Positions 1-64,000 of a stretch of DNA of 64,000 bases are shown in pieces. The stretch is from a virus (lineage: Duplodnaviria > Caudoviricetes): the IMG/VR virus record IMGVR_UViG_3300027756_000009, positions 47-64,046 of that record. The stretch is one strand, 5' to 3'. Made by a program: the position numbers and the translations under genes. The notes under the pieces were generated by a model. The model did not search any database, had not been told where the DNA came from, and saw only the letters and a list, made by a program, of their open reading frames with translations. Numbering within the stretch: the first letter of the stretch is position 1; each line of letters starts with the position of its first letter.

Positions 1-2
1 CA

Positions 3-1001
3 GGAACTGGCTTTGGTGATGGCTCTGCAGAAGACCTGGCCTTGTTCCCCACACTCTCTCCTGAAGCCGTGGACCCTAACCAAAGTGCTGCAGAAACTGC
101 AAGACTGGCTCGTAATGCTGCCACTGCTGCCACAGCAGAAAACAATGCACTAGCAGCCGCCGGTAATGCACTCAAGCAACAGGCACAAGAACAACGCACA
201 CTGCAACAACGATACAAGCAGCCCGGCAATCAAGACTGGCGTGTGCGCTTGGTCCTGGCTGAAGGTGCCACTTATCTCTACAAAGATTCCACAAACCAGT
301 TGTTGAAACCCTTGGCCAACAGCAACGGTGTAATTTTTCCTTACACGCCTTCAATAGCAACTTCCTACGTGGCCAACTACGACAAATATGATCTAGTACA
401 CAGCAATTATCGTGGGTATTTTTACAAAAACAGTGCAGTAAACGATGTCAACATCACAGGCATATTCACAGCACAAGACACAGCCGAAGCACAGTATCTC
501 CTGGCAGTGATACATTTTTTCCGCAGTGCTACCAAGATGTTCTATGGCAAAGATCAAGAACGCGGTGCACCTCCGCCTTTGGTGTATCTGGTGGGTTATG
601 GAGAATGGCAATTTGCCGGCCATCCTTGTTTGATCACCAACTTCAACTATAACTTGCCATCGGACGTGGATTACATCCGTGCCAGTTATCCCAACAACTA
701 TGGCATCAACCTGTTGAATCGTCAGAACCCCACATCCACCTCCAGCAGTTCTCAAGGCTCGGTGATCACACGCTTGCTCAATGCTGGGTTGACCAAGGGT
801 GCAGTACCACAGTTGACCACACCCAATCCCAGTGCCACCGGAACCGGCACTGTCAACAACACACAACGACCCACTTATGTGCCCACCAAAATGGAAATTG
901 CCATCACACTCTTGCCGATTAACACTCGCAGTCAGGTCAGTCAACAGTTCAGCGTGAAAGAATTTGCCAATGGCAACTTGCTCAAAGGAGGATTCTGGTA
1001 A
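3..1001 (+). CDS. baseplate/tail-tube initiator-like protein (T4 gp48/gp54 type), 5'-truncated by the window
   Basis: Frame is open from base 3 (GTGFGDGSAEDLALF precedes the TTG at 42). Motifs GVIFPYTPSI..., FTAQ..EA.YLLAVIHFFRS.TKMFYG, PPP.V.L.GYG..QF...PC.IT.F.Y.LP.DVDY fit tube-initiator family; first gene of a baseplate operon; TAATG overlap with next gene. Confidence 0.6.
   Translation, partial: GTGFGDGSAEDLALFPTLSPEAVDPNQSAAETARLARNAATAATAENNALAAAGNALKQQAQEQRTLQQRYKQPGNQDWRVRLVLAEGATYLYKDSTNQLLKPLANSNGVIFPYTPSIATSYVANYDKYDLVHSNYRGYFYKNSAVNDVNITGIFTAQDTAEAQYLLAVIHFFRSATKMFYGKDQERGAPPPLVYLVGYGEWQFAGHPCLITNFNYNLPSDVDYIRASYPNNYGINLLNRQNPTSTSSSSQGSVITRLLNAGLTKGAVPQLTTPNPSATGTGTVNNTQRPTYVPTKMEIAITLLPINTRSQVSQQFSVKEFANGNLLKGGFW
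6..53 (+). repeat. dispersed coding repeat GTGFGDGSAEDLALFPT (copy 1 of 4)
   Basis: 48 bp identical to 4157-4204; related copies at 2750-2797 and 4337-4387. Confidence 0.9.
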
Positions 1002-1300
1002 TGGCCACCTATGACACCACCAGTCCCTATTACAACACATCTTATGTGCAGTTTTATCTTGGACCCATGGTCAATCGCCCTATACCCAAGGAAGACGATG
1101 ACCTTTCGTTTGTGATCAACTCAACCTATCAGTATCGTCCAGATCTCCTGGCCTATGATCTCTATAGTTCAGCAGCTCTGTGGTGGGTGTTTTATCAACG
1201 CAACCCCAACACACTCACAGCACCGCCCTTGGACTTTACTGTGGGCACCAGAATATACCTGCCCAAAATTGGCACATTGAAATCTGTGTTGGGATTCTAA
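1001..1300 (+). CDS. baseplate wedge protein, gp53-like (LysM-related)
   Basis: RPDLLAYDLY...LWWVF...N...P..DF..GT.IYLP pattern typical of gp53/LysM-like wedge proteins; size and position fit. Confidence 0.7.
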   Translation: MATYDTTSPYYNTSYVQFYLGPMVNRPIPKEDDDLSFVINSTYQYRPDLLAYDLYSSAALWWVFYQRNPNTLTAPPLDFTVGTRIYLPKIGTLKSVLGF

Positions 1301-1303
1301 CCC

Positions 1304-4300
1304 ATGGCCACAACAGCACAGATCGAACAAGAATTATCCACACTCCGGGCAACCCTGGGACAGCTTGAAGCTGCCAGGGCTGCCGTCAATCGAGAAATTG
1401 GGACACTAACTGCAGAGAAAGATGAGTTAACTGCTGCTGCTCGTAAACAATATCAAGGCGGCGACCAAGCTGGTGCAGCGGCATTGCGAGCTCAAGCGGC
1501 TCAGCTCGAAGCAAAGATTGGAAACTTGTACAGTAGTCCAGCATTTGCCAACTTAGACGCCGCTGAAAGCAAAATTAGAAGTCTTGAATCTCAGCTATAT
1601 CAAGTAAAACAAAAAGAAGAGTTTGATGCAAAGCAAAACCCGCCAACTGCTTCCGCGGCCCAGACTGCACAAGATGATGCTGCCAAAGGCCCTACTCGGG
1701 CACCTGAGTCAACTATAAATGCCGAAGGGCGCATTCAGCCAGTGTCCACTGCCACTGCACCTACCAATGCTGATGTGCCAGCCACCACTGACACCGGCGG
1801 AGGCGACACTGGTACCAATGCACCTGTCAGAACCCTAAATCAAACACAAGCAACTTCGGGACAGGTCGAACAAGGCCAAGGGCCTACATCAGCCACAAAT
1901 TCTCTCAACCCCAATGCCGCTACTTCGGCACCGTTTATTGGTCCAGGAGATGATGATGCATCAGTTTACTCAACCACTCCTCCCAGTGGTGGGCCAGTCA
2001 ATGGAGATGTCAGTGTCAATGCAGCGTTTGAAAAAATAACTGCTCAGCCCAATCGTCTGGATCAGTATGCCAGCAGCGCCTGGTCAGCATCAGTGTATCT
2101 CCTGACCACTGACCAATACAAGCAGTTGTTGAACAGCAAAAAGAAAAGCATCAATGGCTATCAACTGCTGTTTCAAAGTGCCGGTGCTCCCAACAATGTG
2201 GGTGGTGCTCAAGGCAGTGCACCGGCTGCCGGTGCACCTGATGCCGGTAGAAGTCCTTTTTTCCCCAATGACTTTTACATAGACAGTGTGACCATTGACA
2301 ACAAGTTGCCAGGAAAAGCCACCCGCGCCGCGCACCTGGTGACTGATTTGAAGTTCACAGTGATTGAGCCCTTGGGCATCACCTTGCTGGACCGCCTGTA
2401 TGCTGCGGTACAAGATTTTGCACCCAAGAATGCAGCAGGTGCTGTGAACTACACAGCCTGCCAGTATCTCATGGTGTTGAGATTCTACGGCTACGACGAA
2501 AATGGCAACCTCATAGGAGGAGCATCCAGCAGCAACACCGGTGTCACAAACAACACCACTGTGATAGAAAAATTTATTCCTTTTCTCATAGCCAAGATGA
2601 ATTGGAGTGTGGGATCAAAACTAGTGCAATATGATTTTGAAGCTAACCCAGTGGCACAGATGATTGGCCAAGGTGTGGCCCGCGGTACCATACCGGCTGA
2701 CATACAGATATCCAACAGCACTGTGGGACAACTGCTGAGCGGTATCTCAGGCACTGGATATGGCGACGGCTCAGCTGAAGATCTGGCCTTGTTTGGCAGT
2801 ACTGCACCCACCAATCCCAACGCTGTGGCCAATTTGGAAGCGTCTCACAATGCCCTGGTGGCCGCAGCGGCTGCTCAGAAAAACAATGGTGGCACCACCG
2901 GCGCTCCTCCCAAAGCAAGCTCTGCCCCCACAACCAAATTTGCTGCCAGTCAAGGACTCATGGCTTTTATGAATCAGTTTCAGAAACAACTGGTCAGCGA
3001 TGGTATATTCACCTATGCTGACAGCTACAACATTGTGTTTGCGTCGGGTACTGAAGAAATTAGAGATGCCAGTATTGCACCTCCAGATTCGGGACCCAAA
3101 GACAAGTCAGGTACCAACTCTGCAGCGCCTGCCACAGTAGACCCACAAAATTTATTGGCTGGCAAAACCAGTGTGAATTCCACAATTCGTAGATTTGCTC
3201 TCACAGCCGGACAACAACTGGTGCAGGCCATTGAACTGGCCATTCGCAACAGCACTTATATCTACAACCAAGCTCTTACGGTGGTCGACGCCGACACAGG
3301 CCTCACACAGGCCAATCAGGACAAGTTCAACAAGCCAGTGAACTGGTTCAAAATTACCATGGAAGCCCGACCCAAAGACTATGATCGCAAACGCAATGAT
3401 TATGCCTACGACATAACATTTGTGATCAGTAAATATCTCCTGCAAGATTTTGACAGCAGATATTTTCCAGCCACCCCTTACCGCGGTGTACACAAAAGCT
3501 ATCCCTATTGGTTCACCGGGCAAAATACTTCAGTGATAGATTACACTGCAAGTTTCAATCATCTTTACACTCTCACAGTGAGTGGCAGTTCCAAAGACGA
3601 CGGAGCCGCCGACAGAATTAAAAGAAATTTTACCAGCAGCCAGCAACAAATTTCTAAAATTACATATTCGCCCAGAAGTCAGGAAAGTGATGCAGGAGCA
3701 CCCATTGCACCTGGCGGCAGCGCCAATGAAGTGCCGGCCAGTGCCGCCGAATATCTTTACAATCCGTCAGGTGTGGGCGAAGCCCAATTGAGAATTGTGG
3801 GTGATCCTGCCTGGATACAGCAAGGCAGTTTGTTTGCTGGAGTCAATCCTGTGGAATTCAACTACAGACCGTTTTTGAGTGATGGCACTATAAATTTTGA
3901 TTCTCAACAGGTCATGTATGAAGTGGTATGGCAACGACCCGAAGACTTTGATCTACAGTCAGGTCTGGCCGATCCATATTCTCGCACTCAAAAAATCACT
4001 GGTGATCGACAACCTATTCAAAGCTATGTGTACTTGGCCACACAATGCACCAGCGAATTCCGTGGCGGCAAGTTTGAACAAGTTCTACACGGTAAATTCT
4101 ATCCGTTCTACACTGGCAACAACAAAGCACCCACTGCACCAACACCGGCTGTTGGCACTGGCTTTGGTGATGGCTCTGCAGAAGACCTGGCCTTGTTCCC
4201 CACAATTGCACCCACAGGCACACGCAATCCCGGTGGTCTGGCCAAACGTGGATTGCAAGCAGCCCCATCACGACTGAGTGGCCAGAATCCCTTGGCAGCT

Positions 4301-4570
4301 CCTGAAAACCCATTTTCAGCCGCAGGTGCACTGAGTGGCACCGGTTTCGGTGATGGCTCTGCAGAAGACCTGGCCTTGTTCCCCACTATTCCGCCCACAG
4401 CAGTCACCAGTGGCGGCGCTGTGGTTGGTGCCGGTCCGGCAATTGCCGGTGCAGTCAACAATGCAGCCAATGCCTTGCGTGGACTAAACGTGCCCTTGAA
4501 AATTCCCAATGCTGACAACATAGGTGATATAACTACAGCAGCTGGTCAAATTATGGCCAAAGAATTTTAA
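1304..4570 (+). CDS. probable baseplate hub-like structural protein with N-terminal coiled coil and low-complexity linkers
   Basis: Between gp53-like and gp5-like genes; globular core (FYIDSVTI...FTVIEPLGITLLDRL; LRIVGDPAW..Q; F..G.FEQVL.G) resembles hub/late-control proteins; A/T/G/P-rich linkers. Confidence 0.45.
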   Translation: MATTAQIEQELSTLRATLGQLEAARAAVNREIGTLTAEKDELTAAARKQYQGGDQAGAAALRAQAAQLEAKIGNLYSSPAFANLDAAESKIRSLESQLYQVKQKEEFDAKQNPPTASAAQTAQDDAAKGPTRAPESTINAEGRIQPVSTATAPTNADVPATTDTGGGDTGTNAPVRTLNQTQATSGQVEQGQGPTSATNSLNPNAATSAPFIGPGDDDASVYSTTPPSGGPVNGDVSVNAAFEKITAQPNRLDQYASSAWSASVYLLTTDQYKQLLNSKKKSINGYQLLFQSAGAPNNVGGAQGSAPAAGAPDAGRSPFFPNDFYIDSVTIDNKLPGKATRAAHLVTDLKFTVIEPLGITLLDRLYAAVQDFAPKNAAGAVNYTACQYLMVLRFYGYDENGNLIGGASSSNTGVTNNTTVIEKFIPFLIAKMNWSVGSKLVQYDFEANPVAQMIGQGVARGTIPADIQISNSTVGQLLSGISGTGYGDGSAEDLALFGSTAPTNPNAVANLEASHNALVAAAAAQKNNGGTTGAPPKASSAPTTKFAASQGLMAFMNQFQKQLVSDGIFTYADSYNIVFASGTEEIRDASIAPPDSGPKDKSGTNSAAPATVDPQNLLAGKTSVNSTIRRFALTAGQQLVQAIELAIRNSTYIYNQALTVVDADTGLTQANQDKFNKPVNWFKITMEARPKDYDRKRNDYAYDITFVISKYLLQDFDSRYFPATPYRGVHKSYPYWFTGQNTSVIDYTASFNHLYTLTVSGSSKDDGAADRIKRNFTSSQQQISKITYSPRSQESDAGAPIAPGGSANEVPASAAEYLYNPSGVGEAQLRIVGDPAWIQQGSLFAGVNPVEFNYRPFLSDGTINFDSQQVMYEVVWQRPEDFDLQSGLADPYSRTQKITGDRQPIQSYVYLATQCTSEFRGGKFEQVLHGKFYPFYTGNNKAPTAPTPAVGTGFGDGSAEDLALFPTIAPTGTRNPGGLAKRGLQAAPSRLSGQNPLAAPENPFSAAGALSGTGFGDGSAEDLALFPTIPPTAVTSGGAVVGAGPAIAGAVNNAANALRGLNVPLKIPNADNIGDITTAAGQIMAKEF

Positions 4571-4579
4571 GGAACACAC

Positions 4580-6088
4580 ATGGTAGACAATATTCAACGC
4601 AGTCGAGGAAGACCAGTCAATTACAAATTGGATCGTGGTGGGGTTCCTGCTGAAGGAGGTCCGTTCCTGGGTATAGTGATGAACAATGTGGATCCCACAC
4701 GCAGTGGATCTCTATGGGTGTATATTGAAACATTTGGTGCTGGCAACATGCAAGACGATAACAAGTGGGTCAAAGTTCGGTACATGCCCAGTTTCTTTGG
4801 CAGTACCCCGCTGCCCAACAGCAAAGGCGTGAATGATAAAGTAGGGACATATCCAGGCAATCAAAACAGTTATGGCATGTGGTTCACCCCGCCTGACATT
4901 GGCGTGACTGTGATGTGTATCTTTGTGAATGGCCGTAGAGATCAAGGATTTTATATTGGGGTAGTGCCTGAAGAAGGGCTGGGTCACATGGTGCCAGGCA
5001 TAGCTGCGTCTTCAGAGTTTGACACTGGAAATCAAAATCAAGCCGCGTATTCCAAAGGTGCTGGCCGACTACCCGTGACAGAAATCAACACACTAAACCA
5101 AGACATTTTTAACAACCCAAAATTTTATGCACAAAAAAAACCAGTGCAAAGCTACGTGTCAGCAGTGTTGTTTCAACAGGGACTGTTGAAAGATTTTGAA
5201 CGTGGCACCATCAGCAGCAGCAGTCAACGAGAAAGCCCCAGTTCAGTGTTTGGTGTGTCAACACCAGGACGAGCTGTCTATCAAGGCGGCATGACACCCG
5301 AAGACATTCGACAGCGTGTGAATGGCAGTGAAGTTCGTGGTGATCAAGCTGCGGTCATTGGTCGAGTGGGTGGACACAGTCTAGTCATGGACGACGGTGA
5401 CATCAGCAGTGCCAATCAGATGATGCGACTGAGAACCACCAATGGGCATCAGATTACCATGAGTGATTCAGGCAATTTTTTGTACATAATTCATGCCAAC
5501 GGACAAACTTGGATCGAACTCGGAGCACAAGGTACTGTGGATGTGTTCAGCACCAACAGCATAAATCTGCGCAGCCAGGGCGACATCAACCTGCATGCTG
5601 ACCGAGATATCAACATGTATGCTGGTCGTAACTTCAAGGCCAAGAGTGAAAAAACCATGCAACTGGAAAGCATGACCGACATTGTGATGGATGCACAAAC
5701 CAACATCACAATCTACAGCAAAGCCACAATTGGAGTCAAATGTGATGGCACATTGACTTTGAACAGTGCTGGAGGATCATGGGGTGCAGGGTCTGACCTG
5801 CGTTTGCAAGCCGGTGGCATTGATTTGAATGGCCCAGCAGCTGACCGAGTGACCACTCCCAATCCCATCACAAAAACTCTGCTGGACGACACTGCTTTTT
5901 CTACCAGCACAGGATGGGTGGTAAAACCAAAAGATCTGACCAGCATAGTGAGTCGAGCCCCCACACATGAGCCTTATCCTTATCACAATCTTGGTGTGGA
6001 TGCCAAAATCAAATTTGAAGAGGGCAAGCCTACCCCGCCACCCGGAGCACCTGTTGTGCCGGCCGGCACAACATTCAAAGCATTATGA
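4580..6088 (+). CDS. central spike protein, gp5/VgrG-like (OB fold plus beta-helix), no obvious lysozyme domain
   Basis: GIVMNNVDP.RSG.L.V, MWF.PPDIG..V...F.NG (OB fold); GH..VMDDG, GHQITMSD, IEL...G.VDVFS..SINL...GDINLHAD.DINM (beta-helix); AGGA SD. Confidence 0.75.
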   Translation: MVDNIQRSRGRPVNYKLDRGGVPAEGGPFLGIVMNNVDPTRSGSLWVYIETFGAGNMQDDNKWVKVRYMPSFFGSTPLPNSKGVNDKVGTYPGNQNSYGMWFTPPDIGVTVMCIFVNGRRDQGFYIGVVPEEGLGHMVPGIAASSEFDTGNQNQAAYSKGAGRLPVTEINTLNQDIFNNPKFYAQKKPVQSYVSAVLFQQGLLKDFERGTISSSSQRESPSSVFGVSTPGRAVYQGGMTPEDIRQRVNGSEVRGDQAAVIGRVGGHSLVMDDGDISSANQMMRLRTTNGHQITMSDSGNFLYIIHANGQTWIELGAQGTVDVFSTNSINLRSQGDINLHADRDINMYAGRNFKAKSEKTMQLESMTDIVMDAQTNITIYSKATIGVKCDGTLTLNSAGGSWGAGSDLRLQAGGIDLNGPAADRVTTPNPITKTLLDDTAFSTSTGWVVKPKDLTSIVSRAPTHEPYPYHNLGVDAKIKFEEGKPTPPPGAPVVPAGTTFKAL

Positions 6089-7689
6089 GCTCATTTACCT
6101 TTGATCTCAGCAGTCTCAGTGGGGTCACCGGATCGGTGGCATCATTTGAGACTGGACTAAGTGCCAATACCCCCAATGACAAACTGACATATTCTGGTCA
6201 AGATCCCATAGTATGGGACAGAGTCAACAACGAACGTCTTCGCAGGGGACTGGATCCGTTGCCTGGCACAAGACCGGTGGATGATGGAAAAACTTATGGA
6301 GCCCAACGAGGCGCACCACCGGCCAGCACTGCACCAAACAGACCCTTGACCGAAGCTGAAAAAGCTCAGGCCGCTGCTGTAGCAAAACAGTTTGGATTGC
6401 CGGATCCTGTGGCAGTATCAAAAACATTTGAAGTCACCTGCCCACCAGGTACCACACGTGAACAAGCATTTGCAATTTTTAAACAACAGGCCGACGCCGG
6501 CGGGCTTGCTGGATTTTCTCCAGGCGATATTCTCAGCTCAGAAACACAGGCCGCTGATGGTTTGCCAGGTGCCTTGGCTCAGGTGGGACAGGGACTGTCA
6601 GGAATAACCGGAGCCTTTGGAGCAAACATACCCGGAGCACCGGGAGCAATTGGATCATTGAGTCAAATAGATGCGCTGGCCAAAGGCGGGCTGCCGAACA
6701 TGCCCGGTGTCAATGCTGTGACGTCGGGAGGAATCCCGTCAACCAGGAGTATTGCAGCCGGCGCTGTGGCTGCGGTAGGCGGTGCATTGAGTTCAAAAGT
6801 TTCGACCAATCCCATTGGCCTTGCTGATTTTGCCAAACAAGCACCGGCATTGACCGGCATTGGCAGCATGAGTTTGCCAGACGTGACGGCAGTGTTGGCT
6901 CAAGCCAAGAAAAATGTGGGGCAAAGCAGCACTGCCATTAGCAACAGTCTGGGAGCAGGTGAATTTGGACTGAATGTGAGCCAACTGGAGTCTGCTGGCA
7001 TAGTCAAGCCAGGCACCAACAGTTTGATCACAGCTGGCAGTTCTCTTACTGATGTGCTCAAAAGTCCAGCAGTGTTCACCGGCAAAGGCGGCATCAACAA
7101 CTTGGATAATTTTTTAGCATCATCTCCTGCACAATCTCAAACCATGCAAGGTCTAATGAACAAGGGTCTAAACAATCTTTCTTCCCTGGGCGTGCCCACA
7201 GACAAATTGACAGCTCAAGGCGCAGGTGCACTGGGACTAGGCTCAGCTATGGCAGCAGGCAATTTTGGCGAATTTACAAACCTCATTAAAGGCGCTCCTA
7301 TACCTGCTGCAAGCAAGGCCAAATTTGACAAAGATTTTGCAGACGCTGCTGCGGCCATCTCCTTGGGCGAAACAAAAATCCCTGCAGAATTCAAAGCCGA
7401 AATTGTGCCAGAAGTTTCAGGGGACACAGTGAATCGTGACACAGTGACTGGCGCACTCACAAGAATGCTTGGTGATGCCAAAATTCCCGTACCAAATTTT
7501 TCATCACTGGAAAGTGGATTGTACGCAAAAACCAAAGATGAAGACTTGATTTATACCGGTCGAGACAGCATAGTTTGGGACCGAAGCAATGCTGAACGTT
7601 TGCGTCGTGGCCTGCCTGGCTTGGCTGAAATAGGATATCCGCGCCCGCCTGACGATGCAATACCTGCTCGCAAGCCGTTTGGGCGATAA
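6085..7689 (+). CDS. hypothetical virion/baseplate-associated protein with a duplicated terminal motif
   Basis: ATGA-coupled to spike gene; G/A-rich; Y.G.D.IVWDR.N.ERLRRGL motif near both ends. Confidence 0.5.
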   Translation: MSSFTFDLSSLSGVTGSVASFETGLSANTPNDKLTYSGQDPIVWDRVNNERLRRGLDPLPGTRPVDDGKTYGAQRGAPPASTAPNRPLTEAEKAQAAAVAKQFGLPDPVAVSKTFEVTCPPGTTREQAFAIFKQQADAGGLAGFSPGDILSSETQAADGLPGALAQVGQGLSGITGAFGANIPGAPGAIGSLSQIDALAKGGLPNMPGVNAVTSGGIPSTRSIAAGAVAAVGGALSSKVSTNPIGLADFAKQAPALTGIGSMSLPDVTAVLAQAKKNVGQSSTAISNSLGAGEFGLNVSQLESAGIVKPGTNSLITAGSSLTDVLKSPAVFTGKGGINNLDNFLASSPAQSQTMQGLMNKGLNNLSSLGVPTDKLTAQGAGALGLGSAMAAGNFGEFTNLIKGAPIPAASKAKFDKDFADAAAAISLGETKIPAEFKAEIVPEVSGDTVNRDTVTGALTRMLGDAKIPVPNFSSLESGLYAKTKDEDLIYTGRDSIVWDRSNAERLRRGLPGLAEIGYPRPPDDAIPARKPFGR

Positions 7690-7697
7690 TCAGGCAC

Positions 7698-7705
7698 CAT
7701 AAATA
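7698..7705 (+). promoter_or_regulatory. late promoter variant CATAAATA
   Basis: 5 nt before gp25-like ATG. Confidence 0.55.
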
Positions 7706-7710
7706 TCAGC

Positions 7711-8088
7711 ATGGCACAAACATTCATTGGATTTAACACACAGAATCAATATAAAAAATTCACACTCACTGGATTTGAACTGATCAAACGTGATCTGTTG
7801 AATGCATTTAACATACGACAGGGCCAGTTGCCAGGTCGTCCAGGGTATGGTACCATCTTGTGGGATTATCTGTTTGAGCCGCAGGTGGAACAAGTACAAA
7901 CCAATATCACCAACGAAGTGCAACGAGTGGCTGGAGGAGATCCTAGAGTTTTTATTTCAGACATACAGGTCAGCCCTCAACTGAATGGCATTTTAATAGA
8001 AATTGAACTCACAGTGGTGCCCAGTACTAATGCAGAAAGACTAGCTATATTTTTTGACCTTCAGCAACGCAACGCCAGTTACGTATAA
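7711..8088 (+). CDS. baseplate wedge protein gp25-like (GPW/gp25 family)
   Basis: IKRDLLN.FNIRQG...GRP.YGT.LWD.LFEP ... DPRV; 125 aa; CATAAATA just upstream. Confidence 0.85.
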   Translation: MAQTFIGFNTQNQYKKFTLTGFELIKRDLLNAFNIRQGQLPGRPGYGTILWDYLFEPQVEQVQTNITNEVQRVAGGDPRVFISDIQVSPQLNGILIEIELTVVPSTNAERLAIFFDLQQRNASYV

Positions 8089-8107
8089 CTACGCCGTTTT
8101 TTCTGTC

Positions 8108-8115
8108 CATAAATA
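8108..8115 (+). promoter_or_regulatory. late promoter variant CATAAATA
   Basis: Intergenic, upstream of gp6-like gene. Confidence 0.55.
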
Positions 8116-8134
8116 AAACACAGGCACTGGAACC

Positions 8135-11100
8135 ATGGCAACCACAACTAGACAAACAGCAATTTTTGGCGTTGAAGATTGGAAACAAATCTATCAAACC
8201 TATCGTGAAGCAGATTTTCAAAGCTATGATTTTGAAACCTTGCGAAAAAGTTTTGTTGACTATCTACGTTTGTACTATCCAGAAACTTTCAACGACTATA
8301 TTGAAAGTTCCGAATACATTGCTTTACTAGACGTTATTGCGTTCATGGGACAGGCTCTGGCTTTTCGCACAGACCTTAACACCAGAGAAAATTACATAGA
8401 CACAGCCGAACGCAGGGATTCTGTAGTGCGCTTGGCCAATCTGGTAAGTTACACAGCCAAGCGCAACACTGCTGCACAAGGATTGTTGAAAGTTTTCAGC
8501 GTGGTCACCACAGAAAATGTGGTGGATTACAATGGTGTAAATCTAAGCAATGTCACAGTAGACTGGGCTGATCCTACCAATCCTGACTGGCAAGAACAAT
8601 TCACAGCCATCATAAATGCCAGTTTGGTAGACACACAGCGTGTGGGACGCCCGGGCAATCGTCAAAACATACTGAGCGTGAGAACTGATGAATACAGCAT
8701 TAATCTTGTGCCTGGATATCTTCCGGTGATTCCGTATTCGGCCACTGTGGATGGAATCAACATGCCATTCGAAGCCATCACATCAACCAGTGTTGGCGAA
8801 AATTATTTGTATGAACCCTCGCCCCGGCCCAATGTGCCATTTAATATACTATTTCGCAATGATCAATTGGGATTTCAATCTGCCAACACAGGATACTTTT
8901 TTTCATTCAAACAAGGTGTTTTACAAAACCAAGATTTTAACTTGGCCGAACGCACAGCCAATCGCACAGTGGATATCAATGTTGAGGGAGTCAACAATGA
9001 AGATCGTTGGTTGTTTCAGCTAGACAACACCGGTACCGTCAGCAAAGAGTGGACCTATGTTGAAAATATCTATGCTGCTGCGGCTGAACAACTGGCCACG
9101 CAACTACGACCCATCTACACTGTGACTTCTCGCACCAACGATCAAATCACCATGGTATTTGGAGATGGAGTATTCTCAGAGATACCTGTGGGCACATTCC
9201 GTGCATATGTCAGAGCCTCCAATGGACTGCAATACATTATCAATCCTGAAGAAATGCAATCAGTCACACTGCCCATCAGTTATGTTGATCGCAACGGCAA
9301 TCTGCAGACCATTACATTCACCTGCGGTATCACACAACCAGTCAGCAACAGTCAGGCACGTGAACCCATTGATGAAATCAAACAGCGAGCACCTGCTGGT
9401 TACTACACACAAAATCGCATGGTCAATGGCGAAGATTACAATTTGTTTCCCTACACCAAATACAACAGCATTGTAAAAAGCAAAGCACTGAATCGTGCCA
9501 GCATAGGCACCAGTCGTTATCTTGACCTTGTGGACAATACCGGCAAATACAGTTCAACCAACACATTTGCGTCTGATGGTGCGCTGTGGGAACAATTAAT
9601 ATTGCCAACCATATTGTTTTCCTGGATCAATCGCAATGAAATTGCTGATGTGATTACCAATCAAGTGTCCCCAGGCATTGCCAACACCACCATGCGACAG
9701 TTTTATTATGCCAACTTTCCTAGAGAGTCTGTGAATACCGGTACCACTGCTCTGAGCACCTGGAATCAAAGCACCACACTGACCAACGAAACCACTGGCT
9801 ATTTTAAAAATGCCGCAGGTGCTGCTGTCCCTGTGGGCCAAGTGTTGAATTTCAACAACAATCCATTTTATTTTGTGGCAGTGGGCAGCTTGATCAAGTT
9901 TGTGCCACCCACTGGATATTATTTTGACAGCAACAACAGACTGGCTGTTGGCACACCCACTCGAGCCGACGAACGACTGGAAATCTGGGCCAGCCCTCTC
10001 AACATTGTGGGCGACGGATACAACAACGGTCTTGGCAATTTTACTTCAGGAATTGGACCAATCACTCTCAACAATTTTGTGCCCACTGGTGCCATTGTTG
10101 ACACTGTGATTCCGCTGTTTGTAACAGACTTGCCATTGAGTTTTCAACAACAAATGATTGAACAGATTTTACTGTATCGTAATTTTGGCATTGGCTACGA
10201 CAGCACAGGCACCATAACTGGCACACCCTACAGCTGGTATTTGATCACTCAACAAAATCTTGACGCATACACTGGCAGCAGTCACCCGGCTACCTGGAGC
10301 CAACAGTATGCTGGCAACGCATCAGGACACAATCTTGACGCCAGTTGGCTGGTACAATTTGTGGTGCAAAATCAAAACTACACTATTACTCTTCGGGGAT
10401 TGGAATACAATTTTGGCAGTGTTTTACAAACCAGATTTTTTTACTACGACGGCGGAAAAATTTATGATAGTAGAACAGGCACAGTGATCAGTGACTTTAT
10501 CAATGTGTTGGCAGTCAACACGCAACCCAATTCAACCGATCACTTGTATGGCGATATCTACATGACCATCAAAGGTCAGCCAGTGGAAAGCGATGGGTAT
10601 GTGGACGATTTTCAGGTGCTGGTAGGCTATCGAGACAGTGACCTGGATGGGGTTCCTGACAATCCTGATTTCTTTGAAGAAATTGTAGGGCCTGTTCCGG
10701 CCACACCTACTGCAAATTCTCCCCGAGTGTTTTTGCAACAAACAGTGGATTTTGACAATTTGCAAAGATATCTGCTGGTAGAACCTGGCACGGTCAACGA
10801 CAGTTATGCCACCTATGACGATATTGAATTAGAAAAGTTATCCTGGAGCCCAGGACAAATATTTTATGCCTACAGTCAAGATACATTTTGGTTGCTGAGC
10901 ATCAGTATCAATGGTTCTAGAACGCTGGTGCAACAGTCGGGTTGGATTGCCAGATCAGGACGTCAGGCCTTGTATTTTCAGTATCGTCACAATGCACCAT
11001 TGACTGCAAGAATTGATCCGGGCACCACCAACATCATTGACATCTATGTGGTAACCCTGGCCTACTACACTGCCTATCAAAATTGGATAAAAGACACTAC

Positions 11101-11602
11101 CAACACTGTGACTGAACCAGCCCGCCCCACCATTGACGAATTGTCCACTGCCTATCAAGGACTACAAGATTACAAAATGCTCAGCGACAACATTGTGCTT
11201 AACTCAGTGACTTTCAAACCTCTGTTTGGTGCCAAGGCCGCTGCGGAACTACGTGCTACCATCAAGGTAATTCGCGCACAAAATTCCACAGCCAGCACCA
11301 GTGAAATCAAAAGTTCAGTAATAGCTGCCATGAACACTTATTTTAGTATTGACAAATGGAATTTTGGAGACACATTTTATTTCTCAGAGTTGGCCGGATA
11401 CCTGCATCGAACTCTTGGTACCATTATAAGTTCAGTGGTATTGGTTCCGTTGGACCAACAAAAAAGTTTTGGTGATTTGTACGAAATACGTAGTGAGCCC
11501 AATGAAATTTTTGCCAACGGTGCTACCATTGCTAACATTGATGTAATTGAAGCATTGACCAGTACCAATCTGCGTACTGCGCCAGGCAGTGGAGTAATTT
11601 AA
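8135..11602 (+). CDS. baseplate wedge subunit gp6-like
   Basis: DFQSYDFETLRK..., SSEYIALLD.IA, E.YIDTAERRDSV.RLA..V.Y..KR, FGDGVF..IP.G, IK.RAP..YYTQNRMV..EDY; follows gp25-like gene. Confidence 0.8.
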   Translation: MATTTRQTAIFGVEDWKQIYQTYREADFQSYDFETLRKSFVDYLRLYYPETFNDYIESSEYIALLDVIAFMGQALAFRTDLNTRENYIDTAERRDSVVRLANLVSYTAKRNTAAQGLLKVFSVVTTENVVDYNGVNLSNVTVDWADPTNPDWQEQFTAIINASLVDTQRVGRPGNRQNILSVRTDEYSINLVPGYLPVIPYSATVDGINMPFEAITSTSVGENYLYEPSPRPNVPFNILFRNDQLGFQSANTGYFFSFKQGVLQNQDFNLAERTANRTVDINVEGVNNEDRWLFQLDNTGTVSKEWTYVENIYAAAAEQLATQLRPIYTVTSRTNDQITMVFGDGVFSEIPVGTFRAYVRASNGLQYIINPEEMQSVTLPISYVDRNGNLQTITFTCGITQPVSNSQAREPIDEIKQRAPAGYYTQNRMVNGEDYNLFPYTKYNSIVKSKALNRASIGTSRYLDLVDNTGKYSSTNTFASDGALWEQLILPTILFSWINRNEIADVITNQVSPGIANTTMRQFYYANFPRESVNTGTTALSTWNQSTTLTNETTGYFKNAAGAAVPVGQVLNFNNNPFYFVAVGSLIKFVPPTGYYFDSNNRLAVGTPTRADERLEIWASPLNIVGDGYNNGLGNFTSGIGPITLNNFVPTGAIVDTVIPLFVTDLPLSFQQQMIEQILLYRNFGIGYDSTGTITGTPYSWYLITQQNLDAYTGSSHPATWSQQYAGNASGHNLDASWLVQFVVQNQNYTITLRGLEYNFGSVLQTRFFYYDGGKIYDSRTGTVISDFINVLAVNTQPNSTDHLYGDIYMTIKGQPVESDGYVDDFQVLVGYRDSDLDGVPDNPDFFEEIVGPVPATPTANSPRVFLQQTVDFDNLQRYLLVEPGTVNDSYATYDDIELEKLSWSPGQIFYAYSQDTFWLLSISINGSRTLVQQSGWIARSGRQALYFQYRHNAPLTARIDPGTTNIIDIYVVTLAYYTAYQNWIKDTTNTVTEPARPTIDELSTAYQGLQDYKMLSDNIVLNSVTFKPLFGAKAAAELRATIKVIRAQNSTASTSEIKSSVIAAMNTYFSIDKWNFGDTFYFSELAGYLHRTLGTIISSVVLVPLDQQKSFGDLYEIRSEPNEIFANGATIANIDVIEALTSTNLRTAPGSGVI

Positions 11603-14600
11603 TGGCCACAGTACGTAGTGTAGATTTTTTACCTGAAATATTTCAAACTGACGCCAACAAGCAATTTCTTTCGGCCACACTGGATCAGTTGATTCAGGAA
11701 CCGCAATTCAAAAAGACTCAAGGCTTTATTGGACGTACTGTGGGCCCAGGTGTCAACCCCAATGACAAATATGTTATAGAACCCACTCGTACTCGGGCCG
11801 ATTACCAACTGGAACCCACAGTGATCAGCCTTGATCCTGCAGCAACCACTACGGTGAAAAATGCCATTACCTATCCAGGTATAAATGATGCCATTGCCTT
11901 GCAAGGTGGCTATGGCGACAATCCAGATCGACTGTACACCAGCGAATTCTACAGCTGGGATCCATTTGTGGATTTTGATACTTTTGTAAATTTCAGTCAA
12001 TATTTTTGGTTGCCATATGGACCAGATGCGGTGGACGTGGCTGTCACTGCAATACCTGCCACCGATGACTTTGTGGTCAATCGTGACAATGGTGTGTACA
12101 CATTTTCTGGCATCAGCGCAGATAATCCCACACTAAATCTTGTTCGAGGCGGCAGTTACACATTTCAAGTTGCACAAAACACCAAAGAAACTGTGAATTA
12201 TCGTGTGCGCAACAACAACAACACATCGTACAGCATTGACTATTTGCCCAATCCCACATTGACCTTGGCTCGTGGCAATACCTATGTGTTCAACTTGACC
12301 ACAACTGGCATATACCCATTCTGGATCAAAACACAAGCAGTGATCGGTACTGGCAATGCCTACAACAGTGGGGTTTCACGTAATGGTGCTGTGACTGGGC
12401 TAGTGACATTCACTGTGCCTCAAGACGCACCCGATGAGCTGTATTATATCAGTCAAAACGACGTCAGCATGCAAGGCGTGTTGAAAATCGTCAACAGCAC
12501 ACCCGGTACTGGACCAGGTTTTTGGATTCAAACCAATCCAGGTATCAATGGTACAGTGCCAATCAATCCCAATATTTCCAGCAGAGATGTCTACGGTGTG
12601 ACCAACAACGGCGAGGATCTTGGTACCGTTACATTCAATGTGCCTTTAAAAACAGCACAAAATTTTTATTACAATTTGCCAGACATTGGCAATGTAAATC
12701 TGTTGACCTCACTGAAATTTGATCAAATCAACAATCAACCATTGGCAACTTTTATACAAACTTATGGTGGCATAGATGGCATCACCTATCTTGACGGTAG
12801 AACATTGATATTCACCGACCCATTTGTGTACGAAGAGGATGGGTGGGTGGTTCAACAACCGTTTGATTCAACGCCATTTGATCCATTGACACAGTCACCA
12901 ACGTTCAATGGACAGCCCGGCAGTTTTGACAACAGTATTCCGGTGCCCCTGGAAGATCGTTATCAACTGTGGCGCATCAGCATTGTGAATTACAATGGCA
13001 CTGATTATATAACTTTGGCAAAATTTGCTACCATTGCTGTATTGGACAAGTTTACTATCAACTACGGTGAACAGTACAGCAATACACAATGGTACAAAAA
13101 TGAAACTGGTTTTTTTGAGCGTGTGCCACACTTGACCGCAATCATGGATACCTTGTATTATCAGGACGGTACTGATCCAGAAATTTTTGGACGCATCAAT
13201 CTAATAGATCAAGCAGAAAACACCACACTGTATATTGATCAGATCATAGGCAAAAAAAACTACACCAGCAACAACGGAGTGACGTTTACCAATGGTCTCA
13301 AAGTAGTGTTTCGTGGGTTGGTAGAACCAGCTGCTTACATCAACAACCAATATTATGTGTCCGGTGTAGGTTCTGCCATTGAGTTGTTGCCAGTTGTGAA
13401 TTTTATCACTCCTGAAACTTATGTGATCAATGAAAATGACAGCGGTCTTCCTGTGCCGTCAGATACTGATTATTTGACCATAAGTCGGGCCAGCCCTGAC
13501 CTCAATGCCTGGACAAGAAGCAATCGTTGGTTCCATATAGATGTGATCACAGCCACGGCCAGCTACAACAACACTGCGGCAGTGCTGGACAACAACTATC
13601 GAGCCAAACGACCAATCATTCAGTTCCGCCAAGGCCTGAGATTGTACAACATGGGCACACAAGGTAAGCAATCGGTGGACATGATTGACTTCCAAGAAAC
13701 AGATGCATTCTCCAATATAGAAGGCTCCACTGGATACTCAGTGAATGGTTATACCTTGGTACAAGGCAGCAGAATAATTTTTGCCGCTGACCTAGATCCT
13801 GATGTGCAAAACAAAGTTTATGTGGTAAATTTCATCATTCCGGACACAGTGTCTCCCTTGATAGCTCAACCCATAATCAACCTGGTGTTGGCCGATGACG
13901 GAGTAGTCACTGCAGATCAGTGTTTGGTCAGTCTTGAAGCCACGCTGTTTGAATCCAGCCAACAAAATGCAGGAACCACCTACTGGTATAACGGAACCGA
14001 CTGGGTATTGGCACAACAAAAAATTGGTATCCAACAAGCCCCACTGTTCAACATCTACAATCCCAATGGTGTGAGCTTTGCAGATCAATCAATATATCCC
14101 AGTAGTACATTTGTTGGTAGCAAATTGTTCAGCTACGCAGCAGGTGATACCACAATCTTGGATCCTGTGTTGCAATTTCCTTTGCAATATCTCAATATCA
14201 ACAACGTTGGCGATATTGTGTTTGAAAACAATCTTTACAAAGATACTTTTCTTTATGTTCTAAACAATATCAGCACTGTTCAAGATATCAGTTCAGGCTC
14301 GGTCCGAGAATATCAAACTCGCACTGGGTATCGGTCACTGTTGGGCTGGCAAACCGCAGCTACATCTAGTTTGGTAAAACAACAATTTAAATTTACCTAC
14401 AATACCAGCACACTAAAACTGGATATTAAAATTTCTGATCCAGTTACTGTACCAACAATTTCTGTGTTTGTGGGATCAGTATTTTTAGAATCTTCAGAAT
14501 ACACTTATGTTACCACGGACAACAGCACCACAATCACATTATTGAAAACTTATGTTCCTGGAGACATTGTGGAAGTTGTGGTGCTCAGCAATCAAATCAG

Positions 14601-17600
14601 CCAGGTGGCGTTTTATCAAGTGCCTGACAATTTGCAAAACAACCCACTCAATGCCAACTCTCCGTCATTTACATTGGGCACCATACGCACTCATTATGAA
14701 AGCATTTGTCAAAATTTAATTTCATTGTCGGGACCGGTTAATGGTGCCAACAACACACGCGATCTTGGCAACATAGTTCCTTATGGTCAAGTGATTCTGC
14801 AACAAAGTGCTCCAGTGACCTTGACCGGATACTTCATGCGCAGTGACAAATTCAATGTGTTTGCATCATTGCAGTACAACAGTCAAGAATACAGCAAATT
14901 CAAAGCACAAGTATTGGATGCTGTTACTATTCAAGAAATAAATTTCCAAACCCCAGCACAAATACTAGACACAGCCATAAACTATGTGGTTGCTGGAAGA
15001 GTAGACACACAACCTTTTTATTGGAGTGACATGCTGCCGCACGGCGCTGTGTATATCTCCAACACCTACACAGTGTCAAATACAACCAGTGCAACATTTG
15101 ACACTGTGCAAGTTTACAACTATGAATCAGCAAATTATTTGGGATTGTTGGTTTATGTCAATGATCGTCTGCTCACTCGCGATTTAGAATATGTTGTGGC
15201 CATCAACGGCCCTACTATTACCATAACCATACCATTGACTTTGGGTGACCAAGTCACCATCAACGAATACTCAACCACTGCTGGCAGTTTTGTGCCCAAT
15301 ACTCCTACCAAACTGGGTTTGTACCCGGCCTGGCAACCACAACAAACTGTGCAACGAACCACCTACGGTGAATGGACAGTCATTGTAGGACATGACGGCA
15401 GCATAACTCGAGCATTTGATGACATACGTGACAGTGTTTTGTTGGAATTCGAAACTAGAATTTACAACAACCTCAAATTAGATGGCAACCCTGTGCCACT
15501 CACAGTGTATGATGTGCTACCTGGACAATTTAGAACTACTGGATACACCTATGAAGAAATCAACAACATACTGTCCAAAGATTTTCTTAGCTGGGTGGCC
15601 TGGAACAAATTGGACTATCGCACACAAGATTATCGCGCCAATAATGAGTTTACTTGGAACTATAGTGCATCGCAAAATCGTCTCGATAACGAGAATCTAC
15701 TGGGCGCCTGGCGCGGCATCTACAAATATTTCTACGACACACAACAGCCTGAGTATACTCCTTGGGAAATGCTGGGATTCACCATCAAGCCTGACTGGTG
15801 GGAAAACACTTATGGTGCCGCACCTTATACCGCAGACAACTTGGTGTTGTGGGACGATTTGCAAAATGGCTATGTAGCTGATCCTGTGGCCCCGTATGTG
15901 CTTCCTGAATTTGCAAGACCTGGACTCACCAGCGTGATACCCACTGGCAACCAAGGCGAATTATTGCCACCATTTGATACAGTAGTGGGAACCTACAGTC
16001 AAACTCAGTTTAGAAAAAGCTGGGCTGTGGGCGACGGAGGTCCTGTTGAGGCCTCATGGTGGAACAGCAGCAGTTATCCATTTGCAGTGATGCGTTTGTT
16101 GGCAGTGACTCGCCCGGCCAAATTTTTTGCACTGTTTGCTGATCGAGACCTGTATCGTTATAATGCAGAATACGGTCAATATCTCTACAATGATCGATAT
16201 AGATTAGATGCCAACGGCATTGAAGTGTATGGCAATGGAGTCAGTAAAGCCAGTTACATTGACTGGATTGTGGATTACAATCGACAAACTGGTATTGACA
16301 GTACCAAGGAACTCACAGACGACCTCAAAGCTCTGGACGTGAGATTGAGTTATCGCATGGCTAGTTTCAGTGACAAACAATACATCAAGTTGTACACTGA
16401 AAAAAGCAGTCCCAACAGTCAAAACACTACTCTGTTGATTCCTGACGAAAGTTACAATTTAATATTGTACAAAAATCAACCGTTTGATCGTGTGAGTTAC
16501 AGCAGTGTGGTGGTACAACAAGTTCCTGGTGGTTACTCAGTGTTTGGTTATAGTACCGCACAGCCTTATTTCAACATTGTCAAAAGCCTGGCTAATGGTC
16601 AATTGAGAACTTTTGCAGTGGCTGGAGTTGTTGTACAAGTACCAACATTTTACACCAACACTGTGGTGCAAGTGCCTTATGGATTTGTGTACAAAGATCT
16701 CACATCAGTGTGTGACTTTTTGTTGTGTTATGGGCAATTGTTGGAACTTCAAGGCCTGACTTTTACAGATCGAGCCAATGGGTATTTGCTGGACTGGAGC
16801 CAGATGGTCACAGAATTCTTGTACTGGAGCCAACAAGGTTGGGAAGACAATGCCTTGATCAACTTGAATCCACTGGCATCCAAACTTACAGTGACCAAAG
16901 AGCAAGCAGTAGTAGACAGTGTACGTGCTCAGACCAGTGACAACATATTGTTGAACCAGGATCGCAGAGAATTATCAACTAAAAATCTCAATATTGTGAG
17001 ACTGGGCAATTTGTTTTCAGCTCAGCCATTGACTGAGCAAAGTCTTAACTATATTGATCTACGATTCACCAGCTACGAGCACATGATCATTCTGAACAAC
17101 AAGAGTGTGTTTGGTGATCTCATATATGATCCTGTGACAGGTGCTAGACAAAATAGACTGACCTTGATTGCTGTTACCACCACCAGGTGGGATGGTTCTG
17201 TGGATGCACCCGGATTTATTCTCAACCAAGACAATGTGGAAGAATGGACTGGATTAAGAATCTACAGCAAAGGTGAAATTGTCAAATACAAAAATGTGTA
17301 CTGGTCAGCATTGACCATTGTGCAACCCAGTACCACTTTTGAAACTCAGTACTGGACACAAAACAATTATACTCAAATTGAACTGGGGCTGTTGCCTAAC
17401 ATTGCCAACAAAGCCAACCAGCTGGCCAACAGCTACAACATCAACACAGCCAACATTGAGTTGGATAATGATTTGTTAAGTTATGGGCTGATAGGATTTA
17501 GACCCAGACAGTACATGGCAGCATTGAATCTTGATGACGTCAGTCAGGTCAACATTTATCGACAGTTTCTTGGATCTAAAGGTACACTGCTGTCAACTGA

Positions 17601-20600
17601 ATTGTTCAATCAAGCTGACCTGGGCAAAGAAGCTGGCGATTACAAAATATATGAAAATTGGGCAGTGCTGCGCGGAACATACGGAGCCAACGCCAATCGA
17701 AGTTTTTTTGAATTAAGACTGAATCGCGCATTATTGAGTTCCAACCCCAGCTTGGTACAAGTGGTGGTCCCCCAACAGCCAAGTCAAGCAGATCAAACGG
17801 TGTTGCTGTCAGATGTATGGAGAAAAAGTTATCAATTGACCTCGCCCAACATCCTGCCAACCACCACTACCTTGCCCACTGATATTTCTTTGCCCACAGC
17901 TGGCTACGTGAATGTGGATGATGTTGACATCACTGTGTTCAGCATTGATGACACTGCCAGTCTGTCGGCCAACATTGATTCAATCAAGGTAGGCACCAGT
18001 ATCTGGGTGGCAAAAATCAATGCCTACGACTGGAACATATACCGAGCACAACAAGTTCCAGGACAAATTCAGCACGTTTGCGACAATCTCAATGGCACCA
18101 GTCGAGTGATATTTTCTCAACAGCATGGATTGTTGACCGGCGACACACTGATAATCAAATATTTTGACCAAGAAATCAATGGCGTGTACAAAGTGTTGTC
18201 AGTGGCAGACTTGGTCACAGTGAATATTGCATTTGCATTTGTAGACAGTCGCACAGTGGCCAACGGTATAGGCATTGGATTTACTTTAAAAACCATGCGT
18301 GTGAGTCAGGCCAGTGATGTGTTGTCTTTGCCTTATGCCAACACACTACAACCGGGTGCCACTGTATGGGTTGACAACGATGGCCAAGGACTTTGGGAAG
18401 TGTTGCAAAAACAAAATGTTTTCAGCACGTTGACATCTTTAAGTCCCACATTGTTGGACGCCAGCGAACAATATGGACAATCGGTTACTCAAGCGTTCAA
18501 CAGATTTGCTACTTTGGTAGGCAGTCCTAGATATGGATTTGGTTCAGGCACCGCTAAAGGGGCTGTGTATGTGTATGTGAGAAGCGACACCGATCAATAC
18601 ATACCAATAAGCCCATTAGCAGCTGGGGACAGTATATTGACCCTGGATGTCACCGGCGTGCGCGGATACGGCAACTCTGTAGATTTTGGTTATCAAACCT
18701 GGGCAGTGGCAGGTGCTTCGGCCAGTCTTGGACCCACAGGATCGGCCAACAACGGATATGCTTGTGTGATTTTTCAAGATCCTGATCCAGGATCAATACC
18801 TTATACACAATGGCAACTGCTGACACAGCCGGGCACAACAACTTCTAGCACACCTGGAGCAGGCGAATTTGGATACTCTGTTGCAATCAGTCAAGACGAA
18901 CGCTGGATGTATATTGGTGCTCCTGGACTCAATCAAGTGCATGCCTATGGACGGGTTGACTGGCAAGATCAATTTGTAAACATATTTGCTGATGGATCCA
19001 CACTGGAATTTGGATTCAATCAAGCAATTCAGATTTCTGCTGCCACTCAAATCCGAGTCACTGTTGATAGCCAAATACAAATTTTAAATAGTGATTACAC
19101 TGTTCTGCAGCAGGCAGGTGTATATCAATCTGTAGTTTTCTCAACTGAACCTGCAGCCGGGCTGTTGGTGTCAATTTCAAGAATAAACATCTTGCAACTG
19201 GATGCCAATACCTATTATCAAGTGACACAAAGCTCAACATCGGGCACAGGCACAGGAGCACAATTTACCATAGTGCGCGAACGCGGTTATGTGGGGCAAC
19301 CGGGTGCAACGTCAGGCACAGTGGGAGTTACATTTGGTGGTTTGGGATATGTTGCAGGCAATACCATTACCATTGCAGCTTCAAAATTTGGTGGCGGGGT
19401 CGACGGAGTCAACAATATTGTACTTACGGTGACGTCGGTGGCTGCAGGAGCTGTGACCGGATTTACCATAGCTTATACTCCGCCTGCAGCAGCACAAACA
19501 TTGAGCATAAACGAATATTTTGCCACCGCTGACAACATTTACTCTTTCAGTCTCAAAGTCAATGACATATTGCAGAGGCCCAATATTGATTACGTATTCA
19601 ATATTGGCACCGGAGACATCACATTCACAACAAATCCTGCGTATGGCGCAGTTATTATAGCACGAGCACAAGGCTACTTTGAATATGTCAACAGCATCAC
19701 TATGCCTGGATTGAGTGCTGGTGATAGATTTGGACACTCGGTTAGTTGCACCACAGATGGCCGGCAACTTGTTGTTGGCACACCCAACAACACTGTGACC
19801 ACAGTGGGTTCATATCCGCAAGCGGGCTCAGTATATGTTTTTGATAGAAATGTCCAAAGATTCATTTACAATTCTGACAATTCTACAATCTCAGGATTTC
19901 AATTCACAGTATTAGGATCAGTCACTGCTCCAGTAAGTGTATTGGTTAATGGAACGTTCTTGGTCAACCAGGCTGATTCTGTGGTCAATGGAAACAACAC
20001 ATTCACCGTGGCTGGTAACATAATCACAATTAATGGCAACTTACAAACTGGTGACATAATTGAAATTGAAACCAATCAATTTTCCACAATACAAACAGTA
20101 CAACAACATGCCGTGGCCAATTTTTCAAACTTTGGCACAGCAGTTGACATTTGCAACTATAATTGCAGTTTGTATGTGGGAGAACCACAAAGCTCACTGC
20201 AGATTTTCAAAGGCGGAATTGTAGAACGTTTTGTAAATCAAAGTAGAACATATGGTATCATATCCAGCACGAATAAAAATCCCACGTTGACCGTGGGCAA
20301 CACACTGAGAGTCAATGACACGGATGTGGCAGTTCCAGCTGCGGCAGGATCTGTCAGTTCGTTGCAGGGCCTAGCCAACAACATTAATTCTGCAGTGCCC
20401 AATGTCACTGCCACAGTGAGCAGCCAAGGTATTCTAACACTGGCAGTGGCCAACAGTGACGCTGCACCAGCATTTGACAAACTGCAAGTCAGCACAGGAT
20501 CCACGGGCACTGCATTCTCAGACCTCGGTTTTGAAACATTTGTTTGGACTCAAAACATATTCAATCCTTATCCATTGGACTATGCAGCCTTTGGATCAGC

Positions 20601-23600
20601 AATCAGCATCAATGACACAGCCACCAATCTTGTGGTAGGTGCACCAAACGGCACAATCTATATCGAAATTGAATTTGATCAAGGCACCACAATATTTGAT
20701 GACAATGCCACTGTGTTTTTCTCATTGATTGTGCAAAGCGGTGCAGTGTACACATTTGATTATTTGCCCAGTTCAGAGTCAAGTATAACCAATCCTGGAA
20801 ATTTTGTGTTTGGATTACAAATTGTTGATTCCGATTTGAATAGTTTGAGTAAATTTGGCACCGCGGTCAGTTACAATTCGGGAGTGCTCATGGTTGGTGC
20901 TCCGGGCAATGATCTTGGAGACAGCAGCAGCGCAGATTTTGGCTCTGTTATTGTGTACGAAAATCCCAACCGAGTGCCCAGCTGGACAGTGATATATCAA
21001 CAACAACCAGTGGTAGACATTCAATCATTGGATTCGGTATTTTTGTACGATCGCATAACGTCTGCCACCACAGAATTTTTGGATTTCTTCAACCCGTTAC
21101 AGGGAAAAATACTAGGAGCTGCTAGAGAAAACATTGACTACATCAGTGGCGTTGATCCAGCATCTTACAATATAGGTCCTGCAAACATCAATGGTTCTAC
21201 CTGGAGCCTGGGACATGTGGGAGAAGTATGGTGGGATGTCAGCACTGTGAGATTTGTTGATCCCAATCAAGAAAGCATTGTGTACGCCAGTCGACGTTGG
21301 GGACAACTGTTCCCGGGCAGCATAGTGGATGTGTATCAGTGGATAGAAAGTGATGTACCACCAAGTGCCTACACAGGTCCTGGAATTCCTCGAGACACAG
21401 TGAGTTACAGTATCAATTCGCAACTGGGCAACGGTGGATTGATCACAACTCAATTCTATTTCTGGGTGCAAGGAATCACATCACTCAATCCATTATCAAC
21501 AAAAACCTTGCCACCTTCCACAGTGGCCAATTATATTAGCAATCCCAGAGCATCAGGAATTGCATATTTGGCACCTATCAATGCCAGCACTGTGGCATTA
21601 TACAACTGCTCTGATTTGATAGCCGCACAAGATACTGTTTTGCACATTGGGTTTGATCAAGAATTGACCACAGCCAATGTTCACACCGAGTATGAACTTA
21701 TTGCGCAAGACAAAGCAGATGCATTTCTCAGCGACAATCTCTATCGTAAATTGCAAGATAGTTTCTGCGGAGTTGACACATTTGGTAACAAAGTTCCTGA
21801 CCCCAATCTTGGCCCTGCTGAAAGTTACGGTGTTCAATTCCGCCCACGCCAGAGCATGTTTGCAGATCGCTTTATTGCTTTACAAAACTATCTCACACGT
21901 GCCAATGCAGTGATGTCACTGTATCCCTTGAGCGAATCCGGCAATTATCCCTTGTTGAACAGCAGTGAACGTATACTACCGGCCTCAGAAACTATTGACG
22001 GTCAAACAGTGGTGAATTGGAATTTTGGCGTGACAAATCTGGAAGAGTTGGGATTCCAACAACCAATTTGGAGCAATCTAACTGGTCCCATACCTGTTGG
22101 TTACAAATATCTAGTGGCGTCAGACAGCAGCAACCGTGGACTTTGGACCATATACGAAGTGCAAAACAGTCAAACCCAAGCTGGAGTCAGAGTACTGACT
22201 CTGGTGCGAGTGCAACTGTACCGCACAAGTGATTACTGGAGTTATGTAGACTGGTATCGTCCAGGATACAACAGCACCACCAATGTCATAGCCGAAGTAT
22301 CAAATTATGCCACATTGGCCACACTAACTGTGCCTGTTGGCAGCAGTGTACAAGTCACTGCCAATGGCCAAGGCAGATTTGAAATTTATTTGAGAACAGA
22401 TCTAGGATGGGAACGAGTGGGCTTGCAAAATGGCACTATTGAATTCTCTGCTGAACTTTGGGACTATGCCCTGGGCAAGTTTGGATTTGATGTGGAAGTG
22501 TTTGATGCACAATACTTTGATCAAGAACCTGTGATAGAAACACGCAAAATAATACAAGCCATTAACGAAGAAATATTCATTGATGATCTAGCTATTCAAC
22601 GCAACAAAGCTCTGGTGTTGATGTTTAATTTTGTATTGAGTGAGTTTACTGCACCTGAGTGGTTGGTCAAAACCAGCTTGATTGATGTTGAACACAGAAT
22701 TCGTGCGCTGATTCCTTATCAAAATTATGTGCGTGACAATCAAGAATTTGTATCAGACTATATTCAAGAAGTAAAACCATACCATGTGCAAGTACGTGAA
22801 TTCAACTTGCGCTACAATGGTTTTGATCAGTTCTTTGGAGACGTTGCTGACTTTGATTTGCCAGCTTACTACAATACCAGTCTTGAAATACCGCAATATA
22901 CCAGCCCGGTGTTGTTGCCATACGATCACGGCACAGCACAAGTCAGTAACTTCCTGAGCGATTTACCAGACAGTTCGGCAGTTTGGGAAACATGGCCATA
23001 CAGTCAATGGTTCAACAATTATTTGTTGGACATTGTGAGTGTGCGTATGGTCAACACTGGGCAAGGATACGTACAACCACCAGTGGTAACAATTCAAGGG
23101 GATGCCACAGTAGCAGCCACAGCAGTGGCCCTGGTCAACAGTGTGGGGCAGGTGGTGGCCATAAACATTACCAGTACTGGGTCAGGGTATCGATCAACGC
23201 CAACCATAGTGTTTGAACAAGGCAATGGTTCAGGAGCAGTGGCCTATGCTGTGATGAGCAACGCCCTGGTGAGAAACATTCGTACTACCATACGCTATGA
23301 TCGCTGCGAGTTCCAGTCATCAGTCATAATCTGGCAGCCCGGTGTGATTTATACACAAGGGACCTTGGCAAGATATCTTGACCGGGTATGGCAGGCCAAG
23401 TCGGTTGTGCCCAGTAGTACCATATTTGATCTGGCGTATTGGACAGAGATTCCTGCCAGTGCTCTCAGCGGCGCTGATCGTACCCTGGGTTATTATGTGT
23501 CTGGAGTAAATCAACCAGGACTGGAGTTGCCATTACTGATAGATGGGATTGGTTACCCAGGTGTTCAAGTTTATGGCAATTATTTTCTAGGAAATCCTGC

Positions 23601-26130
23601 ATTGGTAGATGCACAGTATCAAAGTGCTTTTACTGATACCACACTGGGCACACAACCCATCGACATCAATGTAGACGGTGGCAAGTTTATCGGTCCGTAT
23701 GAAGGTCACGCACCTGAAGAACTGGTTAATGCGGCTGAATTTGATACTTTGGATTTGAGAGTTTACACTCGACCAGGCGCAGATTGGGACACCGGAGCAC
23801 CCGGGCATGGATTCCAAATAGGTAGCAAAAGATACATAATAGATTCAGCTTTGACTTTGACCTACAGTTGGGCTGGCATTGTTGAACATCCTGTAGAAGT
23901 GTTGGTTGGCAATCAAACCACTGGATTTGACCTGCATCAAGACGTGGATTATCTAGTGGATTGGGTCACTCAAAGCATTACCATGATCACGGGATACACC
24001 AACGGTGATATCATCAACATCAACCTCTATGAATTAGGCGGGGGGTCGCAATTGTATCGCGCCAATTACATAGGATCTGATGTGGGCAGTTCAGTTGTAA
24101 TACCAGTAGATGCTTCTGAAATTTTAAACTTGGCAATTTTTGTCAATGGCATCAACACAACCACTGCTACCTGGACTGCCTACATTGACAGTGAAAATTG
24201 GAACATACAACAAAGCTACAATTTGCAGGCTGTGGTCAACTATACCGGCACGTACTATCGAGCCATAAGATCAGTGCCGGTAGGAGTGGCCATTACCAAT
24301 GTGCTATATTGGCAGTCGTTTGTGCCTACTCAACTTAGCTTGGTAAGTTTTGGCGCCACATACAGTGTCAATGATGGAATTGCATTAGTGGCCCTGGGAC
24401 ACTATTATGTAGACCCTCAATATCTTGTGCGCGGTAGACAATATACCATAACCCGTGTGGGCACCACCAATTTTACCACAGTGGGTGCTGCCACCAACAC
24501 TGTGGGCACTGTGTTCACAGCCACCAATGCCACAACAGGCACTGGACAAACTGAAACTGTGTATTCTTGGAGCACTCCTCAAACACAAACACTTACGGTT
24601 GACTCCGCATTCTTGTTTGACAAAACCATCACCTGTTCAAACAGCCTGCAAGGTACCAATCCTGCCAATCTCATAGTGACAAAAAATGGCCAAAGACTGC
24701 GACCACCCGAAGGAATTGAATGGCTTGGCAACGGTACATCTGTGAGTTTTGGATTGCCTCAGCGTGGTGGCTACAGTCAACAAATTATCAATGCAGCCAC
24801 AGACATCACAGTTTGGGTCAATGGTATTTTACAAACACAGTCTATAGGACCCACCATTGGCAATTATGCTGTGACCAATTGGGATGGAAGCAATGATCCA
24901 GGTCGTCAGGTGGTATTTGCACAACCGCCACAGGTCAATGCAAGAATTTTGATATCTGTCAGCACAGTGACTGACTATCAAGTAAGTGCCACGGTGAATC
25001 AAATATCCATTGGAACAATTGTAAATTTAGGCGATACTCTAGAAGTCGTCACTTGGAATGATACCAGCCAACAAAATATTTTGACCCAGGTGTTCCAAGG
25101 ACCCATCAACACCAGCGTGATTGTTTATGAACCCTATGACACCACAGTGTTTGATCTGGCATCGGCTCCCAACAACAACACTCCAGGAACATTTGATTAC
25201 AGCGTTGGTCAGTTGTTGCCCACAAATGATTTTGACCTTAGTCGCAGTGGCCTCAATGGCGACAGATTGTGGGTTACACTGGATGGACTCCAGTTGTTTG
25301 ATGGCACAGATTTTGTGATCCAAGGTCAATATTTGGTCCTGAGTTCGGGTACAATCAGCAGTGGACAGATTCTGGTGGTTACTCAATTTACTAACAGCGT
25401 TGTGCCTGAGGCAGTGGCATTTAGAATTTTCCAAGACATGCGCGGTGCTCAGGCCACCTATAGAATCACAGATGCAACCACCACCACTTTGGCGCAGTCT
25501 GTGACCTCAACTGCTGATCAAATTTTTGTTGCCAATGTATCAGCATTGACCGAACCCAATTTGGCACTGGGGATTTTTGGTGCAGTAACCATTGACGGCG
25601 AAAGAATAATGTACCGTGTGCGTGACACAGCAACCAATTCTATCAGCAGTTTGTTGCGAGGCACAGCAGGTACCGGTGCCGCAGATCATCAAACTGGTAC
25701 GGCTGTGTATGACATAGGCCGTGGAAACTTGTTGAATCAAGATTATCAAAATTACATTGTGACCAACGCCAACAATGACGGGAAATTTCCATTGGGCGAT
25801 GGCACCACAGCAGTATTTTATGCACCCAACATCAATGCCGCTGACTTTGCTGACAGTAGTATTGAAGTTCGGGGCCTAGAAGTATACGTGGGCGGCATCA
25901 GACAATATGCCAAATCAGATCAAACTATTGAGTCACCGTATCCATGGTTTGTGGCAGAATTTGACCCTGTGGCCATTGGATTTGAGGTTCCTCCGGCTGC
26001 TGGCAGCGAAGTCACAATATTGGTTCGTCGTGGAGTCACCTGGTATGCGCCCGGGGCAGACACTGCCAGTGACGGTATTGCATTGCAAGAAACTAACACC
26101 GCTGCCGCAAGGTTTTTGTGCAACCGATAA
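11602..26130 (+). CDS. giant (4842 aa) modular baseplate/receptor-binding protein
   Basis: Uninterrupted 14.5 kb ORF coupled (TAATG) to gp6-like gene; contains cupredoxin-like beta modules, seven FG-GAP-like blades, three CBM5/12-like motifs and many V.VNG/DY beta modules. Confidence 0.7.
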   Translation: MATVRSVDFLPEIFQTDANKQFLSATLDQLIQEPQFKKTQGFIGRTVGPGVNPNDKYVIEPTRTRADYQLEPTVISLDPAATTTVKNAITYPGINDAIALQGGYGDNPDRLYTSEFYSWDPFVDFDTFVNFSQYFWLPYGPDAVDVAVTAIPATDDFVVNRDNGVYTFSGISADNPTLNLVRGGSYTFQVAQNTKETVNYRVRNNNNTSYSIDYLPNPTLTLARGNTYVFNLTTTGIYPFWIKTQAVIGTGNAYNSGVSRNGAVTGLVTFTVPQDAPDELYYISQNDVSMQGVLKIVNSTPGTGPGFWIQTNPGINGTVPINPNISSRDVYGVTNNGEDLGTVTFNVPLKTAQNFYYNLPDIGNVNLLTSLKFDQINNQPLATFIQTYGGIDGITYLDGRTLIFTDPFVYEEDGWVVQQPFDSTPFDPLTQSPTFNGQPGSFDNSIPVPLEDRYQLWRISIVNYNGTDYITLAKFATIAVLDKFTINYGEQYSNTQWYKNETGFFERVPHLTAIMDTLYYQDGTDPEIFGRINLIDQAENTTLYIDQIIGKKNYTSNNGVTFTNGLKVVFRGLVEPAAYINNQYYVSGVGSAIELLPVVNFITPETYVINENDSGLPVPSDTDYLTISRASPDLNAWTRSNRWFHIDVITATASYNNTAAVLDNNYRAKRPIIQFRQGLRLYNMGTQGKQSVDMIDFQETDAFSNIEGSTGYSVNGYTLVQGSRIIFAADLDPDVQNKVYVVNFIIPDTVSPLIAQPIINLVLADDGVVTADQCLVSLEATLFESSQQNAGTTYWYNGTDWVLAQQKIGIQQAPLFNIYNPNGVSFADQSIYPSSTFVGSKLFSYAAGDTTILDPVLQFPLQYLNINNVGDIVFENNLYKDTFLYVLNNISTVQDISSGSVREYQTRTGYRSLLGWQTAATSSLVKQQFKFTYNTSTLKLDIKISDPVTVPTISVFVGSVFLESSEYTYVTTDNSTTITLLKTYVPGDIVEVVVLSNQISQVAFYQVPDNLQNNPLNANSPSFTLGTIRTHYESICQNLISLSGPVNGANNTRDLGNIVPYGQVILQQSAPVTLTGYFMRSDKFNVFASLQYNSQEYSKFKAQVLDAVTIQEINFQTPAQILDTAINYVVAGRVDTQPFYWSDMLPHGAVYISNTYTVSNTTSATFDTVQVYNYESANYLGLLVYVNDRLLTRDLEYVVAINGPTITITIPLTLGDQVTINEYSTTAGSFVPNTPTKLGLYPAWQPQQTVQRTTYGEWTVIVGHDGSITRAFDDIRDSVLLEFETRIYNNLKLDGNPVPLTVYDVLPGQFRTTGYTYEEINNILSKDFLSWVAWNKLDYRTQDYRANNEFTWNYSASQNRLDNENLLGAWRGIYKYFYDTQQPEYTPWEMLGFTIKPDWWENTYGAAPYTADNLVLWDDLQNGYVADPVAPYVLPEFARPGLTSVIPTGNQGELLPPFDTVVGTYSQTQFRKSWAVGDGGPVEASWWNSSSYPFAVMRLLAVTRPAKFFALFADRDLYRYNAEYGQYLYNDRYRLDANGIEVYGNGVSKASYIDWIVDYNRQTGIDSTKELTDDLKALDVRLSYRMASFSDKQYIKLYTEKSSPNSQNTTLLIPDESYNLILYKNQPFDRVSYSSVVVQQVPGGYSVFGYSTAQPYFNIVKSLANGQLRTFAVAGVVVQVPTFYTNTVVQVPYGFVYKDLTSVCDFLLCYGQLLELQGLTFTDRANGYLLDWSQMVTEFLYWSQQGWEDNALINLNPLASKLTVTKEQAVVDSVRAQTSDNILLNQDRRELSTKNLNIVRLGNLFSAQPLTEQSLNYIDLRFTSYEHMIILNNKSVFGDLIYDPVTGARQNRLTLIAVTTTRWDGSVDAPGFILNQDNVEEWTGLRIYSKGEIVKYKNVYWSALTIVQPSTTFETQYWTQNNYTQIELGLLPNIANKANQLANSYNINTANIELDNDLLSYGLIGFRPRQYMAALNLDDVSQVNIYRQFLGSKGTLLSTELFNQADLGKEAGDYKIYENWAVLRGTYGANANRSFFELRLNRALLSSNPSLVQVVVPQQPSQADQTVLLSDVWRKSYQLTSPNILPTTTTLPTDISLPTAGYVNVDDVDITVFSIDDTASLSANIDSIKVGTSIWVAKINAYDWNIYRAQQVPGQIQHVCDNLNGTSRVIFSQQHGLLTGDTLIIKYFDQEINGVYKVLSVADLVTVNIAFAFVDSRTVANGIGIGFTLKTMRVSQASDVLSLPYANTLQPGATVWVDNDGQGLWEVLQKQNVFSTLTSLSPTLLDASEQYGQSVTQAFNRFATLVGSPRYGFGSGTAKGAVYVYVRSDTDQYIPISPLAAGDSILTLDVTGVRGYGNSVDFGYQTWAVAGASASLGPTGSANNGYACVIFQDPDPGSIPYTQWQLLTQPGTTTSSTPGAGEFGYSVAISQDERWMYIGAPGLNQVHAYGRVDWQDQFVNIFADGSTLEFGFNQAIQISAATQIRVTVDSQIQILNSDYTVLQQAGVYQSVVFSTEPAAGLLVSISRINILQLDANTYYQVTQSSTSGTGTGAQFTIVRERGYVGQPGATSGTVGVTFGGLGYVAGNTITIAASKFGGGVDGVNNIVLTVTSVAAGAVTGFTIAYTPPAAAQTLSINEYFATADNIYSFSLKVNDILQRPNIDYVFNIGTGDITFTTNPAYGAVIIARAQGYFEYVNSITMPGLSAGDRFGHSVSCTTDGRQLVVGTPNNTVTTVGSYPQAGSVYVFDRNVQRFIYNSDNSTISGFQFTVLGSVTAPVSVLVNGTFLVNQADSVVNGNNTFTVAGNIITINGNLQTGDIIEIETNQFSTIQTVQQHAVANFSNFGTAVDICNYNCSLYVGEPQSSLQIFKGGIVERFVNQSRTYGIISSTNKNPTLTVGNTLRVNDTDVAVPAAAGSVSSLQGLANNINSAVPNVTATVSSQGILTLAVANSDAAPAFDKLQVSTGSTGTAFSDLGFETFVWTQNIFNPYPLDYAAFGSAISINDTATNLVVGAPNGTIYIEIEFDQGTTIFDDNATVFFSLIVQSGAVYTFDYLPSSESSITNPGNFVFGLQIVDSDLNSLSKFGTAVSYNSGVLMVGAPGNDLGDSSSADFGSVIVYENPNRVPSWTVIYQQQPVVDIQSLDSVFLYDRITSATTEFLDFFNPLQGKILGAARENIDYISGVDPASYNIGPANINGSTWSLGHVGEVWWDVSTVRFVDPNQESIVYASRRWGQLFPGSIVDVYQWIESDVPPSAYTGPGIPRDTVSYSINSQLGNGGLITTQFYFWVQGITSLNPLSTKTLPPSTVANYISNPRASGIAYLAPINASTVALYNCSDLIAAQDTVLHIGFDQELTTANVHTEYELIAQDKADAFLSDNLYRKLQDSFCGVDTFGNKVPDPNLGPAESYGVQFRPRQSMFADRFIALQNYLTRANAVMSLYPLSESGNYPLLNSSERILPASETIDGQTVVNWNFGVTNLEELGFQQPIWSNLTGPIPVGYKYLVASDSSNRGLWTIYEVQNSQTQAGVRVLTLVRVQLYRTSDYWSYVDWYRPGYNSTTNVIAEVSNYATLATLTVPVGSSVQVTANGQGRFEIYLRTDLGWERVGLQNGTIEFSAELWDYALGKFGFDVEVFDAQYFDQEPVIETRKIIQAINEEIFIDDLAIQRNKALVLMFNFVLSEFTAPEWLVKTSLIDVEHRIRALIPYQNYVRDNQEFVSDYIQEVKPYHVQVREFNLRYNGFDQFFGDVADFDLPAYYNTSLEIPQYTSPVLLPYDHGTAQVSNFLSDLPDSSAVWETWPYSQWFNNYLLDIVSVRMVNTGQGYVQPPVVTIQGDATVAATAVALVNSVGQVVAINITSTGSGYRSTPTIVFEQGNGSGAVAYAVMSNALVRNIRTTIRYDRCEFQSSVIIWQPGVIYTQGTLARYLDRVWQAKSVVPSSTIFDLAYWTEIPASALSGADRTLGYYVSGVNQPGLELPLLIDGIGYPGVQVYGNYFLGNPALVDAQYQSAFTDTTLGTQPIDINVDGGKFIGPYEGHAPEELVNAAEFDTLDLRVYTRPGADWDTGAPGHGFQIGSKRYIIDSALTLTYSWAGIVEHPVEVLVGNQTTGFDLHQDVDYLVDWVTQSITMITGYTNGDIININLYELGGGSQLYRANYIGSDVGSSVVIPVDASEILNLAIFVNGINTTTATWTAYIDSENWNIQQSYNLQAVVNYTGTYYRAIRSVPVGVAITNVLYWQSFVPTQLSLVSFGATYSVNDGIALVALGHYYVDPQYLVRGRQYTITRVGTTNFTTVGAATNTVGTVFTATNATTGTGQTETVYSWSTPQTQTLTVDSAFLFDKTITCSNSLQGTNPANLIVTKNGQRLRPPEGIEWLGNGTSVSFGLPQRGGYSQQIINAATDITVWVNGILQTQSIGPTIGNYAVTNWDGSNDPGRQVVFAQPPQVNARILISVSTVTDYQVSATVNQISIGTIVNLGDTLEVVTWNDTSQQNILTQVFQGPINTSVIVYEPYDTTVFDLASAPNNNTPGTFDYSVGQLLPTNDFDLSRSGLNGDRLWVTLDGLQLFDGTDFVIQGQYLVLSSGTISSGQILVVTQFTNSVVPEAVAFRIFQDMRGAQATYRITDATTTTLAQSVTSTADQIFVANVSALTEPNLALGIFGAVTIDGERIMYRVRDTATNSISSLLRGTAGTGAADHQTGTAVYDIGRGNLLNQDYQNYIVTNANNDGKFPLGDGTTAVFYAPNINAADFADSSIEVRGLEVYVGGIRQYAKSDQTIESPYPWFVAEFDPVAIGFEVPPAAGSEVTILVRRGVTWYAPGADTASDGIALQETNTAAARFLCNR

Positions 26131-26134
26131 GCAG

Positions 26135-26142
26135 TATAAATA
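26135..26142 (+). promoter_or_regulatory. T4-type late promoter TATAAATA
   Basis: Intergenic, 6 nt before ATG 26149. Confidence 0.65.
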
Positions 26143-26148
26143 ATAACA

Positions 26149-26304
26149 ATGTCCAATACTCCAAATCAAACTCAAAACAGTACGCCAGTGCCAACACCGG
26201 TCAATCCCACGCGACCCAACGAAACTGGTACTATTTCTGTACAAGCTCACATGAGGATTTTTGATCCAAAAACACAAAAAACCTATGTGGAGGGCCGAGC
26301 ATGA
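26149..26304 (+). CDS. 51-aa ORF below track cutoff; resembles N-terminus of next gene
   Basis: MSNTPNQ...ISVQAHMRIFDPKTQKTYVEGRA*; TATAAATA 6 nt upstream; ATGA overlap with 26301. Confidence 0.6.
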   Translation: MSNTPNQTQNSTPVPTPVNPTRPNETGTISVQAHMRIFDPKTQKTYVEGRA

Positions 26305-27083
26305 TTCAGCCAGGTCTGTGCAAAATTGAAGGATTTATCAAGATTCATGACCCAAATACCGGGGAAATTTTGGTAGATAAAAAAAATGCCATTCACTACG
26401 AGAATATTTCAGTGGCCATGGCTCAGAGTCTCAGCAATCAACTGGTGCCGTCAAATGACACCAGACTGGGAATAATCTATGAAATGGCATTTGGTAATGG
26501 CGGCAGTTCGGTGGATCCCACTGGAGTTATCACGTATTTGCCTCCGAATACCACTGGACAAAATGCTGATCTGTACAACGAAACCTATGCCAAGGTTGTA
26601 GATCAAAATTCAGCAGCTGACACAGATCCTTTGAACAACAAAATGACTGTGTTACACACAGCAGGTGTATTTTATAGCGATATCTTGGTATGTTGTTTGT
26701 TAGACTACGGTGAGCCCCCGCAACAGCAGGCCTTTGATAACTCAACCAATTTCAATGGCGAATTTGTGTTTGACGAACTTGGGCTCAAATCCTGGAATGG
26801 ATCAGCGGACAACTTGCGACTGATCACACATGTGATTTTTCACCCAGTACAAAAAAGTTTGAATCGTCAGATTCAAATTGACTATACATTACGTATACAA
26901 ACGCTGAGCAACATAAATGCTACTGGTTATCATACCATGCCAGACGGAACAATAATGGCAAACAGCGCAATGCCAAGTAGCGGCGGATCAAGCAGCGGCG
27001 GATCAAGCAGCGGCGGATCAAGCAGCGGCGGATCAAGCAGCGGCGGATCAAGCAGCGGCGGATCAAGCAGCGGCGGATATTAA
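26301..27083 (+). CDS. conserved tail-region structural protein with Ser/Gly C-terminal tail
   Basis: IKIHDP.TGEILVDK.NAIHYEN.S, FGNGG.SVDPTG.ITY, LDYGEP..Q.AFD, FDELGL, FHPVQKSLNR.IQIDYT.RIQ; ends in 7 x SSGGS. Confidence 0.6.
   Translation: MIQPGLCKIEGFIKIHDPNTGEILVDKKNAIHYENISVAMAQSLSNQLVPSNDTRLGIIYEMAFGNGGSSVDPTGVITYLPPNTTGQNADLYNETYAKVVDQNSAADTDPLNNKMTVLHTAGVFYSDILVCCLLDYGEPPQQQAFDNSTNFNGEFVFDELGLKSWNGSADNLRLITHVIFHPVQKSLNRQIQIDYTLRIQTLSNINATGYHTMPDGTIMANSAMPSSGGSSSGGSSSGGSSSGGSSSGGSSSGGSSSGGY
26976..27080 (+). repeat. tandem repeat, 7 x 15 bp (AGCAGCGGCGGATCA)
   Basis: Five perfect internal units plus AGT.. first and ..TAT last variants, ending just before TAA. Confidence 0.95.
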
Positions 27084-27106
27084 GAATTTGAGCAATATCA
27101 ACGCTG

Positions 27107-27114
27107 TATAAATA
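27107..27114 (+). promoter_or_regulatory. T4-type late promoter TATAAATA
   Basis: Intergenic, upstream of tail fibre. Confidence 0.65.
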
Positions 27115-27138
27115 TAAAACTATAAACAGGTAACTGAC

Positions 27139-28923
27139 ATGGCATACACAATCAATCTAACCGACGGCACAATTTTTGCTTCCATTGCTGACGGTACCAT
27201 CAACCAATCAAGTTCAATGACCTTGGTGGGTAAAAATTATGCTGGCTACGGGCAATTTTTAGACGACAACTTTATACATTTGTTGGAAAGTGGTGCAAAC
27301 ACCACAGCTCCAGCCTCGCCGCTGACTGGTCAGCTTTGGTGGGACAAGACAAACAATTTGTTGAAAGTTTACAATGGTACAACTTTCAAAGTCATGACGG
27401 CTAGCACAGCTTCTGCAACAGCACCGGTCAGTAACGTAACCGGCGACTTGTGGTATGACACAGTGAATCAACAACTCAAAGTTTATTCAGGATCAGGCTT
27501 TATCACAGTGGGCCCGGCCTACACCCAAAGTCAAGGCACCACCGGCGCTATTCCTGAAACCATCAATGACTCAGGTGCAACACCGCATTTTGTGACCAGC
27601 TTGTATGTGAACAATACAAGGGTGGCTATTGTGAGCAAAGATGCTAGTTTTACTCCGGCTGCCCCTGTTGTGTCAACATTTCCTACCATATACAATGGTA
27701 TCACATTGTACAACAGTGGCAGTCCTGTGTTTGCAGGCGATGCCACCAATGCTCAGACTCTGGACAGTCTAGACAGTTCTCAATTCATGCGCAGTGATAC
27801 CAACACTGCCACAACTGGTATCCTGCGTGTACAAAACAATACTGGTCTGTTTGTGGGATCAGCCAATGTGTTCAATGTCAATACCACTTCTACAGATGCC
27901 AATATCAAAAGCAATATTTCAGGCGGTAATTTGGTCATTCAGGCCAATGTCAGCGGTGCTACATTCAATGTGGCACAAGCTGTAGGCGCCACTGGTGCAT
28001 TTGCAGTCAGCAATGCACTGACTGTTGGCACCACAGTCAGTGCCACTGGCAACATCACTGGCGGCAATGTATTGACTGGTGGACAGTTTTCGGCAGTTGG
28101 CAACATCACTGGCGGCAACTTGTCAACCACACTGGCCGCGGCTACTACAGTCAGTGCCACTGGCAATGTGCAAGCTGGCAACGTTCGTACCGGCGGATTA
28201 ATAAGTGCAACAGGCTCAATCACTGGTGCCAATATCACTTCTGGATCGGGCAGCTTTTTCCTTGGCGACGGCGGATTGTTATCAAATGTTTCAGCAGCGG
28301 TTTCGGTCACACAGATTCAAAATGGTTCTTCAAATGTAAAAATTGGCTCCAGTGGTGGCAGTGTTACCGTGGGTGTGGCTGGTACAGATGCAGTGGTCAC
28401 AATTGACGCCACCACTCTATATGTCAACACCGCCAATGTGGCCAGCATCAGCAAGTCAGGCAGCAACGCAGTGGGCAATATTGGATCCAATGCAAACTAT
28501 TTCAATCGACTGTTTGCCACAGCTACCACAGCACTGTATGCTGACGTTGCAGAACGTTTTGCGTCAGACCAACCACTTGAGCCCGGCACCGTGGTAGAAA
28601 TTGGCGGCTCAGCAGAAATTTGTCGTGCTCAAACTGAGTTGAGTGAAAAAGTATTTGGAGTGATCAGTAGTGATCCGGCACACTTGTTGAACGGTGGTGC
28701 AGGCACGGATGACACACACCCTGCTGTGGCCTTGACTGGTCGAGTTCCAGTGCTGGTTGTAGGCACAGCGGTCAAAGGCGACAGATTGGTATCAGCAGGT
28801 AACGGCCAGGCTCGAGCAGCAGCAGCGGGCGAAGCCACTGCATTCAATGTGATTGGCCGCGTTTTACAAGATAAACACAGTGAAATTGCAGAATTAACGC
28901 AGGCTGTGGTAACTATAAAATAA
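27139..28923 (+). CDS. tail fibre with C-terminal autocleaving intramolecular chaperone (peptidase G2-like)
   Basis: N-terminal L.GKNYAGYG.FL..NF..LLE; G.LW.D motifs; SATGNITGGN repeats; C-terminal YADVAERF...PGTVV.IGG...GV.S..PA...VAL.GRVPV...GD.LVS. Confidence 0.75.
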   Translation: MAYTINLTDGTIFASIADGTINQSSSMTLVGKNYAGYGQFLDDNFIHLLESGANTTAPASPLTGQLWWDKTNNLLKVYNGTTFKVMTASTASATAPVSNVTGDLWYDTVNQQLKVYSGSGFITVGPAYTQSQGTTGAIPETINDSGATPHFVTSLYVNNTRVAIVSKDASFTPAAPVVSTFPTIYNGITLYNSGSPVFAGDATNAQTLDSLDSSQFMRSDTNTATTGILRVQNNTGLFVGSANVFNVNTTSTDANIKSNISGGNLVIQANVSGATFNVAQAVGATGAFAVSNALTVGTTVSATGNITGGNVLTGGQFSAVGNITGGNLSTTLAAATTVSATGNVQAGNVRTGGLISATGSITGANITSGSGSFFLGDGGLLSNVSAAVSVTQIQNGSSNVKIGSSGGSVTVGVAGTDAVVTIDATTLYVNTANVASISKSGSNAVGNIGSNANYFNRLFATATTALYADVAERFASDQPLEPGTVVEIGGSAEICRAQTELSEKVFGVISSDPAHLLNGGAGTDDTHPAVALTGRVPVLVVGTAVKGDRLVSAGNGQARAAAAGEATAFNVIGRVLQDKHSEIAELTQAVVTIK

Positions 28924-28940
28924 AATTTAGGAATATAAAA

Positions 28941-29906
28941 ATGACATACGCATCCGGACAACTAATACAGGCCACTGACTACAACGGTTTTGTTAGCACT
29001 ACCGCAGGTGCCAACATCAATGATGTCTGGAGCACAGGTTCAGGTGACAAAGGTTGGGGACAAACAGCACTAAGCACAGTGTCGGCAGCAGGTACCGTAA
29101 CTGCCACACAGTGGGCCACCTTGGTCAACACCTTGGCCAGCATGGGCTCACAAACCAACACCGCTATCACTGCTAGATCAGCACCTGTGGCCGGACAAAC
29201 CATTAGTATTTTGTCTGCGGTAAACACAGACTTGACCAATGTTACTACCAATAGAAACAATGCTGCGGCTCAGGGAAGCCAGTTCACTGGTTGGACCGGC
29301 ACAAACTCTAAAACTGCTGGAACTTCAGGAGCTACCTGGACTATCACATTTACCAACACAGTGACATTTGCATCAGCGGCCGCTGCTAGATATTTTTTCA
29401 ATGCAGGTGGTTCAATCAAGTTGGACGTGGCCAAATCAGCCACGGGCCAGACTGGTGATCCAGAATGGAACGACTTGGCCACCACCTTGTGCGGCGACAT
29501 TTATTTTACCACAGGCACCAGCACACAAGTCATTGCAGGCACCAGCTACACAGGCACAACCAAGATTGGCGGCACTGGTACTCCAGCAACTCTCACAACC
29601 ACAACTGGTTTCTACGATTTGACCCCGGGCGGCGCAGCCACAATCATCTACAAACAGTTTGCTGACACAGCACCCTACACATCAAACTTTATCCAACACA
29701 GTGTTGCTCTTAATTCAGGCTCCACAGTGTTGACATTCACAACACTGTGGTCAGCGGTGGACGGGGATCCAATTTCGGGCGGTACAGCAGCTTCGGGCGC
29801 AACACCGGGCACAGCACCCTGTACCATTTGCACATACTACCCACCATCAACTACGTATCTCACTGCCAGTTGGGGCACACCCGCTGTGGCGGCCACAACA
29901 ACTTAA
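28941..29906 (+). CDS. Thr/Ala/Gly-rich virion structural (fibre-associated) protein
   Basis: MTY..G.LI.ATDYN, G.G..GWGQ, F.S...ARYFFNAGG.I; AGGA SD; last gene before a terminator. Confidence 0.55.
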   Translation: MTYASGQLIQATDYNGFVSTTAGANINDVWSTGSGDKGWGQTALSTVSAAGTVTATQWATLVNTLASMGSQTNTAITARSAPVAGQTISILSAVNTDLTNVTTNRNNAAAQGSQFTGWTGTNSKTAGTSGATWTITFTNTVTFASAAAARYFFNAGGSIKLDVAKSATGQTGDPEWNDLATTLCGDIYFTTGTSTQVIAGTSYTGTTKIGGTGTPATLTTTTGFYDLTPGGAATIIYKQFADTAPYTSNFIQHSVALNSGSTVLTFTTLWSAVDGDPISGGTAASGATPGTAPCTICTYYPPSTTYLTASWGTPAVAATTT

Positions 29907-29909
29907 CCA

Positions 29910-29937
29910 AAAGGGGCTACTGCCCCTTTACTTTTTT
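29910..29937 (+). terminator. intrinsic terminator ending the tail module
   Basis: AAAGGGGC-TACT-GCCCCTTT stem-loop followed by ACTTTTTT, 4 nt after the stop at 29906. Confidence 0.75.
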
Positions 29938-29955
29938 CTAATTCTCCTGTACAAT
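29927..29955 (+). promoter_or_regulatory. sigma70-like promoter for the modification island
   Basis: TTTACT-17 nt-TACAAT with TG immediately before the -10; ATG 5 nt downstream; -35 overlaps the terminator. Confidence 0.5.
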
Positions 29956-29960
29956 AACTT

Positions 29961-30269
29961 ATGGACACTGAAGCCTTGGTTGCTCACGCACGAGCAAGAT
30001 TTGATCACGCAGCCGCTCGACGGGTGCTAAAAGAAAAGTACGAAGCACGTATGGTATTTGCTCACGCCGGAGGAATGTGGCGAGCAGGACCAGACCTTTT
30101 GACCACACTGTTGGCCTGCGCACAAGACAAGGATGTGGTGATATTGGACTTGTACGAAACTCCAGTACAAATCACTGTGACTGAATTGTTTGCCCTGGCA
30201 CATGAACGCTGGCAAGAGCAAATGAACGCATGGAAAGTAGAATGGGACCAGCTAAGCCAACGTCGTTGA
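29961..30269 (+). CDS. hypothetical protein
   Basis: 102-aa ORF after promoter; stop overlaps TTG start of next gene. Confidence 0.6.
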   Translation: MDTEALVAHARARFDHAAARRVLKEKYEARMVFAHAGGMWRAGPDLLTTLLACAQDKDVVILDLYETPVQITVTELFALAHERWQEQMNAWKVEWDQLSQRR

Positions 30270-31060
30270 CTCAAGGTGTTATAATCTTTGCATTCAACAA
30301 TGAATCTACGAATTACATTGCCATAGCAGCATGGAGTGCTCGGAACATTCGCAGGCACCTGAACTTGCCTGTGGCCGTGGTCACAGACGATCCTGCAGCC
30401 GCTGCACAGTACAAATTTGAACATATCATTGTCACAGCACCAGACACTGGTGGAACCAGACACTTTGCGGACTACGGTACCACAGTGACCTGGCACAATG
30501 CTGGACGCATCAATGCGTACGAACTGTCACCGTTTGATCAAACCATAGTGTTGGATGCTGACTATGTGGTAGCCGGCAATAAGTTACTAGACATGCTGAA
30601 AATACCGCAACAATTTGCAGCCTTTCGGGATGCATTTGATCCCAGCAATATGACTATGATTGACACATTTGGTGAGTATCGAATGCCCATGTGGTGGGCC
30701 ACTGTGATGATGTTCCGTCGTGGCACAGTGAGTCAATATATATTTGATTCAATGCAAATGATACGCAACAACTGGCAACACTACCGGGACTTGTACGGCA
30801 TTCATCAAAGCAACTATCGCAATGACTATGCCCTGAGCATGGCCCTTGGCCTGGTAGCCGGTGCTGAACAATCAGTTCATCAAATATATTGGCCCATGCT
30901 CAATGTCATGCCAGATCATGGGCTGACTTGTGTTGAACAAGATCATTATGAAGTCACGTACACCAACTCTAAAGGTCATATCAAAACTTTGAGTTGGGCT
31001 GGACTAGATTTTCATGCCATGTGTAAACGGCACCTGGAGGTGATAGTTGCAGCCCATTGA
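30266..31060 (+). CDS. GT-A-type glycosyltransferase-like protein
   Basis: Likely TTG start at 30266 (TTGA coupling); GVIIFA.N....Y...A...A..I, YELSPFDQTIVLDADY (DxD). Confidence 0.55.
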   Translation: MTQGVIIFAFNNESTNYIAIAAWSARNIRRHLNLPVAVVTDDPAAAAQYKFEHIIVTAPDTGGTRHFADYGTTVTWHNAGRINAYELSPFDQTIVLDADYVVAGNKLLDMLKIPQQFAAFRDAFDPSNMTMIDTFGEYRMPMWWATVMMFRRGTVSQYIFDSMQMIRNNWQHYRDLYGIHQSNYRNDYALSMALGLVAGAEQSVHQIYWPMLNVMPDHGLTCVEQDHYEVTYTNSKGHIKTLSWAGLDFHAMCKRHLEVIVAAH

Positions 31061-31814
31061 TGAACAAGGTTACTTAATTGTTGCTGTCAACAGCGACACA
31101 GTTGACTATCTTGACTGTGCCAGAACCTTGGCCAAGACCATACGCTACTGGGATCCGTCAGCACGTATCTGCCTGGTCACAGACAGCCCCTACACTGATC
31201 CCTTGTACGATCACCACAGACAACTTGTGCCGCAGGCCAATCCCTATGCCAACGATGCACAACTGTTTAAACTCACACCATTTCGTGAAACCATCAAACT
31301 GGAAGCAGACATGTGGATTGTGAGTCCTATTGCTCATTGGTGGGATCAGTTTAGACATCGTGATGTTGTGATATCAACCGGCTGTAGAGACTGGCAGGGT
31401 CGTGTGAGCACAGCAAGAAACTACAGACGAGTGTTTGATATGAACCACTTGCCAGACGTGTACAACGCGGTGACCTACTGGCGGCGTAGCGAAACCGCTC
31501 GGGAGTTCTTTGGCTGGGTAGGCAACATATTTTCCGACTGGGCAGAGTTTAAAAAACTCATAAAATTTCCGGATGAAACACCGTCGACTGACCTGGTGTA
31601 TGCCATAGCAGCTCAAATCATGGGACCCGAGCGTGTGACCATGCCATTCAGCACATACCCCAAGATTGTGCATATGAAACGACATATTGCAGGTACTGCC
31701 ACTGAACGCTGGCCCGAAGAACTGGTATGGGAATATCAGGATCTGCGACTGCGCATACAAACCGTGGCACAGACAGGTGCGTTTCATTACAATGCTAAAG
31801 ATTGGCGAGCATGA
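31047..31814 (+). CDS. GT-A-type glycosyltransferase-like paralog
   Basis: GYLIVA.N....Y...A..LA.TI, LTPFRETIKLEADM (ExD variant); clearly similar to upstream gene. Confidence 0.5.
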   Translation: MQPIDEQGYLIVAVNSDTVDYLDCARTLAKTIRYWDPSARICLVTDSPYTDPLYDHHRQLVPQANPYANDAQLFKLTPFRETIKLEADMWIVSPIAHWWDQFRHRDVVISTGCRDWQGRVSTARNYRRVFDMNHLPDVYNAVTYWRRSETAREFFGWVGNIFSDWAEFKKLIKFPDETPSTDLVYAIAAQIMGPERVTMPFSTYPKIVHMKRHIAGTATERWPEELVWEYQDLRLRIQTVAQTGAFHYNAKDWRA

Positions 31815-32146
31815 CACCTGAAGAATTTTGGTCCATATTGCACAATACACCAGAACCCCAGCCAGTGTTTTATCGCTTGTATCATGATGATCAAGGACAC
31901 CCGCTATTCTACAGCATGGCAGACGAACCTGGTACATACATTGAGATCAGCCAAGAACAATACCATACCAATGCCTCCAATGTGCGTGTGCGCGACGGCC
32001 GATTGGTAGAGGTAACATGGTTGACCACAACAAAATTGGTCCCTGGCAACTGTGGCACACCTTGTCATCCTAACAATGTCGCTGTAATCGTTGCTGAGGA
32101 TCAACCCCATATTCGCTGGAGTAAAAAAACATATGAATCAAATTGA
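31811..32146 (+). CDS. hypothetical protein
   Basis: ATGA-coupled start at 31811 (MTPEEFW...YRLYHDDQG.PLFYS). Confidence 0.55.
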   Translation: MTPEEFWSILHNTPEPQPVFYRLYHDDQGHPLFYSMADEPGTYIEISQEQYHTNASNVRVRDGRLVEVTWLTTTKLVPGNCGTPCHPNNVAVIVAEDQPHIRWSKKTYESN

Positions 32147-33059
32147 CATTGCAGATCTAGACTGTGTGTATCTCAGTTATGACGAACCTGAAAAAGAAGA
32201 GTTCTGGGTGCGTATCAAAAACATGGTGCCCTGGGCTGTTAGAGTGGACGGCGTCAAAGGGTCAGACGCTGCACACAAAGCCGCTGCTGCTGCCAGCACC
32301 ACCGAGCGTTTTATCCTGATCGACGGCGATAACATTCCCGATGCTAGTTTCTTCAATCAAACACTGACATTTAGCACACCAGACTGGACGCAGGCAGTGT
32401 TTCGTTGGCGTGCCCGCAATCACATCAACGGACTCATGTACGGCAATGGTGGCCTGAGTTCATGGACACGAGAGTTTGTGTTCAACATGCGCACACACGA
32501 AGCCACCGACGGGCGTACAGAAACCGAAGTGGAATTTTGTTTTGACCCCATGTACTGGCCCATGTACGATTGTTACTCAACCACATATCCCAATGGGTCG
32601 GCATTTCAAGCCTGGCGTGCCGGCTTCCGTGAAGGTGTAAAGATGTGCCTGAACAAAGGCGCACGACCCACAGTAGAACAATTCCAAGTGCAAGTACACC
32701 AACGCAACTTGGATCACCTGACCATATGGCACAACATTGGTGCTGACGTCAACAACGGCCACTGGGCCATGGCCGGCGCCAGACAAGGCACTTATATGAC
32801 CATGCTCACAAACTGGGATCATCGGCTGGTACAAGACTTTGATGCCCTGGCTGAACTTTGGAACACAGTCAAAGATTCAGACCCCAGACTGCTGGGCGGG
32901 CGTGTGTCCGAAGAGTTACATGGGCAATTGAACCTGCCCATGGCCATATTCGAAGCGGAACAGAGTCAATTTTTCAAACAGCACTATCGGTCAAACTGGT
33001 CAAATCGTGGTATCATGGTGCGAGAGATTGATGTGATCCGCCAACAAGAAGGTTGGTAA
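32133..33059 (+). CDS. GT-A-type glycosyltransferase-like protein
   Basis: DCVYLSYDEP, RVDGVKG.DAAHKAAA, F.LIDGDN (DxD), NGL.YGNGG, AWRAGFREG.K; ATG at 32133. Confidence 0.6.
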   Translation: MNQIDIADLDCVYLSYDEPEKEEFWVRIKNMVPWAVRVDGVKGSDAAHKAAAAASTTERFILIDGDNIPDASFFNQTLTFSTPDWTQAVFRWRARNHINGLMYGNGGLSSWTREFVFNMRTHEATDGRTETEVEFCFDPMYWPMYDCYSTTYPNGSAFQAWRAGFREGVKMCLNKGARPTVEQFQVQVHQRNLDHLTIWHNIGADVNNGHWAMAGARQGTYMTMLTNWDHRLVQDFDALAELWNTVKDSDPRLLGGRVSEELHGQLNLPMAIFEAEQSQFFKQHYRSNWSNRGIMVREIDVIRQQEGW

Positions 33060-33994
33060 TGTATATTTTAGGGTGTACAAGTGATCGCATATGGAATATT
33101 ACAGCATTAATTCAATATCTTATGCAGCATCAACACAAACAAATTATCATTGACATTCAGCCAGAAGCTATATGTTTGCATAATCTTGGATTGTATAAAA
33201 TATTGGATTGTTTTGAGTTTGAATCAGTACATATAAAAACGTGGAACCCATTAGAAACTCATACTCAATATACCATTGTTCACAAAGGTAAAGACTTTTG
33301 GTTTGATCACCAAGCTTCTATAACTGATCTACAACGTGAATACACCGGCGAAAAAACTTTTTTATGTTTGTATCATAGACCCACTGCAGGGAGATTGGCA
33401 TTGGCAGGATATTTACAGCAATACCATGCTGAATCAAGTCTTATACATTTTAGTGCCAGTGTGACTGATAATAACCTTGTGCAATTTGAGTTTGATAAAT
33501 TATTATCATGGAACTTGCTCAGTGTAGAATCAGCAAGTAAATTGTTACCCAAGTTGCCTATCTTATTGTCACCGCAAGATCAATACACAAGCACTCAGGG
33601 GTATTTTTACAATGATCCATTGACTGAGTTGTACCGTGACATTTTGGTTGATGTAGTAGTAGAAAGTCATGTGATTGGCAACACGTTTTTTCCTACAGAA
33701 AAAACAGTGAGACCCATGCTGTTAGGAAAACCGTTTTTGGCTTTTGCCAGTGTAAACTATTTGGCTTATCTTAGACAAATGGGATTCAGAACCTTTGCTG
33801 ATTTTTGGTCTGAAGATTATGATGGCTACGAAGGCGGAGAAAGATTGTTAAGAATATTAGCAGTAATAGATGAAATATCTGCCATGACGCTTGGCCAGAG
33901 AGAAACAATGTTTTGGGACATGCAATACACTCTGCAACATAATCGTCAGATACTATCACAACAATCTTGGAACAATACCATTGCAAAAATATGA
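33059..33994 (+). CDS. TEK-motif protein 1 (GT-B/GT10-like C-terminal domain)
   Basis: DVVVES...FPTEKT.RP.LLGKPF......YL..GF.TF..FWSEDYD; TAATG coupling; visibly AT-richer than neighbours. Confidence 0.5.
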   Translation: MYILGCTSDRIWNITALIQYLMQHQHKQIIIDIQPEAICLHNLGLYKILDCFEFESVHIKTWNPLETHTQYTIVHKGKDFWFDHQASITDLQREYTGEKTFLCLYHRPTAGRLALAGYLQQYHAESSLIHFSASVTDNNLVQFEFDKLLSWNLLSVESASKLLPKLPILLSPQDQYTSTQGYFYNDPLTELYRDILVDVVVESHVIGNTFFPTEKTVRPMLLGKPFLAFASVNYLAYLRQMGFRTFADFWSEDYDGYEGGERLLRILAVIDEISAMTLGQRETMFWDMQYTLQHNRQILSQQSWNNTIAKI

Positions 33995-35388
33995 ACAAAG
34001 GTGACGAGTCAGTAGACAACAAGAGTAAATTTCTCAGCTCTGCTGAGCAAATGAAACAGCAACTGGGCCCTGCACTTTGCTTGGCCAAATGGAAACAGGT
34101 TAGCTTGCATTTGACCACGGGCATGAACAACTCATGCTATCATCCACCACTACATGCCATCAATCCGGACGAAATCAAGATAGATGTTTCGGCATTACAC
34201 AACACAAATTATAAAAAACAGCAACGCCGGATGATGCTGGCAGGGGAGAAACCTACAGAATGCCAATACTGCTGGAATATGGAAAATGAAGGCAAACTTA
34301 GTGATCGTCACTATCGATCAGGTGAGCCCTGGGCCGCAGTGGATTTTGAATCAATAAAGAACAGCACAGGAGAAGAAGATGTCGTTCCCAGTTATGTTGA
34401 AGTTAATTTTAATCACGCTTGCAATCTGCGGTGTAGTTATTGCAGCCCTCAGTTTAGCAGTTCATGGGCAGATGAAGTCGCTAGACATGGAGCATATCCT
34501 ACCCTGGTGCCTCATAATGCTCCTGAGCATTTTGCTGGCAGTCGCCGTGCTATTCCCGTTCGAGAATCAAACCCTTATGTTGAGGCCTTCTGGCAATGGT
34601 GGCCTGAACTGTATCCACACCTAGAACATTTCCGCATGACTGGTGGTGAGCCACTCATGGATAAAAATACCTATCGGGTGTTTGATTATGTGTTGGCCAA
34701 CCCCAGTCCCCGACTGCATTTGAATGTGACCAGCAACTTTTCAGTAGATGAAAAATCCTGGCAAAAGTACCTGGCATATGTAAAACAAATATGCGACGGG
34801 CGCATTGAACACTTTATGCAGTATGTGAGCCTGGATGGCTGGGGTGAACAAGCAGAGTACATGCGTGACGGTCTAGACTTTGATCTGCTGTGGGATCGAG
34901 TAAATCAATTTCTTACACAAGTGCCCAACTACTCAAGTCTCACATTCATCATTACCATGAACAATCTCAGTGTGACCAGTTTGGACAAATTGTTTGCCGG
35001 CATACTGGGCCTGCGCAAGGTGTATAGCCATACATATCAACGTGTGTGGTTCGACACCCCTGTGCTGCGTGAACCTGCCTGGCAGAGCCTACAAATCTTG
35101 CCTGAGAGTTATGCAGAAAAACTGGAATGGTTGTGGGCCTGGATGGTGCGTCAAATTGAAACAGAAGAGGCACCGTTCAAGGGATTCAAAGACTATGAAC
35201 TGCACAGACTGGACCGTGACATTGCCTGGATGAGAGCAGCGCAGTTGACCGATCACTCTCGAGCCCGAGCAGATTTTTACCGTTTCTTTAGCGAGCATGA
35301 TCGAAGACGTGGCACAAACTTTTTGAAGACATTCCCTGAGATGCGAGCCTGGTGGGAGGAGTGCGCATATCATGCTCGGCAAGCATAA
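33991..35388 (+). CDS. radical SAM protein 1 with N-terminal SPASM/twitch-like Cys cluster
   Basis: CNLRCSYC, TGGEPL; N-terminal CLAKW..SCYHP..CQYCW; ATGA-coupled start 33991. Confidence 0.85.
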   Translation: MNKGDESVDNKSKFLSSAEQMKQQLGPALCLAKWKQVSLHLTTGMNNSCYHPPLHAINPDEIKIDVSALHNTNYKKQQRRMMLAGEKPTECQYCWNMENEGKLSDRHYRSGEPWAAVDFESIKNSTGEEDVVPSYVEVNFNHACNLRCSYCSPQFSSSWADEVARHGAYPTLVPHNAPEHFAGSRRAIPVRESNPYVEAFWQWWPELYPHLEHFRMTGGEPLMDKNTYRVFDYVLANPSPRLHLNVTSNFSVDEKSWQKYLAYVKQICDGRIEHFMQYVSLDGWGEQAEYMRDGLDFDLLWDRVNQFLTQVPNYSSLTFIITMNNLSVTSLDKLFAGILGLRKVYSHTYQRVWFDTPVLREPAWQSLQILPESYAEKLEWLWAWMVRQIETEEAPFKGFKDYELHRLDRDIAWMRAAQLTDHSRARADFYRFFSEHDRRRGTNFLKTFPEMRAWWEECAYHARQA

Positions 35389-36475
35389 AATCATTGTGGA
35401 TGAGTGGGCAGAAGTATGGGACCTGCTCAAGCCCTATGCAGATGAGAGCTTTTGGCAATGGCCTGCAGAACTAGATCCTGAAGTGGTATACATAGTAGGT
35501 AGAGTTGTGTTAAAAGAAAACTGGCAGGCCATAACTGACTGGGCCACACAGCATCCTGGACATGTTGTGTTTTCCAATCCTGCCGAAGGCAGTGAAACAA
35601 TACTATTACAACTGCGTAGACTGCTAATAGCAGACTATGTACGTGATGGCCGTATCGGGCTACTGACATCTGGTAACCTAGAACCAGGATGGAACTATTG
35701 CCGAACAGACAGTTACTTTTCCAACATTGTGGAGTATTTGGAAAATCTTGATGCTGCTGGCCACAATGTACAAGGCCGGGACAAGCCCTATGATTTCCTA
35801 TTTTTAAATGGCCGTCTGCGTCCACACCGCAAGTATTTGATAGATGCATTTAGAGGCCGTGACTTGTTGGATCGTGCGCTATGGACCAATCTTGGTGATC
35901 GTGTGGAGATGACCTGGACCAGTCGATTACACACTCAACTGGACGAACCCATTAGATTGCTGCCTGCACAGTACGAAATTGCCCGTGCAGTGCCTAACAT
36001 GGACACAGTGCCCGAGGGATTTGTCAAACATCATCTGTTTGGTCATACCTGGGGTGATGCCATTGTAAACCCATTGGCCTATGTAGACACTTGTTTCAGT
36101 GTGGTAACAGAAACCATATTTGACTACCCGCACACCTTTCGCACAGAAAAGATCTGGAAGCCAATGATCATGTGTCATCCATTTGTGGCAGCTGCCAATG
36201 CAGGTTACTACAGAGATTTACACGCAGCAGGATTCCGCACATTTGGGCACCTGATTGATGAATCATTTGATTCAATAGATGACCCCGCAGATCGTGCCAA
36301 TAGAATAGTTGACGTTGTAGCAGATATATGTTACAATAGTGCTTCCAGTTTCTTAAAGTCAGCCGAAGACATTTGTAAATACAATTACCAACATCTTCGT
36401 GAGCACAATGCTCGTGAACGTGCAGAACTTCCTGACCGATTAACCCAATACATCAATGAACGATTTAGAATTTAA
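35372..36475 (+). CDS. TEK-motif protein 2
   Basis: FLFLNGR.RPHR, FSVVTET...F.TEKIWKP....HPF...GF.TF..LIDESFD. Confidence 0.5.
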   Translation: MLGKHKIIVDEWAEVWDLLKPYADESFWQWPAELDPEVVYIVGRVVLKENWQAITDWATQHPGHVVFSNPAEGSETILLQLRRLLIADYVRDGRIGLLTSGNLEPGWNYCRTDSYFSNIVEYLENLDAAGHNVQGRDKPYDFLFLNGRLRPHRKYLIDAFRGRDLLDRALWTNLGDRVEMTWTSRLHTQLDEPIRLLPAQYEIARAVPNMDTVPEGFVKHHLFGHTWGDAIVNPLAYVDTCFSVVTETIFDYPHTFRTEKIWKPMIMCHPFVAAANAGYYRDLHAAGFRTFGHLIDESFDSIDDPADRANRIVDVVADICYNSASSFLKSAEDICKYNYQHLREHNARERAELPDRLTQYINERFRI

Positions 36476-37808
36476 ACAGCAAGTGTTGGACCCTGTGTCC
36501 TCAAGTTTTTGTGCAGCGAAATGGTACAATGCTACCATTTGGTTAGGAAGTGGGCAGACCACAAGTTGCCATCACCCGCCAGCTCATTTGGTGGACCGTG
36601 AAAAAGTTCAACTCAACTCTAGGCTGCTGCACAATACCGATCAAAAGAAGGCGGACCGTCGCAAGATGTTGTCTGGCGAACGTCCCTCAGGTTGTGAGTA
36701 CTGCTGGAAGATCGAAGACATGCACACCGATGCTGTGAGCGATCGTGTGTACAAAAGTAAAATTTATCCCATAGAGGCCCTGAATGAAGCTGTTAAAACT
36801 CCCATTGAACATGATGTCAATCTTAGAACGCTGGAAATCAGTTTCGATCGCACTTGTCAATTTGCTTGTTCTTATTGCAATCCTGCTTTTAGTTCCACTT
36901 GGGTCAATGATATCCGGAAAAATGGTGCTTATGTGGGACTGGTTAGCGATGGCAGGAACCATTTTACTCACACTCATGATAGTGCTCAACTTTATAAATT
37001 CGGTGAAGCTAATCCGTACGTAGAAGCCTTCTTTGAATGGTGGGAACGAGACCTACATCGAACCCTCCAAGAACTCCGAATAACCGGTGGTGAACCCTTG
37101 ATGTCAGGCTATACCTGGAAACTAATAGAGTGGTTCAAGACCAATCAAGGACGCAGTACCACACGACTGGCCATCAATTCAAATCTTGGCATTGACCTGG
37201 ACAAGATGAAAGAATTTGCTGTGTCAGTTGCCTCATTGCCCAAGGTGGATCTGTATACCTCTATGGAAGCAACATTCACACAGGCCGAATATATTAGAGA
37301 TGGCCTCGACTACGATCAATGGTTCAACAATGTGTTGTTTTTGTTGGAAGGCCGGTTTGTCAGTGCCGTGCATGTGATGTGTACCATCAATGCCTTGTGC
37401 TTGGACAGTCTGGTGAGCCACCTTGACATGATGTTGACATTGAAACAACGATATGGCCGTGATCAACTGAACTTTACATTGAACATTCTACGTTTCCCCA
37501 GTTTCCAAAGTGCATTGGTGCTGCCATACAATCTACGTAATGATTATAGATTGCAGTTGGAATCTTGGTTGTTCCGCAATCGTAACAATCCTTGTCTGCA
37601 CGAACACGAAATCAATCATGTACAACGCTTGATTGATTATCTGGATGTGGTCAAAACCCCGCACTCAGAAGCATTTGAAATGCCCAAGTTGTTGAATGAC
37701 TTTAAACAGTTTTACATACAGTATGATCAACGACGAGGTAAAGACTTTGCTCAGGCATTTCCCAAATTAAAAGAATGGTATGACTCGATACAAATACAAC
37801 AGCACTGA
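36456..37808 (+). CDS. radical SAM protein 2
   Basis: CQFACSYC, TGGEPL; N-terminal CAAKW..SCHHP..CEYCW; close paralog of rSAM 1. Confidence 0.85.
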   Translation: MNDLEFKQQVLDPVSSSFCAAKWYNATIWLGSGQTTSCHHPPAHLVDREKVQLNSRLLHNTDQKKADRRKMLSGERPSGCEYCWKIEDMHTDAVSDRVYKSKIYPIEALNEAVKTPIEHDVNLRTLEISFDRTCQFACSYCNPAFSSTWVNDIRKNGAYVGLVSDGRNHFTHTHDSAQLYKFGEANPYVEAFFEWWERDLHRTLQELRITGGEPLMSGYTWKLIEWFKTNQGRSTTRLAINSNLGIDLDKMKEFAVSVASLPKVDLYTSMEATFTQAEYIRDGLDYDQWFNNVLFLLEGRFVSAVHVMCTINALCLDSLVSHLDMMLTLKQRYGRDQLNFTLNILRFPSFQSALVLPYNLRNDYRLQLESWLFRNRNNPCLHEHEINHVQRLIDYLDVVKTPHSEAFEMPKLLNDFKQFYIQYDQRRGKDFAQAFPKLKEWYDSIQIQQH

Positions 37809-39042
37809 TCTGATTCGACCCACAGAACTCACAGAACGTGAGAAATTCTTGTTGACCGAATCAAAAACATTTTGCATATATCCATGGATACATCTACATG
37901 CCTATCCCACAGGCGAAGCATATCCCTGTTGCCATGCTGAAATGAAACCTGGTGTTGTGGGCAACTGTAGAACAAACACACTTGAAGAAATATGGCGTGA
38001 TACGCCCATGCAAAAACTGCGCACAGACATGCTGACGGAGACTCCGCATGCGGCCTGCACACGTTGTTATGAACAGGAAGAGTCAGGTTTCTTTTCAGGA
38101 CGCCGATCGGCCAACAAACATCACGGGCATCACATAAAAAAATTGGAAGAGAACCCATTTGAAATGACCTATTGGGATATACGTTTTAGTAACCTATGTA
38201 ACTTGAAATGTCGTTCATGCGGACACATCTTTAGCTCACAATGGTACCAGGATCAAGCCAAATTGGCCGGCGGAGATTGGAAGGATCGTAACACAGTTCT
38301 CAACTATGCAGGACGCACAGAAACAGACATGTGGTCGCAACTGAAGCCACATTTGGATTATGTAGAACAAATTTACTTTGCTGGCGGCGAACCCCTGTTG
38401 ATGGAAGAACATTATAACATTCTTGAAGAGCTGGTTCGTCGTGAAAGATTTGATGTGCGATTGATCTACAACACCAACTTCACGCATACGGAACTCAAGG
38501 GCAAAAGTGTGTTTGAATACTGGAAACAGTTTGATTCAGTGGCGGTGGGCGCGAGTCTTGACGACGCAGGTCCACGTGCAGAATACATTCGTAAAGGCAC
38601 AGACTGGACAGTGGTAGAAAACAACCGCCAAGAAATGTTGGCAATATGTCCTGATGTAGATTTTTATATTAGCCCAACCTTGAGCATAATGAATGCCTGG
38701 AGCATGATTGACTTTCATCAGGACTGGGTCAAAAAAGGTCTGATCAAACCACAAGATATCAATGTGAATATTTTACAAGATCCGCCACATTACAGAATTG
38801 ATATTGCACCAGTTGAATACAAAGAGCAGTTGGCAACAAAGTTTGCTGATCATATTGCCTGGTTGCAAGGTCACGACCCATTGCAACGTGCCACAACTGG
38901 TTTTGAAAGTGCTGTCAAGTTTATGATGGCCACAGACAACACACATCTAATTGATACATTTTGGCGCAAGACACATGAACTGGATTCAATTAGAAAAGAA
39001 AACATCTTGGATGTAATTCCAGAATTGGCAGCATTGAAATGA
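37780..39042 (+). CDS. radical SAM protein 3
   Basis: CNLKCRSC, AGGEPL; N-terminal CIYPW..PCC..CTRC. Confidence 0.85.
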   Translation: MTRYKYNSTDLIRPTELTEREKFLLTESKTFCIYPWIHLHAYPTGEAYPCCHAEMKPGVVGNCRTNTLEEIWRDTPMQKLRTDMLTETPHAACTRCYEQEESGFFSGRRSANKHHGHHIKKLEENPFEMTYWDIRFSNLCNLKCRSCGHIFSSQWYQDQAKLAGGDWKDRNTVLNYAGRTETDMWSQLKPHLDYVEQIYFAGGEPLLMEEHYNILEELVRRERFDVRLIYNTNFTHTELKGKSVFEYWKQFDSVAVGASLDDAGPRAEYIRKGTDWTVVENNRQEMLAICPDVDFYISPTLSIMNAWSMIDFHQDWVKKGLIKPQDINVNILQDPPHYRIDIAPVEYKEQLATKFADHIAWLQGHDPLQRATTGFESAVKFMMATDNTHLIDTFWRKTHELDSIRKENILDVIPELAALK

Positions 39043-40244
39043 ATATACCACACGATAAATTTTGTGTACTGCCTTGGGTCAGTATCGAAGCTTCACCAAT
39101 TGGCACAGTGCGTCCATGTTGTCTTGCTGATGATGAAATTCTGGACAATAACGGTAACAAGTTTGAGTTAAGCACTGCCAACTTTGCGGACATACAGAAC
39201 TCCAATCACATGCGAGAATTACGTGAACAATTTCTTGCGGGCAAAAAGCCACAAACATGTCGCAAATGTTGGAATGAAGAACGCGGTGGCCGTACCAGCA
39301 AACGCATGCACACCTTGGACCGACTCAAGCATTCGATTGCAGACACAGAATGGACCGCGGATGCCAAACCCATGATGTTCTTGGATTTGAAACTGGGCAA
39401 TATTTGTAATTTGAAATGCCGCATCTGTGGATCATGGTCAAGCAGTCAGTTTGCCACAGAAGAAATCAACCAGTTGCCACGTGAGCAACAAAAGTCCAGC
39501 CATGCATATCAAATGCTACGTGCCGGCGCCTGGCCTAGAGAGAATGAGCAGTTCTGGCAACAGATCGATTCGGTGCTGACAGACATTCGTTACATTGAAT
39601 TTACTGGCGGCGAACCATTCATGATCGACGAACACTTTGACATGTTGCAAGGCATTGTGGATCGTGGTATTGCACATCAAGTTGAAATACACTACAATAC
39701 AAATGGTACACAATATCCTGTACGTGGCGAAGCAATTTGGAAACATTTCAAAACTGTGGAAATTGCATTCAGCATTGATGACCTAGGCGCACGTTTTGAG
39801 TACCAACGCACCAATGCAGATTGGGCTGTGGTACTAGACAACATCACAAGTTTTCAGTATCTAAAAACTCAAATGCCCAACTTGCGGTTGCAATGCTGTA
39901 GTACTGTGAATGTGTTCAATGTGCGTTACATTGATCAACTGGCTCGTTGGATTGTGACCCAAGGTTTTGACTTTGTGTACTGGAACATGATGCACGATGC
40001 CTGGTACTTCAGTATTGCCACATTGCCAGACACTGCCAAGGCAGCAATCACAGAACATCTACGCTCAGCAGACGTGCCGCCTCAGTACCGTGAAGAGTTT
40101 GACCGCATTGTGGACTTCATGAATACAGGTGCGTCAACAGATGGATTTATGTTGCGTATGAAAATTGCAGACTTGGATCGTAAACGCAATCAAAACTTAC
40201 GCACAGTTGAACCCGAATTTGCTGACTTGATTGATTACCAATGA
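39039..40244 (+). CDS. radical SAM protein 4
   Basis: CNLKCRIC, TGGEPF; N-terminal CVLPW..PCC..CRKC. Confidence 0.85.
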   Translation: MNIPHDKFCVLPWVSIEASPIGTVRPCCLADDEILDNNGNKFELSTANFADIQNSNHMRELREQFLAGKKPQTCRKCWNEERGGRTSKRMHTLDRLKHSIADTEWTADAKPMMFLDLKLGNICNLKCRICGSWSSSQFATEEINQLPREQQKSSHAYQMLRAGAWPRENEQFWQQIDSVLTDIRYIEFTGGEPFMIDEHFDMLQGIVDRGIAHQVEIHYNTNGTQYPVRGEAIWKHFKTVEIAFSIDDLGARFEYQRTNADWAVVLDNITSFQYLKTQMPNLRLQCCSTVNVFNVRYIDQLARWIVTQGFDFVYWNMMHDAWYFSIATLPDTAKAAITEHLRSADVPPQYREEFDRIVDFMNTGASTDGFMLRMKIADLDRKRNQNLRTVEPEFADLIDYQ

Positions 40245-41518
40245 GTCTATGCATGGCACCTTGGGTGCATACCTACCTCAGTCCGCAAACCGAGCGTCGT
40301 ATGTGTTGTGCGTCACGTGAGCCTGCGCAGAATTTCAAACAATACATAGATACTGATGCAGGGTCAGGCAAATATATTCCTATAACATTAGAACAGCACT
40401 GGAATTCACCACACATGCAGAGTGTTCGTCGACGTATGATGGCAGGCGAAATCTTGCCCGAATGCCAAGTGTGCAACAACAAGCTGTTGAATACTGATGT
40501 TTATCGCACATATTTCTGGCAGTTGTTCAAGCACAAGTATCCTGACATATGGGAGACCACAGACGACTCGGGCCACACCACCATGCAACCTGTGAGTTGG
40601 GATTATAGATTTTCAAATTTATGCAATTTCAAATGTAGAACCTGCGGTGACATGCTGAGTTCAAGCTGGGAAAGCGAACAACGTCAACACAACATGACAG
40701 ATTGGTCAAATCCCAAGAACACCTGGATGCAACCCGCAGTGCGACAAGAAATTTCCGCATTTCAAGACAGTCAAGTTGAAGCAGAATTTGCTGCGGCTGT
40801 GGAACAGCATCGTGTTGAAGAAGTGTACTGGGTAGGTGGCGAACCACTCATGTATGAACAACACTGGCGTTACATGAAACGCATAGTTGAATTAGGGGAT
40901 GGACCACGTGTTTATGCTAGATACAATACAAATTTATCCAGAGTGGATTATCGAGGTGTTAATTTATATCGCGATATTCTTGGCGGGCTGCGTGATTGGC
41001 AGATATGTGCAAGCCTCGACGGCACAGGCACAATTGGAGAATACATTAGAACGGGCCTCAACTATGATCAGTGGCTTGACAATTTTGGTCAAGCAGTTGC
41101 GATCCAACATCACAGACGTCAAGTCAGAATTGACTTTACGCTCACTTTGCCCGGAATGTTTGAAGTTACACGTATTAAACAACTTGCCCAAAAATTCGGA
41201 GTTGACGTCCTGGCCAAAGTGATATTTTCATTCACGCCAGACATTGTGATGAGTCCACTGGCCATGCCTAGATCATTGCTCGAGCCCTGGATTGATGAAT
41301 TGGCGTCCGATGTGGATGGAGTCTTGCACGACATGTTGTTGCAATTGAAACAGCGGCCTACATTTGAAGAACAATGGCCAGATCAATATCACAAAGGCAT
41401 TGCAAAAGGCAAGGCTCGTGTGTTACAATTAGAAAACATACGCACCCAGCCCACAACCATGGCAGAAATCCTGGCAGGTCGTCCGGCGGTACTAGAATGG
41501 TGGAATCAAATTGCTTGA
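40241..41518 (+). CDS. radical SAM protein 5
   Basis: CNFKCRTC, VGGEPL; N-terminal CMAPW..MCC..CQVC. Confidence 0.85.
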   Translation: MSLCMAPWVHTYLSPQTERRMCCASREPAQNFKQYIDTDAGSGKYIPITLEQHWNSPHMQSVRRRMMAGEILPECQVCNNKLLNTDVYRTYFWQLFKHKYPDIWETTDDSGHTTMQPVSWDYRFSNLCNFKCRTCGDMLSSSWESEQRQHNMTDWSNPKNTWMQPAVRQEISAFQDSQVEAEFAAAVEQHRVEEVYWVGGEPLMYEQHWRYMKRIVELGDGPRVYARYNTNLSRVDYRGVNLYRDILGGLRDWQICASLDGTGTIGEYIRTGLNYDQWLDNFGQAVAIQHHRRQVRIDFTLTLPGMFEVTRIKQLAQKFGVDVLAKVIFSFTPDIVMSPLAMPRSLLEPWIDELASDVDGVLHDMLLQLKQRPTFEEQWPDQYHKGIAKGKARVLQLENIRTQPTTMAEILAGRPAVLEWWNQIA

Positions 41519-42539
41519 CCAAATTGAAATGACCCTACGAGGGCACAACAGTGAACTAACAGTGTACATAGATGTGGCAGACAACAGTCTCAGCCGCAAA
41601 TGGATCTCAGCACTGAATGACATCATTGCCAATGATTTGCATTTGGAAAAAAATTACTGTTGGCTTGGCTGGACCGAAAGCAAACGCACAGCCGAATACA
41701 TCATTGATCAGATCAACGCCAGTATCTCAGCCATTAACTCAGCCAATTTAGGTTACACAATTCGTGACCATTTCACAGTGACGGATACCATACAGGATGA
41801 TCTTGGCGTCAACCATGCCCGAATGAATTGGTTGCATCGTTACTTTGAAGACCTGCAAGGACAATCGGGTGCCATGAGTCCTTATTGGCTTCAAGCAGAT
41901 GCTGGCACACGCTGGCATATACGCCAACTCAACTTGTTGTGTCATGAATATGAAAGTCTTGTGCTCAGCATGCGTAAAGTCATACAAGCCCCTGAGTGGC
42001 GGCGACCCAGCCAGCTGATGTGCTGGCTCAATGCTCCTAGATTCACACTAGAACCTCAAGATTACGAACTGTTTGGCATTGAGACACTGAATCGAAAAAT
42101 AGGCGGAGTGTATGTGGGCGTGAACAAGGCCGTGAGCAAAACACATTGGGAAGTGTTCAACGATGAAGGCAGCGGCGTAGACCAATTGATAACAACCAGC
42201 CTAAGCAATCAAATTGAAGCTGCTGGAGATTTTGATATTGAGTGGGCTAGAGATCCCGGAGCACATGATTGGCAAATTAAAAAAATTGCAGAATTCCGAG
42301 CCTGGTTAACAAACAATGGATTTGATCCTGACGATAAAAGTTTGACAATCGGGCATCCCAAAGTAGCGCAAGTCAATCTTTCTCGCAGTTTTGGAACCCT
42401 GGACTACAACCGTATTTGGCAACAGCTGGCCGAACATTTGGATGTGTATAAAATTCGAACCAGTTCAGTTGAAGCTACATATAAATATTGCTGGAGCGAT
42501 CCAGACTATGCTGAACAACAAATAAGGAGATTGAAATGA
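41511..42539 (+). CDS. hypothetical protein
   Basis: 342-aa ORF overlapping both neighbours; no motif recognised. Confidence 0.6.
   Translation: MLDQIEMTLRGHNSELTVYIDVADNSLSRKWISALNDIIANDLHLEKNYCWLGWTESKRTAEYIIDQINASISAINSANLGYTIRDHFTVTDTIQDDLGVNHARMNWLHRYFEDLQGQSGAMSPYWLQADAGTRWHIRQLNLLCHEYESLVLSMRKVIQAPEWRRPSQLMCWLNAPRFTLEPQDYELFGIETLNRKIGGVYVGVNKAVSKTHWEVFNDEGSGVDQLITTSLSNQIEAAGDFDIEWARDPGAHDWQIKKIAEFRAWLTNNGFDPDDKSLTIGHPKVAQVNLSRSFGTLDYNRIWQQLAEHLDVYKIRTSSVEATYKYCWSDPDYAEQQIRRLK
42480..42487 (+). promoter_or_regulatory. TATAAATA upstream of peptide-carbamoyltransferase operon
   Basis: In the 3' end of the preceding CDS, about 50 nt before ATG 42536. Confidence 0.45.
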
Positions 42540-42637
42540 ATTGGATACGCAGAATTTGGGATAGAATCACGTTAGAAATACGTTATCGTAAAAAATTAAA
42601 AGAACTTCGCAAACGAGATCCTTTTATCTACAAATGA
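42536..42637 (+). CDS. 33-aa basic peptide upstream of carbamoyltransferase
   Basis: MNWIRRIWDRITLEIRYRKKLKELRKRDPFIYK*; AGGAG SD, ATGA overlaps at both ends, TATAAATA at 42480. Confidence 0.7.
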   Translation: MNWIRRIWDRITLEIRYRKKLKELRKRDPFIYK

Positions 42638-44118
42638 ATATCTTAGGTATCTCAGCTGGCTTTCATGATGCCGCGGCCACAGTGATCAATTCACGAGGTG
42701 ACATTGTATTTGCTGGACATGCAGAACGCTACAGCAAGAAGAAAAATGATGCTGACATCAACCTTGGTCTAATCTTGGACGCATGTGACAAAAATTTTGC
42801 CATCGATCATGTGGCTTACTATGAGACGCCATGGAAAAAACAACTACGTCAATTGTACAGTGGCCAAGGCATAGAGTGGCACAAGTTGACCACAAAACAA
42901 ATACTTGAGCAACAACTCAAAGGATTTTTTTCAAAAGCATCACACAGTTGTTACAGTCACCATCTCTCACATGCAGCCGGAGGTTTTCAAACCAGCCCAT
43001 ATGACCGTGCCACCGTGGTGGTGATTGATGCCATAGGCGAGTGGGATACTATATCAATCTGGGGAGCAGAGTATGATGCATCAGGACAAGCACAGTATCG
43101 ACGACTGTGGGGGCAGCAGTATCCGCACAGCCTGGGTCTCTTTTATAGTGCAATTACTCAGCGTGTGGGCCTACACCCACTAGACGAAGAATATATTACC
43201 ATGGGCATGGCAGCGTATGGCAATGACCATTACCATGATCTCATGGAAGCAGTGCTGATCAGTGACCCGTATAACATAGAATTTAAACAAAACTTGCACA
43301 CAGGTGTTAATGATAAATTCATGGGTGGTGTTGATCATGCGGACATTGCTGCCGCTGCTCAGCGATTGTTAGAACGCCTGATAGGCAATGTCATGCGTAG
43401 AGCTAGAGATTTCAAGTGGTCAACCAATCTTGTGTATCAAGGTGGTGTGGCACTCAACTGTTTGGCCAACAGACAACTAGGGGAATACTTTGATAATGTC
43501 TGGATCATGCCCTGCCCAGGAGATGCTGGGTCAAGCCTGGGTGCGGCTGCCCTTGCGTATGGCAAGCGTCTGCATTGGCACAATGCTTACCTTGGTCACA
43601 ATATTCCCGGTGCTTATCCTGTTGACAATCTTGTGCGCCATCTACTTGATACTGGAATTGCAGGAGTGGCCTCTGGTCGCGCTGAATTTGGTCCCAGAGC
43701 ACTGGGTAACCGGAGTCTCCTGGCTGACCCCCGAGGTGCAGAAATTAAAGACCGAGTGAATGAAATCAAACGCAGACAAAAATTCCGACCTTTTGCCCCT
43801 GTTGTTTTGGCTGAACTGGCTGGCAATTATTTTGATATGCCTAGCGGTTGGCATACTCATGACTTCATGCAGTCAGTAGCTGGCTGTCGTTACCCTGATC
43901 TTTATCCTGCCATATGTCATGTTGATGGCACCAGCCGAGTACAGACTGTGGCGAAGGATGGATCAGGCATAAGAAAGTTGTTGGAAGCATGGTACGCCCA
44001 AACAGGTTGTCCCATGTTGCTCAACACCAGTTTGAACATACGTGGCGAGCCCATGGTCAATGATCGAGCAGATGCTGACCGTTTTGAAACAAGATATGGA
44101 GTAAAGGTATTTTCATGA
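42634..44118 (+). CDS. carbamoyltransferase (NodU/CmcH/TobZ family)
   Basis: ILGISAGFHDAAA, ERYSK.KND, HHLSHAA, DAIGE, GGVALNC, GDAGSSLG, EFGPRALGNRS.LADP, FRPFAP, VDGTSR.QTV, LNTSLN. Confidence 0.92.
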   Translation: MNILGISAGFHDAAATVINSRGDIVFAGHAERYSKKKNDADINLGLILDACDKNFAIDHVAYYETPWKKQLRQLYSGQGIEWHKLTTKQILEQQLKGFFSKASHSCYSHHLSHAAGGFQTSPYDRATVVVIDAIGEWDTISIWGAEYDASGQAQYRRLWGQQYPHSLGLFYSAITQRVGLHPLDEEYITMGMAAYGNDHYHDLMEAVLISDPYNIEFKQNLHTGVNDKFMGGVDHADIAAAAQRLLERLIGNVMRRARDFKWSTNLVYQGGVALNCLANRQLGEYFDNVWIMPCPGDAGSSLGAAALAYGKRLHWHNAYLGHNIPGAYPVDNLVRHLLDTGIAGVASGRAEFGPRALGNRSLLADPRGAEIKDRVNEIKRRQKFRPFAPVVLAELAGNYFDMPSGWHTHDFMQSVAGCRYPDLYPAICHVDGTSRVQTVAKDGSGIRKLLEAWYAQTGCPMLLNTSLNIRGEPMVNDRADADRFETRYGVKVFS

Positions 44119-44915
44119 TTAAATCTACAAAAACTAGATACAGCAACAATTTCAGTTTCTACAGCACTGATGAAATGATTGGACGCAGTCTAGATCTCTA
44201 CGGAGAGTACAGCCAATTTGAACTGGAATTTTTGTTGGCCATGCTGAACGAAAATTCCGTGGTCTACGATATAGGAGCCAACATAGGTTATCACACCACT
44301 GCATTTGCCAGTGTGGCCAAGAAAGTCTATGCATTTGAACCGCATCCTAAAAATTATGCTTTGTTGGAACAAAATACCAAAGACCTTGATCATGTTTTTA
44401 TTGGAAAATATGCAGTGTCCAACACTAATAACACATGTTATATCACGGACTACGATCCAGAAATCACAGGTAATTTTGGCATGGTAAAGGTAACCAATGA
44501 TTTTTCTGGCATTGAAACCACCGCCATTGCCCTAGACACAGCTGGACTGGACTTGCCAGACATGATCAAGATAGATGTAGAAGGCTCTGAACTTCAGGTG
44601 TTGCAAGGATGCAAAAAAATCATACAACAGAAATGTCCAGTGATCTTTTATGAAGCACATGAATCTAATCAACTGCGAGAGATATACGAATTTTTGGAGC
44701 CTTTGGGCTATCGATTTTATTGGGCACAGATCAACAACTACAACCCAAATAACTTTGCCGGCAATGCTGAAAATGTATTTGGAATGTCAGGATTGATGTC
44801 CATCATTGCTTGGCCAAAAGTACTGACAGAATTGCCACTGACACCTGTTACAGGGCCTGATGATAATGATGTCAGTAGATTCTATACCAAAGAGGTAACG
44901 TCAGATGAATTTTGA
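44115..44915 (+). CDS. FkbM family methyltransferase
   Basis: YDIGANIGYHT, YAFEP, IKIDVEGSE..VL.G. Confidence 0.85.
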   Translation: MIKSTKTRYSNNFSFYSTDEMIGRSLDLYGEYSQFELEFLLAMLNENSVVYDIGANIGYHTTAFASVAKKVYAFEPHPKNYALLEQNTKDLDHVFIGKYAVSNTNNTCYITDYDPEITGNFGMVKVTNDFSGIETTAIALDTAGLDLPDMIKIDVEGSELQVLQGCKKIIQQKCPVIFYEAHESNQLREIYEFLEPLGYRFYWAQINNYNPNNFAGNAENVFGMSGLMSIIAWPKVLTELPLTPVTGPDDNDVSRFYTKEVTSDEF

Positions 44916-45534
44916 AAAATTCCAACGCTATAATCAACAGGCCCTGAGCACTGTTTACAGTGAGGTGCCTGGGGGATTTCATGATCAAATCATCCCTGAG
45001 TTTGCCAAACAATTTTTGCCTGAGTTTGATTTGCAACACGAAGCCTGCATCATTGACATAGGATGTGGTCCAGGCTTGTTTGCACAAGCCGCACATAAAT
45101 TGGGCTATCAAGATGTCACAGGAGTCACACTCAGTCCTGACGATGTGGCAGCATGTGAATCAGCAGGTCTCAAAATAACACATGCTGACATGAGTGACTT
45201 GCCCTGGGAGGATAACTCCGTGGATTTTATCTGGTGCAGACATGCCTTGGAACACAGTCCTTATCCGCTGTTTACACTGTATGAATTTCACCGTGTGTTG
45301 AAGCCCGGCGGCCAGGCATTTATTGAAGTACCTGCGCCTGATAATCAACGCACTTGGATGCACGAAAACAACCCCAACCACTACAGTATCTTGGGCAACA
45401 AAATGTGGCAAGGTCTATTCAGCAAGGCCAAATTTGAAACACGGTATCACTGGGTGTACGACACTGATCAACAATTTGCTGAAGGTCTGGTCAAAGAAAT
45501 TTCTTTGCTGTACGGAATCAAAGCCGTCAAATAA
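44905..45534 (+). CDS. class I SAM-dependent methyltransferase
   Basis: IDIGCGPG, DMSDLP..DNSVD.I.CRHALEH, RVLKPGG. Confidence 0.85.
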   Translation: MNFEKFQRYNQQALSTVYSEVPGGFHDQIIPEFAKQFLPEFDLQHEACIIDIGCGPGLFAQAAHKLGYQDVTGVTLSPDDVAACESAGLKITHADMSDLPWEDNSVDFIWCRHALEHSPYPLFTLYEFHRVLKPGGQAFIEVPAPDNQRTWMHENNPNHYSILGNKMWQGLFSKAKFETRYHWVYDTDQQFAEGLVKEISLLYGIKAVK

Positions 45535-45566
45535 TAAAATTACTCCGATTGGTTGTGATACAGCAA

Positions 45567-45574
45567 TATAAATA
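45567..45574 (+). promoter_or_regulatory. TATAAATA upstream of SGNH-like gene
   Basis: In a rare intergenic gap. Confidence 0.55.
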
Positions 45575-45592
45575 TTTCATGCTTATAAAGGT

Positions 45593-46228
45593 ATGTTCAT
45601 GAAAAGAAAAAATCTTTACATCACCGGTGATAGTTTTTGCTTCTACAGGCAGGATATTAATAATCATTGGCCGGCAAAGTTAGCGCAAATGCTAGACCTA
45701 ACGCTTCAAGGACACGGATATCCAGGCTGCGGATGGTGGCCGTCGCGTGTTGATTTATTCAAGTATGCTCAAACAAAACAATTCAAGAAAACCGACATTT
45801 TTGTAATTTGCCATACTGACATATATAGATCTCTGACAGGGAATCCAGGTTGGGCACAGGGGTACAATCAAGACTTGAATGATTTTTATATTAAGTATTT
45901 GTCAGACTACGATTTCAACACATGGTGCAGTATAAACTGGTACAAAGAACTGAATCAACTGCTCAAAGACAAAACAGTTGTGCATCTGCATTGTTTTACT
46001 AGCAATCAAGATGAAAGATCGTACCTTGAAGGAATACACATATCAACAGAGTTAGTGCAACTATCGAAGTTTAGTCAGAACAACGAGTTGTCTAAAATGA
46101 ATCATTCTTGTAATCATTTCACTGACAATGGAAATTTTGTTTTTGCTGAAATGGTTTACAACAGTATTTTGCAAAAGTCTGATCAAGTAAACGAACATGC
46201 ATTTGACCAAGCAGTGTATTATAGATAA
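45593..46228 (+). CDS. SGNH/GDSL-like protein
   Basis: ITGDSF near N-terminus, G.PG.G, NHF near C-terminus; AT-rich; own TATAAATA at 45567. Confidence 0.45.
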   Translation: MFMKRKNLYITGDSFCFYRQDINNHWPAKLAQMLDLTLQGHGYPGCGWWPSRVDLFKYAQTKQFKKTDIFVICHTDIYRSLTGNPGWAQGYNQDLNDFYIKYLSDYDFNTWCSINWYKELNQLLKDKTVVHLHCFTSNQDERSYLEGIHISTELVQLSKFSQNNELSKMNHSCNHFTDNGNFVFAEMVYNSILQKSDQVNEHAFDQAVYYR

Positions 46229-47256
46229 GTTTCTAATCCGCCGCGTCGGCGTATGTCTTGTGTACAGCATGAGATGCCGCCATCCCAGAAATAGCTGTGT
46301 CGCAGTTCACTGATGATAGGTTCTATCCGATGCCGGCGACAATAGTCAAATACTTCTCGGTTGTATGCTGAAAAGATCACATGCGACTCATCCAGCACTA
46401 AACAGTTGACATCAAACACAGTTTCGGCCACAAAACCAATCCATTTGGTCAAGTAGGTGTTCACAAAGTCTGTGAACTCTGGTGTGGGAGTTTGTCCTTG
46501 TACATACCATGCGCCCGGCGATTGTTCGTATTTGAACTTGCCAACTTCCATAGCAGCCCAGATCGAACTATCCCAGATTTTGCAAACGTCCCAGCCAGGG
46601 AAGTCTTTGGCCAAATCCAAGTTGACATCATGTTTGCTTGACAACAACACACCAGGCTTGAGTATAGCAAACACAGCATCACCGTGTCCGTCTGTCACAG
46701 CCTCGTGTACTCTATATTCTGGTCCCAACACATTGTCCACTATCCAGCGTGTTTGATCTGGCCGCAAAAAGTCCGAGTTGTCAAAAAACACATCACGACC
46801 CACACGCACAATGCATGACGCTGATGCTTGATTGAGAATACAATTTTCATCCCAGCCTGTTGGCCCATGCGGATTGATCACTGTGCCACCAGCTTTTTCA
46901 TATTCTACACACAGTGTATCGAGTTCTTGCACAGCCAGCACACGCAACAGTTTGTTGCCCAGTGTGATCTGCCAGTCTCGCGGTGTGAGCGGCGGCAGCG
47001 GCGCACCATTGCCTTTCATTTGATCACGTTGAAAATCATGCTTGTCAGGCAGGTCAGGTCTACGTACTCGAGCACCATAAGTTTCAATGGTCTTTTGCAA
47101 ATTGGTCAAATCTTCTTCGGTCTCAGCAAGAATTTGTTGCAGTTGATTGCGCACCTGCGCATTTTCAATAAAGTCAAAATAGTCTGGCGTGTATGCACGG
47201 CCCACAATGACTTCTTCAAGTGGTTGCCAGCTGGTGTAAGAGTTAATGGGATTCAT
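46219..47256 (-). CDS. amidinotransferase (glycine/inosamine-phosphate amidinotransferase family)
   Basis: NSY..W.PLEEVIVG, PRD, GHGD, F.VN, WDGG.SCCT.D..R: Asp/His/Cys catalytic pattern. Confidence 0.8.
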   Translation of the reverse strand: MNPINSYTSWQPLEEVIVGRAYTPDYFDFIENAQVRNQLQQILAETEEDLTNLQKTIETYGARVRRPDLPDKHDFQRDQMKGNGAPLPPLTPRDWQITLGNKLLRVLAVQELDTLCVEYEKAGGTVINPHGPTGWDENCILNQASASCIVRVGRDVFFDNSDFLRPDQTRWIVDNVLGPEYRVHEAVTDGHGDAVFAILKPGVLLSSKHDVNLDLAKDFPGWDVCKIWDSSIWAAMEVGKFKYEQSPGAWYVQGQTPTPEFTDFVNTYLTKWIGFVAETVFDVNCLVLDESHVIFSAYNREVFDYCRRHRIEPIISELRHSYFWDGGISCCTQDIRRRGGLETYL

Positions 47257-48424
47257 TGATTTCCTTGATTAGGGTATTTAAACGTTCAGTCTTTGACGAC
47301 ACAAATAACTGTTGATTGTGTTCTATGTCAGATCGACACTGTTCGAACAAGGCCGGCAAATTTTGTCGAGCATCATATATGGCCTTTGTGAGCATGATCC
47401 AACGCTGAGTGTGATTGTGTTCGAGATCGTACTGATTGTCCAATATGCCATCAAACACCCGATAACCAAGATCACGCAGAGCCTGTAGACTCCCAGCACC
47501 ACCGGCTATGAAAAACATTTGTCCATGTTTGATGGGTTTGAATGTTTTTTCTGTAACAAAACACCCACCTGACTGATCCACATCAAATTGACTTTCCAAC
47601 ACAATGTTGCAATAACTGTTGACATGATACTTCTCAATCAATCGACTGTGATCGTTTGATTGCTCGAAGTTCAATTCGTCGCTGATGTATGGTGCGCCTT
47701 CTAGGAATTTCTTGCGCTCATATCTCAATCGAGAAATTGCATCTACTTCGATGGGGCAATCATCATCCTCGCCAGACGCAGTCTCGCAATAACTCCAGTA
47801 TGAATTGTCCAACAATCCACTCTGCCACAAGTCGGCCATGGCAGTGGCACGCCACCATTTGTGTATTCTACTCAAACAGGTAAAATCACGTTCTCTTGGT
47901 TGATCATGTGCAGGCAATGCTGTGACCTCAAGATTGCGCTGGTAGTACCATAACTCAAAATCATGAAAGGTCACAAATCCTGGCAATCGATCAGCTGTTG
48001 AATTGGAACTGACAAACACATAGCAATTGGCAGGCATGCTATGAGCCTGACACAATGCATCCAGCCTATTTTTAATACGTTGTGGATTATCACCTTCATG
48101 ATAATAAAACAACAGTCGAAGTTGTTTTTGCTTTAGTTTTTCACCAACTTCGGTGGGCAACAATGCAATATAATTAATATCAAAATCAAAGAATCCCAGA
48201 CAGATGGGGTAGTAAGTGTTGTTAGGCAATTGATCTTCAATTGAAAATATATTAATAGGCACTGAATGTTCTGCACAGTATTCTTGCAGTCGCAATGGTG
48301 TGGTATAGGGCCAGTGTTGGCCAAACTCGCGCCAGCCCGGGGTATAGGGCCAGGCCTCATGACAAGTCAGCGCCGGGTATATTTTGCCTTTGACAGTTTT
48401 GTCAGCGACTAAATTCAATGTCAT
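47243..48424 (-). CDS. TEK-motif protein 3
   Basis: FTCLSR, NIVLES...FVTEKTFKPI..GQ.F..AG..GSL..L..LGY..F....D..YD. Confidence 0.5.
   Translation of the reverse strand: MTLNLVADKTVKGKIYPALTCHEAWPYTPGWREFGQHWPYTTPLRLQEYCAEHSVPINIFSIEDQLPNNTYYPICLGFFDFDINYIALLPTEVGEKLKQKQLRLLFYYHEGDNPQRIKNRLDALCQAHSMPANCYVFVSSNSTADRLPGFVTFHDFELWYYQRNLEVTALPAHDQPRERDFTCLSRIHKWWRATAMADLWQSGLLDNSYWSYCETASGEDDDCPIEVDAISRLRYERKKFLEGAPYISDELNFEQSNDHSRLIEKYHVNSYCNIVLESQFDVDQSGGCFVTEKTFKPIKHGQMFFIAGGAGSLQALRDLGYRVFDGILDNQYDLEHNHTQRWIMLTKAIYDARQNLPALFEQCRSDIEHNQQLFVSSKTERLNTLIKEINESH
47275..47280 (-). promoter_or_regulatory. TAAATA upstream of amidinotransferase
   Basis: Minus strand TTTAAATA followed by AAGGA SD and ATG 47256. 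Confidence 0.45.
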
Positions 48425-49514
48425 TCAACATGTCCTGTAGTTCTTGCCATAACACAGACTCAAAGCCGCCACCGTAAAAATGATCCCAATTGTGTTTGAT
48501 TACTTCTTGTGCTTGATCAAACAAATCTTGCTTGGCCTCTGTGGGCAATTCATCTAAGCTACGCAGCAGACTGGCAATGCGCTCGATGCGTACATCATCT
48601 TCGGCTTGATCATAACTTTCATCCCATATGCCTTCAAACGTTCGGAAGCCATAACTGCGCAGGTATTTCAAACTGCCCTGAGTTCCCACAATCACAAACG
48701 GCATGCCCAGAGCAATTGGTTTGAATGTCTTTTCAGTCAAATGATGTCTACGTCCTGTGGCCACAGTCTCAGTAACCAAGTATAACAAACTTTCAGCAGA
48801 TTCATCAAACAAACTGAGCCAACAACTGTGCATGGGATGATCTGCTTCTCCTGCAAAGTTAATGGGCAATGACTGTTGCGCAAATACAGATTCAATGTCC
48901 GGATACTTTTGATTCAACGATTTGACAGCTTCTAGTATGCTGATATTTTCCGCAGGACACACAGCTGGACAGCTGATGTGATTGTCCAGCATGTTGTTTT
49001 TGAATATATGGTACAACATTTCCAATCTATGCTTGCGTTCACCGGCTATGATGCGATTGGGTGCTATGAATGTTCGGGTAATTGTTCGTTGAGCAGGCGG
49101 AACTATCAAAAACGTTTGATTGTAGCCGCGATACCAGTCCAGTGACGCCCAGCCATGAAAAAAATAATACAGAGGAGTCCAATGGTATTGAGCACAAACT
49201 TGATCCACCGAGTCTGAATCTTTTTCACTGGTCACTAGATAGCCTGGATCGGATTTGGGAAAATTCCAGTGTATGTCTGGATTTCTCCCACGACGAATTT
49301 CCTCAAAGGTAGGCATGTGTATGTTCAAATGAATAGGCTCTTGGTCAAAAAAGAATATATAATTGTGTTCGCAGATGTCATCTATACCTTGGTTCACCAC
49401 ACTGTCGGCATCACTTCTACCAAATGGATCACAATAATAAACTCTCATTCCCGGCCGATGTTGTCGCACCCAGGGCCAAAAAGTATGGTGGTAAATTTCA
49501 TCTATTCTAATCAT
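48402..49514 (-). CDS. TEK-motif protein 4
   Basis: F...NR, YLVTET...LTEKTFKPI..GMPF...G..GSL..L.SYGF.TF...WDESYD. Confidence 0.5.
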   Translation of the reverse strand: MIRIDEIYHHTFWPWVRQHRPGMRVYYCDPFGRSDADSVVNQGIDDICEHNYIFFFDQEPIHLNIHMPTFEEIRRGRNPDIHWNFPKSDPGYLVTSEKDSDSVDQVCAQYHWTPLYYFFHGWASLDWYRGYNQTFLIVPPAQRTITRTFIAPNRIIAGERKHRLEMLYHIFKNNMLDNHISCPAVCPAENISILEAVKSLNQKYPDIESVFAQQSLPINFAGEADHPMHSCWLSLFDESAESLLYLVTETVATGRRHHLTEKTFKPIALGMPFVIVGTQGSLKYLRSYGFRTFEGIWDESYDQAEDDVRIERIASLLRSLDELPTEAKQDLFDQAQEVIKHNWDHFYGGGFESVLWQELQDMLNDIEFSR

Positions 49515-52500
49515 GTTTGACGTATTTTATTCAGGAACAAAACCAGGAGTGGTTGCACACGAGCGAGCAGCTGACAGCATCGAACATGCACAGAAGTTGA
49601 GTCGCACAAGGTATTTCTGGTGGATACACTACTTAGCGGACTATAGTGACTTTGATTTTCTTTGGGAGCCTGTGCCGTGGCAGGCTGATCAACGTCATGC
49701 CTGGTTGGATCAATATCAACTGGATGCTGGAGTTTATCTTATACCCAAGGATGGATATACAGAAACAAATTACCACACAGATGATCAAGTTCACAGACTG
49801 CCCAATGTTGATTTTTGGCATATTCCCGAATGGATTGATCCTGCCAGTATAAATCTCAGATGGGCACCTAACCCCACTGATCCTGCTTACATATATGAAT
49901 TCCCGGTAGAGTGGGATTGGGACCGTGTGGGCGGTCCGGAGTATAGAATTCCTGGCGCAACTGAACGCAAGTACATGGACGCATTTGTTGTCCGCACACA
50001 GTCCAATCGGCAGGACTGGAAAGTGTATGATACAGTAGACCCTGCGGATCCTGTGTTCCGCTGGCACCCAAATCCGTTTGATCCGCCAATGATCTATGTG
50101 TTTGGCAATCAGCATTGGCCTGCTGAAATTCGTGCCAGTGTGGAATATCATGTGCCTGGTGCTGTTGTAAAAAAATATATGGACACCATTCGCACTGTGC
50201 GATTGCCCGATTCAAGCCGATTCACTTGTTTGTATCCTTGTGAGTTTGATTGGAGTTGGGAACCCGATCCGGGCGATCCTCCTTATATCTATGTGTGGGG
50301 TAACCAGTGGTGGAGTGCAGAAAAGATGCCCACAGTGGAGTATCATGTACCGGGCGCAACAGAACGCAAGTACATGGATCAACCAGCACGTATCAAACCA
50401 GCTTACGAAAACTGGGTTGTTCCTGATACTGTGGATCGAAACAGTATAGATTTTAGTTGGCACCCAGATCCCCACGATGCTCCGTATATCTACGAGTTCG
50501 CCACACAATGGCAGCCCAATGGTGGCGCATTATACACTGTGCCCGGCGCAACCGAACGCAAGTATGTAGAAATACAACATCGCAGACTACCCAACAAACA
50601 GTCATTTAAAAAACTACAAGCACTACAGGGCTTTGACTATTCATGGCATCCAGATTCTACAGAACCACCTTATAACTATGTGTTTGGCAATCAGCATTGG
50701 CCCGGCACAGAAATGGCCACTGTTGTTTACCAAATGTCAGATGCCACACAAGACAAGTTTGTTGACTCGCACGTTGCTACGCTAGAAAATTGTTTAGACA
50801 ATTGGACAGTCGAAGAGGAAATTGATCGAGCTGCCTGGGACTGGTCCTGGGTGCCTAATCCTAAAGATCCGCCTTATATCTATGTGTGGGGCAATCAGTG
50901 GAATCCGCCTGAGTTCAAAGCCAGTGTCAAATACGTTGTTCCAGGCGCAACAGAAGTCAAGTACATGGATCGTCGCACAACAAGGCTTCCGCAACCCCAA
51001 CTGTTTGGTCATAATTTAGCAGTGAGCAAATTTGATTACTCGTGGGAACCAAATCCATTTGATCCACCGATGATGTACGTGTTTGGTAATCAGTGGAACT
51101 CGGCTGTGTTGGAACCCACTGTGGTATACAATGCCGGCGGCACTGAAATCAAGTATGTTGATGATATTGTTGCTACTCTAGCACAAGATATCACTGCCTG
51201 GGAATTGTTAGACGACATCCGACAGTTTGACTATTCCTGGAGGCCCAACCCTACTGATCCACCTTACATCTACGTGTTCGGCAATCAGTGGCTCACACCG
51301 GAACAGCGTCCAGCACTGAGATACTGTGTGCCAGGTGCCACTGAAATCAAGTACATGGATCATCCACGTGCTTGTCGCAGTGGAGATCCGGCACGTTTTG
51401 TACAGCACTATCCTGCAGACTTTGATTGGTCGTGGGAACCCGATCCTGGGTCACCTCCATACAACTATGTGTTTGGCAATCAGTACTATTCGGCAGAAGT
51501 TATGCCCACAGTAGAATATCACATGCCAGGTGCTACAGAACACAAATACATGGATATTCCTGCACAGTTGTTGCCGCGCCACGACAACCACTGGCACACC
51601 GTCATAGACTCGGAATGGGACTATACCTGGCAACCCGAACCTGGCAGCCCGCCCTACATCTATGTGTTTGGTAACCAATGGTGGCCAGCAGAAAAAATGC
51701 CCACAGTAGAATATCACATGCCCGGTGCAACTGACAGAAAATACATGCCAGGTCCTGTGGCCAAGTTATTGACAGACATGACCAACTGGCATATTCCAAA
51801 ACATATCGATCTAACCGATATGGATTTTTCGTGGGTCCCAGATCCGGGCGAACCAGATTATATCTATCAGTTTGCCACACAACACCAAAAGACCGGTGGT
51901 CCACAGTATCGTATGCCCGGTGCCACTGAGTTCAAGTATGTGGATATGATGCGAGCCGAAGTCAAGCGAGAAGCTGCACCTGTATTTGAAATTGATCACC
52001 TGGATGGCAATGCTGGCTGCATAGAAGGAACGGTTCGAAAGGTGCGTTACTTTGACAACTACAGAGACACCTTGATACGCTTGGCCAAGAGCCTTGTAGG
52101 CGAGTACGAACACGTATGGGTGTGTAGCAGTATCTGTGACTACACTGACTTTGACTTCTCGTGGCACCCGGAAACTTGGCAAAGCACAATGTTGCATGTA
52201 TTTGCATCAGACCGGGAAAAGTTTGGCGATACGTTCTACATGCATGTGCCCACATTTGCTGAACGAGCAGAGAAGAAACAGTTATTGGAATGGTACAGTG
52301 TGAACTATGTGACTCGACGGTCGGTACCACGACGTCCCATGCCTGTGATTCAACATGATGATGACGACCAAATAAATGCAGTAAAAACAACACAGTGGGC
52401 AGGCCCACTTGCTACATTTACCAACCATGACTACATACCTGGAGATCTAGTCACTGTGCCATTATGGCGTGAACAGACCAAAACCATTGTGCCTGTCAGC

Positions 52501-53301
52501 AGCGGTGCAGGCACAGTTGTGGTGCCACGTGTGGCTGTGCCTTACATAAAGACACAGTTGTATGACTATTCCTACATTGACCGTTCACAACGAATTTTAA
52601 AAGACGCTCCGCTGGACATTGTGTTTGTTTCAAACGGGGAGCCAATGGCCGATCGGCATTATGATCACTTGAGTCACCAGGTTAAAAAATTACCAAATCG
52701 ACTGTATCGTGTGGATCGAATAAATGGTCGAGTACAATCTGAACAAGCAGGTGCTGCTGCCTCAAACACAGCCTGGTATTTTCGTGTGCCGGCAAAATTA
52801 TCAGTTGATGAACGGTTTGATTGGAGTTGGCAGCCAGATCGCATGCAACAGGCCAAACATTATATTTTCCATGCACACAATCCTATCAATGGTTTACAAT
52901 ACGGGCACATGGCCATGATTGCCTACAATCGCAACTTGGTGTTGCAAACAGCTGGTCAAACTTTGGATTTTGCCACCGAGCAGTTGCACCAGGTGATTCC
53001 TGTACTTTCTGGTACCGCAGAATATACCCAATCGCCTTGGACAGCCTGGCGTACTGCATTTCGTGAAGTGATCAAGTTAAGAGCCAGTCTACCCGATGTA
53101 GAAAGCGAACATCGTATGCATCAGTGGTTGATACAAAATCACGATAACGATCAAGTGAAGTGGAGTCATATAGGTGCAGAAGATGCGGTGGAATACTATG
53201 ACTCAGTAGCAGGAGATTTTGCGGAACTTAAAAAGAGTTACGAGTGGTCGTGGCTGGCCGCTTATGCGTTTATGAAACGCAATCTAGTAGCCAGTGATTA
53301 A
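49513..53301 (+). CDS. 1262-aa protein: 11 Trp/Pro-rich repeats plus C-terminal degenerate GT-A-like domain
   Basis: C-terminal DIVFVSNGEP, RV..INGR, N..NGL.YG, AWRTAFRE..KL parallels 32133-33059 but the DxD is replaced (RVPAKL). Confidence 0.75.
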   Translation: MFDVFYSGTKPGVVAHERAADSIEHAQKLSRTRYFWWIHYLADYSDFDFLWEPVPWQADQRHAWLDQYQLDAGVYLIPKDGYTETNYHTDDQVHRLPNVDFWHIPEWIDPASINLRWAPNPTDPAYIYEFPVEWDWDRVGGPEYRIPGATERKYMDAFVVRTQSNRQDWKVYDTVDPADPVFRWHPNPFDPPMIYVFGNQHWPAEIRASVEYHVPGAVVKKYMDTIRTVRLPDSSRFTCLYPCEFDWSWEPDPGDPPYIYVWGNQWWSAEKMPTVEYHVPGATERKYMDQPARIKPAYENWVVPDTVDRNSIDFSWHPDPHDAPYIYEFATQWQPNGGALYTVPGATERKYVEIQHRRLPNKQSFKKLQALQGFDYSWHPDSTEPPYNYVFGNQHWPGTEMATVVYQMSDATQDKFVDSHVATLENCLDNWTVEEEIDRAAWDWSWVPNPKDPPYIYVWGNQWNPPEFKASVKYVVPGATEVKYMDRRTTRLPQPQLFGHNLAVSKFDYSWEPNPFDPPMMYVFGNQWNSAVLEPTVVYNAGGTEIKYVDDIVATLAQDITAWELLDDIRQFDYSWRPNPTDPPYIYVFGNQWLTPEQRPALRYCVPGATEIKYMDHPRACRSGDPARFVQHYPADFDWSWEPDPGSPPYNYVFGNQYYSAEVMPTVEYHMPGATEHKYMDIPAQLLPRHDNHWHTVIDSEWDYTWQPEPGSPPYIYVFGNQWWPAEKMPTVEYHMPGATDRKYMPGPVAKLLTDMTNWHIPKHIDLTDMDFSWVPDPGEPDYIYQFATQHQKTGGPQYRMPGATEFKYVDMMRAEVKREAAPVFEIDHLDGNAGCIEGTVRKVRYFDNYRDTLIRLAKSLVGEYEHVWVCSSICDYTDFDFSWHPETWQSTMLHVFASDREKFGDTFYMHVPTFAERAEKKQLLEWYSVNYVTRRSVPRRPMPVIQHDDDDQINAVKTTQWAGPLATFTNHDYIPGDLVTVPLWREQTKTIVPVSSGAGTVVVPRVAVPYIKTQLYDYSYIDRSQRILKDAPLDIVFVSNGEPMADRHYDHLSHQVKKLPNRLYRVDRINGRVQSEQAGAAASNTAWYFRVPAKLSVDERFDWSWQPDRMQQAKHYIFHAHNPINGLQYGHMAMIAYNRNLVLQTAGQTLDFATEQLHQVIPVLSGTAEYTQSPWTAWRTAFREVIKLRASLPDVESEHRMHQWLIQNHDNDQVKWSHIGAEDAVEYYDSVAGDFAELKKSYEWSWLAAYAFMKRNLVASD
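49800..51945 (+). repeat. 11 tandem ~65-aa protein repeats (FDWSW.PDP.DPPYIYVFGNQWW...PTVEY.VPGATE.KYMD)
   Basis: Counted from the translation; a 26-bp identical stretch is shared at 51502-51527 and 51697-51722. Confidence 0.9.
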
Positions 53302-54269
53302 ATTTTATTGTTCCAATAATCTGACTGGCTCAGCCACTCATAATACTTTTGGAATCCTTCTTCTACGTCTACTTTGGGATCAAAACTCAAGATGGTTCGA
53401 GCACGATCAATGTTTAGCGCACCTCGACTTGGAAAGTCTTCATCCCGGTCCTGCACTTCAATGGTGCCTCGACCCACAATTTTAACAATCATTTCAGCAG
53501 CTTCTAGTAAACTTACACTATGCGACTTGGTGAGGTTGAATGTCATATTACGACACATGATGCGTGTGGCTGCGGCAACGATACCATCAGCAGCATCATC
53601 CACATAGGTAAAGTCTAGTGTCTCCCCTGCCCCATTAACACAAAGAGTGCTGCCTCGCATGGCGGCAAGCATAAATTTTGCAATGACTCGATCCGCCACG
53701 TCAAGAGGTCCGTATACAGCACTAGGGCGAATAATAACATACTCAAAGCCACAGCGGCGAGCATAATCTTTAACAAGTTCTTCTCCACATAATTTTAAAA
53801 TACCATACTGTCCTTGCGGATGGCATGGATCATCCTCTAGCACATCATCTTCAAAGTTGCCGTACACCATGCTTGAACTGATGTACACAAATCGTTCAAT
53901 GCCGTGTTTTTTGGCACTCTCAAGCATGTTGACCAGACCCCTCATCATAACATCAGCAGCCTCAGTTGGCTTGTGATTCACGGCCTTTTGTCTAGGGTAG
54001 CTGGCGCAGTGAATAATGACCCGGGGCTTGTGGTTTTGTACTGCCAAATCGCAGGTCCAAAAATTTGAAATATCATAGCACTCGATCTTGGTGTCTGGCG
54101 CAATTTTTTTTTGTCGCTCGGCCATCAAGTAGTCAAGTTCCTCTTGAGGAATAAAATCAAAGTAAGTGGTTTTGGTATCTAATACAACCACCTGTTCATC
54201 ACGTGCTTGCAGTCGTTGTACTACATTATGCCCAATAAGGCCTAAGCCGCCTGTTACTAAAAATGTCAT
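53298..54269 (-). CDS. NAD-dependent (NDP-sugar) epimerase/dehydratase
   Basis: TGGLGLIG, SSSMVYG, YGILK (YxxxK), R...VYGP, DFTYVDD. Confidence 0.9.
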   Translation of the reverse strand: MTFLVTGGLGLIGHNVVQRLQARDEQVVVLDTKTTYFDFIPQEELDYLMAERQKKIAPDTKIECYDISNFWTCDLAVQNHKPRVIIHCASYPRQKAVNHKPTEAADVMMRGLVNMLESAKKHGIERFVYISSSMVYGNFEDDVLEDDPCHPQGQYGILKLCGEELVKDYARRCGFEYVIIRPSAVYGPLDVADRVIAKFMLAAMRGSTLCVNGAGETLDFTYVDDAADGIVAAATRIMCRNMTFNLTKSHSVSLLEAAEMIVKIVGRGTIEVQDRDEDFPSRGALNIDRARTILSFDPKVDVEEGFQKYYEWLSQSDYWNNKI

Positions 54270-54565
54270 TTGAATTTCAACCTAAAAAATGTTTGATCTG
54301 GCTCACGCATTCTGGCCACTATGGCATACTGATATCCATAACTGTACTGATCGACCCGGCGTGTCCAATAAGGTTTCTCCACAGCATGAGTCATTACAAA
54401 CTGACCGGCAGCACTGTCTTGCCATTCACTTATTGGCTGCGCCGCATACAGGTCTGGATCATCTACATCTCCCATGCTAAATTCGTGTACCACAATGTTT
54501 GAAATGCGTTCAACTCGATCGTTGATCACTTGGTATTCTGGTGATTGAATGGTGTTGTGAGACAT
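54266..54565 (-). CDS. hypothetical phage protein
   Basis: ATGA overlap with epimerase; TAAAATA just upstream. Confidence 0.6.
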   Translation of the reverse strand: MSHNTIQSPEYQVINDRVERISNIVVHEFSMGDVDDPDLYAAQPISEWQDSAAGQFVMTHAVEKPYWTRRVDQYSYGYQYAIVARMREPDQTFFRLKFK

Positions 54566-54589
54566 GTGTGTATTTTAGCACACCAGTGG

Positions 54590-55273
54590 CTATTTTGCAA
54601 CTAAATCTGATGCCATTGGGAATATTGCCGCAATGGCTTCGGCACAGGCCTGAGCCACCGCCTGGTGCTCTTTTTGTGTGCCGTTGGCTGATCGCAATTC
54701 AATAAAATGAATCCATGATCTTAGTGTGCCGTTCATGTACAGTCGGCTTGACATCATGCCTTCGGGTAACACCGCACGAGCCTGTTCCTTGGCAATGCCA
54801 TTTTCAATGGCCCAGCGGTAGGCTTCAATGGCGGCCAGTTTCACACGTTGTTGAGCATGCTGCCATCCAATGGCCAAGACACGTGCTTCGGGTGTGTCTT
54901 GCACAAGCTCTATGCTGTTTTGTCTATTTGTGGTGTCTTGCAGTCGGGCTTCGCGTAGTACGAATTCAAGATCCTTTGTTGGGTCAGCATAGCGTTGCGA
55001 AAACTCCTGGAAGCTGAAACTTCTGTGTCGGAGCATTTGCCGCGCAATATCTCTTGTTGTCGTAATTTCCATGCAAGCTGAAACCATTTCGAGGGGACTC
55101 CAGTGCTGGTGTCTGACCAGGTACCGGATGAGTTTCTCGCTAGTGTCTGTGTTGAATTGGTTGGAGGGATTGCTGACACGGGCGCAGTACGCAATGAGTT
55201 CCTGCGCATCGCCAATGCCTTGAGTTGCAAATTCCTGGGTAGGTTGACTATAGCTGAGTAAGCGAACATTCAT
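54590..55273 (-). CDS. thyX: FAD-dependent thymidylate synthase
   Basis: AYCARVS, H.SP.EM, RQMLRHRSFSFQEFSQRY (ThyX signature), E.AR.VLP, W.HF..LR, Q.EH. Confidence 0.95.
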   Translation of the reverse strand: MNVRLLSYSQPTQEFATQGIGDAQELIAYCARVSNPSNQFNTDTSEKLIRYLVRHQHWSPLEMVSACMEITTTRDIARQMLRHRSFSFQEFSQRYADPTKDLEFVLREARLQDTTNRQNSIELVQDTPEARVLAIGWQHAQQRVKLAAIEAYRWAIENGIAKEQARAVLPEGMMSSRLYMNGTLRSWIHFIELRSANGTQKEHQAVAQACAEAIAAIFPMASDLVAK

Positions 55274-55572
55274 AAGTCTTTGAGTAGTTTGTCTGTCTCG
55301 GGTTGTACAATGGTGGCAATAGCACCAACGTCTAGTATAAAATCAACGTCACGCACAGCATCACCTAGTTCGGTCAAGGTTCTTGTCATGATGGTTTCAA
55401 TTTCCTCAAAGTCAAGCCCTTGACGTCGTAGCATGCTCAAGTTAATGGTGCGTTGTCGCTTGCCATGTAACTTGATCACAACTTTTTTAATACATTCCAG
55501 TGGCACATCAGTAATGTCTACATCGTCAATGATGTGTTCCCACCGTTCCAGGAACTCATCACTGAACTGCAT
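55270..55572 (-). CDS. hypothetical protein
   Basis: Probable start MQFSDEFLERW at 55572, overlapping upstream stop; ATGA-coupled to thyX. Confidence 0.55.
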   Translation of the reverse strand: MQFSDEFLERWEHIIDDVDITDVPLECIKKVVIKLHGKRQRTINLSMLRRQGLDFEEIETIMTRTLTELGDAVRDVDFILDVGAIATIVQPETDKLLKDL

Positions 55573-56281
55573 CAGCCACTGCCTTCTTACGACCGCGTGT
55601 TTTAGGCGCAGGTTGTTCAACGGCAGGAGCCACGGGTGCAGTTTTAGCAGCTTTCATGTTCACAGCAGGGAACATCTTTTGTGCTTCCTTTTTCATTCTG
55701 GCAGCTTCGGCAACTAGACCTTTGGCATCCGCTTCCATGCGTTTGGCCTGTGCCAGCATGTTGGCCGCCAGTGATTGATCATCCAGTGCGCCTGTGGCAG
55801 GAGCAACCAAGGCTTCGGCTTCGGACAGACGTCCTTCTTTGAATGCTTTTTCAGCCTTGCGTTTCACAACAGGATCCACAAAGCCAGCGTTGGCATCCAG
55901 TTCCTGCATGCGTTTGAGAGCTGCATCACCTGATTCCATTTCCTTCACAATCTTGTTCAGCTCATCCAGCTTGACGTTGCTTTGTGCTGTGGGAGTAACA
56001 ATCACCTGATTGGTTTGAATCTTCTTTAACATGCCTTCGTTGTGCAAGGCTTGTAAAATAACTCTACCATCCGGCAACAGGTTACGATGCAACACATCTG
56101 CCAAGTTAGGACTCTGTTGTCCAGGAGCTGATTCCAAAATACTCATAATGGTGTTATGAATGTGAGTGGGCAATGTGTCAGGGTAGATCACCAGGCACAT
56201 GTGGTCCTCGCCGGGCAGTTCTCTAAATATGATTGCAACCTTGCGGTCACCGTGTCGTCCTATGTGTTTTAACATTGTCAT
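55559..56281 (-). CDS. hypothetical protein with helical, basic C-terminal tail
   Basis: 240-aa ORF, AGGA SD, ATGA overlap with upstream gene. Confidence 0.65.
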   Translation of the reverse strand: MTMLKHIGRHGDRKVAIIFRELPGEDHMCLVIYPDTLPTHIHNTIMSILESAPGQQSPNLADVLHRNLLPDGRVILQALHNEGMLKKIQTNQVIVTPTAQSNVKLDELNKIVKEMESGDAALKRMQELDANAGFVDPVVKRKAEKAFKEGRLSEAEALVAPATGALDDQSLAANMLAQAKRMEADAKGLVAEAARMKKEAQKMFPAVNMKAAKTAPVAPAVEQPAPKTRGRKKAVADAVQ

Positions 56282-56469
56282 GCTCCTTGTGTGGGTTCGG
56301 CTTGTGCAGCCAATTGTGCTTGTGATGCAGCTAAGAAAGCAGTCAGCTTGTCATAGATGCCACCTACAACACTTAATTCAGCAGCCTTGTAAGCACCACG
56401 TTCGGTAGCAGCTTCGATTAAGTTTTTGATTGATGCCAAATCGGCTAGTGTGAGTTGAATATTTTCCAT
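56278..56469 (-). CDS. small helical hypothetical protein (63 aa)
   Basis: True start likely ATG at 56469, 5 nt after TAAATA; the longer track ORF runs through another gene. Confidence 0.6.
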   Translation of the reverse strand: MENIQLTLADLASIKNLIEAATERGAYKAAELSVVGGIYDKLTAFLAASQAQLAAQAEPTQGA

Positions 56470-56506
56470 ACAAATATTTAAGACAAGAAAACACCAACGA
56501 AATATT

Positions 56507-56713
56507 TTATGGTGTATTTTGGAAGAACTCTTCGGCTCTGCGCACAGCTTCTGCTTCGCTTGCGGCCCACACAGTGACCATGGCAGTTGATCCCACAATT
56601 TCCATGTCAAACGGCACTGCACCCGAAAATGCAAAACCTTCAGGAACAGATACTTTGACCACAAATGGTTCTAGACGCTTGATCCTGTTGATGATTTGAT
56701 CAATGGTGTTCAT
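56507..56713 (-). CDS. hypothetical protein
   Basis: 68-aa ORF in the minus-strand gene chain. Confidence 0.5.
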   Translation of the reverse strand: MNTIDQIINRIKRLEPFVVKVSVPEGFAFSGAVPFDMEIVGSTAMVTVWAASEAEAVRRAEEFFQNTP

Positions 56714-56837
56714 TGCTCTTGGGCCAGTCTCTTCGTGCTATACGTGCTTCTTCAATGCAACGGCTGATCAAAGGCCAGACGTAAGGCGCCACAAATCCAA
56801 ACATGGCACCGTATACAAACCATTCAAATTGAATCAT
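56700..56837 (-). CDS. 45-aa single-TM peptide
   Basis: MIQFEWFVYGAMFGFVAPYVWPLISRCIEEARIARRDWPKSNEHH*; AGGA SD. Confidence 0.5.
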   Translation of the reverse strand: MIQFEWFVYGAMFGFVAPYVWPLISRCIEEARIARRDWPKSNEHH

Positions 56838-56862
56838 GCTATTTGTCCTAGTAGATTGCCCA

Positions 56863-56934
56863 TCAGCGACGAATCAAAAAGTAAATTATTATGCCTAACA
56901 AAATGCCCACTATCATGCCTAATGCAAATATCAT
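56863..56934 (-). CDS. 23-aa hydrophobic peptide
   Basis: MIFALGMIVGILLGIIIYFLIRR*; GGAG SD and ATGA coupling. Confidence 0.45.
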   Translation of the reverse strand: MIFALGMIVGILLGIIIYFLIRR

Positions 56935-57098
56935 TGTCTCTCCACGCAGAATAAGAATACACCATCAGTAAGTCCATGGGCTTTTAATATCTTAGACAAA
57001 TCTCTACACTCTTGGTATGTTTTTGTCTCGGCCAACTGAATGTATTTGGATTCAGGTGGCGCAATGTCAACTACAAATGCAATTATCAATGCCCACAT
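56931..57098 (-). CDS. 55-aa peptide with N-terminal hydrophobic segment and two Cys
   Basis: MWALIIAFVVDIAPP...QECRD...LFCVERQ*; AAGG SD. Confidence 0.5.
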   Translation of the reverse strand: MWALIIAFVVDIAPPESKYIQLAETKTYQECRDLSKILKAHGLTDGVFLFCVERQ

Positions 57099-57100
57099 GA

Positions 57101-57160
57101 TTACACCTTGGTTCCAAATTCAATCAACAAAATAATTGCTACAGAAATAATACTAGCCAT
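57101..57160 (-). CDS. 19-aa hydrophobic peptide
   Basis: MASIISVAIILLIEFGTKV*; GGAG SD. Confidence 0.35.
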   Translation of the reverse strand: MASIISVAIILLIEFGTKV

Positions 57161-57163
57161 TAT

Positions 57164-57385
57164 TCAACTCCCTGTATAATATTTCACACATCCAACCAAC
57201 CATACTGTGGCCAACATGGCAAAGTTGGCAGCACTGGGCCAATCTCTATGATATACCGCAGTGCCCAACCAAGCGGCATTGCCCGCAAACAACAATATAA
57301 TACCTGCGATGGGATCCAGATTGAAACTGACTACCACAGCACCTGCGAACATGATGGCAAAACATATCCATTTGACTAAATTCAT
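57164..57385 (-). CDS. small multi-TM membrane protein
   Basis: ATGA-coupled start MNLVKW at 57385; three hydrophobic segments. Confidence 0.55.
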   Translation of the reverse strand: MNLVKWICFAIMFAGAVVVSFNLDPIAGIILLFAGNAAWLGTAVYHRDWPSAANFAMLATVWLVGCVKYYTGS

Positions 57386-57837
57386 TTCTTGTTCACTGCC
57401 ACAGCCCAGTTGCCCCGTAGAGCGAAATACAAGCCACCTGCCCAAAGACTGAAGTGCAAGTAATCAGACACAATAAAAACCAGCAGGCTTTCGGGTTTAA
57501 TCACAGTCCAAATAACACCAGTGGCAATACAGCACATCACAATACCACTGAAGCGAGTCAGCATGTCACCTATCACTGCCACTGCCGGCATGTCTCTGAT
57601 TCGAGGTAGTGTGGCCAATCCGCCTGCCAACAAGCCCACGCCTGCGGCAAATTCACCATACACCACAAACCACCATACCAATGCGGGCACTCCAAAGGCT
57701 GCTCCACCTGCGGCATCAAATGGCATTTTACTTAGGGCCTGTGTGATAAACACCAGTGCCAAGGGAATCCTCAGCAGGATATGGCTCCAATCTAAATCTG
57801 GTAATCGTTGCCAATAGTTTTTAAAGATTGTGTTCAT
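57382..57837 (-). CDS. DoxX family membrane protein
   Basis: LLRIPLA.VF..Q...K, V..GE..AG.GL..GG, TRF.G; four TM segments. Confidence 0.7.
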   Translation of the reverse strand: MNTIFKNYWQRLPDLDWSHILLRIPLALVFITQALSKMPFDAAGGAAFGVPALVWWFVVYGEFAAGVGLLAGGLATLPRIRDMPAVAVIGDMLTRFSGIVMCCIATGVIWTVIKPESLLVFIVSDYLHFSLWAGGLYFALRGNWAVAVNKK

Positions 57838-57838
57838 A

Positions 57839-58135
57839 TCACTTCAATGTGGATGTGTATGCGGCAATATTGGCCATGTCAGCAGGCGACAATCCTGCGG
57901 CGATACCCCACATGAGTTGGCTTTGAGGTCCAACTTGTTGTTTGTTCTTGTAGGCTGTGAGTTTTTTAACAATCACTTCGGCCTTCTGACCTTGAAGTTT
58001 TGGACCTACTCCGCCTTGCCCCTGTGCGCCGTGGCAAGCACCGCAACTGGCATATTTAATTTTTCCTGACACAGCATCCTGTGCCTGTGCCGGCACTGCA
58101 AAAAACACCACTGCGGCCAATACAAATGATTTCAT
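57839..58135 (-). CDS. class I c-type cytochrome (c553/c554-like) with signal peptide
   Basis: Signal peptide ending AQA; CGACH heme motif; GPKL.GQ; distal Met in QLMWG..A.LS..D...IAAY. Confidence 0.9.
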   Translation of the reverse strand: MKSFVLAAVVFFAVPAQAQDAVSGKIKYASCGACHGAQGQGGVGPKLQGQKAEVIVKKLTAYKNKQQVGPQSQLMWGIAAGLSPADMANIAAYTSTLK

Positions 58136-58155
58136 TTTGATTCCTTTATAAAAAC

Positions 58156-58593
58156 TTATTTAATATCGCTAGTGCTTGCTAGATTATCTTTTTGACTGAT
58201 CACAGGATCATTCCAAACATTGCGATTGTTCCATTCATGTGCTTTTTTCAGGCGCTGTTCATCTGTGAGTTCATCACAACGACTGCTTCGATCTGGCATG
58301 CGTAAGAATTGATCTGTACCCATTCGTGGGCCATAGGTCTTTCTAAACACACGCATGATCAAGCCGGTACTGAATGCCATGGTGATTAGAGCAATGTGTC
58401 CCAGCATGTTGTAGCCAATGGTCAATAGTTCACCTATGTAAATGCCAAATGCCAAGCACCAAAAACAGGCCAACACAATACTGGTATAGTATTTTAAATA
58501 GGTGGGTGCGTGTCTGAGACTGTTGAGATTGGGATTGAGTCCATCTCTAAAGGCCTGGAACAGGATGTAAAAAAATTTCAATACTGAAAACAT
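58156..58593 (-). CDS. membrane protein of unknown function
   Basis: Two hydrophobic segments; LNP..N.LRH.P, GHIALI; AGGA SD. Confidence 0.6.
   Translation of the reverse strand: MFSVLKFFYILFQAFRDGLNPNLNSLRHAPTYLKYYTSIVLACFWCLAFGIYIGELLTIGYNMLGHIALITMAFSTGLIMRVFRKTYGPRMGTDQFLRMPDRSSRCDELTDEQRLKKAHEWNNRNVWNDPVISQKDNLASTSDIK
58157..58162 (-). promoter_or_regulatory. TAAATA upstream of cytochrome c
   Basis: Minus strand TTAAATAAG...AAGGA...ATG 58135. Confidence 0.45.
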
Positions 58594-58602
58594 TGTGATT
58601 CC

Positions 58603-58728
58603 TTATATGATTTTGTGATAACTGCCGTTGAAGAACACAGTCCAATCGTTCTTGTGCAATATAAATGCAAATGAAAGCATCATAGTTATCACAAAAAATA
58701 CCACAGCCTTTGCTAATTCATTCTTCAT
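58603..58728 (-). CDS. 41-aa single-TM peptide
   Basis: MKNELAKAVVFFVITMMLSFAFILHKNDW...*; GGAG SD, TAATG coupling. Confidence 0.5.
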   Translation of the reverse strand: MKNELAKAVVFFVITMMLSFAFILHKNDWTVFFNGSYHKII

Positions 58729-58982
58729 TATTCAACTCCGAAATGATTTCTAAATCTAACAACCGCATCTACGATACCTTGATTATTGCCTGTTAGGTAT
58801 TCCCTAATTAATGGATCTTTTTCCTGAGCAATTTCTTCATCGGCAACAATTTCATCCCAAGCTTCTTTCATACATTCACGCACAATCAACTCGGCAAAGT
58901 ATTGAAAATTATCACCTTGAATATGCAAGTCATTTTCCGAAAACTCTGCCTGTGTAGCAAGTTCTCTAATTCGTTTGTTCAT
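58728..58982 (-). CDS. small phage protein (MN.RI.ELA...FAELIVREC...HFGVE type)
   Basis: Characteristic termini; ATGA-coupled. Confidence 0.6.
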   Translation of the reverse strand: MNKRIRELATQAEFSENDLHIQGDNFQYFAELIVRECMKEAWDEIVADEEIAQEKDPLIREYLTGNNQGIVDAVVRFRNHFGVE

Positions 58983-59398
58983 ACTTCTTCTTCCTTTCGA
59001 TCACTGCTAAATCTAGCACTGGTGTATCTCACAACCAGCACACTCACAGCAATCACAAATGTGCTGCCGGCCACTGCCAACATTTCATCTATACGAATGG
59101 GCAAGTGGCTCATGATATCTACCATGTGTCGAGTTAGTGCTGTGATAGCAATGTACAACAGAAAACGCACAGGCATGTGATTGGTTCTGAAATAGATACC
59201 CACCATGGCACCAATTTCCAAATAGATAAACATCAGCAACAGGTCACTGATACTGGCATGATGGTTGGCAAACAGATCCACAAAGGTCCAACCAGCGGCC
59301 CACACTGTGGCTGCACCAATTCCAAACAAGGCCAGTTTGTGAAACACAGTCACAGCGATGTCGCCCACTCGGTCAATGTCAATTATTTTAGGTTTCAT
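58979..59398 (-). CDS. psiE: phosphate-starvation-inducible PsiE family membrane protein
   Basis: DLLLMFIYLE..AM..IY..T..MPVRF..YIAITAL.R; GGAG SD 7 nt before ATG 59398. Confidence 0.75.
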   Translation of the reverse strand: MKPKIIDIDRVGDIAVTVFHKLALFGIGAATVWAAGWTFVDLFANHHASISDLLLMFIYLEIGAMVGIYFRTNHMPVRFLLYIAITALTRHMVDIMSHLPIRIDEMLAVAGSTFVIAVSVLVVRYTSARFSSDRKEEEV

Positions 59399-59409
59399 TC
59401 TGGCACTCC

Positions 59410-60714
59410 TCAATCCTTCTTGTTCTCGTCATAGTAGGCATGTGTACCCCAGGGTGGCACAATGGTTGTCGTGCCATGCAAGATCCAAGTGGTGTCACAG
59501 TATTCAGCGTCACCCCAACTTCCAAACGGGTAGCCGTCTGTGAACACAATCAGTCGGCGTGGTGTGATCTCTTGATCTTTCAAGTAGGTAAAGATACAAT
59601 CAAAGTCAGTACCGCCGCCACCGGACACTTCGTAGTCAATTATGCTGTCAAGATTGTCCGAGTCATATTGTGCAGGGTTGTAGCAGTCGGTATCAAACGT
59701 GGCCACATGAATCTTGTAGCTAGGGAACGAGTCCATGATGCCTTGGATTTCACTCAAGAAGTCCCGTAGCATGTCCGGGCTGATGGAACCAGACGCATCC
59801 AGCATCACTGCAACATCAATCATTTCATCGGGCTTTTGGCCTGGCATCACAGCATCCATGTGCCAACCTTTGCGACTGGCCCGCATCCAGGTGTAGTCGG
59901 CTTTGATAGTGCTCTCCAAATTCATGCGCAAAATCTCACGCCAGTTCAACTGTGGTTCTGTCAGCTGTTGGATCAGGCGCTTGACACCTGCGGGCAAGTT
60001 ACCAGCACCGTCTACTGTGGCCGCTGCCGCCAGCATGGCTTCTTTGATCTCGTCCTTGATGGCTTGTTTGTCCTCGGCACTCAGTTTAGGACGACCCCGG
60101 CCTTCACCTTCTTGATCTCCGTCGCTATCACCTTCACCGTCCAAGTGCTCGTCAATCAACTGATCCAGCAGTTTGCCAATGTCGATTTTTTCGGCATTTT
60201 CATACAAGGCATCGTACACTTCTTCTGAACTCATGCCGTCATACTTGCGATCATACAGGCAAGGTACACTGGTGATCTTCTCACCCACATTGTGTTTGAC
60301 CAAATCACCGTTCACACAATAGTCATTGGCAATGTTCCACAACTGTGGGTCACGATCACCTCTGCGTCCAAAGTGGTCATACACACAATGCAACACTTCA
60401 TGTCCAAACAAGAACTCAATTTCTTTGGGACGCAACATCTCAATGAAGCGGGTGTTGTAGTAAAAATTTCTGCCGTCTGTTGCGGCTGTGGCACACCACT
60501 CATCAGCATTGATCAGTTTGAGTCTTGTGGCAAGGTTACCAAAGAAACTGGCCTTGAGCAACAGGCCCACACGGGCTGAAACTAATTTTTCACGCACCAC
60601 ACGATCCAGCTTGGCGTCCATGGGACCGATCAAGTTAGCAAACTTCTTTGCGTCATCTTTTGTAGCAGTGGTGCCTGCTGTGGCATGTAGTATGTCAGGG
60701 TTAAAATAGTGCAT
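59410..60714 (-). CDS. HExxH metallopeptidase-like plus VWA domain protein (DUF2201-like)
   Basis: TAATDG, HEVLH, WNIA.D..VN; DASGS (MIDAS), GGGGTDF, FTDG; start MHYF at 60714 has AGGA SD. Confidence 0.85.
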   Translation of the reverse strand: MHYFNPDILHATAGTTATKDDAKKFANLIGPMDAKLDRVVREKLVSARVGLLLKASFFGNLATRLKLINADEWCATAATDGRNFYYNTRFIEMLRPKEIEFLFGHEVLHCVYDHFGRRGDRDPQLWNIANDYCVNGDLVKHNVGEKITSVPCLYDRKYDGMSSEEVYDALYENAEKIDIGKLLDQLIDEHLDGEGDSDGDQEGEGRGRPKLSAEDKQAIKDEIKEAMLAAAATVDGAGNLPAGVKRLIQQLTEPQLNWREILRMNLESTIKADYTWMRASRKGWHMDAVMPGQKPDEMIDVAVMLDASGSISPDMLRDFLSEIQGIMDSFPSYKIHVATFDTDCYNPAQYDSDNLDSIIDYEVSGGGGTDFDCIFTYLKDQEITPRRLIVFTDGYPFGSWGDAEYCDTTWILHGTTTIVPPWGTHAYYDENKKD

Positions 60715-60737
60715 GCGATTCCTTGTTTGTTTCATGT

Positions 60738-60766
60738 ATTATAGCACGAGTTGAATTAATGGTCAA
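60738..60766 (-). promoter_or_regulatory. sigma70-type promoter
   Basis: Minus strand TTGACC-17 nt-TATAAT. Confidence 0.75.
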
Positions 60767-60781
60767 TGTAGTACTTGAGTA

Positions 60782-61084
60782 TTACAAATACTTTAGTATG
60801 AACCACGACTGTGCGGACTCGGTGTAGAAGTCCAAATGCACTTGCTGTTCATAATGATAACCTGTTGGTGCTGTGACGTGATGACTATCCATCATGTCAA
60901 CGATAGTGCGATTGCGTTCAAGTCCCTGATGATCACGTGCAGTAAAACCCAGTTCACGCCGCATGATATGCCGCATGCGTATGGCATGACCAAAATCTTT
61001 CTCAAGGCGGACCAGTACTGTGAGCCACTCTTCAGGGTTGTGAAAGATAATAAGATTCCGCTTGGTGGTGACCCGATAAGACAT
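60782..61084 (-). CDS. hypothetical phage protein
   Basis: Ends ..VHLDFY.E..QSWF.LKY; TAATG-coupled. Confidence 0.55.
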   Translation of the reverse strand: MSYRVTTKRNLIIFHNPEEWLTVLVRLEKDFGHAIRMRHIMRRELGFTARDHQGLERNRTIVDMMDSHHVTAPTGYHYEQQVHLDFYTESAQSWFILKYL

Positions 61085-61416
61085 TATGCAGTGCCTGAAT
61101 GTGCAAGTTCAAAGAACATGAGTTCCTTATCTGACGCCACGTAGATTCGGTAGTTGCGATACTCAGTGCTGTAGGCCCAGGCCAGATTTAGATCATCTGA
61201 TTGATGGCTCGAAGGTACCCGATCATTCAGTTGTTCAGCAATTTCATTCTGTGTTCGGACATCTGTGCTCCAACCATATGTGCGGTTGAACCAACGCCGA
61301 GCTCGGTCAAACTCCAACACACCACTGCTGTATGTGCCCTTGGGGAACTCAATGGTGTACCGGTAGATCTTGCTCCAAGCATGACGACCATCTAATTGAA
61401 CAATTTTATAATTCAT
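61084..61416 (-). CDS. hypothetical phage protein
   Basis: 110-aa ORF overlapping both neighbours. Confidence 0.55.
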   Translation of the reverse strand: MNYKIVQLDGRHAWSKIYRYTIEFPKGTYSSGVLEFDRARRWFNRTYGWSTDVRTQNEIAEQLNDRVPSSHQSDDLNLAWAYSTEYRNYRIYVASDKELMFFELAHSGTA

Positions 61417-62194
61417 TTTTAATTTTTAAAAATTCAGTGTCCATAACAAAATTAAATAATTTTTTATGTCCTAATCTATTGGGATGGTTTCCGTCAGGCC
61501 AAAAATATTTTCGATTGATATTCCATTGGTCAAGCCTGAAAAGAATAGAATCCATATCAGTCAGCAGTTCCTTTGTGTCTTCAATGTTTTTGAGACCAGT
61601 TTTAAATTGGTCAATCAACTGTCCGGAAACATGATATATAGGTTTATCAATACGATGAGTGTTGTTGATGCAAAGATTGGTCATGCTTTGGCACAGAATC
61701 TCTAAGCCGGGATATTCCTGGGCAAATTTATCAAGCCAGATAGTGTCAGATGCTCCACCTATCAATCCAATTTTAAATTTGTATTGTTGTGCAAGATCAA
61801 CCAGGCCAAATTGCCAATTACATATGGTATTAAGTACTAGATGATTAATTTCTTGTATGCTGTTAGGTGTTTTTGGAAATGTCCATGTATATTTGTGTAG
61901 ATTATTCAGTTCACGTGTATAATAATAATTATGCATATAATCTCTGTGCCATTCAGTCTGAAAGTATAACACATGAGTAATTTTTTCTGTGTACTGTAAA
62001 ATACCACTTTTTAAGAAGTCTCTTAGACGTAAGTAACTACCAAAATTGCTATCACCGCCACGCCCTAAATTTATAACCGGATATTGATAGTCAATGAGAT
62101 ATTGTTGTAATCCTTTATGACTAACTGGATCTCCGCCTAAAACAGGTGTTATCCATTCACCACAACTCCAACTGTCGCCAATGATTACAATCAT
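61406..62194 (-). CDS. SGNH/GDSL-like protein, AT-rich insert
   Basis: IIGDSW, G.GG.SN, D..HPN..GH; strongly AT-rich codons. Confidence 0.55.
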   Translation of the reverse strand: MIVIIGDSWSCGEWITPVLGGDPVSHKGLQQYLIDYQYPVINLGRGGDSNFGSYLRLRDFLKSGILQYTEKITHVLYFQTEWHRDYMHNYYYTRELNNLHKYTWTFPKTPNSIQEINHLVLNTICNWQFGLVDLAQQYKFKIGLIGGASDTIWLDKFAQEYPGLEILCQSMTNLCINNTHRIDKPIYHVSGQLIDQFKTGLKNIEDTKELLTDMDSILFRLDQWNINRKYFWPDGNHPNRLGHKKLFNFVMDTEFLKIKNEL

Positions 62195-62242
62195 CTCTTT
62201 TGATGAAATATTACGGTTTATAATGTTATTATACTATGATAT

Positions 62243-62285
62243 AAAAAGGGTGACACAGCCACAGCCCTGTAAAACTGCGCCACCC
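62243..62285 (-). terminator. long hairpin plus U-tract after AAA ATPase
   Basis: Minus strand GGGTGGCGCAGT...GCTGTGTCACCC (12 pairs including G-U) followed by TTTTT. Confidence 0.65.
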
Positions 62286-62291
62286 ACCCCA

Positions 62292-63383
62292 TCAACTGGC
62301 TTGCAAAATGTACTTGCCGTAACGAGCATGGAACTCGTCGAACACCTTGATCTTGGTAGGCTGCATTGGCAACATGTATGTGGTCAATGCAATACGAGCA
62401 CCCAACACCACCAGTTCAGTTTCAAAGTTCTTCATCATGTATGCCAAAAAGTTGTTTGACATTTCATGGAACTCTTTGTCCGAAACTTTCTTTTGCTCTA
62501 TAGAGTCTTTGAGTTCGTAACACATGGAGATAACCAATGAATACATGGCCGACACTTCTTTCACCGTCAAGTCTGTGACCTTGCCACTCAAGATGTCTGA
62601 GGGCTGGGGCATCTTGCCAGACACTTTGCGGTGAGCCTTGAACTTAACTGCAAGACCCTCGCCCACAGTACCTGCAATCAGGTTCATTTCAGTGTCCTCG
62701 TCACATTCATCCGCCAACAACTCACTTACAAAACTCCATGAGCGTGGTGTGGCAAACGCACGTGAACTAGACTTGGCATCAAAGTCATACAAGTCCTGCT
62801 TGGCAAAACTCAAGTAACCCACCACGTCTTTGTGGATGTTGTGTTTGACTGCCCACTCTTGCCATGACGCAAAGTCCACACGCATTTCCTGGTGAACAAA
62901 ACGATTTGCCAACGGAGTGGGCATGCGGAAGGTGACACCTTTGTCACTTTCACGATTGCCTGCTGCCACCATCACCACATTGTCAGGCAGTTTGTACTTG
63001 CCAATGCGTCGATTCAAAATCAACTGATACGCGGCACTCTGCACACTGGCTGGAGCCGAGTTCATCTCGTCCAAGAACAGCACCACCACAGGGTACTGGC
63101 TGGCAGTAGCTTCGTCGGGCATTTCCACAGGAGGAGCCCAGTCCATCTTGCCTGAATCTTTGTTGTAAAACGGAATACCACGAATGTCTGTGGGCTCCAT
63201 CTGACCCAGGCGTAAGTCAATCATCAAGCCACCAAGTTCTTCTGTGATGCCAGCCACAACTTCGCTTTTGCCGATGCCGGGAGGACCCCACAAAAACATA
63301 GGACGCTTTTTCTTAAAAGCATGCATGATGGATTTTCGAACTTGGGCACTGGTTACTGTACGTGCATCTGACGTTGCTGACAT
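62292..63383 (-). CDS. MoxR-like AAA+ ATPase
   Basis: GPPGIGKS (Walker A), LFLDEMN (Walker B), AAGNR, LANRF; AGGA SD. Confidence 0.9.
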   Translation of the reverse strand: MSATSDARTVTSAQVRKSIMHAFKKKRPMFLWGPPGIGKSEVVAGITEELGGLMIDLRLGQMEPTDIRGIPFYNKDSGKMDWAPPVEMPDEATASQYPVVVLFLDEMNSAPASVQSAAYQLILNRRIGKYKLPDNVVMVAAGNRESDKGVTFRMPTPLANRFVHQEMRVDFASWQEWAVKHNIHKDVVGYLSFAKQDLYDFDAKSSSRAFATPRSWSFVSELLADECDEDTEMNLIAGTVGEGLAVKFKAHRKVSGKMPQPSDILSGKVTDLTVKEVSAMYSLVISMCYELKDSIEQKKVSDKEFHEMSNNFLAYMMKNFETELVVLGARIALTTYMLPMQPTKIKVFDEFHARYGKYILQAS

Positions 63384-63423
63384 GGGCTGTTTCCTTTCGG
63401 GGGTTGGAGTAAGTTAAGTCGTT

Positions 63424-63452
63424 ATTGTAGTTGATTGCGAATTTGTTGTCAA
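63424..63452 (-). promoter_or_regulatory. sigma70-type promoter for AAA ATPase
   Basis: Minus strand TTGACA-17 nt-TACAAT. Confidence 0.75.
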
Positions 63453-63628
63453 CATGCATACTTGCAGTTTTGCAACAGGTCATCGCGCACAATTTCTGCA
63501 ATCATCTCTTGTGCTTCGCCTATGCTGAAGCCGTATTCTTGCACAACAAAATCAATAACTTGATCTTCAGTGCAGTTGAGGCTGATCATTTCTTGAATGT
63601 CAGTGTAAAGTCTGCTCATCATTCCCAT
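63449..63628 (-). CDS. 59-aa hypothetical protein
   Basis: MGMMSRLYTDIQEMISLNCTEDQVIDFVVQEYGFSIGEAQEMIAEIV...*; TAATG-coupled; not in track. Confidence 0.5.
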   Translation of the reverse strand: MGMMSRLYTDIQEMISLNCTEDQVIDFVVQEYGFSIGEAQEMIAEIVRDDLLQNCKYAC

Positions 63629-63900
63629 TATGCTGTCTCCCGATCTGTGATGTAAGTGAATAAAACAAATTTGGCACGGTTCAGCAGTTGGCGCTGATCT
63701 TCGATGGTGTTGAAGTCGGGCTGTTCGTAAGCCATCATTTCCTGTGCATCGCTCAACATACTGGCCACAACCATTGCAGGTCCTGAAAAACGGAAAGTGC
63801 TACCAGACTCCACTGCTTCACGCATCTGTGCTTCAGTGCAACCGTACATGCCCACTTCACGGATTTCTTTAGTTGTCAGTCCTTCAAACGCTTTTCTCAT
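63628..63900 (-). CDS. hypothetical phage protein
   Basis: Start MRKAF at 63900 with AAGGAG SD, downstream of the promoter at 63931-63959. Confidence 0.6.
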   Translation of the reverse strand: MRKAFEGLTTKEIREVGMYGCTEAQMREAVESGSTFRFSGPAMVVASMLSDAQEMMAYEQPDFNTIEDQRQLLNRAKFVLFTYITDRETA

Positions 63901-63930
63901 GTCTGGCTCCTTTTTGCTTTGTATGTGACT

Positions 63931-63959
63931 ATTATAACAGTTTGGCAATTATTGGTCAA
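63931..63959 (-). promoter_or_regulatory. sigma70-type promoter with extended -10
   Basis: Minus strand TTGACC-17 nt-TATAAT, with TGn before the -10. Confidence 0.8.
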
Positions 63960-64000
63960 CCAAAATGTCAACTGTATTGTGTGGTATCTTCCATCGCCAC

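Follow-up and report, generated by a model that had tools for sequence, protein, structure and literature searches.

A conserved gene block of a giant lake phage as a possible system for building and decorating an oligosaccharide

Organisation and conservation of the block

A block of 24 kb (positions 29961-54269 of the window, the 64,000-nucleotide stretch of DNA analysed here) may constitute an operon system with which a phage, inside the cytoplasm of its host, assembles an oligosaccharide and then decorates it, a reading put forward tentatively, as possible rather than probable. The window comes from an uncultured aquatic (lake) myophage of ~350 kb, a giant or jumbo phage, and as a fragment has a completeness of 18%. 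The genes of the block are shared in identical order by 59 + 80 related IMG/VR loci, a recurrence that lies far beyond chance, and both order and content are kept in about 130 related viral contigs, where cassettes swap only at fixed slots. Almost every gene call of a preliminary description of this DNA was upheld, and profile and domain scans confirmed the enzyme families that it had listed, including five radical SAM enzymes and four TEK proteins. Its placement of a glycosyltransferase and sugar-tailoring set directly after the fibre genes also holds, and the set co-occurs across relatives. The hypervariable island that it had envisaged was not borne out by synteny across relatives, which revealed a conserved backbone (50-90% amino-acid identity) with few cassette slots and rigid gene pairs; this is the pattern expected of a glycan whose core is conserved and whose decoration varies.

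The block starts at an intrinsic terminator, the best terminator-like site in 26-46 kb (8-bp stem with 5 GC pairs, followed by a T-run), and a sigma-70-type promoter (Table 1). A hairpin with a T-run is found at the block start in 47 of 56 distinct relatives, a -10-like hexamer 5-7 nt ahead of the ATG in 55 of them, and TT[TG]AC 17 nt upstream of this hexamer in 41. Terminator and promoter together indicate that the block is a transcription unit of its own, separate from the late fibre genes and outside the TATAAATA-driven fibre operon. The distance of 5 nt between the end of the -10 element and the ATG suggests a leaderless or near-leaderless operon start, and expression may be early. As no product of the block contains a hydrophobic or membrane segment, the chemistry is presumed to be cytoplasmic. 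Neither the first gene (Pfam and NCBIfam scans) nor the 114-aa protein (domain scans) matched a known family.

Table 1. Features of the block, with their positions in the window
Feature	Positions	Strand	Basis or remarks
Intrinsic terminator	29910..29929	+	closes upstream fibre/structural operon
Sigma-70-type promoter	29927..29955	+	TTTACT, 17 nt, TACAAT
First gene, 102 aa, conserved	29961..30269	+	71/80 loci, median identity 65%
GT8-like GT-A candidate 1 (VLDADY motif)	30230..31060	+	glycogenin profile match E 0.5; 71/80 loci
GT8-like GT-A candidate 2 (KLEADM motif)	31047..31814	+	profile matches; phrog_1903
Conserved 114-aa protein	31802..32146	+	76/80 loci
GT-A-like protein (IDGDN motif)	32091..33059	+	paralog of C-terminal domain of 1262-aa protein
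TEK1, GT-B-type paralog, variable slot	33053..33994	+	paralogy
Radical SAM 1, N_Twi_rSAM, 'AKW...SCxH' subtype	33967..35388	+	NF033640 at 1.5e-96
TEK2, GT-B-type paralog	35372..36475	+	paralogy
Radical SAM 2, subtype of radical SAM 1	36456..37808	+	NF033640 at 1.1e-83
Radical SAM 3, 'PW...CC' subtype	37780..39042	+	NF033640 at 3.9e-116
Radical SAM 4	39039..40244	+	NF033640 at 9.7e-101
Radical SAM 5	40241..41518	+	NF033640 at 2.2e-81
342-aa conserved protein	41511..42539	+	model: beta-barrel with helical insert
Basic 33-aa micro-protein ending ...RKRDPFIYK	42536..42637	+	ATGA overlaps at both ends
NodU/TobZ-type O-carbamoyltransferase	42634..44118	+	Carbam_trans_N/C, Pfam 1e-46 and 1.6e-35
FkbM methyltransferase, accessory cassette	44115..44915	+	Pfam 1.3e-19
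Class I SAM methyltransferase, accessory cassette	44905..45534	+	Pfam 5e-22
Possible SGNH/GDSL-type esterase or acyltransferase, accessory cassette	45593..46228	+	'ITGDSF' block I motif only
Amidinotransferase, AGAT/StrB1/HsvA/SxtG superfamily	46219..47256	-	PDB matches 4e-17 to 3e-10
TEK3, GT-B-type paralog	47243..48424	-	paralogy
TEK4, GT-B-fold glycosyltransferase	48402..49514	-	AF2 model, structural matches
1262-aa protein	49513..53301	+	about 11 repeats and C-terminal GT-A-like domain without DxD
Extended SDR, GalE-like, NDP-sugar (predicted)	53298..54269	-	Pfam Epimerase 2e-43; SSSMVYG, YGILK

Glycosyltransferases

The four TEK paralogs are predicted to be GT-B-fold glycosyltransferases on the basis of structural modelling, in agreement with the preliminary assignment. 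The TEK4 model (AF2, pLDDT 90) retrieves GT-B glycosyltransferases throughout the Foldseek matches at E <= 0.001, and its top VIA-align matches are all GT-B enzymes, namely T4 AGT (Z 11.4), T4 BGT (11.2), a PBCV GT (10.3) and an alpha-1,3-FucT (10.1), where differences within about 1 Z unit are a tie. The matches also include the protein-glycosylating enzymes SdgB, GtfA-type, POGLUT and EarP, as well as viral capsid-glycan enzymes of PBCV. GT10 alpha-1,3-fucosyltransferases (H. pylori FucT, FUT9, FUT11 and FUT13) share the GT-B fold of TEK4 at Z 8.2-10.1. The GT10-like R...TEK motif, a conserved Arg and a Glu-Lys pair (R162, E260 and K261), resembles the donor-binding residues Arg195, Glu249 and Lys250 of H. 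pylori FucT, a likeness without a sequence-level match. No Pfam model exists for the TEK family, and no Pfam or PDB sequence match was obtained even with a 42-sequence profile; the family is very large, its profile being matched by 14,292 50%-identity clusters. TEK1 has a full-length relative (~33% identity) in only 24 loci of 80, its slot ranging from 0 to 3.8 kb among relatives, and TEK3 and its two neighbours are never apart among the loci compared.

Three further genes had been described as GT-A-like. They carry DxD-type motifs (DAD, EAD and DGD), but their family matches are sub-threshold, and the GT-A assignments are therefore weak, which counts against the pathway proposed below. The two GT8-like candidates, neighbours with weak paralogy to each other, match glycogenin or NleB profiles at E 0.03-0.5 (for candidate 2, glycogenin-2 at E 0.028 and NleB at E 0.25), and the third, whose median identity is 76% across 76 loci and which groups with viral clusters in the ESM Atlas, matches Pfam GT2_3 only at E 0.13. 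This third protein is paralogous to residues 1019-1223 of the 1262-aa protein (blastp 1e-9), in accordance with the repeat/glycosyltransferase fusion described earlier; the repeats measure ~65 aa each (FDWSWxPxPxDPPYIYVFGNQ), and relatives differ in length, the shortest having 543 aa.

Radical SAM enzymes

All five radical SAM proteins score above the cut-off of NF033640, N_Twi_rSAM (274-388 versus 170 bits, full model), a catalogued NCBIfam family of which, to our knowledge, no member has been characterised. The CxxxCxxC motif and four N-terminal cysteines ahead of it are invariant in their alignment, and in radical SAM 3 a SPASM Pfam match (residues 32-97) lies upstream of the radical SAM core (135-278). 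The peculiarity of the phage within this family is the presence of five paralogs in fixed order and of two subtypes; their mutual identity of 19-32% indicates that they probably diverged anciently. Radical SAM 2 has 458 IMG/VR relatives and an ortholog, 52% identical, in the cultured Ralstonia phage RsoM2USA, while radical SAM 5 and the next gene, encoding the 342-aa protein, are never apart in 112 loci. In bacterial contigs, the neighbours of N_Twi_rSAM arrays include GT7, GT2, UDP-glucose dehydrogenase, DegT, carbamoyltransferase, GDSL and PhyH genes, and no RiPP-typical peptidase or transporter genes are found among the top neighbour families. This location among sugar genes in other genomes too speaks for the pathway; that the putative sugar substrate of the radical SAM enzymes, in a family of which no member has been characterised, is suggested by gene context only counts against it.

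Tailoring enzymes and associated proteins

The carbamoyltransferase, with relatives in 136 phage records, matches NodU at 1.5e-36, under the equivalog cut-off. Wherever the micro-protein gene occurs it adjoins a carbamoyltransferase gene, and here it abuts the start of that gene. No other element of the block is as conserved as the micro-protein, which was detected in 113 sources: across 77 distinct DNA versions its residues 14-33 show essentially no variation and third-codon positions are free, a clear sign of selection at the protein level. The 342-aa protein (AF2 pLDDT 85) has no Foldseek, PDB or Pfam match and only marginal cyclophilin-like structural matches (Z about 8).

The amidinotransferase is the best-conserved enzyme of the block (85-89% identity). 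It matches AGAT (4e-17), StrB1 (4.7e-11), HsvA and SxtG, and in the alignment with AGAT the Cys of GGISC corresponds to Cys407 and the His of GHGD to His303. The accessory cassette is rarer, the FkbM methyltransferase occurring in only 5/59 and 12/80 loci and the class I methyltransferase in 2-3 loci only; of the SGNH-like protein described previously, the GDS block stands, but domain scans gave no family match. The SDR falls under all NCBIfam equivalog cut-offs. The amidinotransferase requires an amine and no aminotransferase was found in the 64-kb window, which counts against the pathway, although a DegT aminotransferase adjoins the SDR in 5/5 near-complete relatives, which counts for it.

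Proposed pathway

In the pathway tentatively proposed, NDP-sugars of the host would be the starting material, given that no nucleotidyltransferase gene is present. These would be reshaped by the GalE-like SDR, and in most relatives by the DegT aminotransferase too, and then by the five radical SAM paralogs, which carry an auxiliary Fe-S 'twitch' domain N-terminally. About eight soluble glycosyltransferases (two GT8-like, one or two DxD GT-A-like and four GT-B TEK enzymes) would join the sugars. The glycan would then receive carbamoyl groups from the NodU-type enzyme working with the DPFIYK micro-protein, as well as amidino/guanidino groups, with methyl and perhaps acyl groups contributed here by the swappable cassette. 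Among possible acceptors, a protein of the virion, either fibre or capsid, is the most likely and is preferred by analogy with chloroviruses and mycobacteriophages. A fibre-like gene (27139-28923) accompanies the GT8/GT-A/radical SAM cassette, an association that extends to marine contigs of 30-60% identity and speaks for the pathway, as does the placement of GT8, radical SAM and carbamoyltransferase genes next to fibres in pelagimyophages and cyanophages; the terminator and promoter imply that this co-location is not co-transcription, which speaks against it.

Alternatively, the operon could act soon after infection to remodel a glycan of the host envelope (LPS O-chain, capsule or EPS), which is considered rather unlikely. 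The soluble transferases would work on lipid-linked intermediates of the host, whose own flippase and ligase would carry the product outwards; superinfection would thereby be blocked, or progeny would be prevented from adhering to debris. In favour of this reading, a promoter of the sigma-70 type points to transcription by the host polymerase, possibly early, it is common for O-antigen transferases to be peripheral and to have no membrane segment, and bacterial surface glycans are known to bear NodU-type carbamoyl and FkbM-type O-methyl groups. GT8-rich pelagimyophage regions have been read as modifying the host O-chain (PMC7029224). However, domain scans revealed no initiating phosphoglycosyltransferase, flippase, polymerase or ligase, the 24 kb encode zero membrane proteins, and the conserved backbone spans a lineage that must infect hosts of varied surface glycans. 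A soluble or peptide-anchored compound is unlikely as the product. It could be a mycofactocin-like, glycosylated and radical-SAM-processed derivative of the micro-protein, or an aminoglycoside-like small molecule with guanidino and carbamoyl groups. In favour of the peptide form are the conservation and selection of the micro-protein, its Tyr-Lys end and the fact that RsoM2USA, a distant phage, has it together with a carbamoyltransferase and the radical SAM 2 ortholog, and one radical SAM enzyme and a methyltransferase weakly match MftC (E 7e-4) and MftM (E 5e-4). Nevertheless, the micro-protein tracks the carbamoyltransferase rather than the radical SAM genes, is missing both from the N_Twi_rSAM arrays of bacteria and from Vibrio phage K566 with its four such radical SAM genes, and domain scans detected neither a PqqD-like recognition domain nor a peptidase or an exporter. 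Amidinotransferases and carbamoyltransferases, both present here, are hallmarks of natural-product pathways (StrB1, SxtG, TobZ), but general domain scans of the island contain no sugar-phosphate cyclase or inositol-phosphate synthase family.

Hypermodification of phage DNA with a decorated sugar, shielding it from host nucleases, is very unlikely. The top structural matches of TEK4 are the T4 alpha- and beta-glucosyltransferases, which also counts against the preferred pathway, yet they surpass GT-B enzymes directed at proteins or glycans by a margin that counts as a tie, and no DNA-binding or base-flipping domain was detected. The promoter type fits early expression, the minus-strand part adjoins ThyX and other nucleotide-metabolism-side genes, and the small module version in RsoM2USA lies among ligase, clamp-loader-like and helicase genes. 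On the other hand, neither a ThyA-family hydroxymethylase nor TGT/DpdA was found in five relatives of 95-100% completeness. The entry points known for attaching a sugar to a base are thus missing, which makes the 5-hydroxymethylpyrimidine and 7-deazaguanine routes unlikely. A Tet/JBP search of near-complete relatives was blank, but as it was blank in every control genome too, this carries no weight.

Comparison with known systems

Virion glycosylation in chlorovirus PBCV-1 and in mycobacteriophages, the latter reportedly described by Freeman et al. in 2023 (cited in PMC12619734), also employs soluble virus-encoded glycosyltransferases and methyltransferases in the cytoplasm, and PBCV NY2A GT and A075L are among the structural matches of TEK4. 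Those glycans sit on virion proteins, which in the present phage are the putative acceptors. In these systems, we know of no radical SAM, amidino or carbamoyl enzymes.

The likeness to aminoglycoside tailoring noted in the preliminary description (BtrN, TobZ, StrB1) holds at the level of superfamilies, namely twitch radical SAM enzymes, NodU/TobZ carbamoyltransferases and amidinotransferases. It goes no further: the twitch domain of BtrN lies at the opposite end from that of the phage proteins, and general domain scans of the island show no cyclitol-forming enzyme.

In pelagimyophages and T4-like cyanophages, GT8-type genes and radical SAM cassettes adjoin fibre genes (PMC7029224), and cyanophage S-SSM5 has, along with PhyH-type oxygenases, a carbamoyltransferase near its fibre gene. 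In contrast to the conserved backbone of this phage, such regions have been described as hypervariable, and the cyanophage loci checked are without its TEK family, amidinotransferase block and DPFIYK peptide. In the jumbo phage RsoM2USA, genes 199-203, annotated as hypothetical throughout, include the radical SAM 2 ortholog, a carbamoyltransferase (45%) and a divergent, unannotated copy of the micro-protein (...RKQDPFIYK); this phage has one radical SAM only, and three DUF6071 proteins replace the TEK/GT genes.

A conserved backbone with cassette slots

A preliminary description had asked whether the island of glycosyltransferase, radical SAM and sugar-tailoring genes adjoining the fibre genes is a co-occurring and hypervariable set in related jumbo phages. 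Comparison of the window proteins with 59 loci fetched via TEK4 and 80 loci fetched via radical SAM 2 bears out the co-occurrence, but the island is not hypervariable: its backbone is conserved, and cassettes sit in slots along it. From 28941 to 56281, nearly every gene is kept in the relatives, in the same order and at 50-90% identity. The neighbours that are never separated are those from 29961 through 32091, radical SAM 5 with the 342-aa gene, and the amidinotransferase with TEK3 and TEK4. Insertion slots are found 3' of the 322-aa GT-A-like gene (0-3.8 kb, occupied by TEK1 in the window), between radical SAM genes 2/3, 3/4 and, above all, 4/5, before the micro-protein, between TEK4 and the short-chain dehydrogenase/reductase (SDR) gene, and between the carbamoyltransferase and the amidinotransferase (0-4 kb). 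The last of these holds the window's methyltransferases and SGNH-like gene, which are found in only 2-12 loci. Marine contigs, where identity is down to 30-60%, still group the pair of GT8-like genes, the 322-aa gene and five radical SAM genes with the fibre-like gene.

Features of the window and of one cultured relative
Feature	Position	Strand	Remark
Baseplate hub and baseplate wedge	left part of window
4842-aa ORF	11602-26130	+	directly 3' of baseplate wedge gene
260-aa protein (phrog_11259)	26301-27083
Seven 15-bp repeats	26974-27078		3' end of the 260-aa gene
TATAAATA, or CATAAATA/AATAAATA in relatives	27107-27114		~25 nt 5' of fibre-like gene; kept in half of relatives
Fibre-like gene	27139-28923
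Terminator, best of region	29910-29929		after stop of 28941-29906
GT8 candidate, DAD motif	30230-31060
GT8 candidate, EAD motif	31047-31814
322-aa GT-A-like protein	32091-33059
TEK1	33053-33994
Radical SAM 1	33967-35388
TEK2	35372-36475
Radical SAM 2	36456-37808
Radical SAM 3	37780-39042
Radical SAM 4	39039-40244
Radical SAM 5	40241-41518
342-aa protein	41511-42539
Micro-protein, 33 codons	42536-42637	+	between 342-aa gene and carbamoyltransferase; ATGA overlaps at both ends
Carbamoyltransferase	42634-44118
Amidinotransferase	46219-47256	-
TEK3	47243-48424	-
TEK4	48402-49514	-
1262-aa protein	49513-53301	+
SDR	53298-54269	-
ThyX	54590-55273	-	directly past island
HNH endonuclease (phrog_1314) and phrog_1297 ATPase	within 57382-63383	-	farther beyond ThyX
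36-codon ORF ending ...RKQDPFIYK	L200 15030-15137; RsoM2USA record ~125890-125997		gap between RsoM2USA_201 and _200

Transcriptional boundaries

The start of the island coincides with a terminator-promoter boundary, in agreement with the position 29961 proposed earlier. Directly after the terminator stands TTTACT-17 nt-TACAAT. Among 56 distinct relatives, a TATAAT-like hexamer ends 5-7 nt 5' of the ATG of the first island gene in 55, TT[TG]AC occupies the -35 position in 41, and a hairpin with a T-run is present in 47. Because terminator and promoter are both conserved in this set, the island is predicted to be a separate transcription unit of the host-sigma type, probably leaderless. T4 early promoters carry a GTTTAC -35 element; if the same rule applies here, expression of the island would be early.

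On the fibre side, TATAAATA, of the T4 late-promoter type, precedes the fibre-like gene of the window, as it does in 18 of 36 distinct relatives, and the distant lineage of the window thus seems to use T4-type late promoters. A further copy of TATAAATA at 42480 was discarded as a late promoter of the carbamoyltransferase gene, being present in 2 of 77 relatives and lying inside coding sequence.

Radical SAM enzymes

All five radical SAM proteins match NCBIfam NF033640 (N_Twi_rSAM, 'twitch domain-containing radical SAM protein') over their full length, with 274-388 bits at a curated cut-off of 170 bits. The CxxxCxxC motif is intact and preceded by four N-terminal Cys, and Pfam places a SPASM-type module N-terminal to the radical SAM core. 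The paralogs, which fall into two subtypes, share only 19-32% identity, with C32, C50, C93, C96, C140, C144, C147 and the SAM-binding motif GGEP invariant across their alignment. To our knowledge, NF033640 has no characterised member.

Outside the lineage of the window, large contigs classified as Bdellovibrionota or Bacteroidota carry arrays of 2-9 NF033640 genes. Their commonest Pfam neighbours are more radical SAM genes, PhyH dioxygenases, GDSL proteins, carbamoyltransferases, GT7-type transferases and B12-radical SAM proteins, while DegT appears in single cases. Around two N_Twi_rSAM genes of one Flavobacteriaceae contig lie a GT2, two GT7-lectin fusions, a methyltransferase, a TEK-like gene, a UDP-glucose dehydrogenase and a carbamoyltransferase, and Vibrio phages K566/K567 carry four radical SAM copies of the NF033640 type. 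Since this context is consistently carbohydrate-related and un-RiPP-like, we infer that radical SAM 1-5 act on sugars or nucleotide-sugars. A weak hint in the same direction comes from the next-best models for their cores, MoaA and viperin, both of which act on nucleotides. An extreme array, nine N_Twi_rSAM-like genes in 21 kb of a 271-kb Chitinophagales MAG contig (L167), apparently belongs to a bacterial chromosome.

The TEK family and other transferases

TEK1-4 are true paralogs that have in common a C-terminal domain with the motif V.TE(S/T)...F.TEK..KP. For TEK4, a structure was predicted from a 42-sequence alignment of orthologs and paralogs taken from the fetched loci (pLDDT 90, pTM 0.90). 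All its Foldseek matches at E <= 0.001 are GT-B glycosyltransferases, and VIA-align ranks T4 alpha-glucosyltransferase highest (Z 11.4, rmsd 4.8, 277 aligned), followed by T4 beta-glucosyltransferase (11.2), a chlorovirus GT (10.3) and H. pylori alpha-1,3-fucosyltransferase (10.1), with many GT4-type, protein O-glycosyl and fucosyl transferases lower down. On this model, TEK4 is a predicted glycosyltransferase of the GT-B fold, a fold that has two Rossmann-like domains and the nucleotide-sugar site in the C-terminal one; this upholds the earlier view of the TEK proteins as glycosyltransferases. The top VIA-align rows lie within about 1 Z unit of each other, and the GT-B sub-family is therefore not nameable. 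An invariant Arg and the motif's Glu-Lys pair are similar to donor-binding residues of GT10 fucosyltransferases. Membership of CAZy GT10 was nevertheless rejected: Pfam gave no match (Glyco_transf_10 included) up to E 5, and other GT-B families tie with GT10 in structural likeness (Z 10.1).

With 14,292 clusters (50% identity) matching its profile at E <= 0.001, some of them with two domains, the family is very large. No Pfam domain was found in 30 diverse members, no PDB sequence match in a single-sequence and two profile searches, and no TEK4 relative by tblastn in 50,697 phage isolate records. Ten clusters that were looked up are metagenome-only and, where named, 'hypothetical' or 'uncharacterized'.

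Of the three genes previously called GT-A-like, the DxD-type motifs stand, but matches to glycogenin and NleB are sub-threshold (profile E 0.03-0.5) and concern two genes only. All three are among the weakest calls in the island, and the two with these matches are candidates for GT8 (glycogenin/LgtC-like). A PDB profile search with the 322-aa protein gave no match, and the ESM Atlas returned viral hypothetical clusters only. A domain paralogous to it forms the C-terminus of the 1262-aa protein, which also contains ~11 repeats of ~65 aa. The start codons of this gene and of TEK4 overlap back-to-back (CATG, 49512-49515), so that the promoter of each would lie inside the coding sequence of the other, or the true starts are farther in. 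The 342-aa protein gave no PDB sequence match, no Foldseek match, no usable ESM Atlas match and only marginal, cyclophilin-like VIA matches.

The carbamoyltransferase and its micro-protein partner

The carbamoyltransferase combines a Kae1-like N-domain with a YrdC-like C-domain (Pfam Carbam_trans_N, 1.6e-35; Carbam_trans_C, 1.1e-46) and is thus a predicted member of the NodU/CmcH/TobZ O-carbamoyltransferases; the NodU equivalog cut-off of 1000 bits is not reached (126 bits).

The micro-protein encoded immediately 5' of it was found in 113 fetched sources. Across 77 distinct DNA versions there is essentially no change in its residues 14-33 (LEIRYRKKLKELRKRDPFIYK), although third codon positions are free and Arg codons alternate between the CGN and AGR families. 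Because the residues are fixed and the third positions vary, it is a protein under very strong selection, with a conservation above that of any island enzyme. It always adjoins the carbamoyltransferase, even where an insertion parts it from the 342-aa gene. It is missing from the radical SAM arrays of bacteria and of Vibrio phage K566, and it is not seen near the carbamoyltransferases of phages C48C1 and S-SSM5, which are more distant. It therefore partners one carbamoyltransferase clade and not the radical SAM genes. Up to E 10, nothing in the window matches the Pfam model of the DUF5989/SxtK small proteins (PF19451).

A divergent, unannotated copy (...IRKQDPFIYK) lies between DUF6071 genes in the cultured Ralstonia jumbo phage RsoM2USA, in the neighbourhood of a carbamoyltransferase (45% identical) and a radical SAM 2 ortholog (52% identical). 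This phage carries a minimal version of the module and is usable experimentally. Three DUF6071 paralogs surround its 36-codon ORF and radical SAM gene; comparison of the 342-aa protein with DUF6071 was negative (hhalign), and DUF6071 is unrelated to the GT8-like family.

Amidino transfer, accessory enzymes and precursor supply

The amidinotransferase, which has no Pfam or NCBIfam match, aligns with the structures of AGAT, HsvA, StrB1 and SxtG in three segments spanning its full length. The Cys of GGISC corresponds to AGAT C407 and the His of GHGD to H303, and the triad Asp falls outside the aligned blocks. By these alignments it is an amidinotransferase of the AGAT/StrB1 fold with catalytic Cys and His kept. 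The SDR, the carbamoyltransferase and the two methyltransferases (FkbM and class I) are identified by straightforward Pfam matches, and the SGNH-like gene, recognised by its GDS block alone, is among the weakest calls. In the SDR, the motifs SSSMVYG and YGILK form a set that we take to be like that of GalE and not that of dehydratases. An assignment as NDP-sugar 4,6-dehydratase was rejected, the TDE/STSE acid-base pair before YxxxK being missing and the score 120 bits against an equivalog cut-off of 365.

Host NDP-sugars must be the source, because none of five near-complete relatives encodes a sugar nucleotidyltransferase. In all five, one or two DegT-type aminotransferases stand beside the SDR, which implies amino-sugar synthesis; the window itself, which lacks 82% of the genome, contains no aminotransferase. 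An aminocyclitol pathway as such was set aside, since domain scans of the island found no cyclitol-forming enzyme.

Candidate targets of the proposed glycan

The reading that we tentatively favour is that the glycan is placed on a virion protein, because of the persistent linkage with fibre genes, the soluble transferases and the precedent for virion-protein glycosylation in chloroviruses and mycobacteriophages. The cassette is linked with fibre genes in distant marine contigs and in cyanophage genomes, and the same linkage of cassette-type genes is seen in pelagimyophage genomes (PMC7029224). Within the window, a candidate O-glycan acceptor is the flexible, Ser-rich (SSGGS)7 tail of the 260-aa protein beside the glycosylation genes, encoded by the seven near-perfect 15-bp repeats. 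Remodelling of a host-envelope glycan is possible, but there is no membrane step among the island products, as no block product has a hydrophobic segment of the membrane-span type and domain scans of the block found no initiating transferase, flippase or polymerase families; nor does it sit well with the conservation of the backbone throughout a broad lineage. As for DNA, an unlikely target, the matches of TEK4 to the T4 glucosyltransferases are tied with those to other GT-B enzymes. Neither a ThyA-like hydroxymethylase (PF00303) nor TGT/DpdA (PF01702) was found in any of five relatives that are 95-100% complete, in searches whose controls worked. The search for Tet/JBP (PF12851) found nothing either, but its positive control was silent too.

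A peptide-anchored or soluble product, which we consider improbable, has in its favour the micro-protein and the likeness of the amidino and carbamoyl enzymes to those of natural-product pathways; domain scans of the island detected no PqqD-like, peptidase or transporter families. The conserved peptide is present here and is lacking from radical SAM arrays that have no carbamoyltransferase. It is similarly doubtful that the five twitch-first radical SAM enzymes carry out oxygen-independent sugar editing on a virus-made guanidino/carbamoyl glycan anchored on the DPFIYK micro-protein or on phage DNA. Such editing would consist of epimerisation, deoxygenation or C-C/C-N bond formation, and the form with the micro-protein would be a viral mycofactocin-like glycopeptide. 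If true, this reading would define a new class of glycoconjugate encoded by viruses, and would give NF033640 and the Pfam-less TEK transferase family their first function.

Phage-encoded glycan pathways are known in outline, and we know of almost none with a defined product. Fibre-adjacent phage glycan clusters, phage carbamoyltransferases and NF033640 are already on record. Added here are the backbone with its cassette slots, the predicted terminator-promoter boundary, the predicted GT-B fold of the TEK family and its size without a Pfam model, the DegT/SDR pairing in relatives, the lack of DNA-modification entry enzymes and the minimal module of the cultured phage RsoM2USA. The pathway is conserved across hundreds of uncultured aquatic jumbo-phage contigs, and its operon joins an uncharacterised radical SAM family, a Pfam-less GT-B family of >14,000 sequence clusters, a rare phage amidinotransferase and the near-invariant partner of the carbamoyltransferase. 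The identity of the product would give functions to several large 'hypothetical' families, and would reveal whether giant phages decorate virions, hosts or DNA with radical-edited sugars.

The phage lineage

The IMG/VR record behind the window has 64,046 bases and a completeness rating of 18%, with 82% of the genome of the phage absent from it. The wedge protein resembles those of cultured jumbo myophages at only ~34% identity (among them Sinorhizobium phage Phosso, Agrobacterium phage Atu_ph07, Salicola phage SCTP-2 and Cronobacter phage GAP32), and IMG/VR relatives reach 342-364 kb, two of these with terminal repeats; on both grounds, the window is a piece of a ~350 kb uncultured jumbo phage. 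The lineage comprises at least 458 IMG/VR contigs, with freshwater samples among their sources, and megablast with 10 kb of the window as query found no close relative among 50,697 phage isolates. 'Moraphage' (PMC12619734), a different aquatic large-phage lineage with core glycosyltransferases, is not equated with that of the window; radical SAM genes go unmentioned there.

The product of the 4842-aa ORF is probably a giant fibre or tail-associated protein, and a candidate cytochrome c/DoxX pair had been noted previously at 57382-58593. A 183-kb Haliscomenobacter MAG contig (NZ_JBBAKG010000001.1) contains the entire island at 42-84% identity, micro-protein included, and is either a phage contig binned with its host, which would be a lead to Saprospiraceae, or a binning artefact. 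Mis-binning of phage DNA also seems to affect several contigs of TMED and other MAGs.
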